Below the pieces are notes generated by a model. It did no database searches, had not been told where the DNA came from, and saw nothing but the letters and a program-made list of their open reading frames with translations. The translations under genes and the position numbers were made by a program. From Chiloscyllium plagiosum (Eukaryota), in assembly GCF_004010195.1 (NCBI RefSeq), contig NC_057717.1, positions 101,931,845 to 101,995,844 of the forward strand: 64,000 nucleotides of DNA, given 5' to 3'. Below are positions 1 through 64,000 of this stretch, piece by piece. Each line of letters starts with the position of its first letter. Position 1 is the stretch's first letter.

Positions 1-170
1 ATCACATTTCCGACGCCCCTCCCCCAAGTCCCTCCTCCCTATCTTTTATCTTAGCCTGCTGGACCAACTTTCCTCATTCCTGAAGAAGGGCTAATGCCCG
101 AAACGTCGATTCTCCTGTTCCCTAGATGCTGCCTGACCTGCTGCGCTTTTCCAGCAACACATTTCCATCT
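1..170 (+). mobile_element. Penelope-like element 3' end (family 1) with hammerhead motif
   Basis: CTGAAGA-A-GGGC-TAAT-GCCC-GAAA-CGTC at 80-107; near-identical to 26482-26575. Confidence 0.7.
76..111 (+). ncRNA. Minimal type-I hammerhead ribozyme motif
   Basis: Core CUGANGA...GAAA intact, 4-bp stem II, palindromic ACGU in place of helix III, GUC cleavage triplet. Confidence 0.6.
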
Positions 171-316
171 ATGTGGTCATAGAACCCCCACCAGTGTGGA
201 ACCAGGCCTCTGGTCCAACAAGTTCACACTGACCTTCCGAAGAGTAACCCACCCAGACCCATTTCCCTCTCCTATATTTACCTAACCTATACATTCCTGA
301 ACACTATGGCCAGTCC

Positions 317-481
317 GGCAAAAGTAGGTACTGCAGATGCTGGAGATTAGAGTCAAGATTAGAGTAGTGCTGGAAAAGCACAGCAGGTCAGGCAGCATCT
401 GAGGAGCAGGAAAACATCGACTTTCCTGCTCCTTGGATGCTGCTTGACCTGCTGTGCTTTTCCAACACTAGTCTAATCTTG
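317..481. mobile_element. Family-1 inverted-repeat insertion inside an HE1 fragment
   Basis: Arms tggaaaagcacagcaggtcaggcagcatc / gatgctgcttgacctgctgtgcttttcca; TSD actatggc(c/t)agtcc at 303-316 and 482-495. Confidence 0.7.
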
Positions 482-774
482 ACTATGGCTAGTCCACTTA
501 ACCTGCACATCTTTGAACTGTGCAAATCTTTCTTCCCCTCAAAGAATTATCCAAGTCACAAATGCACCAATTAATTGTCATTTCAGGCAATGCATTTCAG
601 ATTAAAACCGGTCTCTATATAAAGGAATTCACTTCTCCCCTGCTCAGGTCTTCACCCCCGCTAGTTTACAAAGTATTACGATATATTAACTCCACAGAAA
701 CAGGACATTTAGCCCCATAGATCCAAGCTTTAATCAATCCTCCTCCCAACTTCCTTGCTGTAACATCATTAATG

Positions 775-985
775 AAGGTAAAGGTACCAGGATCCTGGAG
801 GGCTGCTCTGTCATTAGGGAAGGATGACTGCTGGTGGTCCAAGGGTCACCGCATCTCTGGCGAGGGGAGAGGATGAGAAGGTGGGACGTACACGGTAACC
901 TCAGTTGGTGTGGATATTGAACCTGTGCTGTTGGAATCGCTCTGCATCGCAAACCACCGGTCTTGCCAACTGAGAAAACCAAACC
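775..985 (-). mobile_element. Old tRNA-derived SINE (family not verified)
   Basis: Related copies at about 5258-5470, 12140-12315, 24135-24330 and 28945-29060; A/B-box-like head on the minus strand. Confidence 0.55.
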
Positions 986-1132
986 CCTCCCATCAATACA
1001 TCTTTCCTATCTCACCCATAGCTACCTAACTTCCCAACTATGTCACTCATTTTAACTACTGAGGTAATGAATACTAGGTTCTCATATCTGCGTATATAGA
1101 AGTTTTGCTATTCTTTTTCTGCCACCAGTAGA

Positions 1133-1470
1133 GTGGCACAGCCAGGTGGTTCATTGGTTAGCACTGCTGCCTCTCAGTATCAGGGACCCAGGTTCAATTC
1201 CTGCCTCAGGCGACTGTCTGTGTGGAATTTGCACATTCTCCCCGAGTCTGCGTGGGTTTTCAGGTGCTCCGGTTTCCTCCCACAACCCAAAGATGTACGA
1301 TTTGGCCATGCTTAATTACCCGTAGTGTTCAGGGATGTGCGGGTTAGGTGCATTAGTCAGGGGTAAATGTAGGGTGGTAGGGGAATGGGTCTGGGTGGGC
1401 TACTCTGCGGAGGGTTAGTGTGGACTTGTTGGGCCAAAAGGCATGTTTTCACAGTGTAGGGATTCTCTGA
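1133..1470 (+). mobile_element. HE1-type SINE
   Basis: tRNA-like head (ggttagcactgctgcctc...ggttcaattcc), central conserved domain, CR1-like tail. Confidence 0.85.
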
Positions 1471-1680
1471 AAACTGCAGTCCTCATATGGTCTCACTTCC
1501 ATGTGACTCCAAACCCACAGCAATGTAGTTGATTCATAACTGGCCCCTGGGCATTTAGAGTTGGGCAATAAATGCTGGGCTGGCCAGCAATACCCACGTT
1601 CTATGCAGGAGAAAGAAACTAACAAACCAATAAAAATTACAAGTACGATTTGCTCAAGGCCACTGGTTTTTTAAGAATAC

Positions 1681-1864
1681 CTCGGCTACATCGTCTGCTG
1701 TTTGTCCAAGAGTATGGAAGACTTTCTTGGAATAGGGAAGGTAAAGTTGCCGAAACATTTTTGCTGTTTCTTCATCCGTACTGGAGAGGTCCATTTTAGC
1801 AGCATCCTCATACAATTTGGCTTCAAACTCAGTGATGACTGGTCCTGGCTCAATGAGACTGATG
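1681..1864 (-). CDS. RDH8-like SDR paralog, exon 5 (exon 6 presumably outside the window)
   Basis: (N)ISLIEPGPVITEFEAKLYEDAAKMDLSSTDEETAKMFRQLYLPYSKKVFHTLGQTADDVAE; 184 bp, tag/gtatt. Confidence 0.93.
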
Positions 1865-2180
1865 CTAAAGGAAAAGGCAAGAACAGTGCATCAGCATGGC
1901 CAACTATGGAGAAATAATGTAACTACAGGTTAGATGGACATAATGGAATAATGGAAGGGTATGTCAACAGAAATACTAAAGTTTCCAACATACCTTTCAT
2001 CATTGGCATACCTCTACAATACAAAGACACATTTTGTCCTGAAGTAGATTGATGGAATTATGCCAGAGGAATTGGTGTAGGCTGGCATAATTACAACATT
2101 TAAAAGGCATCTGGATGGGTACACGAATAGGAAGGGTTTAGAGGGATATGGGCCAAGTGCTGGCAAATGGTAATAGATTA

Positions 2181-2361
2181 TGATTTGGAGGAGCCAGTGT
2201 TGGACTGGGGTGGACAAAGTTTAAAAATCACACAACACCAGGTTATAGTCCAACAGGTTTAATTGGAAGCACTAGCTTTCGGAGCGCCGCTCCTTCACCA
2301 GGTGGTTGTCTCCGAAAGCTAGTGCTTCCAGTTAAACCTGTGGGACTATAACCTGGTATTG
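2181..2361. mobile_element. Family-2 inverted-repeat element with hammerhead-like motif, inserted in a CR1 tail (about 2054-2443)
   Basis: Arms accaggttatagtccaacaggtttaattggaagcactagctttcgga and its reverse complement; 12-bp TSD ggtaatagatta at 2169-2180 and 2362-2373. Confidence 0.7.
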
Positions 2362-2604
2362 GGTAATAGATTAATTGAAATATCTGGTCAGCATGGCCGA
2401 GTTGAACTGAAGGGTCTGCTTCCCTGCTGTACAGCTCTGACTTCTAAATACATTCCTTATGAATGACCAAGTACCGGCATGCCTGGATAGCTCCAAGACA
2501 CTCCATCTTAAAATGGCCTCAAGTTATTATCTCAATACAACATGAACCAGTGGCAGTATAAGCATTGTAGCTCACCTGATTTCTTTGAAAAAATGTTTAT
2601 TCAA

Positions 2605-3043
2605 TCAACCTGAATGTGGAGCAGGTAGGATTTGAACCTGGGTCTCCTGGCTTGGAGGTAGAGACACTGCCACTGCATTGCAAGAGCCCTCAGAGCTGCA
2701 CACTAATTTTTTTAAAAAGTGAATTAGAGAGAGAAACAATGCACTCCAACCCCTGTGGTGCTCACCTCTCTCTAAATGTAGCTTACCTGAATTTTCTCTT
2801 TGTATTTTTGAATAAACCTGTTCAGAGATGCTACTACACACCTTTGGAGCAGGTGGGGCTTGAACGCAGGTCTGCTGGATCAGAGATAGGGCCACTAGCA
2901 CTGCTCCACAAGAACCCTTATAGCTCCCTAGATTCTTGTTCCTTACCCAACCTGTTCAAAGATATTATTACGTACCTCTGAAGGAGGTATGACTTAAATC
3001 CAGGTCTCTAGCTTCAGAGGTAAGGACACCATAAGAGCCCCTA
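2605..3043 (-). repeat. Three copies of a ~105-bp tRNA-like SINE unit
   Basis: Minus-strand unit agggctcttgtggtgcagtggtagtg...ccaggttcaagtcccacctgctcca (consensus); more copies at 17934-18150. Confidence 0.6.
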
Positions 3044-3170
3044 AGAAGTCCCCTGATCTTTCTTTAGCAACTAATATTCAGAAATGTTCTTCCACAAACC
3101 TGAATGTGTCATTAAATCACCCAAACACCTGGAGTATTGTTATTTCATCTATTAACCACCATCAGTAAAT

Positions 3171-3475
3171 AGCACTGCTGCCTCACAGCGCCAGAGACCC
3201 GGGTTCAATTCCCGGACTCAGCTGACTGTCTGTGTGGAGTTTGCACATTCTCCCCGTGTCTGCGTGGGTTTCCTCCGGGTGCTCCGGTTTCCTCCTACAG
3301 TCCAAAAGTGTGCAGGTTAGGTGAATTGGCCATGCTAAATTGCTCGTAGTGTTAGGTGAAGGGGCAAATGTAGGGGACTGGGTCTGGGTAGGTTGCTCTT
3401 CGACGGGTTGGTGTGGACTTGTTGGGCCGAAGGGTCTGTTTCCACACTGTAAGTAATCTAATCTAATCTAATCTA
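3171..3475 (+). mobile_element. HE1-type SINE, slightly 5'-truncated
   Basis: (aatct)n tail; 10-bp TSD atcagtaaat at 3161-3170 and 3476-3485. Confidence 0.9.
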
Positions 3476-3861
3476 ATCAGTAAATCAGGTGTATTTTCTA
3501 ACTGAACCATTTGCATGCAGGTTGACTTGAACTCACCTCTCCTAGCTCAGGGATGGAAAATCACTCCTCAAACACAAGAATCTCAAAGTTCAACAAGTGT
3601 ATAAACTACACCTATGATTTGTGACACTGAATTCTATAAGGCTAGCAAGCTTATGGGCTATTTTGAGATAAGGTGATCTTAGCTAAGCAAAGTGAGACGT
3701 GCATATGCTACATATCAGATCAGCGTCATGCAACTAGGGAGGTGAAGAAAATATAAGTTTATTGAACACACCAGATGTAAATGAAGCCTGAGCCTTTTAA
3801 AAGGATGGAATTCTGAATTTTTTTTTTAAACTTCTGGTTCAAAAATCTTCAATGCTCTTAC

Positions 3862-3955
3862 TTTATATTGAATTTTAAGGCTTGAATTGCCAAACTTTCA
3901 CAGAAACCCTCCACAGCAAATTTTGATGCTGAATAGACATCGTTGAAGAGAAGAC
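3862..3955 (-). CDS. RDH8-like SDR paralog, exon 4
   Basis: (G)[30 protein letters not shown]; YxxxK catalytic motif; 94 bp, cag/gtaag. Confidence 0.94.
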
Positions 3956-4096
3956 CTGGAAATATGAAGAACAAATGATGTTATTCCCAGCCAAATGAAA
4001 CCGAAGTTTAAGTTTGACAATAAAATGTTATGCGTTCCATACTGCAGACACATTAAATGTCACTGAGCTGATGGGACATCAAAATCTTCAACCTAC

Positions 4097-4276
4097 CGTG
4101 GATTCCCATAACGCTACTCATGACGACAATGTGGCCCTTCTGCCTTCTTTTCATGTCAGGTAAAATCTCCTTCACCAAACGAGTCAGACCAAAGAAGTTT
4201 GTGTCAAACACCATTTTCATGGTGTCTAAGCTTTGGCACTCAACTGGTCCGATGAGTCCCATTCCAGCATTACTCA
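4097..4276 (-). CDS. RDH8-like SDR paralog, exon 3
   Basis: (V)SNAGMGLIGPVECQSLDTMKMVFDTNFFGLTRLVKEILPDMKRRQKGHIVVMSSVMGIH; 180 bp, tag/gtagg. Confidence 0.94.
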
Positions 4277-4493
4277 CTAAAACAAAGAGAACAATCAAGT
4301 GCAATTTAATGATTTTGCTCAAATAGATGTTATCATGAACCAGAAACAAATGTAAAATGTTATCCCCCAAAAGTGTGGAACTGATTAAGACTTAGAAGAC
4401 TCAAAAAAAATCAAGTTTTCATAATGCTAACTACCTATGTGAACTTGTTCTTCCTAGTTACCTGTGAATGGAGGTGAACTAACGCTACCATGG

Positions 4494-4812
4494 AAACCCT
4501 GCAGTGTGGAAAGCAGCCATTCAGCCCATCGCATCTGCGCCAATCCTCCAAAAGCATCCCACCCTGATGCAGTACCCCCAATCTATCCCTGCAACCCTGT
4601 ATTTTTACCATAGCGAATTCACCGCACCTAGACACGACAGGGCAATTTTAGCATGGCTAATCTATCTAACCTGCGCATTCTTGGACTGCGGGAGGAAACC
4701 GGAGCACCCAGAGGAAACTCAGGCAGATTCCGTACAGACAGTCACCCGAGGCTGGAATCAAACCTGGGTCTCTGGTGCCGTGAGGCAGCAGTGCTAACCA
4801 CTGAGCCACCAT
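4494..4812 (-). mobile_element. HE1-type SINE
   Basis: Reverse complement of the HE1 consensus seen elsewhere in the window. Confidence 0.8.
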
Positions 4813-5614
4813 GCAGCCCATAGCCCTGGTTATGATGTGTTTAGGAAACTTTAACAGAGCTATGAGACAAAGATCAGGTCAGTGGGAATAATTAGATAGC
4901 TTTTTGATTGAACCTGTAGAGGCACCATCCTCCTATGTTGTATTATGCTGTGGTTCTTTCTGAAAAAAAACCCTATGGAAAAGTAGCTGGCCTCCGCTGC
5001 CTTCCACAGCAGTGGAATTGAAGCAATATACTTGCTGCAGCGAATTCTGTGTCCTAATTTGCTTTGTTCCCACTCTGAGAGTAATCTGTAGAATAGAATT
5101 GTGTTCAAGAATTTGAAGTCAAATTAGGGTTTGGCTGGGTTAAGAGCTAGAGGTGGGTTTCAAATTAGTCTGAATTGCTTGAGGTTCGGATGTAGTTATA
5201 GTTAGCTTTACCATGAAGCTGGGGCTTTAGGTTTAGAACTAGGGTTGGAGTTGTATTATGTCACCATTGTCTTACCAGACCATAGGGGCTGCTCTCTCAT
5301 TAGAGAGAGAAGCAACTGGTGGTGATTTAACCTTGAGTGCCACCAGACTTCAGGCAAGGGAAGAGAGATTGAGAAGGACTGTCCTTCATTGTAACCTCAA
5401 ACCAGTGATGGGAATCGAACCCACGCTGTTGGCATCACACTGCTTTTAAACCAGCAACTGAGCTAAACTGATTTCCAGGATTGAAGTTAGGATACAGCTA
5501 ATTATGTTCAAGGGTGACTTGATTCTATTCAATTGCTTTTTTTATTATTTCAATGAGGAAACTTTAAAAATGAATTCATCTTGTGTTTCTTTCTTTTTGT
5601 TTTATAAACCTCAC

Positions 5615-5776
5615 CCAAAATGTCCACTTTTTGTCCTGGAATACTGTTCACACATTTGCAGATGGAATCTTCACTGCAAACATCAAGTTCTTTAATTTCC
5701 AGCATGTTGTCCAATGTCTCGCGTGCCGCGTCTTCCAGTTGTTTCTTCTTGCCTAAATCTCGCATTGTTGCAATAA
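5615..5776 (-). CDS. RDH8-like SDR paralog, exon 2
   Basis: (V)IATMRDLGKKKQLEDAARETLDNMLEIKELDVCSEDSICKCVNSIPGQKVDIL; 162 bp, ag/gtgag; same size and phase as rdh8 exon 2. Confidence 0.93.
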
Positions 5777-6079
5777 CTCCAACAAAATAAAGTTAAACTG
5801 TGGCATCTTATTTGTGGCGATTCTTTTTGATGTAACATAGAGCCACTTGGTATACACAGAACATATTTCATATTCTAAACATAAATAATGGTTTATATTG
5901 TTTTCATTTTATATCAATACAGAGTTGGAATGAGTATTGAGCTTAAAAAGTGATCAGTTGACCCAGTTTAATAGTGCAATAATAGTCACCAATGCAATTT
6001 AACAGTAGAATCCATGTTGTAAAGCACATAGAGGGAGTTCAAGTCATATCCATTCACAAGATAAGGTTTAGATGAAGTT

Positions 6080-6620
6080 ATAGAACATAGAACACAGAAC
6101 AATACAGTGCAGAACAGGCCCTTTGGCCCTCGATGTTGCGCCAATCTGTGAACTAATCTAAGTCCATCCCCCTATACTATCCCATCATCATCCAAGGATT
6201 GTTTAAATCTCCCTAATGTGGCTGTGTTAACAACATTGGCAGGCAGAGCATTCCATGCCCTTACCACTCTCTGAGTAACAAACCTGCCTCTGATATCTGT
6301 CTTAAAGCTACCACCCCTCAAATTGTAGCTATGCCCCCTCAGCATCCTAGGAAAAAGCATTTCACTGTCTACCCTATCTAATCGTCTGATCATCTTATAT
6401 GTCTCTATCAAATCCCCCCTTAGCCTTCTTTTTTCCAATGAGAACAGACCCAAGTCTCTCACTCTTTCCTCGTAAGACCTTCCCTTCAGACCAGGCAACA
6501 TCCTGGAAAGTCTCCTCTGCACCTTTTCCAATGCTTCCACATATTTCCTGTAATGGGGCGACCAGATTGTACAAAATATTCCAAGTGTGGCCGCACTAGT
6601 GTTTTGTATAGTTGCAGCAT
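6080..6620 (-). mobile_element. CR1-type LINE 3' fragment
   Basis: ORF 6172-6669 WSPHYRKYVEALEKVQRR...RLRGDLIETYK, the CR1 ORF2 C-terminus; (ttctat)-type tail. Confidence 0.88.
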
Positions 6621-7301
6621 GAGCTATACTGTGAACTGTTCTGAATTCCTCTGAACTGTTTTGTCTCACCTTAGCTGAATATCAGTTTAATCCATGTTAC
6701 CATTCCAGCTTATTTCTCAAATGTGTGTACTTTTCTCTGTGATCATCTTTCTTAGTAACTGAACACAAATGTAGTCAGTCCATCAAACCAGCTTTGCTTA
6801 TTAAAGGCTCATTTTTCTATCTCACCTTTAGTAACCTCAGAATATTCCAAAGTGCCTTGTCACCAATGAAATCCTTTTTGAGGTACAGTCACTATTGTGG
6901 AAACAGGACAGTCAATTCATGCACAGCAAGCTCCCACAAACAGTAATGGAATAACACCAGATAATCTGCTTGACTGTTGTCAATTGACAGATAAATATTG
7001 GTCAAGGCGATGTTATGGTCTTTAAAAGAGTGTCATAAGATGTTTTCCAACCACCTGAGGCAAACAGTCAGAAATTCAGTTCAACACCCCGCCTTCAAAG
7101 CATCATGTGGGAAGTGATGGCCCAGTGGTATTATCGCGATATTATTAATCTGAAGAGGCAGGTAATGTTCTGGGTAAATAAAAATGGATGCTGTAAATCA
7201 GAAACAAAAACAGAGATTGCTGGAAAAAGCTCAGCAAGTCTGGCAGCATCTGGGAAGAGAAGTCAAAGTTAAAGGTTTGGGTCCAATTACCCTTCCTCAG
7301 A

Positions 7302-7605
7302 ATATCCTTCTTATAGCTGGGAGACCAGAATTGCACGCAATATTCCAACAGTGGCCTAACCAATGTCCTGTACAGCTGCAACATGACCTCCCAGCTCCTG
7401 TACTCAATACTCTGGCCAATAAAGGAAAGCATACCAAACACCTTCTTCACTATTCTATCTACCTGTGACTCCACTTTCAAGGAGCTATGAACCTCCACTC
7501 CAAGGTCTCTTTGTTCAGCAACACTCCCTGGGACGTTAGCATTAAGTCCCACCCTGATTTGCCTTTCCAAAGTGTAGCACTTCACTATTATTGAAATTAA
7601 ACTCC
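7302..7605 (-). mobile_element. CR1-type LINE fragment (inverted part)
   Basis: QRDLGVEVHSSLKVESQV...LYRTLVRPLLEYCVQFWSP. Confidence 0.85.
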
Positions 7606-8112
7606 GTGCAATTTTGACCTTCCTTCTATGGGAAGGATGCTGTGAAACTTGAAAGGGTTCAGAAAAGATTTACAAGGATGTTGGCAGGGTTGGAGGATTT
7701 GAGCTATAGAGAAAGGCTGAACAGGCTGGGGCTATTTTCCCTGGAGCGTCAGGAGGCTGAGGGGTGACCTTATAGAGGTTTGTAAAATCATGAGGGGCAT
7801 GGATAGGGTGAATAGTCTAAAACTAGAGGGCATAGGTTTAAGGTGAAAGGGGAAAGATTTAAAAGGGATCTTAAGGGCAACATTTCTCATGCAGAGGGTG
7901 ATGCGTGTATGGATTGAGCTGCTGGAGGAAGTGGTGGAGGCTGGTACAATTACTATATTTAAAAGGCATCTGGTTGGGTATATGAATAGTAAGGGTTTAG
8001 AGGGATATGGGCCAAACACTGGCAAATGAGACTAGATTAATTTAGCATATCTTGTCAGCATGGATGAGTTGGACTGAAGGGTCTGTTTCTGTGCTGTACA
8101 ACTCTATGATTC
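7606..8112 (+). mobile_element. CR1-type LINE 3' fragment
   Basis: Begins at the VQF region, continues to the gaagggtctgtttctgtgctgta tail. Confidence 0.85.
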
Positions 8113-8302
8113 TGACACTCGGTGCATATAACCTTTGCTTTGCTTTGCTTTAAATATAGCATGTGGGCAACTCAGAATTCTGTGCAGGAACAACACACAG
8201 TAAGCCATTTCCGATTGAGATAATTGGGATAAATTGTTTCAGTCAGGTGTTGAACCCGTGGAATTCTCTGCCACAGAAGGCTGTGGAGGCCAAGTCATTA
8301 AA

Positions 8303-9068
8303 TCATACAGTACCGAAACAGACCCTGCGGTGCAACCAGTCTACATCGAATATAATCCCAAACTAAATGAGTCCCACCTACCTGCTCCAGGCCCATATCC
8401 CTCCAAACCTTTCCTATTTACGTATTCATCCAAATGTCTTTTAAACGTTGTAACTGTCCCTACATCCACCACTTCCTCAGGAAGGTCATTCCACACACCC
8501 TTTGTGTAAAACGTTTACCTCGTCTTTTTTAAATGTCTCTCCTCTCATCTTAAAAATGTGGCCCCTAGTCTTGAAATTCCCCATCTTGGGGAAAAGACAA
8601 CTACCATTAGCCCTATCTGTACCTCTCATTACTTATAAACTCCTATCAGGCCACCTCTCAACCTTCTACGATTCAGTGAAAAATATCCCCCAGCCTATCC
8701 AGCTTTCTTTATAACTCAAGCTTTTCATACCCAGCAACATCGTGTCAAATCCCTTTTAAAGTCTCTCCAGCTTGATAATATCCTTCCTATAACAGAGTGA
8801 CCAGAACTGGACAGTACTCCAGAACAGGCCTCACCAATGTCCTGTACAACCTCAATATAAGATCCAAACTCCTGTACTCAAAGGACTGAGCAATGAAGGC
8901 AAGTCTGCCAAATGCCTTTTTAGCTATCCTCGCTACATGTGATGGAAACTTTAAAGAATTATGTACGTGCACCCCCAGGTCCTTCTGTTCTACAACATTA
9001 CCCAAGCCCCTACCATTGCTTATTGTACCAAAATGCAATATTTTGCATTTATCCAGATTGAACTCCAT
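8303..9068 (-). mobile_element. CR1-type LINE 3' fragment nested in an older + strand CR1 tail
   Basis: ORF 8787-9068 MEFNLDKCKILHFG...LYRTLVRPVLEY. Confidence 0.85.
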
Positions 9069-9999
9069 TAAGTAGTTGAGTATATTTCAAGAGAGAGATT
9101 TTTAGAATCTATGGGTGTCAAGAGGTATGGTGGCAGGGGTTGGGGGGAGTAGGACTTTTGAGGTAGAGGATCAGTGATGATCATGTCAAACATTGGAATG
9201 GGACATTGGGTTTACTCCTGCTTATATTTCCCATGTTTAGTGAGATATAGGCAGTTACATCCAGGATTGAACAACAATTTCATTTACATTATTACATCTC
9301 TCCCAATCTTCAGTCGTCCCTTTTATAAAACTTATCTCCTTGATCATCCAAACTCCCCCCGACTCCAAATCCCAACTTGGTTCTTTCACCCAAATTGTCA
9401 AACAGCTTTTGATGTTTTACTGTGTGAAGGCAAGTTAAATGTCAGTAATGAAGGACTGACACTCTTACTAATAGTAATGTGCACCAGAGCTCTAAAAGCA
9501 AGTTCTGCATTAACACCGGTTTTAACTGATCGTCGGTAAGGGCAAATCGTAGTATCTTAAAAATGTATAGTTCAATGAGGCCATTCAGCCCATTGTGTCC
9601 ATGCTGACTGACAAATTGCTATTCAGCATAATCTCATGTTCAGCTCTTCTTCCATTGTTTTATAAATTATTCCATTTTGAATGCATGTCCATGTATGGGA
9701 GGAACCTGATTTACAAACATCTGACTTACGAACACGTACTAATGCATGCGATCTCATATAGGTTGCAGTTTTAAAAGTCAGACATAGGGGCTTTTCCGAA
9801 TGGCTGCTTTACATTATCCTGCACTGTGTCCTGACCTTGCGAGTAAATCTGCACCCGTTCAGAACCCAGGGGTGGCCTCCTTTTCTTTTTAGAAGTTGTG
9901 GGGGTTCCTGTCTCTATCACACTTTCAGACTGAGAGTTTCAGAACTGCAATCCAACTGGGTCAAGAGATCTCCCTTCAAATTTTGTTTCACTTTGTGGG

Positions 10000-10840
10000 A
10001 GGACCATGAACAGCATTGATGTACAGAGAGATCTGGGGGTTCAAGTCCATAGCTCCCTGCAATGTGGCCACTCAAGTAGATAGGGTGGTAAAGAAGGCTT
10101 GCCTTTATTGGTCGGGGAATTAAATACAAGAGTCAGGATGCCATGTTGCAGCTTTATAAGATTTTGGTTACACAGCACTGACAGTATTGCATTCAATTCT
10201 AGTTGCCACATTACAGGAAGGATGTGGAGGCTTTGGAGAGGGCGCAGAAGAGGTTTACCAGGATGCTGCCTGGATTAGAGGGTAGGACAATAAGGAGAGA
10301 CTAGAAGAATTTGGGTTGTTTACTCTGGAGTGGTGAAGGCTGAGAGGTGACTTGATGGAAATCTATAAAATTATGAGGTGCATAGATAGGGTTGATGGTC
10401 AAGATCTTTTTCCCGGAGTTGAAATGTCTAATACTGGCAGGCATGCATTTAAGGTGAGGGGGTGAAAGTTCAAAGGAGATGTGAGGGGCAAGTTTTTTTA
10501 GGAGGGCTGATGAAGGGCTTTTGCCCAAAACACCGATTTTCCTGCTCCTCGGATGCTGCCCTGACCTGCTGTGCTTTTCCAGCGCCCTCTAATCTTGACT
10601 CTAATTTCCAGCATCTGCAGTATCCACTTCTGCCAAGAATTTTTAGGAGTCTGGAATGTGCTGTCAGGTGGAGGCAGATATGGTAGGAGCGTTTCAGGGA
10701 CTTTTAGCTAAGCACATGAATATGCAAGGAATGGAGGGATGTGGACCAAGGATAGGTGGAAGGGATTAGTTTAATTTGGTGTCATGTTTGGCACAACATA
10801 GTGGGCTGAAGGGCCTGTTCCTGTGCAGTATCGTCCTACC
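10000..10840 (+). mobile_element. CR1-type LINE 3' fragment with family-1 insertion (about 10500-10635)
   Basis: CR1 C-terminal motifs; embedded ctgatgaagggcttttgccc. Confidence 0.8.
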
Positions 10841-11079
10841 TTGTTAACCCCCCTGCCTGGAGGTAATGGAACTGTCAGTCAAGGAGTATGGACATAGAAA
10901 GAGCTAGAAAATACAACTAAACTGGAACGCCCATCTCCTGGTACAGACATGGTGGTCACAATGATGTCTTTCTGTGCTGGAATTTTTAATGTACATTTTT
11001 ATGTACATTTTCACAACATAACCTAAAGATCTTGCTTCAATATTAACTCTTGGTTAGAACACAGCAGAAGCTGTCTTAC

Positions 11080-11176
11080 CTTTGAATCGTTTCAACTGAT
11101 CTTTTGCTAGTTTGACTGCCAGTGCCAGGCCAATACCTGAGGAACAGCCTGTGATTACAACAGTTCTTGGAGACAT
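11080..11176 (-). CDS. RDH8-like SDR paralog, coding exon 1
   Basis: MSPRTVVITGCSSGIGLALAVKLAKDQLKRFK; Kozak-like cacc-ATG; TGxxxGxG; 97 bp, G|gtaag. Confidence 0.92.
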
Positions 11177-11411
11177 GGTGGGTTTTCCTGTTGTGGACTA
11201 TTTCAAACACAGAAAAAGATAACAGGGTGTGTAAGATTCTGCCTTTTGATTCTGAACTAAACAATCTGTACATAGATTTGTGTGTTAAACAGAAAAACTT
11301 GCATTTGGTCCTGAGAAATACAGGGCTCTTCACAAATCCATTTGCAAGCTTAATAATTGGTTATGGTGATTTATTTAACTTTTCTAAAAAAAAGCTCTCA
11401 GACTGGTTACT

Positions 11412-12086
11412 TGTGATGATGCTACTTCTTTAACAAGGTTTACTGTTCCTTGGGCTTTTGTTTTCAGAGAGGTCATGAAGCAGTGATTCTGAAAAGTCTG
11501 GGTTTGAAGGGTTTTAGGGCCAATTTGAGTATAGCCAACAGATACTGCCTCAGTAAAAAAGGCTTTCAAGTTAAAAGAAAAACACTTGCACAATGAAAGG
11601 GGAGTGCCCAGTTCTCCCAGCTCAGCTTTTCTCTGGTTTGGTTTGGGTTAACAGTCTGGCTGTAGACTGAAAGCAGGCAGTCAGTTTTGAGGCTGCTGCT
11701 CTAAGGAGCAGCTACATGGAAGAAAGTGTTCCACGCTGAATCTCTCTGCCATCTCTCTCTCTCCTGTAAGGCACTGTGTTTGATTTTACCTTTTGTGCCA
11801 AGGGGTGTTTATGGGGATTGTTGTGAATATCGGGAATGGCATCATTAAGTTGGGATAATCTGTTGGGTTGTTGGAAAGGTTAAGTTATCCCATATCCTAT
11901 TCTCTTTTGTTTGTGCTTCATTCAGTAATCTCGTAAATAAATTGTGTTTTGTTTAAAACTAAATAGTTTGACCAACTGCATTACTCCTGGGATATTTGTG
12001 TTATACCTGCTTAAAACAACTCGCAGAGTTAGGGTCTGGGCTACTGTCTTGAAATGTTTTGAGGGGCTCTAGCCTGGTCTATAACA
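11412..12086 (+). mobile_element. Solo LTR (Gypsy/ERV-like)
   Basis: TGTGAT...ATAACA termini, 4-bp TSD TACT (11408-11411, 12087-12090), AATAAA at 11936-11941; 675 bp. Confidence 0.7.
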
Positions 12087-12514
12087 TACTATAGCTGCCA
12101 TGCCAGGGATAGATTGCATAGTAATAAGTTAAAAGGGCAAGTTGCCACATTCCATTAGAGAGAGACAACTAGTGATAGTTTAATCTGAGGGTCACTGCGC
12201 CTCAGGTGAGGGGAGGGGTTGAGAAGCAAAGTCCTTCATGGTAACCTCAGCCAGTGAGAGAATTGAACCCACATTGTTGACATTATTTTGCATCATAAAC
12301 CAGACAACTGAGCTGTTTTGTTTTCCATGGTGATAAGAAGCTAAAAAAGAACAGATACAGTCCCTCTATGAATGTATCCATCTGTCTCTTCACTGACCTT
12401 AAGCCTGGGTGATCCACATGACAACGTCCTGCATTTATGTTGCACCTTTAAGTATATAAACATCTAACGAAATAATATAAAGCATATTTTGACACCAAGC
12501 TGCATAAGGAAATA

Positions 12515-12638
12515 GCCAGGGAACAGGAGAATCGACGTTTCGGGCATAAGCCCTCCCTGGATGCTGCCTGACCTGCTGCGCTTTTCCAGCAACACATTTT
12601 CAGCTCTGATCTCCAGCATCTGCAGACCTCACTTTCTC
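12515..12638. mobile_element. Family-1 inverted insertion
   Basis: 15-bp TSD ctgcataaggaaata at 12500-12514 and 12639-12653. Confidence 0.75.
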
Positions 12639-13135
12639 CTGCATAAGGAAATATTCTGGTCGATGACCAAAAGCATAGTTAAAGTGTTCGATTTTAAAGT
12701 GCATGTCTTAAGAGCAAAAGCAAGCTGGAGCTGTTTCGGGGTGGAATTCTAATGCTCGGGACCCTGACAGCAGAAGGCAGGGTGGCTGATAGTGAAATCA
12801 TGAAACTTAGAAAATTTTAAAAGGTCAGAATTGCAAAGGGTTGGAGAGTCAGAGACGATTACAGAAACAGGAAGGGGCGAGGCAATGACATAATTTTAGA
12901 ATCAAAAGGTTGCTTCCCTGGAAGCTCATGCCTATCTGGAAGCACATATGTACTGTAATTAAATGCATGTCTAAGTCAACTTAAAGAATTCCCGTGTACC
13001 TGAGCATAATGCTTGATTTACAGGTAATTAGGTTATTTGCCTAAATTATAGATCTTTCCCTTTTGGAAATTCTCTTCAGTCACATGCTATTACCCAACCT
13101 CAGGCTCTGACATGGGGTTATTTTCGGAGGATGTA

Positions 13136-13510
13136 CAGTAGCGCCTCGACTTACGAACTTAATCCGTTCCGGGACCCGGTTCGCGAACCGAAAAGTTTGT
13201 GAACTGAATCAATTTTTCCCATCGTTCGGATAGTGTAAGAATGCTTGGATGTAGCAACGAACACTGTTCACAGCGCACGCGCCAAAGACGAACTGAATAA
13301 GATCACGCGGGGCCCGAGAGCTTTTGTGTTCAACAAGTGCGTAGCAAAGCAGAACAATGAAACCACGTGGTCGCACACGGGCTTATTGCGTTTGTACCTT
13401 TGTTCGTACCTTGAATTTCATATGTATGTTGAAGCAAAATTTTACATACAATCCTGTTGGTAAACCAATTTGTTCGTGAATGGGGTCGTTCGTATGTCGA
13501 GGCGCTACTG
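13136..13510. mobile_element. Tc1/mariner (Tigger/pogo-like) MITE
   Basis: 23-bp TIRs CAGTAGCGCCTCGAC(T/A)TACGAAC (22/23 match), TA target duplication on both sides. Confidence 0.88.
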
Positions 13511-13744
13511 TACTTATATACATCTTGGAAACCATACACCGACACTCTTTTGTTTGAAGCAGGTAATCCTTTGATGTTAGAACACAGAAGAAGGTTGTGC
13601 AGTTCGGTTCTAAAAAAGAATCAGACTGAACTCGAAACATGAACTCTGTTTCTCTCTCCACGCATGCTGCCAGACCTGCTGAATTTCTCCAGCACTTTCT
13701 GTTTTCATTCAGCCCATCATGCTTGTGATAGTTCACTGACAAAG

Positions 13745-14530
13745 ATCAAAGAATAATACACCAAGAGGAGCAGGCTCTTCGGCCCTCTAGGCCTGCACCA
13801 ACACATTCTGCCCTTCCATACTAAAACTGTCTTCCCTTACAGGATCCATATCCCTCTATTCCCCTTCCCATTCCTGTATTTGTCCAGGCGCTTCTTGAAC
13901 ACTGCTATAGTCTCTGCTTCCACCACCTCCTCTGGCAGCGTGTTCCAGGCACTTACCACCCTTTGTGTGAAAAACCTGCCTCGCACATCTCTTTTAAACT
14001 ACCCCCTGCCCCTTGAACCTTGAACTTGAGTAATTGCCCTCTTCACCCTGGGAAAACGCCTCATATTTCCCACTCTGTCCATGCCATTCACAATCTTATA
14101 AACGTCTATCAGGCTGCCCCTCAACCTCCTTAGTTCCAGTAATAACAAACCCAGTCTATCCAACCTTTCTTCATAGCTAAAATTCCCCCATGCCAGGCAA
14201 CATCCTGGTAAACCTATTCTGTAACCGTTCCAAAGCATCCATATCCCTCTGCTAATCTGGAAACCAGAACAGTAGGTAACATTCCAAGTGTGGTCTAACT
14301 AAGGTTCTATAAAGATGCAGCATAATGAGCCTGTCCTTATACTCAATGTCCTTTCCAATGAAGGCAAGCAGGCCTTGTTTACTCCCTTATCTACCTGCGC
14401 TGCAACCTTCAGTGATCTGTGGACCTGCACACCCAGATCCCTCTGCATATCAATACTCCGAAGGGTTCTGCCATTCACTGTATAATTTCCATGTGTAAAT
14501 GACCTTGCAAAATGCATCACCTCACATTTA
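13745..14530 (-). mobile_element. CR1-type LINE 3' fragment
   Basis: KCEVMHFARS...QRDLGVQVHRSLKV and RLRGSLIDVYK motifs. Confidence 0.85.
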
Positions 14531-17130
14531 GAGTCAAAGAGTCCCACAGCACCGAGACAGGCCCTTTGGCCCAAACTGGTCCATGCCGACCAAAATATCC
14601 ATCCACGCTAACCCCATTTCCCTGCACTTGGCCCATATCCTTCTAAACATTTCCTATCCATGTATTTGTCTAACTGCCTTTTAAATGCTGTTAATGTACC
14701 GGCCTGAACCACTTCCGCTGACAGCTCATTCCATATGTGTACCACCCTCTATGTAAAAAAGTTGCCCCTCAGGTTCCCTTTTATTCTTTCCTCTCTAACC
14801 TTAAACTGATTCCCTCTAGTCCTTGATTCCCCAAACCTGGCAAAAAGACTGAGTGCATTCACCCTCTCCAGGCCTCTTGTGATCTTATACACTTCTATAA
14901 GATCCCCCCTCAGTTTCCTACACGCTAAAGGAAAATGTCCTAGTTTGACCAACCTCTCCCTATAACTCAGTCCTGGCAACAGCCTTGTAAATTTCTCCTG
15001 CACTCTTTCCAGTTTAATAGCATCCTTCCAATAGCAAGGTGACCAAAACTGAACACAATATTCCAAGTGCAGCCTCCCCAACGTCTTGTAGAACTGCAAC
15101 ATAACTTCCCAACTTCTATACTCAATGCCCTGACTGATGAAGGCCAGTGGGCCAAGAGCCTTCCTCACTCCCCTGTCTACCTGTGACTCCACTTTCAGAG
15201 AACCATGCACCTGAATATCAAGATCCCTCTGTTCCACTCCACTCGTTAAGGCCCTACCATTCACCATGAAACTCCTACCTTGATTTGACTTTACAAAATG
15301 CAAGACCTCACTCTTATCTATATTAAACTCCATTTGCCATTTCTCAGCCCACTTCCCCAGCTGATCAAGGTCCCTCTGCAATTTCTGATAACCTTCCTCA
15401 CTATCCATGATACTGCCTATTTATTGTCATCTGCAAACCTACTAATCATGCCTTGTACATTCTTATCCAAATCATTGATATAGATAATAAATAATAATGG
15501 GCCCAGCACCAACTCATGAGGCACTCCACTAGTCACAGGCCTCCAGTTTGACAAGCATCCTTCCACTATTACCCTCTGCTTCCTACCATCAAGCCAATTT
15601 TGAATCCAGTTTGCCAGCTCCCCCTGGATGCTAACTTTCCAGAGCAGCCTACCATGTGAAACCATATTAAAGGCCTTACTGAAATCCATATAGACTACCG
15701 CCCTGCCCTCGTCAACCTTCCTGGTCACTTCATCAAAGAACTCTCACCAATGTCTGAGCCATGATCTCTCACTAACAAAGCCATGCTGACTACTCCTAAT
15801 TAAACCCTGTCTTTCCAAATGCATGTATATCTTATCCCTCAGAATCTTCTCAATGAACTTACCTCCCACAGATGTTAAGTTTACTGGTCTACAGTTCCCA
15901 GGTTTTTCTTTGTAGTCCTTCTTGAATAAGGGCACAACACTTGCTACCCTCCAATCTTCCGGGACCTCACCCATGGCTAACGATGATGCAAAAATATAAG
16001 CCAGGGCCCCCATAATTTCTTCTCGAGCCTCTTTGCAGTGTTCTTGAGTATATTTGGTCAGGACCAGGAGATTTATCCGCCTTCATACATTCTAATACAC
16101 CCAACAGCACCTCTACTGTGATATAGACTGTTCCCAAGATATCACCACTAACTTCCCCAAGTTCCTAAGTCTTTATGTCTTTCTCCGCAGTGAACACAGA
16201 GGAGAAATATTCATTGAGAATCTTGCCCATCTCCTTAGGTTCAATACATACATGTCCACTTTAGCCCTTGAGGGGCCCTATTGTCTCTATAGTTATTTTT
16301 TTTCCTTTACTATACTTAAAGAATCTCTTTGGATTCACCCTCTTTTACTCAGCCAAGGCTATTTCGTGCCCCCTTTTCGCCCTCCTGATTTCCTTCTTCA
16401 GTAAACTCCTGTATCCCCTGTATACCTCCAGGGATTCCCTTGATCCCAGCTGCCTAAATCTGAGCCATACCTCCTTTTTTCTTGTCATCCAGCGTTCCCT
16501 ATTCCTGCCAACCTTGCCTTTCACCCTCACAGGAACGCGTAGACCTTGAATTCTCGCTATCTCACTTATAAAGGCCTCCTACTTGCCAGAGGCTCCTTTG
16601 CCTGTAAACCAAATACTCCAATCAACCCCCGCACGCTCCTGTCTAATTCCATCAAAATTTGTCTTGCCCCAATTTAGAACTTGAACGTGTAGACTAATTT
16701 TGTCCCTCTCCATAACTATTTATAAATTGACAGAGTTATGGTCACTAGTGCTCCCCCGCTGTCACCTGTCCCACCCTATTTCCCAAGAGTAGGTCGGGTT
16801 TTGCCCCTTCCCAAGTGGGACCCTCTATATACTGCTTGAGGGCACTTTCCTGAGTGCACTTAACAAATTCCACTCCATCTAAGCCCTCAACAGTTTGGCA
16901 GACCCAGTCTATGTTAGGAGACTATGACAATCCTATTGCTCCTGCAAGTCTCCCCAATCTCCCTACATATTTGTTCTTTGAATTCCCGTTGACTATTTGG
17001 GGGCCTATAGTACAACCTCAATAATATCACTATCCCCTTATTTCTTAGCTCTATCCACAAAGCCTCACTGAATGACTCTTCAGCTATTTCATCTCACTAA
17101 AACTCTTATCTATGACGCGCTCAGCATCTC
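14531..17130 (-). mobile_element. Long degenerate CR1-type LINE (endonuclease remnant, RT, 3' tail)
   Basis: ORFs with VPEDWRVASVVPLFKK, YMDFSKAF, GVP..VLGPLLF..YINDL, FADD; frameshifted. Confidence 0.9.
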
Positions 17131-17179
17131 GGATGATCCTGAGTACATCCAGCTCCAATTTCACCTCCCTAAACACAGT

Positions 17180-17562
17180 CTCCCGAACACATTTGTCCAG
17201 ATTAAGTTCCATTTGCTATTTTTCTGCCCATGCCCCCAACTGATCTATCTCTTGCAGTGCTATCTGACAGTCCTCCTCACTATCAGCAACTCCACCAATC
17301 TTTGTATTGTCCGCGAATTTACTAATTATACCAGCCCCACTTTCCTCCGAATCATTGATGTAGACCATTAGCAGCAGGGGTCCCAGCACTGATCCCTGTG
17401 GAATACCAATAGTCACAGTCCTCCATTCTGAAGATGCATTCCTCCACCGTTACCCTCTGTCTCCTATGACTAAGCCAGCTCTGTATCCAAATTACCAACT
17501 CACTCCTGATACCATGTGACTTCATCTTTTGTACCAGTCTGCCATGAGGAACCTTGACAAAG
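17180..17562 (-). mobile_element. CR1-type RT fragment
   Basis: GIPQGSVLGPLLLMVYINDSE...KFADNTK. Confidence 0.85.
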
Positions 17563-19171
17563 TTGTCAATTAGTCCTGTTTCTCCACTCTTTGGCACTAT
17601 TGCCTTGGAACTATTTTATTTTCTAAATATTATTCCAATTGCCTTTTTGAAAGTTACTGTGGAATCTTTTGTTAGACACTGCATTCCAGATCATAACCCG
17701 CTGAGTAAAAAAGATTTCACCTCACCTATCCCCCTTTATCTTTTGCTAGTTATTTCATGTCTGTTCTTTTAATCACCACTGGAAACAATTTCTCCCTACC
17801 TAATTTATTCAAAGCCAACATAATATTAAATGTTTTTAATAAATCCACCCTCAACCATTTTTCTGCTCCCAAGGAGCACAATCCCACCTTGTACAGTCTG
17901 TCAACATAAATTGCTGACAGATATTTTCCAGTCACCCTGTTAAAACCTTTTATTGTACACCTTTGGAGCAAGTGCAACTTGAACCTGGGTCTCCAGGAAG
18001 GGGCAGTACCACTTTGTCACAAGAGCCCTGTAGCTCGCTGGATATTTTCTAACCAACCCGTGTGTTATTGGAGCTCTGGAGCAGGTGAGACTTGAACCTG
18101 GGTCTCCTGGCCTAGAGCTATGTGTGTTGCCACTGTACCACAAGAACCCTGAAAATTGCTTATAGTTTGTAGCTGTTGATGTATAATGCCTGCAATCAGT
18201 AACAGCACAGGGCTGAAGTGTTCATGTTTTCTCCTCTGCACCGGACAAGTGACAGGGAAATGGTCATACTGATTTGCACGACTGCTCAATGCATTGCAAC
18301 TCTTGCATGCATTAAAACTGTCACAATATATTTCCACTAGTTTCTACGGAGCAAATTAAGCAATTGGTGGACACAGCTGGACTGGAAACGTGACAATTTC
18401 TCAAGGCTAAATGGTGCTCAATTTCGGGTGACCCAGTTATTTTGCACTCTGTTTTAATAGCTGAAAGCTATTTCTAGTTTGGATTTGTTGCAACAGAGAT
18501 CGCAGTGTTGAAAATAGTTTATGAGAATATGGAAATTTGGATGGCAATTAAGATAAAACAGAAATGAGTAACGTTGCAAACGCCTGCATTTTCAAAAGAA
18601 ACATTGCCTTAATTTGAACAAGGATGAGTGCACATTTTTAATTACAGATAAGATGGTGCTTATTCAGAGTTTCACCAAAAAGCAGGCACACTATTTACTT
18701 CCTATTATATGCACCAATGTAATTTTTTTCAACAAATGTGATTTTTAGCATATTTGTAGAAATTATTAGATAATATAAATGCATACGCAAGGACTAATAC
18801 AAAGGCAGCAATTTTAAATTATTGCGCAGGATAACAGCACATTACCTTTTAATTGAACGCAGTCTGACCATCAGCAACAGAGAACTAAACTCTGGTCAGA
18901 ATAGATCTGCTTACTGTAATCCCTAGCAACAGCTTCCCTCGGACACACGTAGGGGCTGTGCGTGTTCGGAGTTTTCATTAGTTTTTGTACCTCTTTTGTT
19001 TTTGTTGAATAACTTAAGCAATTATAAGTGTGATGTTGTCTGTCGAATGTAATTTTTAACCAGAACCTACCAAATGCAATTTGATTTATCTTGAACTGAA
19101 TATTAAACAAAAAGACTCCACATTTTCATTTGGTCAGTCAAGTGTGTATTTCTGCCTCAGATGGACATGGT

Positions 19172-19430
19172 AGAATCCCTACAACGTGGAAGGAGGCTAT
19201 TAGGCCAATCAAATCCACACAACTCTCTGAAGAGAATCCCACCTACTCTATCCCCCTGGCATTTCCCATGACTACTGTGGGCAATTTAGCACAGCCAATC
19301 CACCTAACCTGTGTGGAAACCCACACAGACACAGGAAGAATTTGCAAACTCCACACAGACAGTCACCCAAGGCTGGGATTGAGCCCAGGTCACTGACGCC
19401 GTGAGGCAGCAGTGTAAACCACTGAGCCGC
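19172..19430 (-). mobile_element. HE1-type SINE (degenerate)
   Basis: Match to other HE1 copies. Confidence 0.75.
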
Positions 19431-19578
19431 TGATCCATTGACGTTCAATCAGCTCATGGCTAATCTGATTGCATTGATGTCCCTGCCTAATGCCAACAGC
19501 CTTTCACACCCTTTGCTGATCAAGAGTCTCTCTTCCTTTGCCTTAAAAATATTCAAGGACTTTGCTTCCAATGCCTTT

Positions 19579-19762
19579 GTTACAAATGTCAGACGACACC
19601 AGGTGTCTGTGCATTGTTTGGAGCTCTGCTCCTTCATCTGGTGCTTGTGAGCTCATGAAGGAGCAGCGCTCCGAAAGCTAGCGTTTTCAAATAAAAAAGT
19701 TGGACTATAACCTGGTGTCATGTGATTTTTGACCTTGTCCAACCCAGTCCAACACTGACATC
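19579..19762. mobile_element. Family-2 inverted element with hammerhead-like motif
   Basis: atgaaggagcagcgctccgaaagctag at about 19655-19681; TSD tccaatgccttt at 19567-19578 and 19763-19774. Confidence 0.7.
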
Positions 19763-19974
19763 TCCAATGCCTTTCGAGGAAGTGTTTGCAAACCTTGTGA
19801 GAAAGTGTTCCCCTTATTTCTGCCTTCAATGGGCAATGCCTTATTTTGACCCCTCGTCCGAGGTTCATTCACAGGAGGAAACATCCTCTCTGCATCCACC
19901 CGGCCAAGACCTCTGAGGACTTTATGCTTGACTTAATTTGCCACTTACTCTCCTAATCTTGACCATATATAATT

Positions 19975-20315
19975 CTAGAGTGGGGTGCTAGAAAAACACA
20001 GCAGGTCAGGCAGCATCCAAGGAGCAGGAGAATCAACATTACAGGCAAGAGCCCTTCATCAAGAATGAGGCTTGTGTGACGAGGGGATGGAGAGATAAAT
20101 AGGAGGGGGCTGGGACTGGGGGGGGGAAGGTAGCTGAGAGCGCAATAGGTGGATGGAGGTGGGGTAATGCTGATAGGTCAGAGGGGAGGGTGGAGTGGAT
20201 AGGTGGGAAGGAAGACGGACAGGTAGGGCTGATGAAGGGCTTTTGCCCGAAACGTCGATTTTCCTGCTCCTCGGATGCTGCCTGAGCTGCTGTGCTTTAC
20301 CAGCACCACTCTGAT
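19975..20315. mobile_element. Family-1 inverted pair with G-rich spacer
   Basis: Inverted arms; intact core CTGATGA-A-GGGC-TTTT-GCCC-GAAA-CGTC at 20229-20256. Confidence 0.7.
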
Positions 20316-21444
20316 CATAAATTGAAGTTAGTAAGTTCTCTTTGCCTTGTGGATATCTTTTTCCCAGACCGAAATGAACTTGCGCTTTAAAAGGGAGTAA
20401 ATTTAACCAGCTTTCTTCCCAACCAAGAGGGAAAATTTTTAATTATTAAAAGTGAGAAGCATTAGCCTTCTACCTACACAAAAATTACAAATGAAACAAG
20501 TTCAAAGTTCTAAACGCTCAAAGAGCACAGACAGATAGATTTGCCTCTGTGTTGTTGACAAAGAATTAATCATTAAAGTTTGTTCTAATGGAGGTTACTG
20601 TTGGCAAAGAAGGTTTCATAATCCTTCATTTTGCAGATTGGTTGAGTTTTAATTCCTTCCGACTGCATTTGATTCCAGCAGTCAGGGTGAGAGAGTCCTT
20701 TTGTTGCCCTGTAGCCTGGTTTACAGCACTCGGAGTGATGGACAGTTAGTGTCTGTTAAACTGATTGAGGGGAGGAAATGAGTGGAACAGATGGTGAGGG
20801 TGTACAGAGCAAAACGCAAAAGGAGTGCTAATGAATAGTAAAGAAGGGATAGAGATGGAAACTAGATGCCAAATCACCAGCATTTTCCAGCTCCTTTCAG
20901 TTCTGAAGAAAAGTTATACTAGACACAAGACCAACTGTTTCTCTCGAGACATACTGCCAGCATTTTCTCTCTCTTTAATTTGGATTTCCGTCATCTGAAG
21001 TATTTTGTTTTTAATTTGAGCATCTGTTGTCAAGCTTGTTTCTTGTATTTTGTCCTGATGGGTGAAAGACAAAAAACTTCAACTTCATGTCCCCTTTTCG
21101 CGACACCGGTTCTATTTAACCAATTATTTATTGTTTATAAATTCCCTACAATGTGGAAACAGGCCATTCAACCCAACAAGTCCACGCTGACTCTCCAAAG
21201 AGCATCCCACCTATCCTATCCTGTAACCCTGCATTTCCAATGGCCAACCCACCTAATCTGCACGTCTTTGGACTGTAGAACAGCTGAAAGGCACATTCTT
21301 GATACTGTTTCTCTTGGTACGTCTTAATGTTAGCTCTTAATCTCCTGTGCACAAGGGAATACAAGCCCACCTTTAGACCAGGAAACATAGGAGCAGCAGT
21401 AGGCCTTTCAGCCCATCAAATCTACTTCATTATTCAATGAGATC

Positions 21445-21725
21445 ATGGCGGGTATACGTTTAGGGTGAGGAGGAAAGATATAAAAGGGACCTAAGGGGCA
21501 ACTTTTTCATGCAGAGGGTGGTGTGTGTATGGGATGAGCTACCAGAGGGAAGTGGTGGAGGCTGGTACAATTACAACATTTAAAAGGCATCTGGTTGGGT
21601 ATATGAATAGGGAGGGTTTAGAGGGATAGGGCCAAGTGCTGGCCAATGGGATTAGATTAGGTTGGGATATCTGGTTGGCATGGACGAGTTGTGTTTCTGT
21701 GGTGCACATCTCTATGACTCTATGA
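21445..21725 (+). mobile_element. CR1-type LINE 3' tail
   Basis: Same tail as 7830-8112 and 2054-2443. Confidence 0.8.
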
Positions 21726-21887
21726 ACTGAGAATTCTCAACTCCACTTTCTGCTTTATCCCCATAATCTTTGATTCCCATGTTGATTAAAAAAATCTATC
21801 TCAGCTGAATTGAATGTACTTAATAACCCAGCCTTGACTGCCCTCTGTGGTACAGAATGCCTCAGAGAGCAGGAATTGGTTAGAAGC

Positions 21888-22204
21888 ACAGAGTCCCTCA
21901 AGTGTGGAGACAGGCCCTTCAGCCCAGCAAGTCCACACTGACCCTCCGAAGGATATCCCACCCAGGCCCATTCCCCTATTACTCTATATTTAGCCCTGAC
22001 TAATGCACCTAACTCACATATGCCTGAACACTATGGGCAGTTTAGCATGGACAATCCATCCTAACCTGCACATCTCTGAATTATGGGAGGACACCCACGC
22101 AGACATGGGGAGAATGTGCAAGCTCCAAACAGACACTCGCCTAAGGCTGGAATCAGACACGGGTCCCTGGTACTCTGAGGCAATAGTGCTAACCTCTGAG
22201 CCAC
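21888..22204 (-). mobile_element. HE1-type SINE
   Basis: Match to other HE1 copies. Confidence 0.8.
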
Positions 22205-22616
22205 TCCATTTGTTGTCATTCTATTCCTTTTACTGGATGGCGCCTTTCTCTGAAGAAATTGATCTTTCCATTGGATCCTTTTAGCCTCAGGATTAGTTTG
22301 GTAAATCAGTGTTGTGCTTCCTCAGAAGCCTGCATGAACCTAAACACACAGCTGAAGGAGGTCATATCTGACTCAAAACATGAACTCTGTTTCTCTCCCC
22401 ACAGTCGCTGTCCGACTTGCTGGGCTCCTCTGGGCAGAAAGTGGAGTTAGTATTGTCCGATCAACAATGACCTGATTGAATGGCGGAGCTGTCTCGATGG
22501 GGTGAATGACCCACATCTGCACCTGTGCCTTAAGATCTAAAGGTAGGTGTGTTCCCTTGTGTTCAGGTGCTGCCCGACCTGCAAGGCCACTCAAGCAATT
22601 TCTGTTCTTAACTTAT

Positions 22617-22954
22617 GGGTGGCATGGTGGATCAGTGGTTAACACTGCTGCCTCACAGCGCTAGGGATCCGTGTTTGATTCCAGCCTCAGGCGACTGTCA
22701 GTGTGGAGTTTGCACATTCTCCCCGTATCAGTGTGGGTTTCCTCTGGGTGCTCTGGTTTCCTCCCACAATCCAAAGATGTGCAGGTCAGGAGAACTGGCC
22801 ATGCTAAATTACCCATAGTGTGTTAGGTGCATTAGTCAGTGGTATATATAGGGTAGGGGAATGGGTTTGGTGGGTTACTCTCTGGAGGGTTGGTGTGGAC
22901 TTGTTGGGCCGAAGGGCTTGTTGGACTGTTTCCACACTGTAGGGAATCTAATCC
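22617..22954 (+). mobile_element. HE1-type SINE
   Basis: Full head gggtggcatggtggatcagtggtt, central domain and tail. Confidence 0.85.
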
Positions 22955-23278
22955 AATAACTCAGATTACCAGTATCTACAATAGTTTGCTTTTATGTGAA
23001 AAATCTGATCAGTCTGAGTTGTCCTGTCCACTCTGGCCCACGCTTGCCAGCTGTTTGAGGAAGATAGTTTCACAATGCTGCAGGTATGTACATGAGGGAG
23101 TGCTTCCCAATAATCTTCCTGACAGTCTGGACTGGATCATTCTATGACTTTGGACAGAATTGGCCATTAGCAATTCAGCTTCGCCAAGGAATCAATGAAG
23201 CTGCTCTGGCCTTAGAAATCTCGATTGAAATATTAGGACCCTGAGAATTGGTCCTTTAAATGTAACTAATCGTAATCA

Positions 23279-23563
23279 TAGAATCCCTTCAGCCCACACT
23301 GAGCCTCCAAAAAGTAACCCACCCAGACCCATTACTCTACATTTACCCCTAACCTACACATCCCTGAATACAATGGGCAATTTAATATAGCCAAATCACC
23401 CAACCTGCACGTCTTCGGATTGTGGGAAGAAACCAGAGGAATCCCACACAGTCACAGGGAGAACTTGCAAAGTCCACACAGAGAGTCGCCCGAGGCTGAA
23501 ATCAAACCTGGATCCCTGGCGCTGTGAGGCAGCAGTGCTAACCACTGAGCCACTGTGCCGCCC
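23279..23563 (-). mobile_element. HE1-type SINE
   Basis: Match to other HE1 copies. Confidence 0.8.
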
Positions 23564-25500
23564 TGGTCTTCAATACCCGCAGATGCCCTTAAAGTGGGAT
23601 CTCTGTGCCAGGCAGCAATGGCAGTACCAGAATGTGTCCTTGTCACGCAATGAAACCCAACCCTTATAATTGTCGGATGTTCCGCGAATTTCATTTATGG
23701 TGTCTGTAAAGTGCCCCGGCTGTAAATTCCAGGGGTCATAAGATTTTTTATGTGTTGGGATATAGTGGGGATGTGGGGTGCTGTGGTATGTGAGTTGGAA
23801 AAATCATGAGCCAGAAGACACATCTCGCAAGCATAAGAATTTCATTGTCCCACAAAAAGCACTTATGTCAAATGTTACAAATGATCAGTCTATCGTTTAA
23901 ATAACATGACTAACAACAACATGTTTTCAGAATTTATTTGAAAGGCAAGTCTTATACAACATATATCAAGCAGTTACAACTACTTATCATTAGAATTTCT
24001 TCCATTTTCAAATGATTTTATTTCCCTGGAAGCTTATGAACATGAGGTGGGAGATAGAGTTAGTCATCCAGTTCCTCCGGGAGCTCAATTGCTGTGAGTA
24101 TTGAGAAATGGTTGTTATTTTCCTTTTAGTATTGTAAAGGTAAAGTCGCCTTAGTCTTACCAAACCATAGGGCTGCTCTCTCATTCGAGGGAAGGTGGAT
24201 GGTGGCGTTTCAACCTGAGGGTCACCACACTTCGGGGGAGTGGAGAGGTTGAGAATGAGAGTCCTTCATCGTGATCTCACTCAGTGTGGAAACTGAACCC
24301 AAGCTGTTGTTATCACTGGACATTGTACAGTACAATGGAACCTTATCGTCAATACTAATGTGTACCCAGCTGACAGGTAATTGATTGTCCTCATTACCTG
24401 CAGAGGCATTCAAGAGGATGTTGGATGAACATTTGGATAGAAATGGTGTTCAGAAATATGGGGAAAAGACTGGAGATTGGCACCAGGTAACAGAACCTGT
24501 GCAGGTACGATGGGTTGAATGGCCTCTACTGCAATGTAACAATTCCTGATTGACTCCTGAAACCTCCAACTTCTCCTTACCAGACTCCAGTATTTCCACA
24601 ACTAACCACTTCTGGTCAATGATCTTGTGCTGGTTGTTTGATTATATCTTCTAATGAGCGTGGACACTGTTTCTGCTACTGAATCAATCCCCGCTGAACT
24701 ATCTTTCAAGACACCCACTATTTCTGTCTTTTTAAAGCTCGTGTCCTTGATCTGATCAATGCTTCAGAGGCTAATAATAGGATTATAGGGGAGCATTTAC
24801 ATATTAGCTTTAGTACTCATCTCTGCGTTGGAACAGACATAAGACCCTGACCTGGCCATTGGTGGAATGCTTAGTCTAGATTGTAGGACTTGTTGGTTAA
24901 GGCTAGTACTTGTAAGAGTCACAAATTGAGTTACTATTGCTTGTAGCTAATTGAAAGTGTAGGTAATGTTCCAGTCCCGTGCAACTGAAGTGTATCTCTA
25001 GTGGATCTAAACTCTTCTCTTTGAGTTATAGTTTTATAATTAATTCTTGTAGAATAGTTCAGCCAACTGTGATAACAAATCACAGGAAAAAAATGAAAAT
25101 TAACAGTCGAATCAATGGATGTTTAGTGCTGTAATTGGATTGTTACAATAGCTAAGAAATGTAATTGTAAGTTTTAGAAAATGTGTATTAAAACGACATA
25201 TGTTAATTAAAGTCCTTCAGGTTTTGCAGAAAACTGTTTAATGTCATAATCCATGACCGAAGGATCATGGTCCAGGACAACTTGAACATAATTGTAATGT
25301 CTTGTCTATTTTTATTATTTTATTACTTTCATTATCTATAATTGTCTATCTTGTCTTCTCTGCATATGTTTGATTTTCAGATTGTTTGCAAAGCAAATTT
25401 TGTTGCTTTGAGTACTTTTCTGGTGGTTAGGTACCGAAAAGCAATGGATATTGCAAATAACATATTGGCGCTTAGAAAAGCCAATTCTTCATAATCCCAA

Positions 25501-25728
25501 TCAGTTTGGTGAAACAGCTCCACTGCAGAACCAGCTGCATGTTACAATTCTGAGGCAGCCTAAGCTTATTTTAAAGCAAGTTCCATGATTAAAAAGTAAG
25601 TTGTAAAACGTTCGGATCGACATATTTCCTGTGTCGTCAGCGTACTTCATTGCCGTCAGTGGTGTGTAAAGTATGTTGGTTTGGTAACGAAATACTGGCC
25701 GTTCCATTTTCATCACTTTGATCGTTGC
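25501..25728 (-). CDS. rdh8: Retinol dehydrogenase 8, exon 6 (terminal coding part)
   Basis: ATIKVMKMERPVFRYQTNILYTPLTAMKYADDTGNMSIRTFYNLLFNHGTCFKISLGCLRIVTCSWFCSGAVSPN*; 228 bp including TGA; total CDS 954 bp = 317 aa; Cys-rich tail ending VxPx as in photoreceptor RDH8. Confidence 0.9.
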   Translation of the reverse strand, partial: ATIKVMKMERPVFRYQTNILYTPLTAMKYADDTGNMSIRTFYNLLFNHGTCFKISLGCLRIVTCSWFCSGAVSPN

Positions 25729-26077
25729 CTTGAGGTAAGTAAAAATTATAATTGGTGAACTGTAAACTGATGATCAATTATATCAAAAAATCACTTGTAT
25801 CCTTGTTTGTGGGAATTTTCATATTGCAAACAGTTTTAATTTGTCTTGGCATCTGCTACACATTGAAATGCTATATTTATTAGTGAACAATAACATCCTG
25901 CATTTACGTAGCACCTTTAACATGATTTAAATAAAATCCAAGACAGTTCATAGGATAACTATCTAATTGGAGTCCACATTAGGCCAGATGACCAAAAGCT
26001 TTTGATCATAAGATATGGGTGTTAAAGTGTGTCTTAAAATAGGTTTATAGAGATTTAGTGAGGTTATTTAGTGATTA

Positions 26078-27524
26078 TTCTGCCTGGTGGACAGTGTTGA
26101 GTGGGTCCCGCAGGGCTCTGTTCTTGGGCTTCTGCTCTTTGTAGTTTTTATAAATGACTTGGATGAGGAGTTTGAGGGGTGGGTTAGTAAATTTGCAGAT
26201 GGAAATGTGTTGCTGGAAAAGCGCAGCAGGTCAGGCAGCATCTAGGGAACAGGAGAATCGACGTTTCGGGCATTAGCCCTTCTTCAGGAATTTAATCCGA
26301 ATGTAAAATAAAATAACTTAACCTACACACCCCTCAACTCACTGCTGTCCATGTGCATGTCCAGCGGTCGCCTAAATGTCCCCAATGACTCTGCTTCCAC
26401 CACCACAGCTGGCAACGCATTCCATGCATTCACAGCTCTCTGCATAAAGAACCTACCTCTGACGTCTCCTTTATACCTTCCTCCTGAAGAAGGGCTAATG
26501 CCCGAAACGTCGATTCTCCTGTTCCCTAGATGCTGCCTGACCTGCTGCGCTTTTCCAGCAACACATTTCCATCTCTGATCTCCAGCATCTGCAGACCTCA
26601 CTTTCTCCTCCTAGTAAATTTGCAGATGACACAAAGGTTGGAGGTGTCATCAATAGTATAGAGGGCTACTGCAGGCTGCAGTGTGACATAGACAGGATGC
26701 AGAGCTAGGCTGAGAAATGGCAGATGGAGTTCAACCTGGATAAATGCGAAGTGATGCATTTTGTAAGGTCGAACTCAAATGCTGAATAAAGGATTAAAGA
26801 CAGGATTCTTGGCAGTGTGGAGGAGCAGAGGGATTTGGGTGTGCAAGTACACAGATCCCTCAAAGTTACCATCCAAATGGGTAGGGTTGTTAAGAAAGCA
26901 TATGGTGTTTTGGCTTTCATTAACAGAGGGATCGAGTTTAAGAGCCATGAGGTTTTGCTGCAGCTCTACAATCCCTGGTGAGACCACACTTGGAATATTG
27001 TGTCCAGTTCTGGTCGCCCTACTGTAGGAAAGATTCAGAGGCTTTGGAGAGGGTGCAAAGAAGGTTTACCAGGATGCTGCCTGGACTGGAGGGCTTGCCT
27101 TATGATGAAAGGTTAAATAAGCTTGGACTTTTCTCTCTGGAGAGAAGGAGGAAGAGAGGAGACCTGATCGAGGTGTACAAAATAATGAGAGGAATAGATA
27201 GAGTCAACAGCCAGAGACTTTTCCCCAGGGCAGGATCGACTGGTACGAGAAGTCATAGTTTGAAGATATTAGGAGGAAGGTATAAAGGAGACGTCAGAGG
27301 TAGGTTCTTTATGCAGAGAGTTGTGAATGCATGGAATGCGTTGCCAGCTGTGGTGGTGGAAGCAGAGTCATTGGGGACATTTAAGCGACTGCTGGACATG
27401 CACATGGACAGCAGTGAGTTGAGGGGTGTGTAGGTTAAGTTATTTTATTTTACATTCGGATTAAATCTCGGCACAACATCGTGGGCCAAAGGGCCTGTTC
27501 TGTGGTGTACTTTTCTATGTTCTA
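26078..27524 (+). mobile_element. Young CR1-type LINE 3' portion interrupted by a complex insertion (26202-26611)
   Basis: ORF 26978-27433 is an intact CR1 C-terminus; RT motif FADD duplicated around the insertion. Confidence 0.9.
26198..26611. mobile_element. Family-1 inverted pair enclosing an inverted copy of the host CR1 tail
   Basis: Hammerhead cores at about 26257-26291 (-) and 26484-26511 (+); 17-bp duplication tagtaaatttgcagatg at 26185-26201 and 26612-26628. Confidence 0.8.
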
Positions 27525-28237
27525 TTCCAGAGAGTAGGTCTCGGGCCAGCTGAGAGAATAATGGTGGAAGTGATTTAAAATCATGGCTGAAGAGTTTCGA
27601 ATTGGAAGAATACCAATGCTTTTTGGGGGTGGGGTGGGTTTGCTCAAGGAAATGACAAAGGCAGGAGGCAAGATGAATCAAAGATGACCCTTTTTTCCCC
27701 CTTTTTTGATACATCTTTTGTAAGTGTTTGCTTCAGTTTTAGTCAAGGTGCAGAATAGAGACCAGTTAACTCAGTTGCCTGGTATGTGCTTCAGAGTAAT
27801 GCAAGTTCAACTCTTGTTCTAGCTGAGTTAGACTTGGGACCTGCTTCCCCCTCCCACTCTGAGTGGTAAACATTGACAAACAACTCAGGCCGGATTCGAA
27901 ATATTAACTCTGTTTTGTTTTCTCCACAGATGCTGCCAGATTTACTGAATTCCTCCAGCATTTTCTGTTTTTGCTCCACAAACAAAAAGCTGTCACTTAA
28001 CCACATCAGGATGAAGCATTGGCAGGTAGTGAAGCAGTGAGGCAGAAAGCTCATGGGACGGAATGGACAGGTACAAAATGGATGCACGCTACTCCTTGTT
28101 CCTAATGACTGAAGGAAAAGCAAAAGTCATCCATTGATCATCACTTGCATATCAATGTGTTTATCCAGTTTCTCTGAGGCAGTAGGGATTTGCTGCCCAG
28201 ACATTAAATGACACCTGCTTGGTCTTCCATCCCATGT

Positions 28238-28510
28238 GGGGTGGCACGGTGGCTCAGTGGTTAGCACCGCTACCTCACTGCGCCAGGGACCTGGGTTCGA
28301 TTCCAGTCTCAGGTGACTGTCTGTGTGGGGTTTGCATGTTCTCCTTGTGTCTGTGTGGGTTTCCTCCCACAATCCAAAGATGTGCAGGTTAGGGTGAATT
28401 GGCCATGTTAAATTGCCCATAGTGTTCAGGAATGTGTAGGTTAAGTGCATTAGTCAGGGTTAAATCTAGGGTGGGGAATTGGTCTGGGTGGGTTACCCTT
28501 CAGACAGTCT
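28238..28510 (+). mobile_element. HE1-type SINE
   Basis: Match to other HE1 copies. Confidence 0.8.
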
Positions 28511-28519
28511 GTGTCTGAG

Positions 28520-28940
28520 ATGGTCCGAGGGTGACAGGACCATCATTATAGCCTTGGTTCAAATATGGTCAAAACTAAATTCCAGAGGAGAGTGGAGAGG
28601 GACAGCCCTTGACATGAAGGCTGCATTTGACTGAGTGTGGCAACAAAGAGCCTGAGCAAAACTGGAATCAATGGATATCAGGGAGCTAACTCTGCAGTGT
28701 TTGGAGTCATACATGACACAAAGGAAGATGGTTGTGGTTGTTGGAGGTCAATCCGCTCAGCTCCAGGACATCTCCGCAGGAGTTCCCCAGGGTGGTGTCC
28801 TTTGGCAAATCATCTTCAGCTGCTTCAGCAATGATCCTCCCTCCATCACAAGGACAGAATTGGGGAAGTTCACGGATGGTTTTGCAATGTCCAGCCCCAT
28901 TCGCGCCAATTCAGATACTGAAACAGTCCATGTTCAAATA
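28520..28940 (+). mobile_element. L2/CR1-clade RT fragment
   Basis: QRKMVVVVGGQS..QDISAGVPQGGVL..IIFSCFSND. Confidence 0.75.
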
Positions 28941-29269
28941 CACCCTCAGGTAAAAGGAGAGTCTCTCACAGTATCCTCTGCCAGTGCAGGAAGTGAACCA
29001 CAATGTTGGTGACACTCTGCATAGCAAACCAGCCATCCAAACAACTGAGCTAACCAACCTCCATGAAGGAATGTTTGCATAAAGTGGTTGCATAGTTTTC
29101 TTCTATTTGTGGTGTAAGTAGAGAACCATTTAATATAAATTAACAAATACCAATATTGAAATAGTCAGCAGAAGAGTGTCTCAAGAAAGCTTGAAGCTAC
29201 CATTTGCTTATTATGTCTTTGGTAATTTTTATATTGTGTAATTTGAGTTTATGGTTTAAGGGGATGTGG

Positions 29270-29606
29270 GGGCAATAGTGGTATTTCCAATGGACTGGTA
29301 TTCCAGAACCTTTTGCTGAGATGTTCTGGGACTAGGGTTCAAATCTCACCACAGTCTGAATTTGAATTCTATAATTATTTGGACTTAAAAGTCTATGGCA
29401 ACTATGTGACTATTGTTCATTGTCATAAAAACCCAAGTGGTTCACTAATGCCTTGAAGGGAAGTAGATTTGGTGTCCTTCCATGTGACTCTGGACCTACC
29501 CATGTGACTACTCTCTGAAATGGTCTGGCAAGCCACTCAGTACAAGGGAAATTGGGGATGGATAATACAGGCTGGCCTTGGCAATGATACCTACATTCCA
29601 TGAATG
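29270..29606 (+). mobile_element. Old SINE with L2-like tail (DeuSINE-like)
   Basis: Related segments at about 1495-1610, 37505-37760, 38110-38330 and 38685-38790. Confidence 0.55.
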
Positions 29607-29640
29607 ACTAACTATTAAAAAAAAATTCAGAACAGCTTAC

Positions 29641-29824
29641 CTCAGCAATTGTATCCGGAGTCTGTCCCATTGTAGCAAAAATGTCACGTGAAGCAGGTAG
29701 GTAGACATTTTTAAAAAACTGGACTGTCTCTGAGTCTGTTCCTGGGAATGTAGAATGTGACACCTCATCCATGAGCTTCATTTCAAATTCGGTGTTTACT
29801 GGACCAGGTTCTATCATTGAAACA
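29641..29824 (-). CDS. rdh8: Retinol dehydrogenase 8, exon 5
   Basis: (Y)VSMIEPGPVNTEFEMKLMDEVSHSTFPGTDSETVQFFKNVYLPASRDIFATMGQTPDTIAE; 184 bp, tag/gtaag. Confidence 0.94.
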
Positions 29825-30472
29825 CTATAGAGAGCAGTAAAATACATTTGATAATACAGAATTTGGGTGTTCTTTAACAGATCATATGTTTCCAGGGATT
29901 GGGGAAGGAGCTCTAGGGACTCTACTTCATACAGAGCTCTGTTGACAGTAGAGAAAGGAAACATCGATGTTGTGAGGAGATATACAGCATGATGGGGTCA
30001 AAATGCATTGCATGGTGGAATTTTGGAAATGCAGAGATGGGAAGAGGTTAGGGACTGGGCAAACTCTTCCCTAATAGGAGAATCCACGCCATTAACTCAA
30101 TTAGGAAGTAGTTTATAGTTCATAGACTTATTCCGCTGATTGGACTGACTTAAAACTTTCATTCGTACGGTATTTAGATTTTTTTGTTCTTTAAGTTCCT
30201 TTTATCTGTTATATCTGGATTAATGTCTACAAATGGGAGATGTCCCAGGGTAACAGCAAACCTGTAAGCACCAAGAGATGGTGTAGGCTTAATTGTGCCT
30301 CTCTCTTATGTCTCAAATTTCAGAACTCACTGTCTGTCTGCAAGACTAATCTGCATCGAATTTTCTTTTGAAGATAAAAATGTGCATAACTATCCTTAAC
30401 CTGGTCACTCCCTCATCTTGTTGCAAACCAGGCTGGGTTTGTCGGTGTACCCCTGTAAATATATTTACTTAC

Positions 30473-30566
30473 TATATATTGAACTTAAGAAGCTGGACTG
30501 CAAGACTTTCACAAAATCCTTCCATGGCAAACTTAGAGGCCGCATAGACATCATTGAATATAACAC
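30473..30566 (-). CDS. rdh8: Retinol dehydrogenase 8, exon 4
   Basis: (G)[30 protein letters not shown]; catalytic YxxxK; 94 bp, cag/gtaag. Confidence 0.95.
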
Positions 30567-31245
30567 CTGAGCAAAAGAAAGCATCATGTTTTGAGAATTA
30601 GATTCTTGTTTTTGTGTATATTCCAGCATCCACAATTAAAGTTTTCTGTTGCTCCTAAATGATTAGTCAAGTTCAGTTTCTGGTCAGTGGTAATCCCCAG
30701 GATGTTGATGGTGGGGGATTCAGTGATGCTAACGCTGTTGAACATCATGGGTAATGGATAGATTGTCTATTATTGGAGATGGTCATTTATTAGTGTCCTT
30801 TGCCATCTTTTATTCTATACATGTTGATTCCAATTTTGTCTTGTTAATAGCTAAGTCCTTTTCTCCTATTGCTGTTGTCACTCTGATAGTTAAAGGTAGT
30901 CTACCTCTCGTTAGATCCCACTGTTGTTTCTAATTTATACTGCAACATTAAATTTCCAGTCTAGAAGGGTCCACTTTTATTTTGCTTCATTAGAATTTGC
31001 TGACTAATTATTAGTAGTTTACATAGATCCTCAACCGAGCATATTGTTTCTATTCAGCCATAATTTACTTCAGCTGTATCAACAAGAAAAATGCTGATAA
31101 TTCTACCGCATCCTTCTTTGACATTGATAATTCCTCAGGCTAATGTGAGACAGTCTTCTTTTCTAATCCTTTACTGATAAAGTCATACTGGGTTTAGCTC
31201 AGCTAATCATTTTATTGTTAGCTTTAAGTTGGCTCTAACTTAGGA

Positions 31246-31644
31246 GTGTCATGGTGGCTCAGTGGTTAGCATTGCTACCTCACCATGCGAGAGACCCAGG
31301 TTCAATTCCCATCTCGGGTGACTGTCTGTGTGGAGTTTGCACATTCTCCCCGTGTCTGTGTGGGTTTCCTTCAGATACTCTGGTTTCCTCCCATAGTCCA
31401 AAAATGATCCGGTTAGGTGAATTGGCCATGCTAAATTGCCCTGTAGTGTTAGGTGAAGGGGTAAATGTAGAGGAATGGGTCTGGGTGGGTTGTTCTTCGG
31501 AGGGTCAGGTTGGGATGAAGGGTCTGTTTCCACACTGTAAGTAATCTAATCTAAATGTAGGTTGAGGGAATGGGTCTGAGAGGGATACTCTTTGGAGGGT
31601 CAGGTTGGAATGAAGGGCCTGTTTCCACACTGTAGGAATTCTAA
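31246..31644 (+). mobile_element. HE1-type SINE with duplicated tail
   Basis: Tail ggaatgggtctg...tttccacactgta occurs twice (about 31472-31540 and 31567-31634). Confidence 0.85.
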
Positions 31645-32248
31645 TTCGAATTACTAGGATCGATGTGGGAGCTCCAAGAGGGCTCGTCCACCCTCAGTTG
31701 ATCTATTTTGCGATGTATTCTGACTTTGGAAATAAAAGTGAGCAGAGGATGCGTTAACACGTTTAAAATTACAATTTCAAGGCATTGAAAGATTTGCAAG
31801 ATAATCACAAGAATAAAATACAGTATTACAATTCTTCGATGACATGATAATGCTCAGATCGCACATGGAAAGGCAGAGATGTTGCAATTCTATAATATTG
31901 CCCCAAGATTCCCTGGTTTCCACAATATTGATGGCATACCTTTTACTCCCCTCATCCCGGAAGCACGAAGATACAGGATTTGGGATTGGACCTTAATGGT
32001 GCCTTCTCTGAATCTTCTCCGGGGAAATTTTGTTTAGGTAGTTACATGTATAGGTTGCAAACAGATTCGTGTAGATTTGAGAGCCACCTTGCTGAAAGGT
32101 CGCGGAGATCTAAACATTTTGATCTTTGAGTCTAATTAATTTTCTGGCTGATATTCCTAAATAAAACAATAACCCCACACACCATCCTGACTTAGACATG
32201 TATCACTGTTCCTTTAGTGTCGCCGGCTTAAAATCCAGGAACTAACTG

Positions 32249-32547
32249 TGGGTGGCACGGTGGCACAGTGGTTAGCACTGCTGCCTCACAGCGCCAAAGA
32301 CTCGGGTTCAATTCCCGCTTCAGGTGACTGACTGTGTGGAGTTTGCACATTCTCCCTGTGTCTGCGTAGGTTTCCTCCGGGTGCTCCGGTTTCCTCCCAC
32401 AGTCCAAAAATGTGCAGGTTATGTGAATTGGCCATGCTAAATTGCCCGTAGTGTTAGGTGAAGGGGTAAATGTAGGGGAATGGGTCTGGGTGGATTGCGC
32501 TTTGGCGGGTCGGTGTGGACTTGTTGGGCCGAATCTAGCTAATCTAA
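32249..32547 (+). mobile_element. HE1-type SINE
   Basis: Near-consensus copy. Confidence 0.88.
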
Positions 32548-32624
32548 CTCCCTAAGGGCATTGTGAGTGTACCCCACAGCACTTGGACCACAGTGGTTTA
32601 AAAAGGTAGTTCACTACCATCTGT

Positions 32625-32844
32625 GGGCGGCACGGTGGCACAGTGGTTAGCACTGCTGCCCCACAGCGCCAGAGACCCGGGTTCAATTCCTGCCTCAGGC
32701 GACTCTCTGTGTGGATTGCCCGTAGTGTTAGGTGAAGGGGTAAATGTAGGAGAATGGGTCTGGGTGGGTTACGCTTCGGCGGGTCGGTGTGGACTTGTTG
32801 GGCCTAAGGGCCTGTTTCCACACTGTAAGTAATCTAATCTAATC
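32625..32844 (+). mobile_element. HE1-type SINE with internal deletion
   Basis: Head joined directly to the tail at tgtgga|ttgcccgtag; (aatct)n end. Confidence 0.85.
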
Positions 32845-33279
32845 TTCAACAACTCTGACTCTTCTCACGGTCATCCAGGGATGAACAGTAAGTGCTGGCT
32901 GAGCCAGTGACACTCATGTCCCACAATTGAATTTAAAAAAAATTAGGGATTGGCCATTAATGCTGGAGAATCAAAAAGGGACAAAATATTTATTCAGTTT
33001 TTACACTAATCTCTGGCAACTGCACCTCGTTCATTTCCTAATGACCTTGACTTTGACCACCATTGTAAGTCTCACCAAAGTTTATTTCTAATATGGAAAC
33101 ATAGAAGGTAAGAGCACCTTGCGGAAAGCATGTTGTTTTGCTATAGCAGAAAGCAACGGAGTACAGCTATTTTAATTCTGAAACTAAAATCGGCATAGAT
33201 AACCCATATTTTCTTCAGAATATTCAGTATACTATGTAATAAAAATTATTTAGGAATTGAACTGAAGGTGTTGTGGTAC

Positions 33280-33459
33280 CTTGTAGTCCCATCACACTGC
33301 TCATCATAACAATATGCCCACTCCTTCTCCTCTTCATATCTGGCAGCACGGCCTTGATCATCCGAACAGCTCCAAAAAAGTTTGTGTCAAATATACTCTT
33401 CATTTCCTGGATGCTGAGACTTTCTATTGGGCCAATCTTTCCAATACCTGCATTATTAA
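33280..33459 (-). CDS. rdh8: Retinol dehydrogenase 8, exon 3
   Basis: (V)NNAGIGKIGPIESLSIQEMKSIFDTNFFGAVRMIKAVLPDMKRRRSGHIVMMSSVMGLQ; NNAG motif and catalytic Ser region; 180 bp, cag/gtac. Confidence 0.94.
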
Positions 33460-33549
33460 CTGGGCAAATTTATAAGACATAAAAAAAGGCTTTGAAATGG
33501 TCAGTATTATCATAAAGGGTAAATGCACATCCATTAGAGCAAACAGACG

Positions 33550-34320
33550 AATGGTTCCTCTGAATGATTTCAGATGATGTCACATGTGCACCACACAACT
33601 GCTAGGTAATGACCATTTCCAAGAATAGAGAACTTAATCACCATTCCTTGACATACAATGGCATTACCATCATTGAATCCCCCATTAAAGATATCCTGGG
33701 GGTGTATTATCTCAACTGGACTTGCCATGTAAACACAATGGTTACAAGAGTAGGTTAGACGTTAGGAATCCTGCAGTGAGTAACTTATCTCCTGACATCC
33801 CAAAGCCTGTCCACCATCCAGAAGGCACAAGTCAGGAGTTTGATGGAATATTCCCTGCTTGCCTGGACGGATGTAGCTCCAACAACGCTGAAGATGCTCG
33901 AAACCAGCCAGGACAAAGCAGCTCATTGGTTGACACTGCATCAACAAAAATCCAGTCCCTTCACCACTGACACTCAGTAGCAGCAGTATCTACCATCGAC
34001 AAGATGCACTGCAGAAATTCACCATAGTTCAGTAACATCAAACACAACCACTTCTGTCTAGAAGAACAAGGGCAGCAGATACATGGGAACACCACTACTT
34101 GCAAGTTCTCCTCCAAGCCACTCACCATCCTGACTTGGCAATATATTGTCGTTCCTTAACTGTTGCTGGGTCAAAATCCTGGAACTCCCTTTCTAATAGG
34201 CAATGTTGGTATACCCACAGCGTATGGACTGCAGTGATTCAGGAAGGCAGCTCACAATTAGGGCCTGGCAATAAATGCTGGCCCAGCTAGGAACATCCAT
34301 GTCCTACAAGTGACTTAAAA
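33550..34320 (+). mobile_element. L2-like LINE 3' fragment
   Basis: Degenerate C-terminal region and ggcaataaatgctggcccag tail; related pieces at 39280-39740. Confidence 0.65.
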
Positions 34321-34654
34321 AACGTATAGCCCTTCTTCAATACTGCATAGGGAGGGTCAGTTTATATTGTGTTCAAGATCTCGATAATATCAAGGCAAAT
34401 TCTGAGATTGGAATCCATGGTTTGCAATAAAAGGACATGCTTGTGATGGATTTGGCATAAATGGGTCTATGGCATTGGCGTGAGCCAATTGGCTGAAGGC
34501 AGTTGGGGTCTAGCTCAGCCACATACTGAAGCGAGCAGCGAGCAGGGTACAGAGGTTGGGTGTAGGAATGAAGATTTTTTAAAAATGTTGATTGTTACTG
34601 CTTTAGTTATTTTAAAAGAGTTGATCAATGGACTGGCACAACAGTAATACTAGG

Positions 34655-34937
34655 GTGTAGGTTTGCTCGCTGAGCTGTAGGTTTGATATCCAGACGTTTC
34701 ATTACCTGGCTAGGTAATATTATCAGTGAAGACCTCCAAGTGAAGCGAAGCTGTTTTGTTCTGCTTTCTATTTATATCTTTCTCCTGGATGGGGTTCCTG
34801 GGGTTTGTGGTGATGTCATTTCCTGTTCGTTTTCTGAGGGGTTGATAGACGGCATATAGATCTATGCGCTTGTTTATGGTGCTGTGGTTGGAGTGCCAGG
34901 CCTCTAGGAATTCTCTGGCATGTCTTTGCTTAGCCTG
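34655..34937 (-). mobile_element. Penelope-like element 3' end: GIY-YIG C-terminus plus family-3 terminal repeat
   Basis: QAKQRHAREFLEAWHSNHSTINKRIDLYAVYQPLR resembles the PLE GIY-YIG C-terminus; followed by tca-CTGATAA-T-ATTACCT-AGCC-AGGTAAT-GAAA-CGTC-tgg. Confidence 0.72.
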
Positions 34938-35392
34938 TAATGCTAATGATTCAGATAAAAATGATTCTGAGAACATCCATGCCATCAAGACTCCATGAAT
35001 GGAACTGATGGAATTTATATTAGTCAACATTTTTGGTGAAGACGATTCCCTTGAAACCTGGGTTGGGAGGGAGGGAGCTGCTGTCAGGTGAGAATGACTA
35101 ATGAAGTGTTTGCATTTCTGACTGAGAAACGTTCAGAGCTTTTTTGGTTGAAATGAGTTCAATCTTTCCAAGTGACTGCCGAATCGATTCATGTGGAGAA
35201 AGTGAGGACTGCAGATGCTGGAGATCAGAGTCGAGACTGGAAAAGCACAGCCGGTCAGGCAGCGTCCGAGGAGCAGGAGAATCGAAACGTCAATTCATGT
35301 TATCAATCTTTGTTATATTTGTTGTTTTATGTGGAGGGTACAGTTTATATTGACTGTTAATTTGTGTTTGATTTGATTGTTTCTGCTCTGAC

Positions 35393-35620
35393 TGTAACAA
35401 GATCAGCCAGCTGGACATCATAAGATCTGAGGTCCCTGATTGGAGCGATTAATTTGGTCCAATTAGGGAACCCTGGTTGACATATCGAAAGGGTGACACT
35501 TTCAAAGTAACTGACACTCTGGAGCCTGACTCTGAATGAGGCAATACTATAGTCAAGGACAATTATGTGTCAATAATGGGTGACTTGGTGATGGGATCCA
35601 ACCTCTGTGGATTTATTTCA
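35393..35620 (+). mobile_element. Possible short solo LTR
   Basis: TGTAAC...TTTCA termini; no TSD seen. Confidence 0.35.
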
Positions 35621-36118
35621 CTTTCATTAAAATGTATTATACGTGAAACTTTGTCTCATTGCGTGAATTTGACCACTTTGCTTCCTTTTGTTCATTGATC
35701 TCCACACGGATCACACGAAATTGGAGTTTAGCCAAGAATGATCTGAGTTAGGCTTTGAAAAGAGTCTTTTGGAGCTTTCCAGAATTTGTATGAATGGTAT
35801 TTTGCAGTTATTTCTGCTGTATTTATTGGGGAATTAACAGGAATATCTTTAATGGCTCAGTACTTTGTAAAGAGTGAAGATTTTCATCTTACAGAATCAT
35901 AGAGGTGTACAGCACAGAAAAAAGGTCGTTCAGCCCATCAAGTCTGTGCAACCCAAAAGCAACCCAATAGAGTATTCTCATCCCATTTTCCAACAGTAGG
36001 CCCCAAGCCTTGTAGTCGCAAATACACGTCTAAATACTTCCTCAATGCTAAGTGGGTCTCTGCCTCTTACAGGCAGTGGGTTCCAGATTCCAAAAACCCT
36101 CTGAGTGAAAAGATATTT

Positions 36119-37060
36119 CCTCATATTCCCTGTAGCTTCCTGTCCCTTATCTTAGATACCTCTGAGGGGTTTGAATAACTAATCAAAGATAATTTTGCAG
36201 AGAAAATCAGGACCTAAGAAAGTAGGTTGTTAAAGAGTTGGCTGGGTATCTGAAGTTAAAGAAAGAAGCAGAATTTTCCATGCAGACATTAACCTCTGGT
36301 GATGAATGTGTTGAATGGATTCATATCTGCCAACACATGGGGTGAGTTATCTCGCACTATCATTTGGTTTTCAGTGCATTATTTCGGGAGGTGCAATGTG
36401 TGTGAGTTACTTGGCATATTGTGTGGCAGGTCGGCTGGACATTTGTGCTTGCACCTCTGGGATTGTCTTTAGTTTGAAAGGCAGTGTATTTAAAGGAAAT
36501 TAGGACATCACTTCAGATGCTGCAGGCTCAGAGCTTCTCCATCAGCCTGTGATGATAAATGTCATGAGAACAGAAATGCTTCCTCAAATTCCTCATATTC
36601 CCTGTAGCTTCCTGTCCCTTATCTTAGATATCTCTTTGGGGTTTGAATAACTAATCAAAGATAATTTTGCAGAGAAAATCAGGATCTAAGAAAGTAGGTC
36701 GTTAAAGAGTTGGCTGGGTATCTGAAGTTAAAGAAAGAAGCAGAATTTTCCATGCAGAAATTAACCTCTGGTGATGAATGTGTTGAATGGATTCATATCT
36801 GCCAACATATGGGGTGAGTTATCTCGCACTATCATTTGGTTTTCAGTGCATTATTTCGGGAGGTGCAATGTGTCTGAGTTACTTGGCATATTGTGTGGCA
36901 GGTCGGCTGGACGTTTGTGCTTGCACCTCTGGGATTGTCTTTAGTTTGAAAGGCAGTGTATTTAAAGGAAATTAGGACATCACTTCAGATGCTGCAGGCT
37001 CAGAGCTTCTCCATCAGCCTGTGATGATAAATGTCATGAGAACAGAAATGCTTCCTCAAA
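36119..37060. repeat. 472-bp tandem duplication (2 copies) in rdh8 intron 2
   Basis: 36119-36590 vs 36591-37060, near-identical; twin ORFs at 36315 and 36787 are offset by 472. Confidence 0.95.
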
Positions 37061-38335
37061 GCATTTGGGGGTTGCTGCCTGGTTCACTGATTGTGTCCTC
37101 TACATCCTGCTGGACTGGGAAGAATGGGGACCAGGTCCATTACCTTCCAATCTGGCTGCATCTAAAGGACAGAGCCATCAGCCCAAGCATGGATAGTAGC
37201 CCAGCTCAGTGCTATTGGTCCCCCACTGAAGGGATGGCAAGCAGCGTCGCATCATGCCAATGATGTGCTGACATTTGCAAAGGTAAGTGGCACTATTTTC
37301 TCTTTGTGATCTCTCATTTAGTTGAACAGTGGAGCTCACTAAAGGTTGGTGGACTGTAAACTTCAGTATCACATCCCTGGTGCTAATTACCAGGCTTACA
37401 GCCACCTTATCCTCTCAAACTATGAACTACCTTCCTGCACTCTGCACTTCACACTCACTCACTGAGGATGCCTCACCTCTTTGTATGGCTGTGCAGTCTG
37501 TAAGGGGAGGCGATGGCACAGTGGTATTGTCGTTGGACCTAGTGATCCAGACCACACTGGGGACCCATATCTCACGATGATGGAATTTGACTTTTACAAA
37601 AAAAAAGTCTGAAATTGAGAACCTGAAAGTCTGAATTGATGATAAAACCAACATGGTTCACGACATTAAGGAAAACTGCTGTCCTTCCCTGGTCTTGCTG
37701 TTGTGTGACTCCAGCTATTATATGGTTGAGTCTTAATTGCCTTCTCAAATGGTCTGGTTATATCAAACTTTGAAAAGGTCTCAAAAAAAAAAGACAACAA
37801 ATTCAGCCATGTTTACCCTGCAAAGTCCTTCTTACCAACATCTACGGAGCTATCTCATAGACTAATCGAGCAACAGCCTGACAGTCATACTCTCAGGATC
37901 ATACTTTACAGTTCATGACATCTCACTGCTTGCAGGTGGGATAGACCTAGCAGCGGAGGTGGCACAGAGGTATACAATCCAGAAGGAGTTACCCAGGAAT
38001 CTTCAATATTGACTCTGGACTCCATGATGTCTCATGGCATCAGGTCAAACATGAGCAAGGGAGCCTCTTGCTGATTAGCATGTACCACCCCAGCTGATGA
38101 TGAAGGAGACCGCCTACTAGTATTATCACTTGACTCTTAATTCAGAGACTCAGGTAATGCTCTGAGGGCCTGGGTTTGAATCCCACCATAGCAGACATTG
38201 GAATTTAAATTCAATTAAAATCTGGTATTAACAGTCTAATGATGAGCACGAATCCATTGTTGATTGTTGGAAAAACCCATCTGGTTCCCTAATGTCCTTT
38301 TCACAAATGAAATTACCATTTTTACCAGGTTTGTG

Positions 38336-38684
38336 GGGTGGCATGATGGCTAGGTGGTTAGCACGGCTGCCTCACAGTGCCAGGGACCTGGGTTCAATTT
38401 AGCCTCGAGTGGCTGTCTGCATGGAGTTTGCACATTCTCCCCGTGTCTGCGTGGGTTTCCTCTGGGTGCTCTGGTTTCCTCCCACAATCCAAAGATGTGC
38501 AGGTTAGGTGAATTGGCCATGCTAAAATTGCCCATAGTGTTCAGGGATTGTAGGTTAGGTGCATTAGGCAGGTGTAAATATAGGGGAAGAGGAAGGGGAA
38601 TGGGTCTGGGTGGGTTACTCTTTGGAGGGTCAGTGTGGACTTGTTGGGTGAAAGGGCCTGTCCCTACACTGTAGGGATTCTATG
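38336..38684 (+). mobile_element. HE1-type SINE nested in an older SINE
   Basis: Match to other HE1 copies. Confidence 0.85.
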
Positions 38685-39324
38685 ATGTGACTCCAAACCC
38701 ACGGCAATGCGGTTGACTCTTAACTGTCCTCTGTGCAATTAAGGACTGGCAATAAAAACCAGCCCAAAGTTCCTGTCCTGTAAATGAATAACAAAAAAAA
38801 AATTCTTCCATGATGAGTATAACTCGAAGGAATCACCAAGGATGGCAAGGGTTCTGAATCTGTTCAATATTGAGAATTGGACCAGGAGTAGCAGCTGCAC
38901 TACTGACCAAATTGGGTTTCCTTTCTAAAGGACATTGTTGCTCAATTGAATCTATGGTAAGTGACGAAGGAACCAAAAAGAGGGAAAATATAATTGCCCT
39001 TGTATTTGCCAAACTCCCTGCAACAGGTGCATCTGTCCATGACCGTATTGGTTGGAATGACCACCTTCTTCCTAGTCCTTGTGGAGACAAAGTCCCATCT
39101 TCACATTGTGTATTCCAAACACTGTCCCTGCCTACCCAGGGGTGCGTGTAGCTAGAGACCACCCTGTACAAAAATTGTAATCCACCCCATCCTCTGCTAT
39201 TGTACAAAACCTGGCTGCTTTTGTACTTTTAAAACATTGAAGTAACCCCTTGGCTTCTCCCCCTTCACTCTAGCCATGAGTGCGGCTCCTTTAATGAAGC
39301 TTGACACTATCCAGGACAAAGCTG

Positions 39325-39638
39325 ATTGGCACCGCATGGTGGCTCAGTGGTTAGCACTGCTGCCTCACGGCACCAGGGTCCCAGGTTCGATTCCAGCCTC
39401 AGGTGGCTGTCTGTGTGGAGTTTACACATTCTCCCCGTGTCTGCGTGGGTTTCCTCCGGGTGCTCTGGTTTCCTCCCACTGTCCAAAGATGTGCAGATCA
39501 GGAGAATTGGCCATGCTAAATTGCCCATAGTGTTAGGTGCATTAGTGAGAGGGGAATGGGTCTAGGTGAGTTACTCTTCGGAGGGTCGGTGTGGACCTGT
39601 TGGGCTGAAGGGCCTGTTTCCACTATAGGGAATCTAAT
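39325..39638 (+). mobile_element. HE1-type SINE nested in an L2-like fragment
   Basis: Match to other HE1 copies. Confidence 0.85.
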
Positions 39639-39939
39639 CCATTCCCTCCACCACTGTGCTCAGCAGCAGTGGTACCAAGTATAAGATGCACTGCAGAAAT
39701 TCACCAAAACTCAATAGACAAGCATTTTCCAAAACCCTGACCCTATGATAGAACATAGAACATTACAGCACAGTACAGGCCCTTCGGCCCTCGATGTTGC
39801 ACCGACCTGTCATACCAATCTGAAGCCCATCTAACCTGCACTATTCCATGTACGTCCAGCTGATCTTATTAATGAAGCAATTGGAGAGTAAAGCATTTGG
39901 ATATGTTACAACGTAGGATGTTATAATTGAATTTCTTAC

Positions 39940-40101
39940 CCAGTATGTCAACTCTTTTATCTTGAATGCTGTTGAGGCATTTTGTCACTGACTCATCACT
40001 GCAGACATCAAGCTGCCTGATGTGTAATGTCTTGTTCAGAGTATCTCCAGCAGCTGCTTCCAGCTGTTCTTTCTTGTTTAAATTTCTCATGGTCGCAATA
40101 A
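39940..40101 (-). CDS. rdh8: Retinol dehydrogenase 8, exon 2
   Basis: (V)IATMRNLNKKEQLEAAAGDTLNKTLHIRQLDVCSDESVTKCLNSIQDKRVDIL; 162 bp, ag/gtaag boundaries, frame continuous with exons 1 and 3. Confidence 0.94.
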
Positions 40102-40743
40102 CTATTTTGAATAGAAAAATGAATAAAAGAAAAAGTAACCATGTATTTCACTATCATCTACCTTTTCACTTGCACTTCTTAACCAAACCTTGATTTCGCC
40201 AGCAAATCAGAAAGAAAGGTTTGCATTTCTACAGTGTTTTTCACGTGCATCACTTGTCCTAAAACACTTTATAGCCAAGTGAGGTTAACATTTATGAGCG
40301 ACACCATGAGGATTTCAAAGCCCATTCTGCACCTCATTTGCAAGCTGCTCTTAAGACTATAAGAAACATAGACTATGAGTTGGCTGTTTGGCCCCTCCAG
40401 CCTGCTCTCCATTTAATAGGATCATGGCTGAGCTCTTGATCTCTTCAATTCTACAGACAAGAATGGCGTCCTTGAGTGGGCCAAATACAAAACTCATATC
40501 AAACCAGTCTAGGCAATCAAATATTCCATCACCCACAAACGTTGGAAGAAAGACTCTGAGATATGGTGAGCAGTTCCCACACCTTGGTAGCCACCTCATT
40601 TTTTGTTTGAAATGCTGAATCAATGAGGAGATCCAACTCCAGGTCAGCTGTGCCTGCTTACCCTTTGACAAACCATGGTAATGAAATCACCACTAAAATA
40701 AAACCAAGAACTGTTGGATGCTGGTGATTTAAATATGCACAAA

Positions 40744-40925
40744 GCAGAAAATGCTGGAGAAACAACAGGTCTGACAGCATCTGTGGGGAAAGAACCAGAG
40801 TTAATGTTTTGAATTCAGTGACCCTCCTTCAGAACGTGATCACTGGACTTGAAACGTTAACTCTGTTCTCTCTCTGCAGATGCTGCCGGACTTGCTGAGT
40901 TTCTCCAGCAATTTCTGTTTTGTTT
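40744..40925. mobile_element. Family-4 inverted element with degenerate hammerhead motif
   Basis: Arms cagaaaatgctggagaaa...cagagttaa / ttaactctg...tttctccagcaatttctg; related copies near 7180, 13605, 20899, 22350, 27890, 51040, 57565 and 61520. Confidence 0.65.
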
Positions 40926-41697
40926 GTGATGTTAGTTGAGGGACAGTATTAATGGATGCTGTGGGGAACTTTCCTTTTCCCAGGACTGAAGAAGGGTTTC
41001 ACCCGAAACGTTGATTTCTCCACCCCCCTGATGCTGCCTGGCTTGCCGTGTTCTCCCAGCCTCCTGCCTGTCTGTTTTGGATTCCATCATCTGCAGTTTT
41101 TTTTGTCTCTAACCTTTTTGAATAGAACCATGGGAGCTTTCACACCCAACTGAGTGGCCACACAGGACGTTGGTTTGATAGCGTTATTCAATTAGTCCTG
41201 CAGTACAAGCGTTTATAATCCTGATCCAAATGTCAATTGTAGCTTTTATTCAATATTAATAACGACACACTATGGTGACAAGTCTAACTATGAAGCAGAA
41301 CATGATCTAGCAGTCAGTTATAATTATCTTTGGAAAGAGATTTTGCCTGCAAGCCTACTGTGTGTAGTTTAATGTATATATTTAAGCAAGATTACAGAGC
41401 CTTCACAGCACAAAGGGGACATTCAGCCCAATTGGTATTGCTGGTGTTTCTGCTTCATGTGAGCCACCTCCTAATCTACTGCATCTCCCAATATCGGAGT
41501 ATCCGTCCATTCCTTTCTCCCTCACTTTTATCCAGCTGGCCTAGTCAACATGTGAGGAGTGTGGTCATTGGGAAGCAACAAGGAGTGAGCCAGTGTGAAC
41601 ACTCCCTTTCCAGATCCCCACCAAATCCACACACTCTGGTGATCTCGCCACAGGTCGCAGAGCTGTTCACCACTGGGCAAGATAACAGGATTAGCTT

Positions 41698-41986
41698 GGA
41701 TTCCCTACAGTATGGGAATAGGCCCTTCAGCCCAAACTGACCCATCGAAGAGTTACCCACCCAGACCCATTATTTCCCCTACCCTATATTTAGCCCTGAC
41801 TAATGCACCTAACACTATGGGCAATTTAGCATGGCCAATTCACCTGACTTGCACATCTTTGGATTGTTAGAGGAAGCCCACGCAGACACAGGGAGAACAT
41901 GAAAACTCCACACAGTCGCCCGAGGCAGGGATTGAACCCTGGTCCCTGGCGCTGTGAGGCAGCCATGCTAGCCACTGTGCCACCCC
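41698..41986 (-). mobile_element. HE1-type SINE
   Basis: Match to other HE1 copies. Confidence 0.8.
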
Positions 41987-42802
41987 ACTTAAAGGAAGCC
42001 ATAATTTGTCACTTAGGGTCTCAATTCGCCCAGAGGCTAGTGGGACGCCTGACATATCCACACATTCCCCACCCCTCTGCCTCCTGTCTTCTCTGCTGCT
42101 GAAACACCAAGGGAGGGGTGTAGACAACTAGCACCTTGCCCCTACCTTTGTGTCTGATGTCCCCCGTCATTTGCCCTGCTAGGCCACCCCTGGCATGGGG
42201 TATAAAAATTCAGCCCACAAATAGTACTAATCTCTTTTAAAAACACAGAATGAGGAGAAGAACTTTGGATTGAGCTGTTGTATGTTTTTCATTAAAATAT
42301 GCTCAGTTATAGTATTGCATTTCTGTTTACAACAAGGGCCTTAAATGCTCATGTTCATGTTTACTTTAAAGTTACAAAATGTGAATTAAGAGTACATTAA
42401 GCTGGTCAGGCAGGAACGTTGATATTTCCCTCCATTTGTTGACAGTTTAAAGGTTACATTTACCTCAGTCACTGAAGGATTTCAATGAAACTTGGGAGTA
42501 CAACCCAAGTAAGAATGGATTAGAATTATGCAAAGATATGCTTGTGAATCCCGGAATTCTTAAATAATCTACTAACTTAGGGAGATAGGATGAATTTAGT
42601 TTGTCTTCAATGTTTAATTTTGAATGTGGGCTTGTTTTAGAATGTTATGAATTGTTTAGCTGCTATATCCCATAGTGGTAAGAATATCATTAAGGTTGTA
42701 TGAGAAATGAAATGTAAGGTCAGATCTTTTATCGCTGATGCAGGTGAACTGGATGGCTATTATCTCAAGTTTATGTTTATATGGTTCTCTGCAGCACACC
42801 AG

Positions 42803-43028
42803 GAGAAAGCGAGGACTGCAGATGCTGGAGATCAGAGTCGAGAGTGTGATGCTAGAAAAGCCCAGCAGGTCAGGCAGCATCTGAGGAGCAGGAGAATCAA
42901 CATTTCGGGCATAAGACCTTCATCATAAACCTCATTCCTGATGAAGGACTTATGCTCAAAATGTCGATTTTCCTGTTCCTTGGATGCTGTCGGACTGGCT
43001 GTGGTTTTCCAGCATCACAGTCTGTGAC
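42803..43028. mobile_element. Family-1 inverted pair
   Basis: Two degenerate hammerhead cores in inverted orientation; imperfect TSD ctctgcagcacaccag / ctctgcaactcaccag. Confidence 0.7.
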
Positions 43029-43999
43029 TCTGCAACTCACCAGTCAGGCTTAATTCTAGGGTGGGGGGTTTCCTGTACATTAATCACAATCAAAAGATTT
43101 GCCTTCAGTGCAAGAGCAGCATATGCTTCTGTAAAAGATTAGATTAGATTAGTTTTCCTACAGTGTGGAAACAGGCCCTTCGGCCCAACCAGTACCCTTC
43201 GGCCCCTCCGAAGAGTAACCCACACAGACAAATCCTCTTGCGATAATTAGTTCTTAGTTTCATGTTTGCAATGACTATATTGTACATTTGAAATGAACGA
43301 GGCAGTTTGAATTACAGTAAAACTTTGCTAATTAACAAAGCAATAATTTTGCAGTTATGTGGAATGTTAACTGATAGATAAAGAAGGCAGAAATTTACGA
43401 GGTAGGTCCAGTAGAAATCAGTGTCATTACCAGATCACAACCTTTTTAGACAATGATATAAATGATGTTTTTTAACAGTAAATGTATCTGTACCTGTCCA
43501 GAAACTTTATTGATATGAAAAAAGGTTCAAAAATAATGATAAAAAGTTTACTGAAAATATTAGGACCAGTGCAAGTTTGACCTCTTTTTAACCATCTTGG
43601 CTAGGTGTAGCAAACTTCTTTAAATTTGAGTTAGCAAGCAAGTATCTCACACCTCTAGGATTCGTCAAAATTAAAAAAGCCAATGATAAAAGCACCTGGA
43701 GTGAAAGAAAGAGGAGTTTTATTACTCACTAGCCCAAGAAAAATGATGAAAAGTAACAACAAACATACAAAAGCAGCTATAACATTTTAAAAGAAGTGAG
43801 AGAGATTGTCTTGTACAGACTGGAAGAATAAAAGCTACAAAGTTTGAGAGTCCTTAGAATTCTTAAAATGTTAGGTTATAAACTGAGACCACAATTGTTT
43901 TATGGTTAACTCCTATCCTCAGCATTAGTGCATTCTGCAGATATCTTTGAATTGTCAGTGAATGGTTGCTTCTTCAATTTGCTTTTTCACCAGGCCCTT

Positions 44000-45845
44000 T
44001 ATAGAGCAACAAATTAGGCTATTCAGCCCATTCCGTCTGCTGCACCATTGAATCATGGCTGATATGTTTCACAGCTGAAACTTTATTGCTGGAACAGCAC
44101 AGCAGGTCAGACAGCATCTAGGGAACAGGAGATTCGACGTTTCGGGCACATGCCCTTCTTCAGGAATGAGCAGAGAGTGATATGTTTCACAACCTTCTTC
44201 TCCTACTTTCTCCCTGTAACCCTTGATCCCCTTGATACTCAAGAACCTATCTATCTCAGTCTTAAATATACTCAGTGGCCTGGCTTCCACGGCCTTCTGT
44301 GGCAATGAATTCCATAGATTCATCACTCTCTGGCTGAATAAGTTTCTCCTTATTTCTGTTCTAAAAGGTCTTCCCTTTACTGTGAGGTTGTGTTCTAGGG
44401 TTCTAGTTGCTCCTACCAATGGAAACATCGTCCCAATGTCCACTCTGTCCAGGCCATTCAGGGTTCTGTATGTTTCAATCAGATCCTCCCTCATCCCAAG
44501 TCCTCAAACGTTCCTGATGTGTTAAGCTTTACATTCCTGGGACCATTCTCGTGAACCTCCTCTGAACACGCTCCAATATATTGTTCCTGAGATACGGGGC
44601 CCAAAACTGCGCACAATACTCCAAATATGGCCTTATAGAGCCTCAGAAGTACATCCCTGCTTTTATAGTCAAGCCCTCTCAAACTAAATACCATCAGTGC
44701 ATTTGCCTTCCTAACTACTGACTCAGCCTACAAGTTTATCTTGAGAGAATCCTGGACTAGAAACCCCAAGTCTCTTTGCACTTCAGACTTCTGAATTTTC
44801 TCCTCATTTAGAAAATAGTCCATGTCTCTATTCTTCCGACCAAAGTACATGACCTCATATTTTCCCACATTGTACTCCATCTGCCACTTCTTTGCCCACT
44901 CTCCTAACCTGTCCAAATCCTTCTGCAGCCTCTCTGCCTCCTTAATGCCACCTGTCCCTCTACCAATCTTTGTATCATTTGCAAACTTAGCCAGAACGCC
45001 CTCAAGTTCCTTCATCTAGATTGTTAATGTATAAAATGAAAAGTTGTGGTCCCAACACTGAGCCTTGCAGAACACCAGTTGTCACTGGCTGCCATCCTGA
45101 GAAGGACCCTTTTATCCCCACTCTCTGCTTTCTGCCAGACAGCCAAGCTTCTATCCAGGCTAGCACCTTGCCTCTGACACCATGGGTCCTTATCTGACTC
45201 AGTAGCCTCCTGTGCGGCCGCTTGTTAAAGGCCTTCTTGAAGTCCAGGTAGACAACATCCATTGGCTCTCCTTGGTCTAACCTGCTTGTTACTTCCTCAA
45301 AGAATTCTAGCAGATTTGTCAGGCATGACCTCCCCTTGATGAAACCATGCTGACTTTGCCCTATTTTGCCATACACCTCCAAGTATTCAGAAATCTCATC
45401 CTTCACAATGGATTCCAGGATCTTACCCACGACTGAGGTTAAGCTAATTAGTAATTTTCTGTCTTTTGCCTTACTCCCTTTTTAAACAGGTGTGTCACTT
45501 TAGCAATTTTCCAGTCCTCTGGGACCCTTCATGATTCTAGCGATTCCTGAAAGATCACCACTAATGCCGCCACTCTCTCTTCAGCTATCTCCCTTAGAAC
45601 ACTGGGATGTAGTCCATCTGATTTATCCACATTCACGCCATTCAGTCCTTCCAGCACCTTCTTCTTGTGATGGCCAACATACTCAGCTCTGCCCCCTTAC
45701 TCTCTGAAGTTTCTGGGATATTACTTGTGCCTTCCATCGTGAAGACTGACACAAAGTAATTATTCAGGTCCTCAGCCATTTCCTTGTTCCCCACTGTTAT
45801 CTCACCAGCATCGTTTTCCAGCAGCTCAATGTCCACTTTTGCCCT
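44000..45845 (-). mobile_element. CR1-type LINE (RT and 3' end)
   Basis: QHGFIKGRSCLTNLLEFFEEVT..YLDFKKAF..GVLQGSVLGPQLF..FANDTK. Confidence 0.9.
44074..44177 (-). mobile_element. Family-1 monomer with intact hammerhead motif
   Basis: ATTC-CTGAAGA-A-GGGCA-TG-TGCCC-GAAA-CGTC-GAAT (44132-44167, minus strand); 14-bp TSD tgatatgtttcaca at 44060-44073 and 44178-44191. Confidence 0.75.
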
Positions 45846-46005
45846 CTGTCCCTATAACTGAACCCAGCCCCCATTTAGTTCAAAACCCTGTCTACAGCCC
45901 TAGTTTTGTGATTCGCGTGGACTCCAGTCCCAGCATGGTTCGAATGAAGACTGTCCCATTGGGACAGGCCCCTTCTTCCCCAGTACTGGTGCCAATGTTC
46001 TTTAG

Positions 46006-46335
46006 AATTAGAATCCCTGCAGTGTGGAAACCAGCCCTTTGGCCTAACAAATCCACACCGACCCTCTGAAGAGTAAACCACCCAGACCCATTCCCGTACC
46101 CTCTGTTTACCCCTGACTAATGCACCTAACCTACACGTCCCTGAACACTATGGGCAATTTAGCACGGCCAATCCACCCTAACTTGCACATCTTTGGATTG
46201 TGGGAGGAAACTGGAGCACCCGGGGGAAACCCATGCAGACCCGGGGAGAACATGCAAACTCCACACAGTCACCCGAGGCTGGACTCGAACCCGGGTCCCT
46301 GCCACTGTGAGGCAGCAGTGCTAACCACTGAGCCA
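46006..46335 (-). mobile_element. HE1-type SINE
   Basis: Match to other HE1 copies. Confidence 0.85.
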
Positions 46336-46978
46336 TTCATGCTGCCCTGTGGATCACATCCAATGTCTGATGAATTCAAACTCATTCCTCCCACATCAAT
46401 CTTTGAGCCACATATTTCCCTGCTTAATCTTACTGACCCTGTGCCAATTAGCTCATGGCTCAGGTAGTAATCCAGAGATAATTACCTTTTGGCTCTGCTT
46501 CTTAGTTTCACTTTAGCTGCTCATACTCAATTAGCAGAACCTCTGCCGAGTTTTATCGATGTCATTGATACTTGCGTGGGCCATGACCACTGGATCTTTA
46601 CCCTCTCACTCCAAGTTCCTCTGCAGCCCAGAAGAGATATCCTGAACCCAAGCACCAGGCAGGTCACTGGTCATAGAGAACAGTGTCTATGTCTTTACAT
46701 GCAAGTTGGATAATCTGCAGGCAAACCTTCACATCCAATGTGTACCCGAGCGCATGCAAATTGAAATGGGAGGTGCCAGTTTGTTGAAGGTTGGGTTCAA
46801 TATCTTTAGATAATGTAGTCATTTCAGTTCAGATGGGTTTGTTCATTCTTTGTTGGTTTCCTGAGTGTGCCTCAAACTGTAGTCAGGTGATTGTGACTGT
46901 CATTTTAGATCACTGTTTGTCCTTTTAAAACCATATTAATCTCTGGACAGTCTGAAGAGTGTAAAGTCAGGTGTTGGA

Positions 46979-47153
46979 TCTGGAGGTAGGTTTGCTCGCT
47001 GAGCTGGAAGGTTCATTTTCAGATGTTTCATCACCATAGTAGGTAACATCTTCAGTGAGCCTCTGGATGAAAAAATGAACCTTCCAGCTCATAGCGAGCA
47101 CACCTACGTCCAGAACCTCAACCTGAGCTACAAATCTTCTTAAAAACTCACTA
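46979..47153. mobile_element. Family-3 inverted element
   Basis: 12-bp TSD tcaggtgttgga at 46967-46978 and 47154-47165. Confidence 0.72.
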
Positions 47154-47816
47154 TCAGGTGTTGGAAGTTGAAAATTATTTTCACGCTGTTCTGACTATAT
47201 GCAGTTGTATACTTCAAAATCTAATTTACAGAAATATTCTTTTATGATAAAATCTTTGTGTCAGGTAATTGTCGTTGCTGATATATTCAAATGAATCAGA
47301 GTAGAATTTTAATTGCTTTAAGAGTTCAGCTCAATGGCATTGTGTACCTTTTTAAATTCCATATTAGTTGAAGGTGTAATGTGTCTGTGTATTGCAATTT
47401 ATCACTATGTGTAAAAATGCTTGTGATTGCCTGTCTGTTTCACAGAGATTACACAAATACTAGCCTTACAGAATGGAGTAGGTGAGCAGATAAGCATCAC
47501 AGGCTCAGTTTTTGACCTAGGTAGGAATCATTTTACAAATTCCTGACAACAACAACAAAAAATGGAAGTCTTTTCACTGCTCAGGTTACTCATGAGCTGT
47601 ATCATGGTCATCAGCAAGTATTGTAAATTTTTCAAATAAGTTCAGAAAATGAAATAGAAATGGAATATCAGTTTCAACTAAGAAACTGATAGCAATTAAA
47701 ATGTAAAATTATAGTTTTATTCACAAAAGTGACCATTCAAATCCTTTGGCACTTTTTCATATAATAATGTTCTGAACATGAATGTGCAAAGACGTGTGCC
47801 TTTATGAAGAGAATAA

Positions 47817-48132
47817 TAGATTAGATTCCCTACAGTGTGGAAACAGATCCCTTTGGCCCAACCAGTCCACACCGATCCTCCGAAGAGTAACCCACCCAGA
47901 TCTAACTCCTTCTGACTAATGCACCTAACATTATGGACAATTTAGCATGGCCAATTCACCTGACTTGCACATCTTTGGCTTGTGGGAGGAAACTGGAGCA
48001 CCCAGAGGACACCCATGCAGACACGGGGAGACGGTGCAAACTCCACACAGACAGTCACCCGAGGTTGGAATTGAACCCGGGTCCCTGTTGCTGTGAGGCA
48101 GCAGTGCTAACTACTGAGCCACTGTGCTGCCC
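47817..48132 (-). mobile_element. HE1-type SINE
   Basis: Match to other HE1 copies. Confidence 0.85.
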
Positions 48133-48282
48133 TATTTACCTAGAAGTCTTTAGACGGCACCAATTAAGCAAAGAAGTTTAGATAGTACATTAAAACCAAT
48201 ATGCTATCCCAACATTCCTATATTTGTAACAATTTGCAATCTAATCTAGATTATGAATTGTTGCAATTAAATTCAGAATTAG

Positions 48283-48486
48283 CGAGTTTAGAGAAGATTT
48301 GTAGCTCAGGTTGAGGTTCTGGATGTAGGTTTGCTCGCTGAGCTGGAAGGTTCAGTTTCAGACATTTCACCACCATACTAGGTAATATCTTCAGTGAGCT
48401 TCCAGAGGCTCACTGATGATGTTACCTAGTATGGTGACAAAACGTCTGAAACCGAACCTTCTAGCTCAGTGAGCAAACCTACATTC
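48283..48486. mobile_element. Family-3 inverted pair with hammerhead motifs
   Basis: tca-CTGATGA-T-GTTACC-TAGTAT-GGTGAC-AAAA-CGTC-tga at 48410-48449, mirrored at 48358-48397; TSD aaattcag(a/c)attag at 48269-48282 and 48487-48500. Confidence 0.72.
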
Positions 48487-49358
48487 AAATTCAGCATTAG
48501 ATTTACCAGTGATACGAGGAGAAAATTTATTTAAGATGCTGCTTCTGAAAATATTGGTCACTTTTTATGATTCATTCCATGAGTGTGGGTGTCACTGGCA
48601 ATTATTACACCTGAGAAGGGGATAATGAGCTTCCTTCTCGAGTACAATGGAATGTTATTCTAGGCTATTTGTTGTTGGGGCAAAACTGTGTGCTCCCTTC
48701 TAACAGCATTCCATACTCTGACGGATTAAGAAAGCAGCTCAGCACTACCTTATCAGAGGCAGTAAGGGATAGGAAATAAATGCTAGCCCAGATAGCAATG
48801 CTGATATCCTGTCAATGAGTAAAATGTGGTCAATTAAGAGTTAACTGCATTGCTGTGGGTCTAGAAATACATGCCAGCTAAACTAGGTAAGAACAATAGA
48901 TCATTGTCATGAAAGGGACATGAGTGAACCATACGTGCTTCTATATAATAATCCTACAGTTTAAAAGTCACTAATTCTGTTCCTACACTCCTTCTTTTCA
49001 AATCCAAATACTTCCATTAAAATTCCTCATTATATTGTAGTAGGATTTGTACTTGCATTAGACCAGACATTTGTGATGAATCACAATTAATGCTTCAGGA
49101 ACATCAGTATGGAACAAAGATGTCACAAAATATATTAAGGCAAACGGTTAAGACGTAATTCCTACACCTTTTCTGGTTTCAAAAAATGTCTGTTTGCTTA
49201 AGCAGCCATCTTACCAATGTTCTGTCCTTATTTGTCCCTGGGACATGAACAGTAAGGCTAACATTAGTTTCCCTTGCGAAGATTGACATGAGGCACCCGT
49301 ATTCAGGCATTACTAAATCATTTCCTTTGAGTCAGCACCTAGTAAACAGAACACCTAC

Positions 49359-49464
49359 CATAAAACTGTTCCTTGGTATCGTTTGCAAGATGAATAGCAA
49401 GCTTCAAACCAATTCCAGAGGAGCATCCTGTAATCAGGACCACCTTTTGCCTGTCGTTTGCCAT
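49359..49464 (-). CDS. rdh8: Retinol dehydrogenase 8, coding exon 1
   Basis: Translates MANDRQKVVLITGCSSGIGLKLAIHLANDTKEQFY; SDR TGxxxGxG Rossmann motif; 106 bp, phase-1 donor G|gtagg. Confidence 0.93.
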
Positions 49465-49508
49465 GCTTTTTTTCCTTCTGATGGAGAGTCGGAGAGAGAA
49501 TTTGAAGA

Positions 49509-49547
49509 GGATTAATACTTAGATAAAAGTAAATCAGTCACATGACT
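49509..49547 (-). promoter_or_regulatory. Candidate CRX/OTX site (TAATCC) and M-box/E-box (AGTCATGTGACT) upstream of the rdh8 ATG
   Basis: Minus strand TAATCC at 49509-49514 and AGTCATGTGACT at 49536-49547, 45-83 bp upstream of the start codon; motif match only. Confidence 0.35.
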
Positions 49548-50170
49548 GGATCAGGTCTCTCTTGATAAACCTTGTGAAACCTTATGCTCCAGTGTTGTAC
49601 ATATATCCCAATAGTATGAGCTGGAGCATCATGAAGACATTTTTGTGTGATTCACAGAGTATGCGATAAAATTTGGAACTACAAAGGACATCATAAGTAT
49701 AAAATAGTGAAATATTCTTTTGTGTATGTAATTTCTAAAAATTAATGGTCAATAATTTTATTTTTCAAGTAAGTCTTTGTGTGCAGATGAATTTCTGTAA
49801 AACATCTCTTAATATATGTGTTTAAAACAGGCAAGTTCAAATGTGAATACGGATGTGAAAATTTGTAGTGGAATAGCAAAACAAAAGGATAAATGGCTTG
49901 AGTTTGAAGGAGAAACTCAATTACATCCATGCAGTTACCCTACCCTGATTATGTCCTGCACTGTAAGAAATACAATCACTGAATTGCTGCAGCACAGAAA
50001 GAGGCCATTTGGCCCATCGTGCCTGCACTGATTCTTCAATTGAACAATGTTAACCAATGCGTATCACTTGCTTTCTTCCCAAATCCCTGCATACCTTTCC
50101 GATTTAAATAATCATCCAATGCCCTCTTGAATGCCTCAACTGAACCTGTCTCAAATACATTTCCGAAGTA

Positions 50171-50708
50171 GACAGGCAGGGAGCTGGAAGAACACAGCAA
50201 GGCAGGCAGCATCAGGAGGGACAGGCAGGGAGCTGGGGGAACACGGCAAGACAGGCAGCATCAGGGGACAGGCAGGGAGCTGGAGGAACACAGCAAGGCA
50301 GGCAGCATCAGGAGGGACAGGCAGGAGGCTAGGGGAACACGGCAAGGCAGGCAGCATCAGGAGGGACAGGCAGGGAGCTGGAGAAACACAGCAAGGCAGG
50401 CAGCATCAGGAGGGACAGGCAGGAGGCTAGGGGAACACGGCAAGGCAGGCAGCATCAGGAGGGACAGGCAGGGAGCTGGAGGAACACAGCAAGGCAGGTA
50501 GCATCAGGAGGGACAGGCAGGGAGCTGGAGAAACACAGCAAGCAGGCAGCATCAGGAGGGATGGGGCAGGGAGCTGGAAGAACACAGCAAAGGCAGGAGC
50601 ATCAGGGAGGGAGGGGCAGGGAGCTGGAAGAACACAGCAAGGCAGGCAGCATCAGGAGGGACAGGCAGGGAGCTGGAAGAACACAGCAAGCCAGGCAGCA
50701 TCAGGAGG
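50171..50708. repeat. Minisatellite, ~49-bp unit, about 11 copies
   Basis: Unit gacaggcagggagctgga(a/g)gaacacagcaaggcaggcagcatcaggagg. Confidence 0.93.
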
Positions 50709-50935
50709 TGGAGAAGTCGACATTTCGGGTGTAACCCTTCTTCTACCTGTGTTCACATAACCCCACCTCACCACCCTACACCCACCACCCTCTTTATCTG
50801 CAACTCTACCTTAACTCAGTCCCAGTCCTGAAGAAGGGTTACTCCCGAAACGTCGACTTCTCCACCTCCTGGCTTGCTGTGTTCTTCCAGCCTCCTGCCT
50901 GGCTATTTTGGATTCCAGCATCTGCAGTTTTTTTG
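50709..50935. mobile_element. Family-1 variant inverted pair with hammerhead motif
   Basis: AGTC-CTGAAGA-A-GGG-TTACT-CCC-GAAA-CGTC-GACT at 50824-50858; related copies at 40981-41110 and 62540-62630. Confidence 0.7.
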
Positions 50936-51213
50936 TCACTATCCAATGCATTTCCAGCAGACCACTGCATTCCTTAATTACTTGCTGTTGGAAAACGTAT
51001 CACTCTTGCTTCCTGGTTGGGCGATGCTGGAATCTGAACAGAAAACAGTAACTGCTGGAGATCACAATAGGTCAGCAACATCCATGGAGAGAAAGCAAGT
51101 TAATGTTTCGAGTCTAGATAACTCTGATGAAAACTTTGTTGCCAGACCTGCTGTGATCTGCACCAATTTTTGCTTTCACTTTTAATCTATGCCCTCTCGT
51201 TCTTGTTCCTTTC

Positions 51214-54200
51214 TCAAAAACCTTTTTATTGAAAAATAGATTTTTAAAATATTACAACAATACAATTCGAAACAATACAAAGAAAGAACACCAAAAAAAA
51301 AATGGAAAAAACCCAAACGGCCCTCATGTACAAATGTATAATTATGTATAGAAATATATATATAACAACTCTAACTAACTATTTAACTAAATAAATATAG
51401 CCAACATAAATAATAAATAATAATAACTCAGCTCAGCCAAAGCAAACACTCACTCTCGAATGTCGAGAGTATTAGTTCTCACATGTTCATACATTTGCAG
51501 TTCCCCCTCTCTGGATATTGGGCTCGTAAAACACAATCGTTACAGCCATATAGAAGCCCTTGTTAGTGTGGCAGACAAATCTGTGCCCAGGTATTCCAAA
51601 AAGGGGCACCATGTCTTATAGAAATTCTCAGTCTTGTGTGTACTATACTTGTGAGAAAATCCAAGGAGATATGCTCCATAACAATCTTCTGTCAACCCAG
51701 CAGGCCCGGGGGATTTTCGGATACCCAACCTAACAAGATATTCTTTCTTGCGCAGAAAGTGTATAATGTTGAAAAGGTTTTTTCTAATGCGCATTTTCAG
51801 GGAACACACTGGGCAGGTCAAGAAGAGAGATCGGGTCCTTCTCCACCCTTACACCCAAACTCTCCGCTATTGTACCCGCCACAGCGTTCCAGTACGTTCC
51901 AGCCTACCACAGGACCCGAGACAATGGGTAAGAGTGCCCATACCAACCTTACACTTGGGACATGTTGAAAATATCCCTGATTTAAATTTTGACATATGAT
52001 CTGGAGCCAAGTGGACCCTGTGGAGAATCTTCAACTGTAAAGCATGGGTGCTATTGTAAATTGATATCTTTCTTGCGTTTTCCCAAGTATCTTTTTGAGA
52101 CCTCAATGCCTAGCTCTCTCTCCCCTGCAGAGTCGATTGAACTCATCTGAAGGGGCGCCCCCCCCCCCAATTGATTGTATGAAGTGCTGACAGAAAGTGT
52201 ACTTATCCCTGATTTAAATTTTGACAAATGATCTGGAGCCAAGTGGACCCTGTGGAGAATCTTCAACTGTAAAGCATGGGTGCTATTGTAAATTGATATC
52301 TTTCTTGCGTTTTCTTTTTGAGACCTCAATGCCTAGCTCTCTCTCCCCTGCAGAGTCGATTGAACTCATCTGAAGGGGCGCCCCCCTCCCCCCAATTGAT
52401 TGTATGAAGTGCTGACAGAAAGTGTACTCTTAGCACTGTGTGCCCTCCTCTCTATGTCGGATTTGTAGGGATCAGTCAAAAGTGTAGTCCTTTTTTTAAA
52501 ACCCCTAACTTGAAAAAAACGAAAGAAGGTCCCTGTTAGATAGATCATAACTGATTAAAGGACATCATTGTGTCTCCCCCAAATAAATCGCCCCTAGCTG
52601 TCCAATGTTTGAATCCTGAATCTATCATCCCCGGTTGAAAATCCGGCATACCCACCATAGGTGTAAGAGAAGATGTTTTGCCAATATTGCCATCCCTCTG
52701 CTGAATTGCCTCCATGCTTTAACAGTATTGATAACTATTGGGTTATGGCAATATTCCCTAACTGTCCTCATTTTGTCAAAAGACAGCAAGCAAGTAAAGG
52801 GGCACCCTGCCTGAGAGATTTCGATATCTAACCATATTGAAAGAGGGTCCCCACAAGCCTAATCACTCATGTAAGATAAAAGCGAGCTTAGTTGATAGTT
52901 TTTAATGTCTGGGTGATCCACTCCCCCCCCAATCTGTGAGACAATTGCAGTTTAGCTAATTTAATAAGGGGCCGTTTACGATGCTAAATAAGAGAGCTGA
53001 ACCAGCCGTTCAGTCTCCGGAATGTTTGCTTATCGAAAATCAGAGAGAGCTCCATATAGGGAACAACAAACGAGGGAGAACATTCACCTTAATAAATGCT
53101 TATCTGACCTAGCCGTGAGACCGGAAACACCTCCCATCTTTGATGGTCTTGTTTGCCTTGGGCCCACTGTAACGTTCTTAATATTAACCAACAAGTGCAC
53201 TGGAGCATGATCGGAGATGGTAATATTACCAATCGTACAAGATGCCACCAAGTCCAAGGTTGCCACAGGAGTCAGAAAAAATCAATCCTGGTGTGACATC
53301 TGCGCAGATTGGAAAAGAATGTAAAATCCCTGCCTGTAGGGTGGAGACACCTCCAGACGTTTACCAACTCTAACTCCACACACAGATCCACTAATTGTTT
53401 AGTTTGTACAGAGGGTATCGATGGGCCTTTGGGCAACTGTCTACTGTAGAATCCTTGAGACAGTTAAAATATCCCCCTATAATGATTTGCCGGGACTCCC
53501 GACTGAACAATTTAGAGAATGCATCTATCAGAAATTTGAGGGGATGGGCCAGAGGGCAATAAACATTTAAAACACCATATTCTTCCCCGTTTATCAGGGC
53601 TTTGAGAATCACAAGCCTCCCGTGTATGTCTTTAACACACTCTAGTAACTGAAATGGGAGATTCCTCCTAATCAATATAGCCACACCCCTAATTCTGGTA
53701 TTAAAAGGTGAAAAGTAAACCCGATCAAAGACATTCTGCTATAGTTTCAAATGCTCCCTATCATCCAAATGTGTCTCCTGTAACAAAGCAATATCCACCT
53801 TTTCCTTTCTAAGACTCAAAAGTACTTTCTTCCTTTTAATTGGTGAGTGACTCCCCTTGATGTTCCAGGTACACCATTTAATCAAGTCATTAGCCATAAC
53901 CTTCTACAGTAACATTTAAATTCCGGAGAGGAGGAACTCGAATTACAAATCACTGAGCCTTAGTATCGCAAATCCATCAAACATAAAAAAATACATAAAT
54001 TAAACCCACTACAGTTAACAAACCCCCAAAGCTATCAAAGACTATATAAAACAAAAAACAAACCAACATATAAAGTGCCAATGGCATTGAATAAGGGGCA
54101 ACTACCCATCCCAAAACTCAACTTCTCATCCTGCTGCCAATACTGCAGTCCAGGCATTTAAATACCTGAAACAGGCTACACTGCCCGGAGATAGGCATCT

Positions 54201-55478
54201 GGCCAGCCCAACCATTTTCCCTTCTCCGAGCTAGAGCTGCACTGCAAACACAAGCAGAAAAGAAAGAAAGTACACTATGGAAAAACAATGTGAATAAAGA
54301 AATTTTGAAAAAACTGAGTAAGTACCCCACCCATCTTTTGGTATAACATACCTTAGAAATTGAAAGTACACATCCCAACCGCCGCCAGATTATTATCAAC
54401 GATAAAGATAAGGAAAGAAATCCCCAACCTGACTTCCTCTTTTTTTTTAAAAGATAAAACAACGACATACCCAAACAGCACTACTATTTTTACATATTAA
54501 ATTGTTCAGATTACGTTAATTTGTCCACAAAGTCTCTTGCCTTCTCCGACGTGTCTAAGAGATGTATGGATCCATCTAAGGTGATCCAAAGTTCTGCCGG
54601 ATACCTCAGAGAGTACTGGATTCCGAGATCCCTCAGTCTTCTCTGGATCCCCGCTGCTGAGAAATCCTGGAAGAACATGATCTTAAAGCCCTCATAAACT
54701 AGGGCCTTAGGCTCCTTCCCATGGATTCTGGAAGCTTCCACGACTCCCTCTTTATCTCTGTGATGATGAAACCATACCAAGATAGGATGAGGACATTGAT
54801 CTGGACCTGACCTCTGCGCCGTGACCTGGTGAGCCCACTCGATTTTCAAGCCTCTCATTCCGGCCTCCAAGTTAAGGACTATCAGCAACCAGTCCTCAAT
54901 ATGTTCTGCTGACCACTCATCTTCTTTACCCTCCAGCAAACCGACGATCCGAATATTTTTTCTCCTGCCCCTGTTCTTGAGGTCATCAACTTGGTCAAGC
55001 AAATTATGGACCTGCGTCCCCAGGGCTTGGATCCTATCCTTGGAGGAACCAATATCAGCTTCAACCACTGTGACATTGTGTTCCACCTCATCTGTCCTTT
55101 TTTCCAGGTCTCCCAGATGCTGTTCCTGCTTCTACAGCATGGTAGAGATCAGGGCCAGCTTCTCCTCTATCTACTTACCCAACGTCTCGCGAGATTTCAC
55201 TAGCTCCTTCACCAGGGCCTGGTAAGTAATCAAGTTCGAGGATCCTGCAGGATGGGCCACAGGCCTGGCCTCAGATGCTCCTCCTCCATTCTTCAGCATC
55301 CCTGGATGGCGAAAACCAAGGAAAGCTGATTTTTAACAGTTTCCTGAGACTCCAGGACCTTTCCAGAGTCCCGGGATATCGCAGTGCTGTGGGTAGGGTG
55401 GGTTAAATGTTTGTCCCGCTTGCGCTGCAGTACGGAGCGCCGCAACATGATTATCCTAGATCGCCGCCATCTTGGAAT
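51214..55478 (-). mobile_element. LINE-1 with ORF1, endonuclease and C-terminus but internal RT deletion
   Basis: ORF1 DDLKNRGRRKNIRIVGL (54511-55086); ORF2 starts at ATG 53897 (WNIKG..LQETH..SDH); CPKC..H...C knuckle; AATAAA at 51223-51228; ~20-bp TSD at 51193-51212 and 55479-55498. Confidence 0.88.
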
Positions 55479-55499
55479 CCTCTCATTCTTGTTCTTTTT

Positions 55500-56415
55500 A
55501 AAAGTGGGAATGGGTTCTCATCAGCTGCTCTGTCCCAGCCCACTCATAATTTTGCAAATCTCAATCAGAACTTCTCAGCCTTCTTCTCTTCAAGGAGGAT
55601 AGTCCCAATGTCTTCAATCAGTCTTCATAACTGCAGATCCTCATCACTGGGACCATTCTTGTACACCACTTCTGTGCTTTCTGCAATGCATTTACATCTT
55701 TCTCATAATGTGGTGCTTAGACTGTATGCAGTACTCCAGCTGAGGTGTGTCAAGTATCTTGCTCAAGCTTAAAAGTCACACAACACCAGGTTATTGTCCA
55801 ACAGGTTTATTTGGAAGCACTAGCTTTCGGAGTGCTGCTCCTGATAACTATCTGATGAAAGAGCAGTGCTCCAAAAGTTAGTGCTTCCAAATAAACCTGT
55901 TGGACTATAACCAGGTGTTGTGTGATTTTTAACTTTGTCCAAACCAGTCCAACACCGGTGTCTCCAAATCTTGTACAAGCCCAACATCATCATCCTCCTC
56001 TTGTACTCAATGCCCCTATTAATAAAACTGGGGACACATTATTAACTGCTCTCTCCAGCTGCCCTGCCACCTTCACTGATCTGTGCACAAATACACCCAG
56101 GTCCCTCTGCTCCTGCAGCCCCTTTAGAATTCAACCCCAACTATTTCACATTATTTTTCAATGTTCTTCCAACCAAAGTGCATCACCTCACACTCGTCTG
56201 CATTGAATTTGATCTGCAACCTATCCACCCATCCATGTCCTTTTGTAGTTCCAAACTGTCCTCCTCAAGTTTGCTATTTCTCCAAGTTTCATATCATCTG
56301 AAAACTTTGAAATTGTCCCCTGCCCACCAAGATCCAAATCATTAATATATATCAGGAAAGCAAAGGTACCAATACCAAACTCTGGGGATGTCAATTACAA
56401 CCCTTCCCCCAGCCT
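55500..56415 (-). mobile_element. Degenerate CR1-type LINE (host of the L1 and of a family-2 element at about 55770-55967)
   Basis: CR1-like sequence continuing from 49960-50168 and 51181-51212. Confidence 0.65.
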
Positions 56416-56427
56416 GGGAGAAAGAAT

Positions 56428-56724
56428 AGATTAGATTCCCTACAGTATGGAAACAGGCCCTTCGGCCCAACAAGTTCATACCAACCCTCTGAAGAGTAAC
56501 ACACCCAGACCCATTTGCCTACCCTATATTTACCCCTGACTAATGCACCTATCACTATGAGCAATTTAGTATAGCCAATTCACCTGACCTGCACATCTTC
56601 GGATTGTGGGAAGGAACTCACGCAGACACGGGGAGAACGTGCAAACTCCACACAGGCAGCTGCCGGAGGCGGGGATCGAACCTGGGTCCCTGGCGCTGTG
56701 ACACAGCGGTGCTAACCACCGAGT
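56428..56724 (-). mobile_element. HE1-type SINE
   Basis: Match to other HE1 copies. Confidence 0.85.
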
Positions 56725-56727
56725 CAC

Positions 56728-56878
56728 TGAAAGTGAGGTCTGCAGATGCTGGAGATCAGAGTCAAAATGTGTGTTGCTCTTCTTCCTGATGAAGAGCTTA
56801 TGCTCGAAACGTCGACTCTCCTGTTCTGTGGATGCTGCCTGACCAGCTGCACTTTTCCAGCACCACACTTTTTGACCC
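56728..56878. mobile_element. Family-1 inverted element with hammerhead motif
   Basis: CTGATGA-A-GAGC-TTAT-GCTC-GAAA-CGTC at 56786-56813. Confidence 0.7.
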
Positions 56879-57147
56879 TTTGCCTCAGCCTGAAAAATAT
56901 CCATTGCCATTACTCTCTGTTCCCAATCACTCAGTCAATTTTGCTACTATCCCTTTTATACCATGACCAACAGGTTTCATCACAAGTCTGTTGTATGGAA
57001 CTTTATCAGACACCATCTGAAGGTCCATGCTCAACATCAACAGCATTACCTTCATTGTTATCACATAGTCTGCCATTACACACTTTCTATTGTTAGCCAC
57101 TAACAGTCTCCATTAACAGCTATTCACCCTCCAAGTCAGATCGTTAT

Positions 57148-57433
57148 GAGATTACTTACAGTGTGGAAACAGGCCCTTCGGCCCAACAAGTCCATACAGA
57201 CCCTCCAAAGAGCAACCCACCCAGATCCATTCCCCTACATTTACCCCTTCACGTAACACAACGGGCAATTTAGCATGGCCAATTCACCTAACCTGCACAT
57301 TTTTGGACTGTGGGAGGAAACCCACGCAGACACGGGGAGAATGTGCAAACTCCACACAGACAGTTGCCTGAGGTGGGAATTGAACCCAGGTCTCTGGCGC
57401 TGTGAGGCAGCAGTGCTAACCACTGAGTCACCG
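57148..57433 (-). mobile_element. HE1-type SINE
   Basis: Match to other HE1 copies. Confidence 0.85.
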
Positions 57434-58008
57434 TTATCCAATCCTTTGTCTGTCCAACTGTTCTTCTCTGTCTTTGGGCTCTATCCCCACGTCTCATTTC
57501 CTCCTTACCCCCTCCCTCTACCCTACCTTCTGCGTATAAGTCAACATTTTCCTTGCTACCATCACCACAGAGGAAGGGTCACTTGACCTGAAATTCTGAT
57601 TTCTCTCCACAGATGCTGCCAAAGTTTCTGACCTTTTCCAGCAACTTCTGTTTTTTTTTCTGACTTACAGCATCCGCAAGTCTTTTGGCCTTTGCAAACT
57701 AGACAAGGCTGTGGGAGGGTTGGACAGAATGTAAGAGAAATGGGTTTTTATGCGATGTTGGAGGTGGTGAGTGGTCTGCGAATTGTTTCCCAGGGTATCC
57801 CCTGCTGGTCAAGGTAGAAAAGCTAGAAGTCTTTGTCTTGTCTCACTGTACTTAATGAAGCACCCACAATGGTATTTGAAGCAATCTGTCAATTCTGAAT
57901 CCTGATGACAACAAACTGGAATGGCACAGCATGATGGGTAAAGCTCTGGATCTACCTTAACCTTTCGAAAATTACAGAATTCTACTAATTTAAAGTTGTT
58001 TAAGCTGA

Positions 58009-58352
58009 GGGGCAGCATGGTGGCTCAATGGTTAGCACTGCTGCCTCACAGCACCAGGGACCCGGGTTCGATTCCCACCTCGGGTGACTGTCTGTGTGGA
58101 GTTTGCACATTCTCCCTGTGTCTGCGTGGGTCCCCGCTGGGTGCTCCGGTTTCCTCCCACAATCCAAAGATGTGCAGGTCAGGTGAATTGGCCATGGGAA
58201 ATTGCTCATAGTGTTCAGGCATGTGTAGGTTATTTGCATTAGTCTGGGGTAAATGTAGAGTAGTAGGGGAATGGGTCTGGGAAGGTTACTCTTTGGAGGG
58301 TCGGTGTGGAATTGTTGGACTGGAGGGCCTGTTTCCACACTGTAGGGATTCT
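58009..58352 (+). mobile_element. HE1-type SINE
   Basis: Match to other HE1 copies. Confidence 0.85.
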
Positions 58353-60107
58353 GTGATGGAACTGGATATAATGTCAATCAGCTCACAGGTGGAATGTGTA
58401 GTTCATTACTGCTGAAGTACTGGGTGCAGTTCTGGTCACCACACTAAAGGAAAGGTGTGATTTCACTAGAGAGGGTGCAATGGATGTTCCCTGGGCTGGA
58501 ACTATTCAGCTATGATCAGAAGCTAGATAGGCTGGGGTTGTCTTCCTTAGAACAGGGAATGCTGAGGGGGCAACCTACCTGCAATGTACAAACTTCTGTG
58601 GGCTATAGACAGGGTGGTTTGGGAGAAACCTTTCCCCTCATTACCAGGGGCACCAGGTAGGAAGTAGGAGGGTGAGAGGGGATTTGAGAAAAAAAAACAT
58701 TTTCACTCTGAAGGTGGTGGATATTTGTAACTTACTGCTAAAAAAATGTTGGTGGAGGAGGCAACCTTCAAGATATTTAAAAAGTATTGAGATAAACACT
58801 TGAAATGCAATACTATGCAAGGATACTGACTATGCTGGAAAATGTCATCAAAAAAGATAGATGTTTGATTAGCAGATGGGCTGAAGGAACTGTGTTGTTA
58901 AAAGGTTTGTGAATATCACGTGCAGCAGGTCCTCTTTCTTTCGTAATCTGTTAGACCAGACTCAACTTGTCTTCATCACCGCCCAACTTCCTTTCACATA
59001 TTAAGTCAGAAGTCACATGACACCAGGTTATGGTTCACTTGAAGTCAGAAGCGTTTGGAGTACTGCTTCTTCATCAACTGAAGTGTCTTGTCCAGCCCAG
59101 TCCAACACGGGCAGCTCCACCTCAGAGCTACCATTGGCACTGCATATTAAGTGGCACTGAAATCAGAAGCTCCAATAATTATACAGTGTGCCGTTGCCAA
59201 GGTGACTTACTGTTCCCTGCTTTTTCCTTCCCCATATGATTGATCCGAATATGGCTTGCCCATTCCTGACCCTCACCCTGGATGAACAGTTTCCCAGAAG
59301 GAGGAGAATTGTCACAATTAGAAGTATTGCTGAATGCTGTATTTTAGACCTGCACCAGTTAGTCAATTGATAAATCTAGCATTTGAACAGAAGCTCCCAT
59401 GGCTCTGCTTTGTAAAAATTCCTCTTAATTATGCCTGAAACCAATGACCTTTTAATATTTAAGGGGGGAACATTCCTACAGTGTTTATATTGGAAGCAGC
59501 TGCTGATGAATTGCAAGGTCATTTTATCTCGTTCATGACAAGATAAACATGTTCTGTTGCGTATTTTTGATATAGTTTGTTTTATCAAACAGGATAGAGT
59601 TTATGATTTCATTCACTGTTTGCATACATTGTAGTAATGACTTACTGTTCATAAGACTGAGAACATTTCATAAGTTGTATTTAATTTCAAAGTTTATTGT
59701 TTTTTTGTCATTATGCTTCTTAATAAATGTCCTTTATAATAAGTCTTTGTTTTACTGTAACAGCAGATCTGGCTTTTGTACCAAGTAATGCCCACTCACC
59801 AACACTGTCCCTCTCCCCTCACCTACCTTAGTTAATGGATTACTGTTGGGGAATTACACATCATCCTATTCCTTTGGTTTCAAAATTAGTTGGACATTGT
59901 ATTTTAACTTGCTTCATTCTGTTGCATTTGTACATTGTAGTCCATTAGATATTAGGCCTCAACCTTAGTTTGTGTCTTTTGTATCTTGCCCAGCTAAGTG
60001 TCAACATTTGTTAACAATTTTGTGAACAACTTTCATCAACGTGTTTTGTCACACCTCAAATAATTCAATGAGGCTTGTGAGGCATGACCTGCCCCTCACA
60101 AAGCTAT

Positions 60108-61520
60108 GCCGACTCCACTGGAGTAGTACCAGATGATTGGAGGGTGGCAAATGCTATTTCCATGTTCAAGAAAGGGAATAAGGATAATCCTGAGAATTAC
60201 AGATCAGTCAGTCTTGCATTGATAAGGCTGGGCAAATTATTGGAGAGAATTATGAGAGACAGGATTTATGATTATTTGGAAAAGCAAAGTTTGATTAGAG
60301 ACAGCCAGCATGGCTTTGTGAGGGGCAGGCTTCACTAGCCTTATTGATTTTTTTGAAGATGTGACAAAACACATTGATGAGGTAGAGCAGTGGATGCCAT
60401 GTACGTGGATCTTAGCAAGGCGTTTGAAAAGATTCCCCATGGTAGGCTCATTTGGTCAGTAAGGAGGCATAGGATACAGTGAAATCTGTCTGTCTAGATA
60501 CAGAATTGGCTGACCCATGGAAGACAGAGTAGATGGAAAGTATTCAGCCTGAAGCTTGTTGGCCAGTGGTCTCTGCAGGGAGCTCATCTGAGACCTCTTC
60601 TCTTTCTGATTTTCATAAATGACGTGGATGAGGAAGCGGAAGGGCAGGTTAGTAAGTTTACAGATGACATGAAGTTTGGTGGAGTTGTGGATAGTGTGGA
60701 GGGCTGTTGTAGGTTGCAACAGGACATTGACAGGATGCAGATCTAGGCTGAGAAATGGCAGATGGATTCAACCTGGAAAAGTGTGAAGTGATTCGTTTTG
60801 GAAGGTTGAATTTGAATGCAGAATACAGGGTTCAAGGCAGGATTCTTGGAAGTGTGGAGGAATGGAGGGATCTAGGGGTCCATATTGATAGGTCCCTCAA
60901 AGTTGCCACCCAAGTTGATAGGGTTGTTAAGAAGGCGTATGGCGCGTTGGCTTTCATTAGCAGACGGATTGAGTTTAAGAGTCGCAAGGTTATGCTGTAG
61001 TTCTATAAAGCCTTGGTTAGGCCACACTGGGAATATTGTGTTCAGTTCTGATCATTTCATCATAGGAAGGATGTGGAAGCTTTCGAGAGGGTCCAGGATG
61101 CTGCCTGGACTGGAGGGCATGTCTTAAGAAGAAAGGTTGAGGGACCTAGGGTTTTTTTCATTGGAGTGAAGAAGGATGAGAGGTGACTTGATAGAGGTGT
61201 ACAAGATGTTGAGAGGCATAAATAGAGTGGATAGCCAGAGACTTTTTCCCAGGGTGGAAATGGCTATCATGAGTGGATATAATTTTAAGGTGATTGGAGG
61301 AAGGTTCAGGGGAGATATCAGAGGTAGGTTCTTTACACACAGAGTGTTGAGTGTGTGGAATGCACTGGCAGCGATGGAAGTAGAGTCAGATGTGTTAGGG
61401 ACATTTAAGCGACTCTTGGATAGGCACATGGGTGATAGTAAAATGGAGGGTGTGTGGGTTTGTTTGATCTTAGAGTAGGATAAAAGCTGGAGGGCCGAAA
61501 GACCTGTACTGTTCTATGTT
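60108..61520 (+). mobile_element. CR1-type LINE (RT and 3' end, frameshifted)
   Basis: TGVVPDDWRVANAISMFKKG..QHGFVRGR; RGDLIEVYK. Confidence 0.9.
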
Positions 61521-61755
61521 ATAAAAGCAAAATATTGCTGAAGCTGGAAACCTGAAACAAAGACAGAAAGGGTTGGAGAATCTCAACAGGCTGGCAGCAT
61601 TTGTGGTGAGTGAAAAACAGAGTTAACATTTCAAATCTGATATGACTCTTCTTCAGCTGTGAAAGAGGCTGAAAAATGGTGGATTTTCTGCTAGTGACAC
61701 AGGAGAGGAGGAGAAAGTGTCCACAGATAAAGACAAAAGGAGTGCTAAAGGCAAG

Positions 61756-62049
61756 GGGTGGCACGGTGGCTCAGTGGTTAGCACTGCTGCCTCACAGCGC
61801 CAGGGACCTGGGTTCACTTCCAGCTTTGGGTGGCTGTCTGTGTGGAGTTTGCACATTCTCCCTGTGACTGTGTGGGTTTCCTCTGGGTTCCTCCCACAAT
61901 CCAAAGATGTGCAGGTCAGGTGAATTGCCAATAGTGTTCAGGGATGTGTAGGTTCAATGTATTAGTCAGGGGAAACATAGAGTAACAGGAAAATCTGGGT
62001 TGGATATTGTTGGGTTGAATGGTCTGCTTCCACACTGTAGGGATTCTAA
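61756..62049 (+). mobile_element. HE1-type SINE
   Basis: Match to other HE1 copies. Confidence 0.82.
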
Positions 62050-63124
62050 TGGTGGTGAAGGAGAAGTGGAGATTTAAAATAGGTGTTAATATCTTGATTT
62101 CTTAACCAATGAGATCTGATCTTCAAAGAAATAAAGGTCATGAGCAAATCTTGTGATATTGTTTTGCCTACCTTTTCAAGAGTTGAACAGAAAATCTAAG
62201 GCTGCACATTTAAGAATTTGCCATGGTAAATTTTTAATTCAATTTTTATCCTGTCATTTTGAACTAATCAGTTGGATAATGTTTTACTTTGGTTTGATTG
62301 AGATCCTGAGCACTATTTTTGTGACTGCATCGAACTCCAGCTCAGCATGTGTTCCTCCAATATTTCCCAATTTTGTGCAGGCATCAATTGGAGGTTCACT
62401 TGGTGCCTTCACTAATTATTGTCATCATCTTTGAACAAGACAATATACAGAGAGTAGATCTTGCATCCCAATCTAAAGCTGTTTTTTTTTTAATACCTCA
62501 ATTTTTGAATTGCCCTTCTGTACAAATTACAGGCTACGATCGGGTCCTGACGAGGGGCTACATTCGAAATGTTGACTTCTCCACCTCTTGACCTGGCCTG
62601 CTGTGTTCTTCCAGCCTCCTGCCTGTCTATCAGGAACATTAGGCTTCAAACACGAGGTGAGTGTAGGTCACACAGCCACAATGACAAATCCAAACTTCAC
62701 CCATGATAGGTCTGCGATGAACTATGTGGAATAGCTGTTGTTACTGCTCATGTCACCGTTTACTTTATATCTTGTGAAGAGCTACAATCGCACCAACATG
62801 AGAATTGAGGCATGTTAAAACCATAACTGTGCTTCTGGGCCTCTTACCTAGCGAGAATGCAAATCTTGTCTGATTTTTTTTTAACATATTTTCCCTCCAC
62901 CTGTTAAAGCAGATTGTGTCCAATTAAACTCACTCATGACATCAGTACAGGTTGCAGTAGAGTAGGGCTGGTTCAATTCAGCTGTTCCGACTGAGACACT
63001 GAAGTTTTAAAAGCAATCCAGTGAGTTGTCTGTACTTTTTTTGCATTTGAATTTGTCATAGTTTGTGTTGCATGTCAATTTGCCTCATACCTGATACAAA
63101 ATATGAATCTGGCCTGTCGGGACA

Positions 63125-63251
63125 GAGAAAGTGAGGACTGCAGATGCTGGAGCTCAGAGTCAAAGAGTGTTGTGCTGGAAAAGCACAGCCGGTCAGGCAG
63201 CATCTGAGGAGCAGGAGAATTGACGCTTTGGGCATAAGCTCTTCATCAGGA
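63125..63251 (-). mobile_element. Family-1 monomer
   Basis: gagaaagtgaggactgcagatgctgg...gcataagctcttcatcagg; degenerate hammerhead on the minus strand. Confidence 0.7.
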
Positions 63252-64000
63252 GTGAGATTGGGTTTCTTTGCAGTTAATCATGTGATGAATGCATCGTGGA
63301 TACATTGAAATCTCCACATTGCATTGACACTAAGCAGTCAGAATAATGGTCATTGGCGCATACATTCTGCAGATTTGAGAACAGCTTTTCGGAAGGTGTG
63401 TTTGTTCTTCTTAGGTTGCTGAGGTCAAACTCTAAATCCTAGGCAGAAAGCCATTGAATGTCAGGAACTGTTTGCTATTCCCGGATTTTTACCAGACTAT
63501 TGGGTTTTAATTAACCCTTAAACAAACAGCCTGGGCAACAAATGTTTGGACGTTTTAAGAGCAAACAGTGGTACAAATTTCCCAATTGTTAAAAATTAAT
63601 CAGCCTCCGCTAGGATTTTATATAAGTCAGTAAAATTACTTGCGAAAGTTTGTCCTGGTGGAGCAGTTGGTCAACATGAGGACCTCACTGTTACTTGTTG
63701 TCTTAGTCGTTTTTCCTGCACTGTGTCAATGTTCCCCTCTGTAAGTATTATTTCTGCTTCATTTGATCCCAACCAGTTTTCTCCATATCTTAATTTATTA
63801 TAATCCTCCTTCCTCTTCTTTTTTATATGCTTGTCCAACTTCCCCTTTAATGGACCTACACTATTCACTTCAATTATACCTGATATTCTACATCGATTAT
63901 TGTCACAGTTTATAAGAGTGTTCCTTCTTGCAAATTTATTTATTTCGATCAGTTGAGGTAATGGTGCCTTCTGTTCAGTAATGGTTAGAAGATCGATTAG

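Follow-up and report, generated by a model that had tools for sequence, protein, structure and literature searches.

Minimal hammerhead ribozymes (min-HHRs) have been described in the pseudo-LTRs (pLTRs) of metazoan Penelope-like elements (PLEs), and a motif of this kind on its own does not cut (Cervera and De la Pena, 2014; PMC4209133). The insertion unit of EN+ PLEs consists of a pLTR, an inverted 5′-truncated copy and a 30-40 bp tail at one end (PMC8557442, PMC3846280), and the inversion has been explained via self-priming on an antisense template (PMC3846280). In vitro, the reverse transcriptase (RT) of the anole Poseidon element PAc uses two internal start sites that bracket the tail, and the anole hammerhead requires the element's protein (Frangieh et al., 2024; PMC11167929). 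PLE pLTRs also gave rise to animal retrozymes, which are present in the sole cartilaginous fish sampled (bioRxiv 10.64898/2026.07.22.740005). Among other retroelements, full-length L1 carries an extra cap-derived G (PMC11702581), and U6/LINE-1 chimeras are formed via RtcB ligation (Moldovan et al., 2019; PMC6789731).

The DNA analysed here (the window) is a 64,000-nt stretch of the shark Chiloscyllium plagiosum (NC_057717.1, positions 101,931,845 to 101,995,844). The hammerhead pattern is present wherever a preliminary description of this DNA had placed it, and agrees with the min-HHR in being of type I with a short helix I, an extra base before stem II, a G10.1-C11.1 pair and a palindromic 15.2-16.2 without helix III, as well as in occurring mostly as solitary motifs or opposite-strand pairs of several consensus families per genome (PMC4209133). 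Because both the motif and the inverted layout are already published for PLEs, the finding as first written is ordinary. The shark copies matter for how PLEs integrate and for whether their minimal hammerheads cut in vivo, since the genome offers very large numbers of natural products with base-exact ends.

Using profile HMMs, 51 arms were found in the window, including 9 tail-only units of one tandem array. The hammerhead core is reached by 34 arms, with at least 9 of the 11 core bases kept in 28 and all 11 in 12, so the earlier count of more than 20 copies, decayed ones included, holds. A strict descriptor (helix I of at least 3 bp, CTGANGA, stem II of at least 4 bp, GAAA and a palindromic tetramer) gave one match in the window versus none in each of 100 shuffles, and 12 matches in a position-picked genomic sample of 0.76 Mb (764,687 bases) versus none in each of 20 shuffles; a chance origin of the motifs was ruled out by these controls. 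The only window copy passing this test is 44132-44167 on the minus strand, which is complete and in sense orientation as first described, but whose stem II as folded has 4 bp and a 4-nt loop rather than the 5-bp GGGCA/TGCCC stem originally given, which would leave a 2-nt loop. Stem II at 50824-50858 has 3 bp, the 5′ strand of helix I is gone from the family 1 copies cited at 20229, 26484 and 40986, and the family 1 copy at 80-107 has a U.U mismatch typical of an older subfamily. None of the curated Rfam hammerhead models matched in the window at E<=5, no hammerhead family being among the 15 Rfam matches at that threshold; the miRNA matches were below the gathering score and arise from inverted arms.

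The motifs are pLTR hammerheads of four PLE families. Three Neptune-type RT/GIY-YIG frames precede the motifs of families 1, 2 and 4, and a Penelope/Poseidon frame precedes that of family 3, so that the reading as PLE-type minimal type-I hammerheads is upheld for each family; the names Neptune and Penelope/Poseidon were assigned by domain layout, and Nematis also carries the linker (PMC8557442). Of 30 loci picked solely on their protein match, 27 had the family 1 motif 3′ of the GIY-YIG match, 26 of them at one fixed offset. Open frames of 893 aa and 749 aa gave RVT_1 matches above the cut-off and GIY-YIG matches just under it; for the 893-aa frame, of family 1, the values were E 6e-8 and E 4e-4, respectively, and a CX2-5CxxC linker was seen. 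The family 2 motif follows the second Neptune frame in 7 of 25 loci and the family 4 motif the third at L156 (both arms) and L130, the frames of these two families being broken remnants with the Cys linker and GIY-YIG. The family 3 motif follows a Poseidon-type frame (L067, L077 and L082) that has RT motifs and GIY-YIG (E 0.0025) and no Cys linker. The presence of the Neptune linker in families 1, 2 and 4 and its absence from family 3 are as in known EN+ PLEs (PMC8557442, PMC3846280). Long candidates for a full tandem pLTR-ORF-pLTR copy are 5′-truncated or broken by runs of N, and the 1c type (copies at 40986, 50828 and 62547) could not be linked to any reading frame. The four families are not wholly distinct as first proposed, since families 1 and 4 and the 1c type have homologous tails and are therefore relatives. 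All nine types have A or T as the extra base, G first in stem II and CG or GC at the 15.2-16.2 palindrome replacing helix III, and the core CUGANGA / GAAA / UH is invariant in the majority of every type.

Family 1 is represented most completely by a young stub at 44074..44177 (minus strand), which comprises 14 nt of pLTR, the complete hammerhead and a short tail, with its predicted cut between 44136 and 44135 and a 14-bp target duplication at 44060-44073 and 44178-44191. An older 3′ end at 1..180 (plus), which runs past the window edge, holds 3′ UTR, a hammerhead at 76-111 with U.U in helix I, and a tail. Head-to-head family 1 pairs are found at 335..476, joined within the core with no ribozyme remaining; at 19969..20315, where the minus arm has ~165 nt of 3′ UTR and the plus arm (20229) keeps an intact core; at 26192..26591, where both cores are 11/11 and the spacer is an inverted 98% copy of 27271-27466; and at 42819..43024, predicted to form a single long hairpin (-113.5 kcal/mol, z -12.8). 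A further pair at 12514..12622 is rearranged, single arms at 10506..10615 (plus) and 63142..63256 (minus) are decayed, the arm at 35214..35285 (minus) starts at most a few bases from the predicted cut, and that at 56780..56874 (plus) has an 11/11 core and a GAGC/GCTC stem II. The 1c type comprises an arm at 40976..41094 (plus) with a GGGT/ACCC stem II, an 11/11 core and the 5′ strand of helix I lost, an arm at 62544..62637 (plus) with an 11/11 core and a damaged stem II, and a head-to-head pair at 50158..50925, whose plus arm bears the hammerhead 50824-50858 and whose minus-arm tail has grown into a 49-bp tandem array (50171-50708) that repeats the tail only.

Family 2, a second Neptune lineage, has head-to-head pairs at 2195..2373 (core 10/11, the minus arm beginning at the putative start-site A after a G) and, decayed, at 19579..19757 and 55754..55958, with a very decayed arm at 58998..59080 (minus). 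Family 4, a third Neptune lineage, has a decayed head-to-head pair at 40741..40929, decayed arms at 7192..7305 (minus), 13603..13710 (plus) and 22349..22431 (plus), an arm without the first core box at 27887..27979 (plus), a truncated one at 51031..51125 (minus), one with ~135 nt of pLTR upstream at 57558..57668 (plus) and one with an 11/11 core and damaged helices at 61545..61664 (minus). The family 3 (Penelope/Poseidon) 3′ end at 34632..34949 (minus) consists of an endonuclease C-terminal remnant (34949-34764, minus, 63% identical to the L077 frame), then a hammerhead (core 10/11) and a tail; head-to-head pairs lie at 46954..47143 (minus-arm core 11/11, palindromic tetramer broken) and 48288..48511 (no fully intact arm).

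Several copies had been placed in rdh8 introns. The hosts are two tandem SDR paralogues matching Pfam adh_short, and the rdh8 name was not confirmed, SDR exon 2 having no match in the PDB. SDR gene A (29640..49455, minus) has five located exons, near 49431, 40096, 33457, 30546 and 29811, and gene B (1680..11175, minus) has exons near 11152, 5771, 4274, 3935 and 1851. The 44074..44177 stub lies in intron 1 of the first of these genes, in sense orientation, and is 95-99% identical to many other genomic copies; the other sense arms of gene A include no fully intact partner for it. Of two single-cell poly(A) RNA runs, one contained 571 family reads on both strands, of which 567 fit only partly; these reads come from other family copies and form no pile of starts or ends. 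The second run yielded no reads and is uninformative.

Extrapolation from the sample gave ~1 million arms and ~50,000 intact motifs per genome (95% range of the latter 28,000-93,000), 12 of 240 sampled arms being intact. The idea of host introns seeded with potentially self-cleaving motifs was overstated: only ~1 arm in 20 is intact, and the decay of the copies, the head-to-head folding and the lack of a fully intact sense partner in gene A also speak against it. These totals compare with ~4,000 in coelacanth and ~9,000 in Xenopus (PMC4209133), comparable only in order of magnitude because the descriptors differ. The covariation of stems noted earlier was recovered: pairing is kept in 70 of 72 cells across the nine types (permutation mean 40.4; 1 in 20,000 shuffles as high) and in 40 of 40 cells across five lineages (1 in 120 orders), and helix I pairs 1-3 take three forms each among the types. 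This count is not phylogeny-corrected, the types being related, and was made by structural parsing because a MAFFT alignment of 12 cross-family copies misaligned family 3.

Conservation of the core above its flanks had also been expected, and within insertions the two diverge about equally: between paired arms of one insertion, non-CpG differences amounted to 29/456 in the core versus 296/3250 in the tail (p=0.052), and CpG differences to 31% in each, with A/T core positions slightly more conserved (p=0.02). A cruder test gave a divergence of 4.2% in the core versus 7.9% in the tail (p=4e-8) but is confounded by tail subfamily differences and by the requirement that the alignment reaches the core, and the paired-arm test was preferred. 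A weak constraint or an ascertainment effect therefore remains, and inserted copies decay about neutrally. For the 44132-44167 monomer, the minimum-energy fold is the hammerhead secondary structure, which is weak (z -0.8, not significant; 21% of the ensemble). Two co-folded monomers gave an extended stem II duplex rather than a hammerhead dimer, which the program cannot score, and in the many arms that sit head to head a predicted long hairpin would bury both motifs.

The ends of the copies are informative on their origin. Among the sampled arms, 5′ ends cluster just ahead of the core, 100 of 219 lying at -15..0, with a density of 11 per base at -10..-5 versus 0.1-0.35 per base at -100..-20; truncation at the cleavage site was rejected as the main source of stubs because 14 of the 219 start at +20..+35. 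The putative start is an Initiator-like A; in families 2 and 4 a TATAAA precedes it by ~30 nt, and family 1 has no clean TATA box. Against an expected G frequency of 26%, the base before this A was G in 67, A in 18 and T in 15 of the first 100 of 5,359 genomic matches for family 1 (p 8e-18), and G in 60, T in 28 and A in 12 of the first 100 of 1,816 for family 2 (p 6e-13), whereas control positions one base to either side had G in 21/100 and 13/100. The G excess is also found at inner head-to-head junctions, where the target has no role. Thirteen of 19 distinct G cases judged by eye also have a G in the target or partner arm, which leaves only 6 as clearly untemplated. Breaks occur as often at -3 as at -4 (5,707 versus 5,359 matches), so the 5′ edge is not one single base; the stub at 44074..44177 starts at -14. 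Family 3 mostly shows no pile-up (15 of 17 sampled arms extend at least 50 nt), and family 4 has T, not G, before the start A in 6 of 6 cases, at least partly perfect palindromic junctions.

Neighbouring arms in the sample comprise 43 head-to-head, 2 tail-to-tail and 3 direct pairs, the head-to-head gap being <=6 nt in 30 of 43, and the inner junctions vary from copy to copy. The 3′ ends are bimodal, with one long and one shorter end in 11 of 12 scorable pairs. The inverted 5′ copy, the optional tail of ~35 nt on one arm only and the target duplications are those of EN+ PLE insertions, but the usual unit here measures only ~100-200 bp and its inner ends favour a single site (PMC8557442, PMC3846280). 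Stub ends match the ends of long, frame-bearing copies, and stubs lack the upstream promoter region.

From these ends, we consider it probable that the motifs are PLE terminal hammerheads, that their scattered copies are for the most part stubs of insertions in decay, with many stubs likely being capped-leader cDNAs made from an internal RT start, and, as part of the same explanation, that the fold is kept by selection in active master elements and not in intronic copies. The PLE RT would begin at an internal position of the RNA, ~63 or ~98 bases 3′ of the ribozyme, and extend as far as the 5′ end of the RNA, which is likely capped and lies immediately ahead of the hammerhead. Transcription would begin at the Initiator-like A, 4 nt (families 1 and 4) or 8 nt (family 2) before the core, making the hammerhead the transcript's first structure. 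The extra G may represent the cap after copying into cDNA; its complementary C would often be matched by a G in the target or in the partner arm. The head-to-head form would join two cDNAs primed on opposite strands, one per start site. Stubs would derive from uncut RNA, and a minority of transcripts would be cut, probably with protein help and in dimeric form, the ACGU/AGCU palindrome providing the contact. The shark data fit two sense cDNAs better than the self-priming of PMC3846280. This scheme is consistent with PAc in its two RT starts, both-strand extension, predicted dimer, insertion from uncut RNA and protein-assisted hammerhead, whereas the parts of that account covered here mention neither capped-leader stubs nor cut ends in vivo, no reads having ended at the cut there, and the families here are mostly Neptune (PMC11167929). 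The main-text parts of PMC4209133 covered here hold no shark, start-site or cap analysis, and its supplements list more species, which could include a shark.

That the stubs are instead ordinary 5′-truncated copies of the 3′ pLTR, the RT stalling or being released after the hammerhead fold and the G reflecting target choice or microhomology, is in our view unlikely. Truncation and inverted 5′ copies are standard in PLEs (PMC8557442, PMC3846280), a G was at hand in the 13 cases above, and both the spread of 5′ ends and the -14 start of the window's intact copy suit such an origin; yet the G excess is confined to one position in two unrelated families, extends to inner junctions and untemplated cases, and falls on an Initiator-like A that in families 2 and 4 lies downstream of a TATAAA, and the fold would be expected to halt the enzyme at its 3′ side, before being copied.

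Far less probable are two further explanations. Independent non-autonomous elements (retrozyme-, SINE- or MITE-like), amplified from stub masters, possibly via circular RNA, would account for the very high copy number, the short near-uniform length and the hairpin shape with target duplications, and non-LTR retrozymes share the type I hammerhead and the PLE pLTR origin (bioRxiv 10.64898/2026.07.22.740005). However, inner junctions are not inherited among copies, the stubs lack the upstream promoter region and end as the frame-bearing copies do, and, unlike the tandem hammerhead units of retrozymes, the shark copies are solo or inverted, with no tandem hammerhead arrays and just the 3 direct neighbours in the sample. 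Equally hard to credit is the co-option implied by the preliminary description, in which intronic copies cut host pre-mRNA, e.g. of SDR/rdh8. The copy 44132-44167 is intact, sense and folds as a hammerhead, the ~50,000 intact motifs are possible trans partners, and family RNA occurs on both strands; against this, the copy is a young insertion with a weak fold and no intact partner in the same pre-mRNA, copies decay about neutrally, the reads come from elsewhere, and published motifs do not cut singly (PMC4209133) or, in the anole, without the element's protein (PMC11167929).

Cutting itself may be recorded in U6 junctions. Under the capped-leader explanation, cleavage would leave a 5′-OH end, occasionally ligated to U6, and at 4 of 46 U6 loci the U6 copy is joined exactly at the predicted cut, to the first base after C17, versus none at the start site; L331 and L341 have the same U6 junction on both arms. 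U6 at this bond is indirect evidence that the hammerhead likely cleaves in vivo, from four events only. Against this, 2 loci have U6 joined inside the coding part of a PLE, and at many others the partner is the start of a SINE. As in U6/LINE-1 chimeras, the full U6 3′ end is joined to retroelement RNA that is then retrotransposed; that joining needs a 5′-OH, which a hammerhead cut would supply, but the join here falls on one predicted ribozyme bond, whereas L1 positions vary (PMC6789731). In literature whose coverage excluded most subscription journals and bioRxiv supplements, no PLE report of the start-site G excess or of U6 joins at the cut was found.

On balance, we lean towards regarding the genome as a fossil record of the PLE replication cycle, in which hundreds of thousands of strong-stop-like capped-leader cDNAs would map the start 4-8 nt before the hammerhead, each head-to-head unit would combine two of these cDNAs, synthesized by a dimer at the two internal starts, and U6 at the scissile bond would mark germ-line cutting. 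If so, cutting would strip the RNA of its cap and its first ~30 bases, and could thereby switch it away from translation or limit transposition. Testable predictions are a start at the named A, cap copying, use of both RT starts in one event and a 5′-OH at the hammerhead bond. The ~1 million short repeats, many hairpin-shaped and easily mistaken for MITEs or microRNA precursors, are PLE ends.

Using profile HMMs built from real copies, 51 arms, each being one copy of a hammerhead-bearing Penelope-like element (PLE) end, were detected in the window, which lies on contig C8 of a 3.56-Gb vertebrate genome; 9 of the 51 were tail-only units of one array. Thirty-four arms extend to the hammerhead core, with 11/11 core bases in 12 and at least 9/11 in 28, and the motifs that a preliminary description had sorted into four repeat families were found where it had placed them. 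A strict descriptor matched the window solely at 44136-44163 (-) and gave 0 matches in 100 shuffles. The copy it matched is a 104-bp insertion flanked by a 14-bp target duplication, with 95-99% identity to many other genomic copies.

The attribution of these hammerheads to PLEs was correct, as families 1-4 each form a PLE 3' end and could be tied to a PLE frame. When 30 loci were picked with no query other than the endonuclease region, 27 had the family 1 hammerhead downstream of that region, 26 of them at one fixed offset, and at the three loci with no family 1 match the sequence ends at N or at a rearrangement. Two open frames, 893 and 749 aa long, contain RVT_1 above cut-off and a Cys linker, together with GIY-YIG under cut-off (E 3-4e-4). 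Family 2 was found downstream of a more distant linker-bearing frame in 7/25 loci, family 4 downstream of a third such frame with 29-48% identity to family 1 (loci L156 and L130 elsewhere in the genome), and family 3 downstream of a frame without the linker, a remnant of which lies in the window at 34949-34764. Judged by frame layout, as set out in the relevant passages of PMC8557442, the sequences indicate three Neptune-type families and one Penelope/Poseidon-type family. The type at 40986, 50828 and 62547 (1c) has a tail homologous to those of families 1 and 4, and a search for its reading frame found none. GATGCTG...CAGCATC, with a CTGCTG/CAGCA hairpin inside it, is preserved in the tails of families 1, 1c and 4 (e.g. 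26512-26600) and is a candidate for a structure that binds protein or at which RT starts; its fold z-score was not significant.

The abundance of these ends was estimated from 80 stretches of 10 kb chosen by position (764,687 bases excluding N), in which 240 arms and 12 intact motifs were found, with no intact motif in 20 shuffles. Extrapolation to the genome gave ~1.07 million arms and ~53,000 intact motifs (95% range 28,000-93,000); in PMC4209133, which used another descriptor, coelacanth has ~4,000 hammerheads and Xenopus ~9,000. A genome-wide query with the PLE endonuclease returned 137,979 first-look candidates, and PLEs may make up far more of this genome than would be guessed from how little they feature in the shark genome papers listed by a literature search.

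The covarying stems of the preliminary description were borne out between types: across nine types, 70/72 cells were paired (permutation mean 40.4), the helix I pairs taking three forms each, and only the older family 1 (U.U) and one type of family 3 (G.G) had an unpaired cell. The motif decays after insertion. In 80 head-to-head pairs chosen independently of the hammerhead, the two arms differed at 29/456 non-CpG core positions and 296/3,250 non-CpG tail positions (p=0.052), where base-matched tail rates would predict 37.5 core differences instead of 29; at CpG positions they differed equally in core and tail. Slight constraint on the core, or an ascertainment effect, may nevertheless contribute, because A/T positions alone showed fewer core differences in this test (p=0.02) and core divergence was 4.2%, against 7.9% in the tail, in a cruder test on nearest neighbours. 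The most numerous subfamily type (106 copies; older family 1, e.g. 76-111) carries the U.U mismatch at helix I pair 3, and its massive amplification suggests that elements can spread with an imperfect ribozyme. At locus L149:1326-1526, a family 4-like pair has CTTTGACAAAGGG as the first box in both arms, possibly, on this sequence, a lineage with an altered core.

How these short insertions of PLE ends, or stubs, arise was approached through their ends. Neighbouring arms within 600 bp were head-to-head in 43 cases, tail-to-tail in 2 and direct in 3. Taken from local alignments with a precision of a few bases, the 5' ends of 100/219 arms fell at -15 to 0 relative to the core, a density 30- to 100-fold above that further upstream, and those of 14/219 at +20 to +35, around the predicted cut; the pile-up was mostly absent in family 3. 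Its edge is an Initiator-like A in TCATTC (family 1) and TCAGTT (family 4), by comparison with the Initiator consensus, and TATAAA lies ~30 nt upstream in families 2 and 4. Copies starting exactly at this A were preceded by G in 67 of the first 100 matches for family 1 (5,359 in the genome) and 60 of the first 100 for family 2 (1,816 in the genome), against an expectation of 26%, and control positions one base either side gave G in 21/100 and 13/100. Sequence upstream of the extra G was unrelated from locus to locus, and of 19 distinct cases inspected by eye 6 were untemplated and 13 had a G available in the target or partner arm. The 3' ends were bimodal, ~63 and ~98 nt past the predicted cut, with one end long and the other shorter in 11/12 scorable pairs, and 8-16 bp target duplications were present at most of 30 loci. 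In published work, full-length L1 copies bear an extra G as the mark of a copied cap (PMC11702581), and an anole PLE uses two internal RT starts with extension of both strands (PMC11167929). Based on the stub-end data and by analogy with the anole element, the simplest reading, every step of which we infer, is that a capped transcript would begin just before the hammerhead, RT would start in the tail and copy to the cap, and one cDNA would give a solo stub and two a head-to-head unit.

Hammerhead cleavage leaves a 5'-OH end. RtcB is described in PMC6789731 as ligating U6 to 5'-OH RNA. In a test of 46 U6 loci (30 + 16), with one PLE family checked, U6 was joined to a family-1-type tail at 4, in each case at the first base after C17, the base before the predicted cut (HMM coordinate 43 for L314, L331 and L348; by eye for L341), and at 0/46 to the putative start site, though start-site ends are ~7 times commoner. 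The same junction is crossed in both arms of L331 and L341, which points, as far as these sequences go, to a chimeric RNA template. The joins are indirect evidence of cleavage in vivo, against which it counts that they amount to four events, that U6 is also joined inside PLE endonuclease-coding sequence at two loci (L326 and L330; by eye), and that many other joins fall at SINE 5' starts (L312, L319, L320, L324, L329, L332-L336, L339, L138:6476-6720 and others). At L315, U6 is joined to tRNA-like sequence.

The motif, dimer model, inverted copy, one-sided tail and duplications are already published for PLEs (portions of PMC4209133, PMC8557442, PMC3846280 and the review PMC6765202), as is a promoter within the terminal pseudo-LTR of Drosophila Penelope (PMC2377424), and a literature search on PLE cap copying, PLE-U6 fusion and shark PLEs returned nothing on the cap or U6 points. 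The weight of the finding lies in testable clues to PLE replication, not in the motifs themselves.

The host setting consists of two tandem SDR (rdh8-like) paralogues on the minus strand, 49455-29640 and 11175-1680 (-), whose located exons look open, Pfam adh_short being present in 3/4 exons scanned. While the observation and PLE identity in the preliminary description stood, its functional reading, self-cleaving motifs in host introns, was overstated. A host function of the intronic copies is unlikely, because they decay after insertion, the predicted fold of a head-to-head pair is one long hairpin (z -12.8) and that of a lone monomer is weak (z -0.8), none of the 6 sense arms that accompany the intact 44136-44163 (-) copy in the first SDR gene has an intact motif, and, in the accounts of PMC4209133 and PMC11167929, single motifs do not cut and the anole PLE hammerhead requires protein. 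An intron of the first SDR gene also contains a recent 472-bp tandem duplication with 98% identity (36117-37060).

The spacer between head-to-head family 1 arms at 26290-26485 is an inverted 98% copy (196 nt) of 27271-27466, ~800 bp off, and by sequence is local DNA copied into the PLE insertion. The tandem array at 50171-50708 (49 bp x 11 copies), derived from a 1c-type tail without the hammerhead, is a minisatellite that grew out of a PLE end. Many tRNA-derived SINE copies, which we take to be of the shark HE1 type, are present at 1123-1469, 3163-3469, 22604-22900, 28226-28482, 31231-31527, 32237-32845 and elsewhere.
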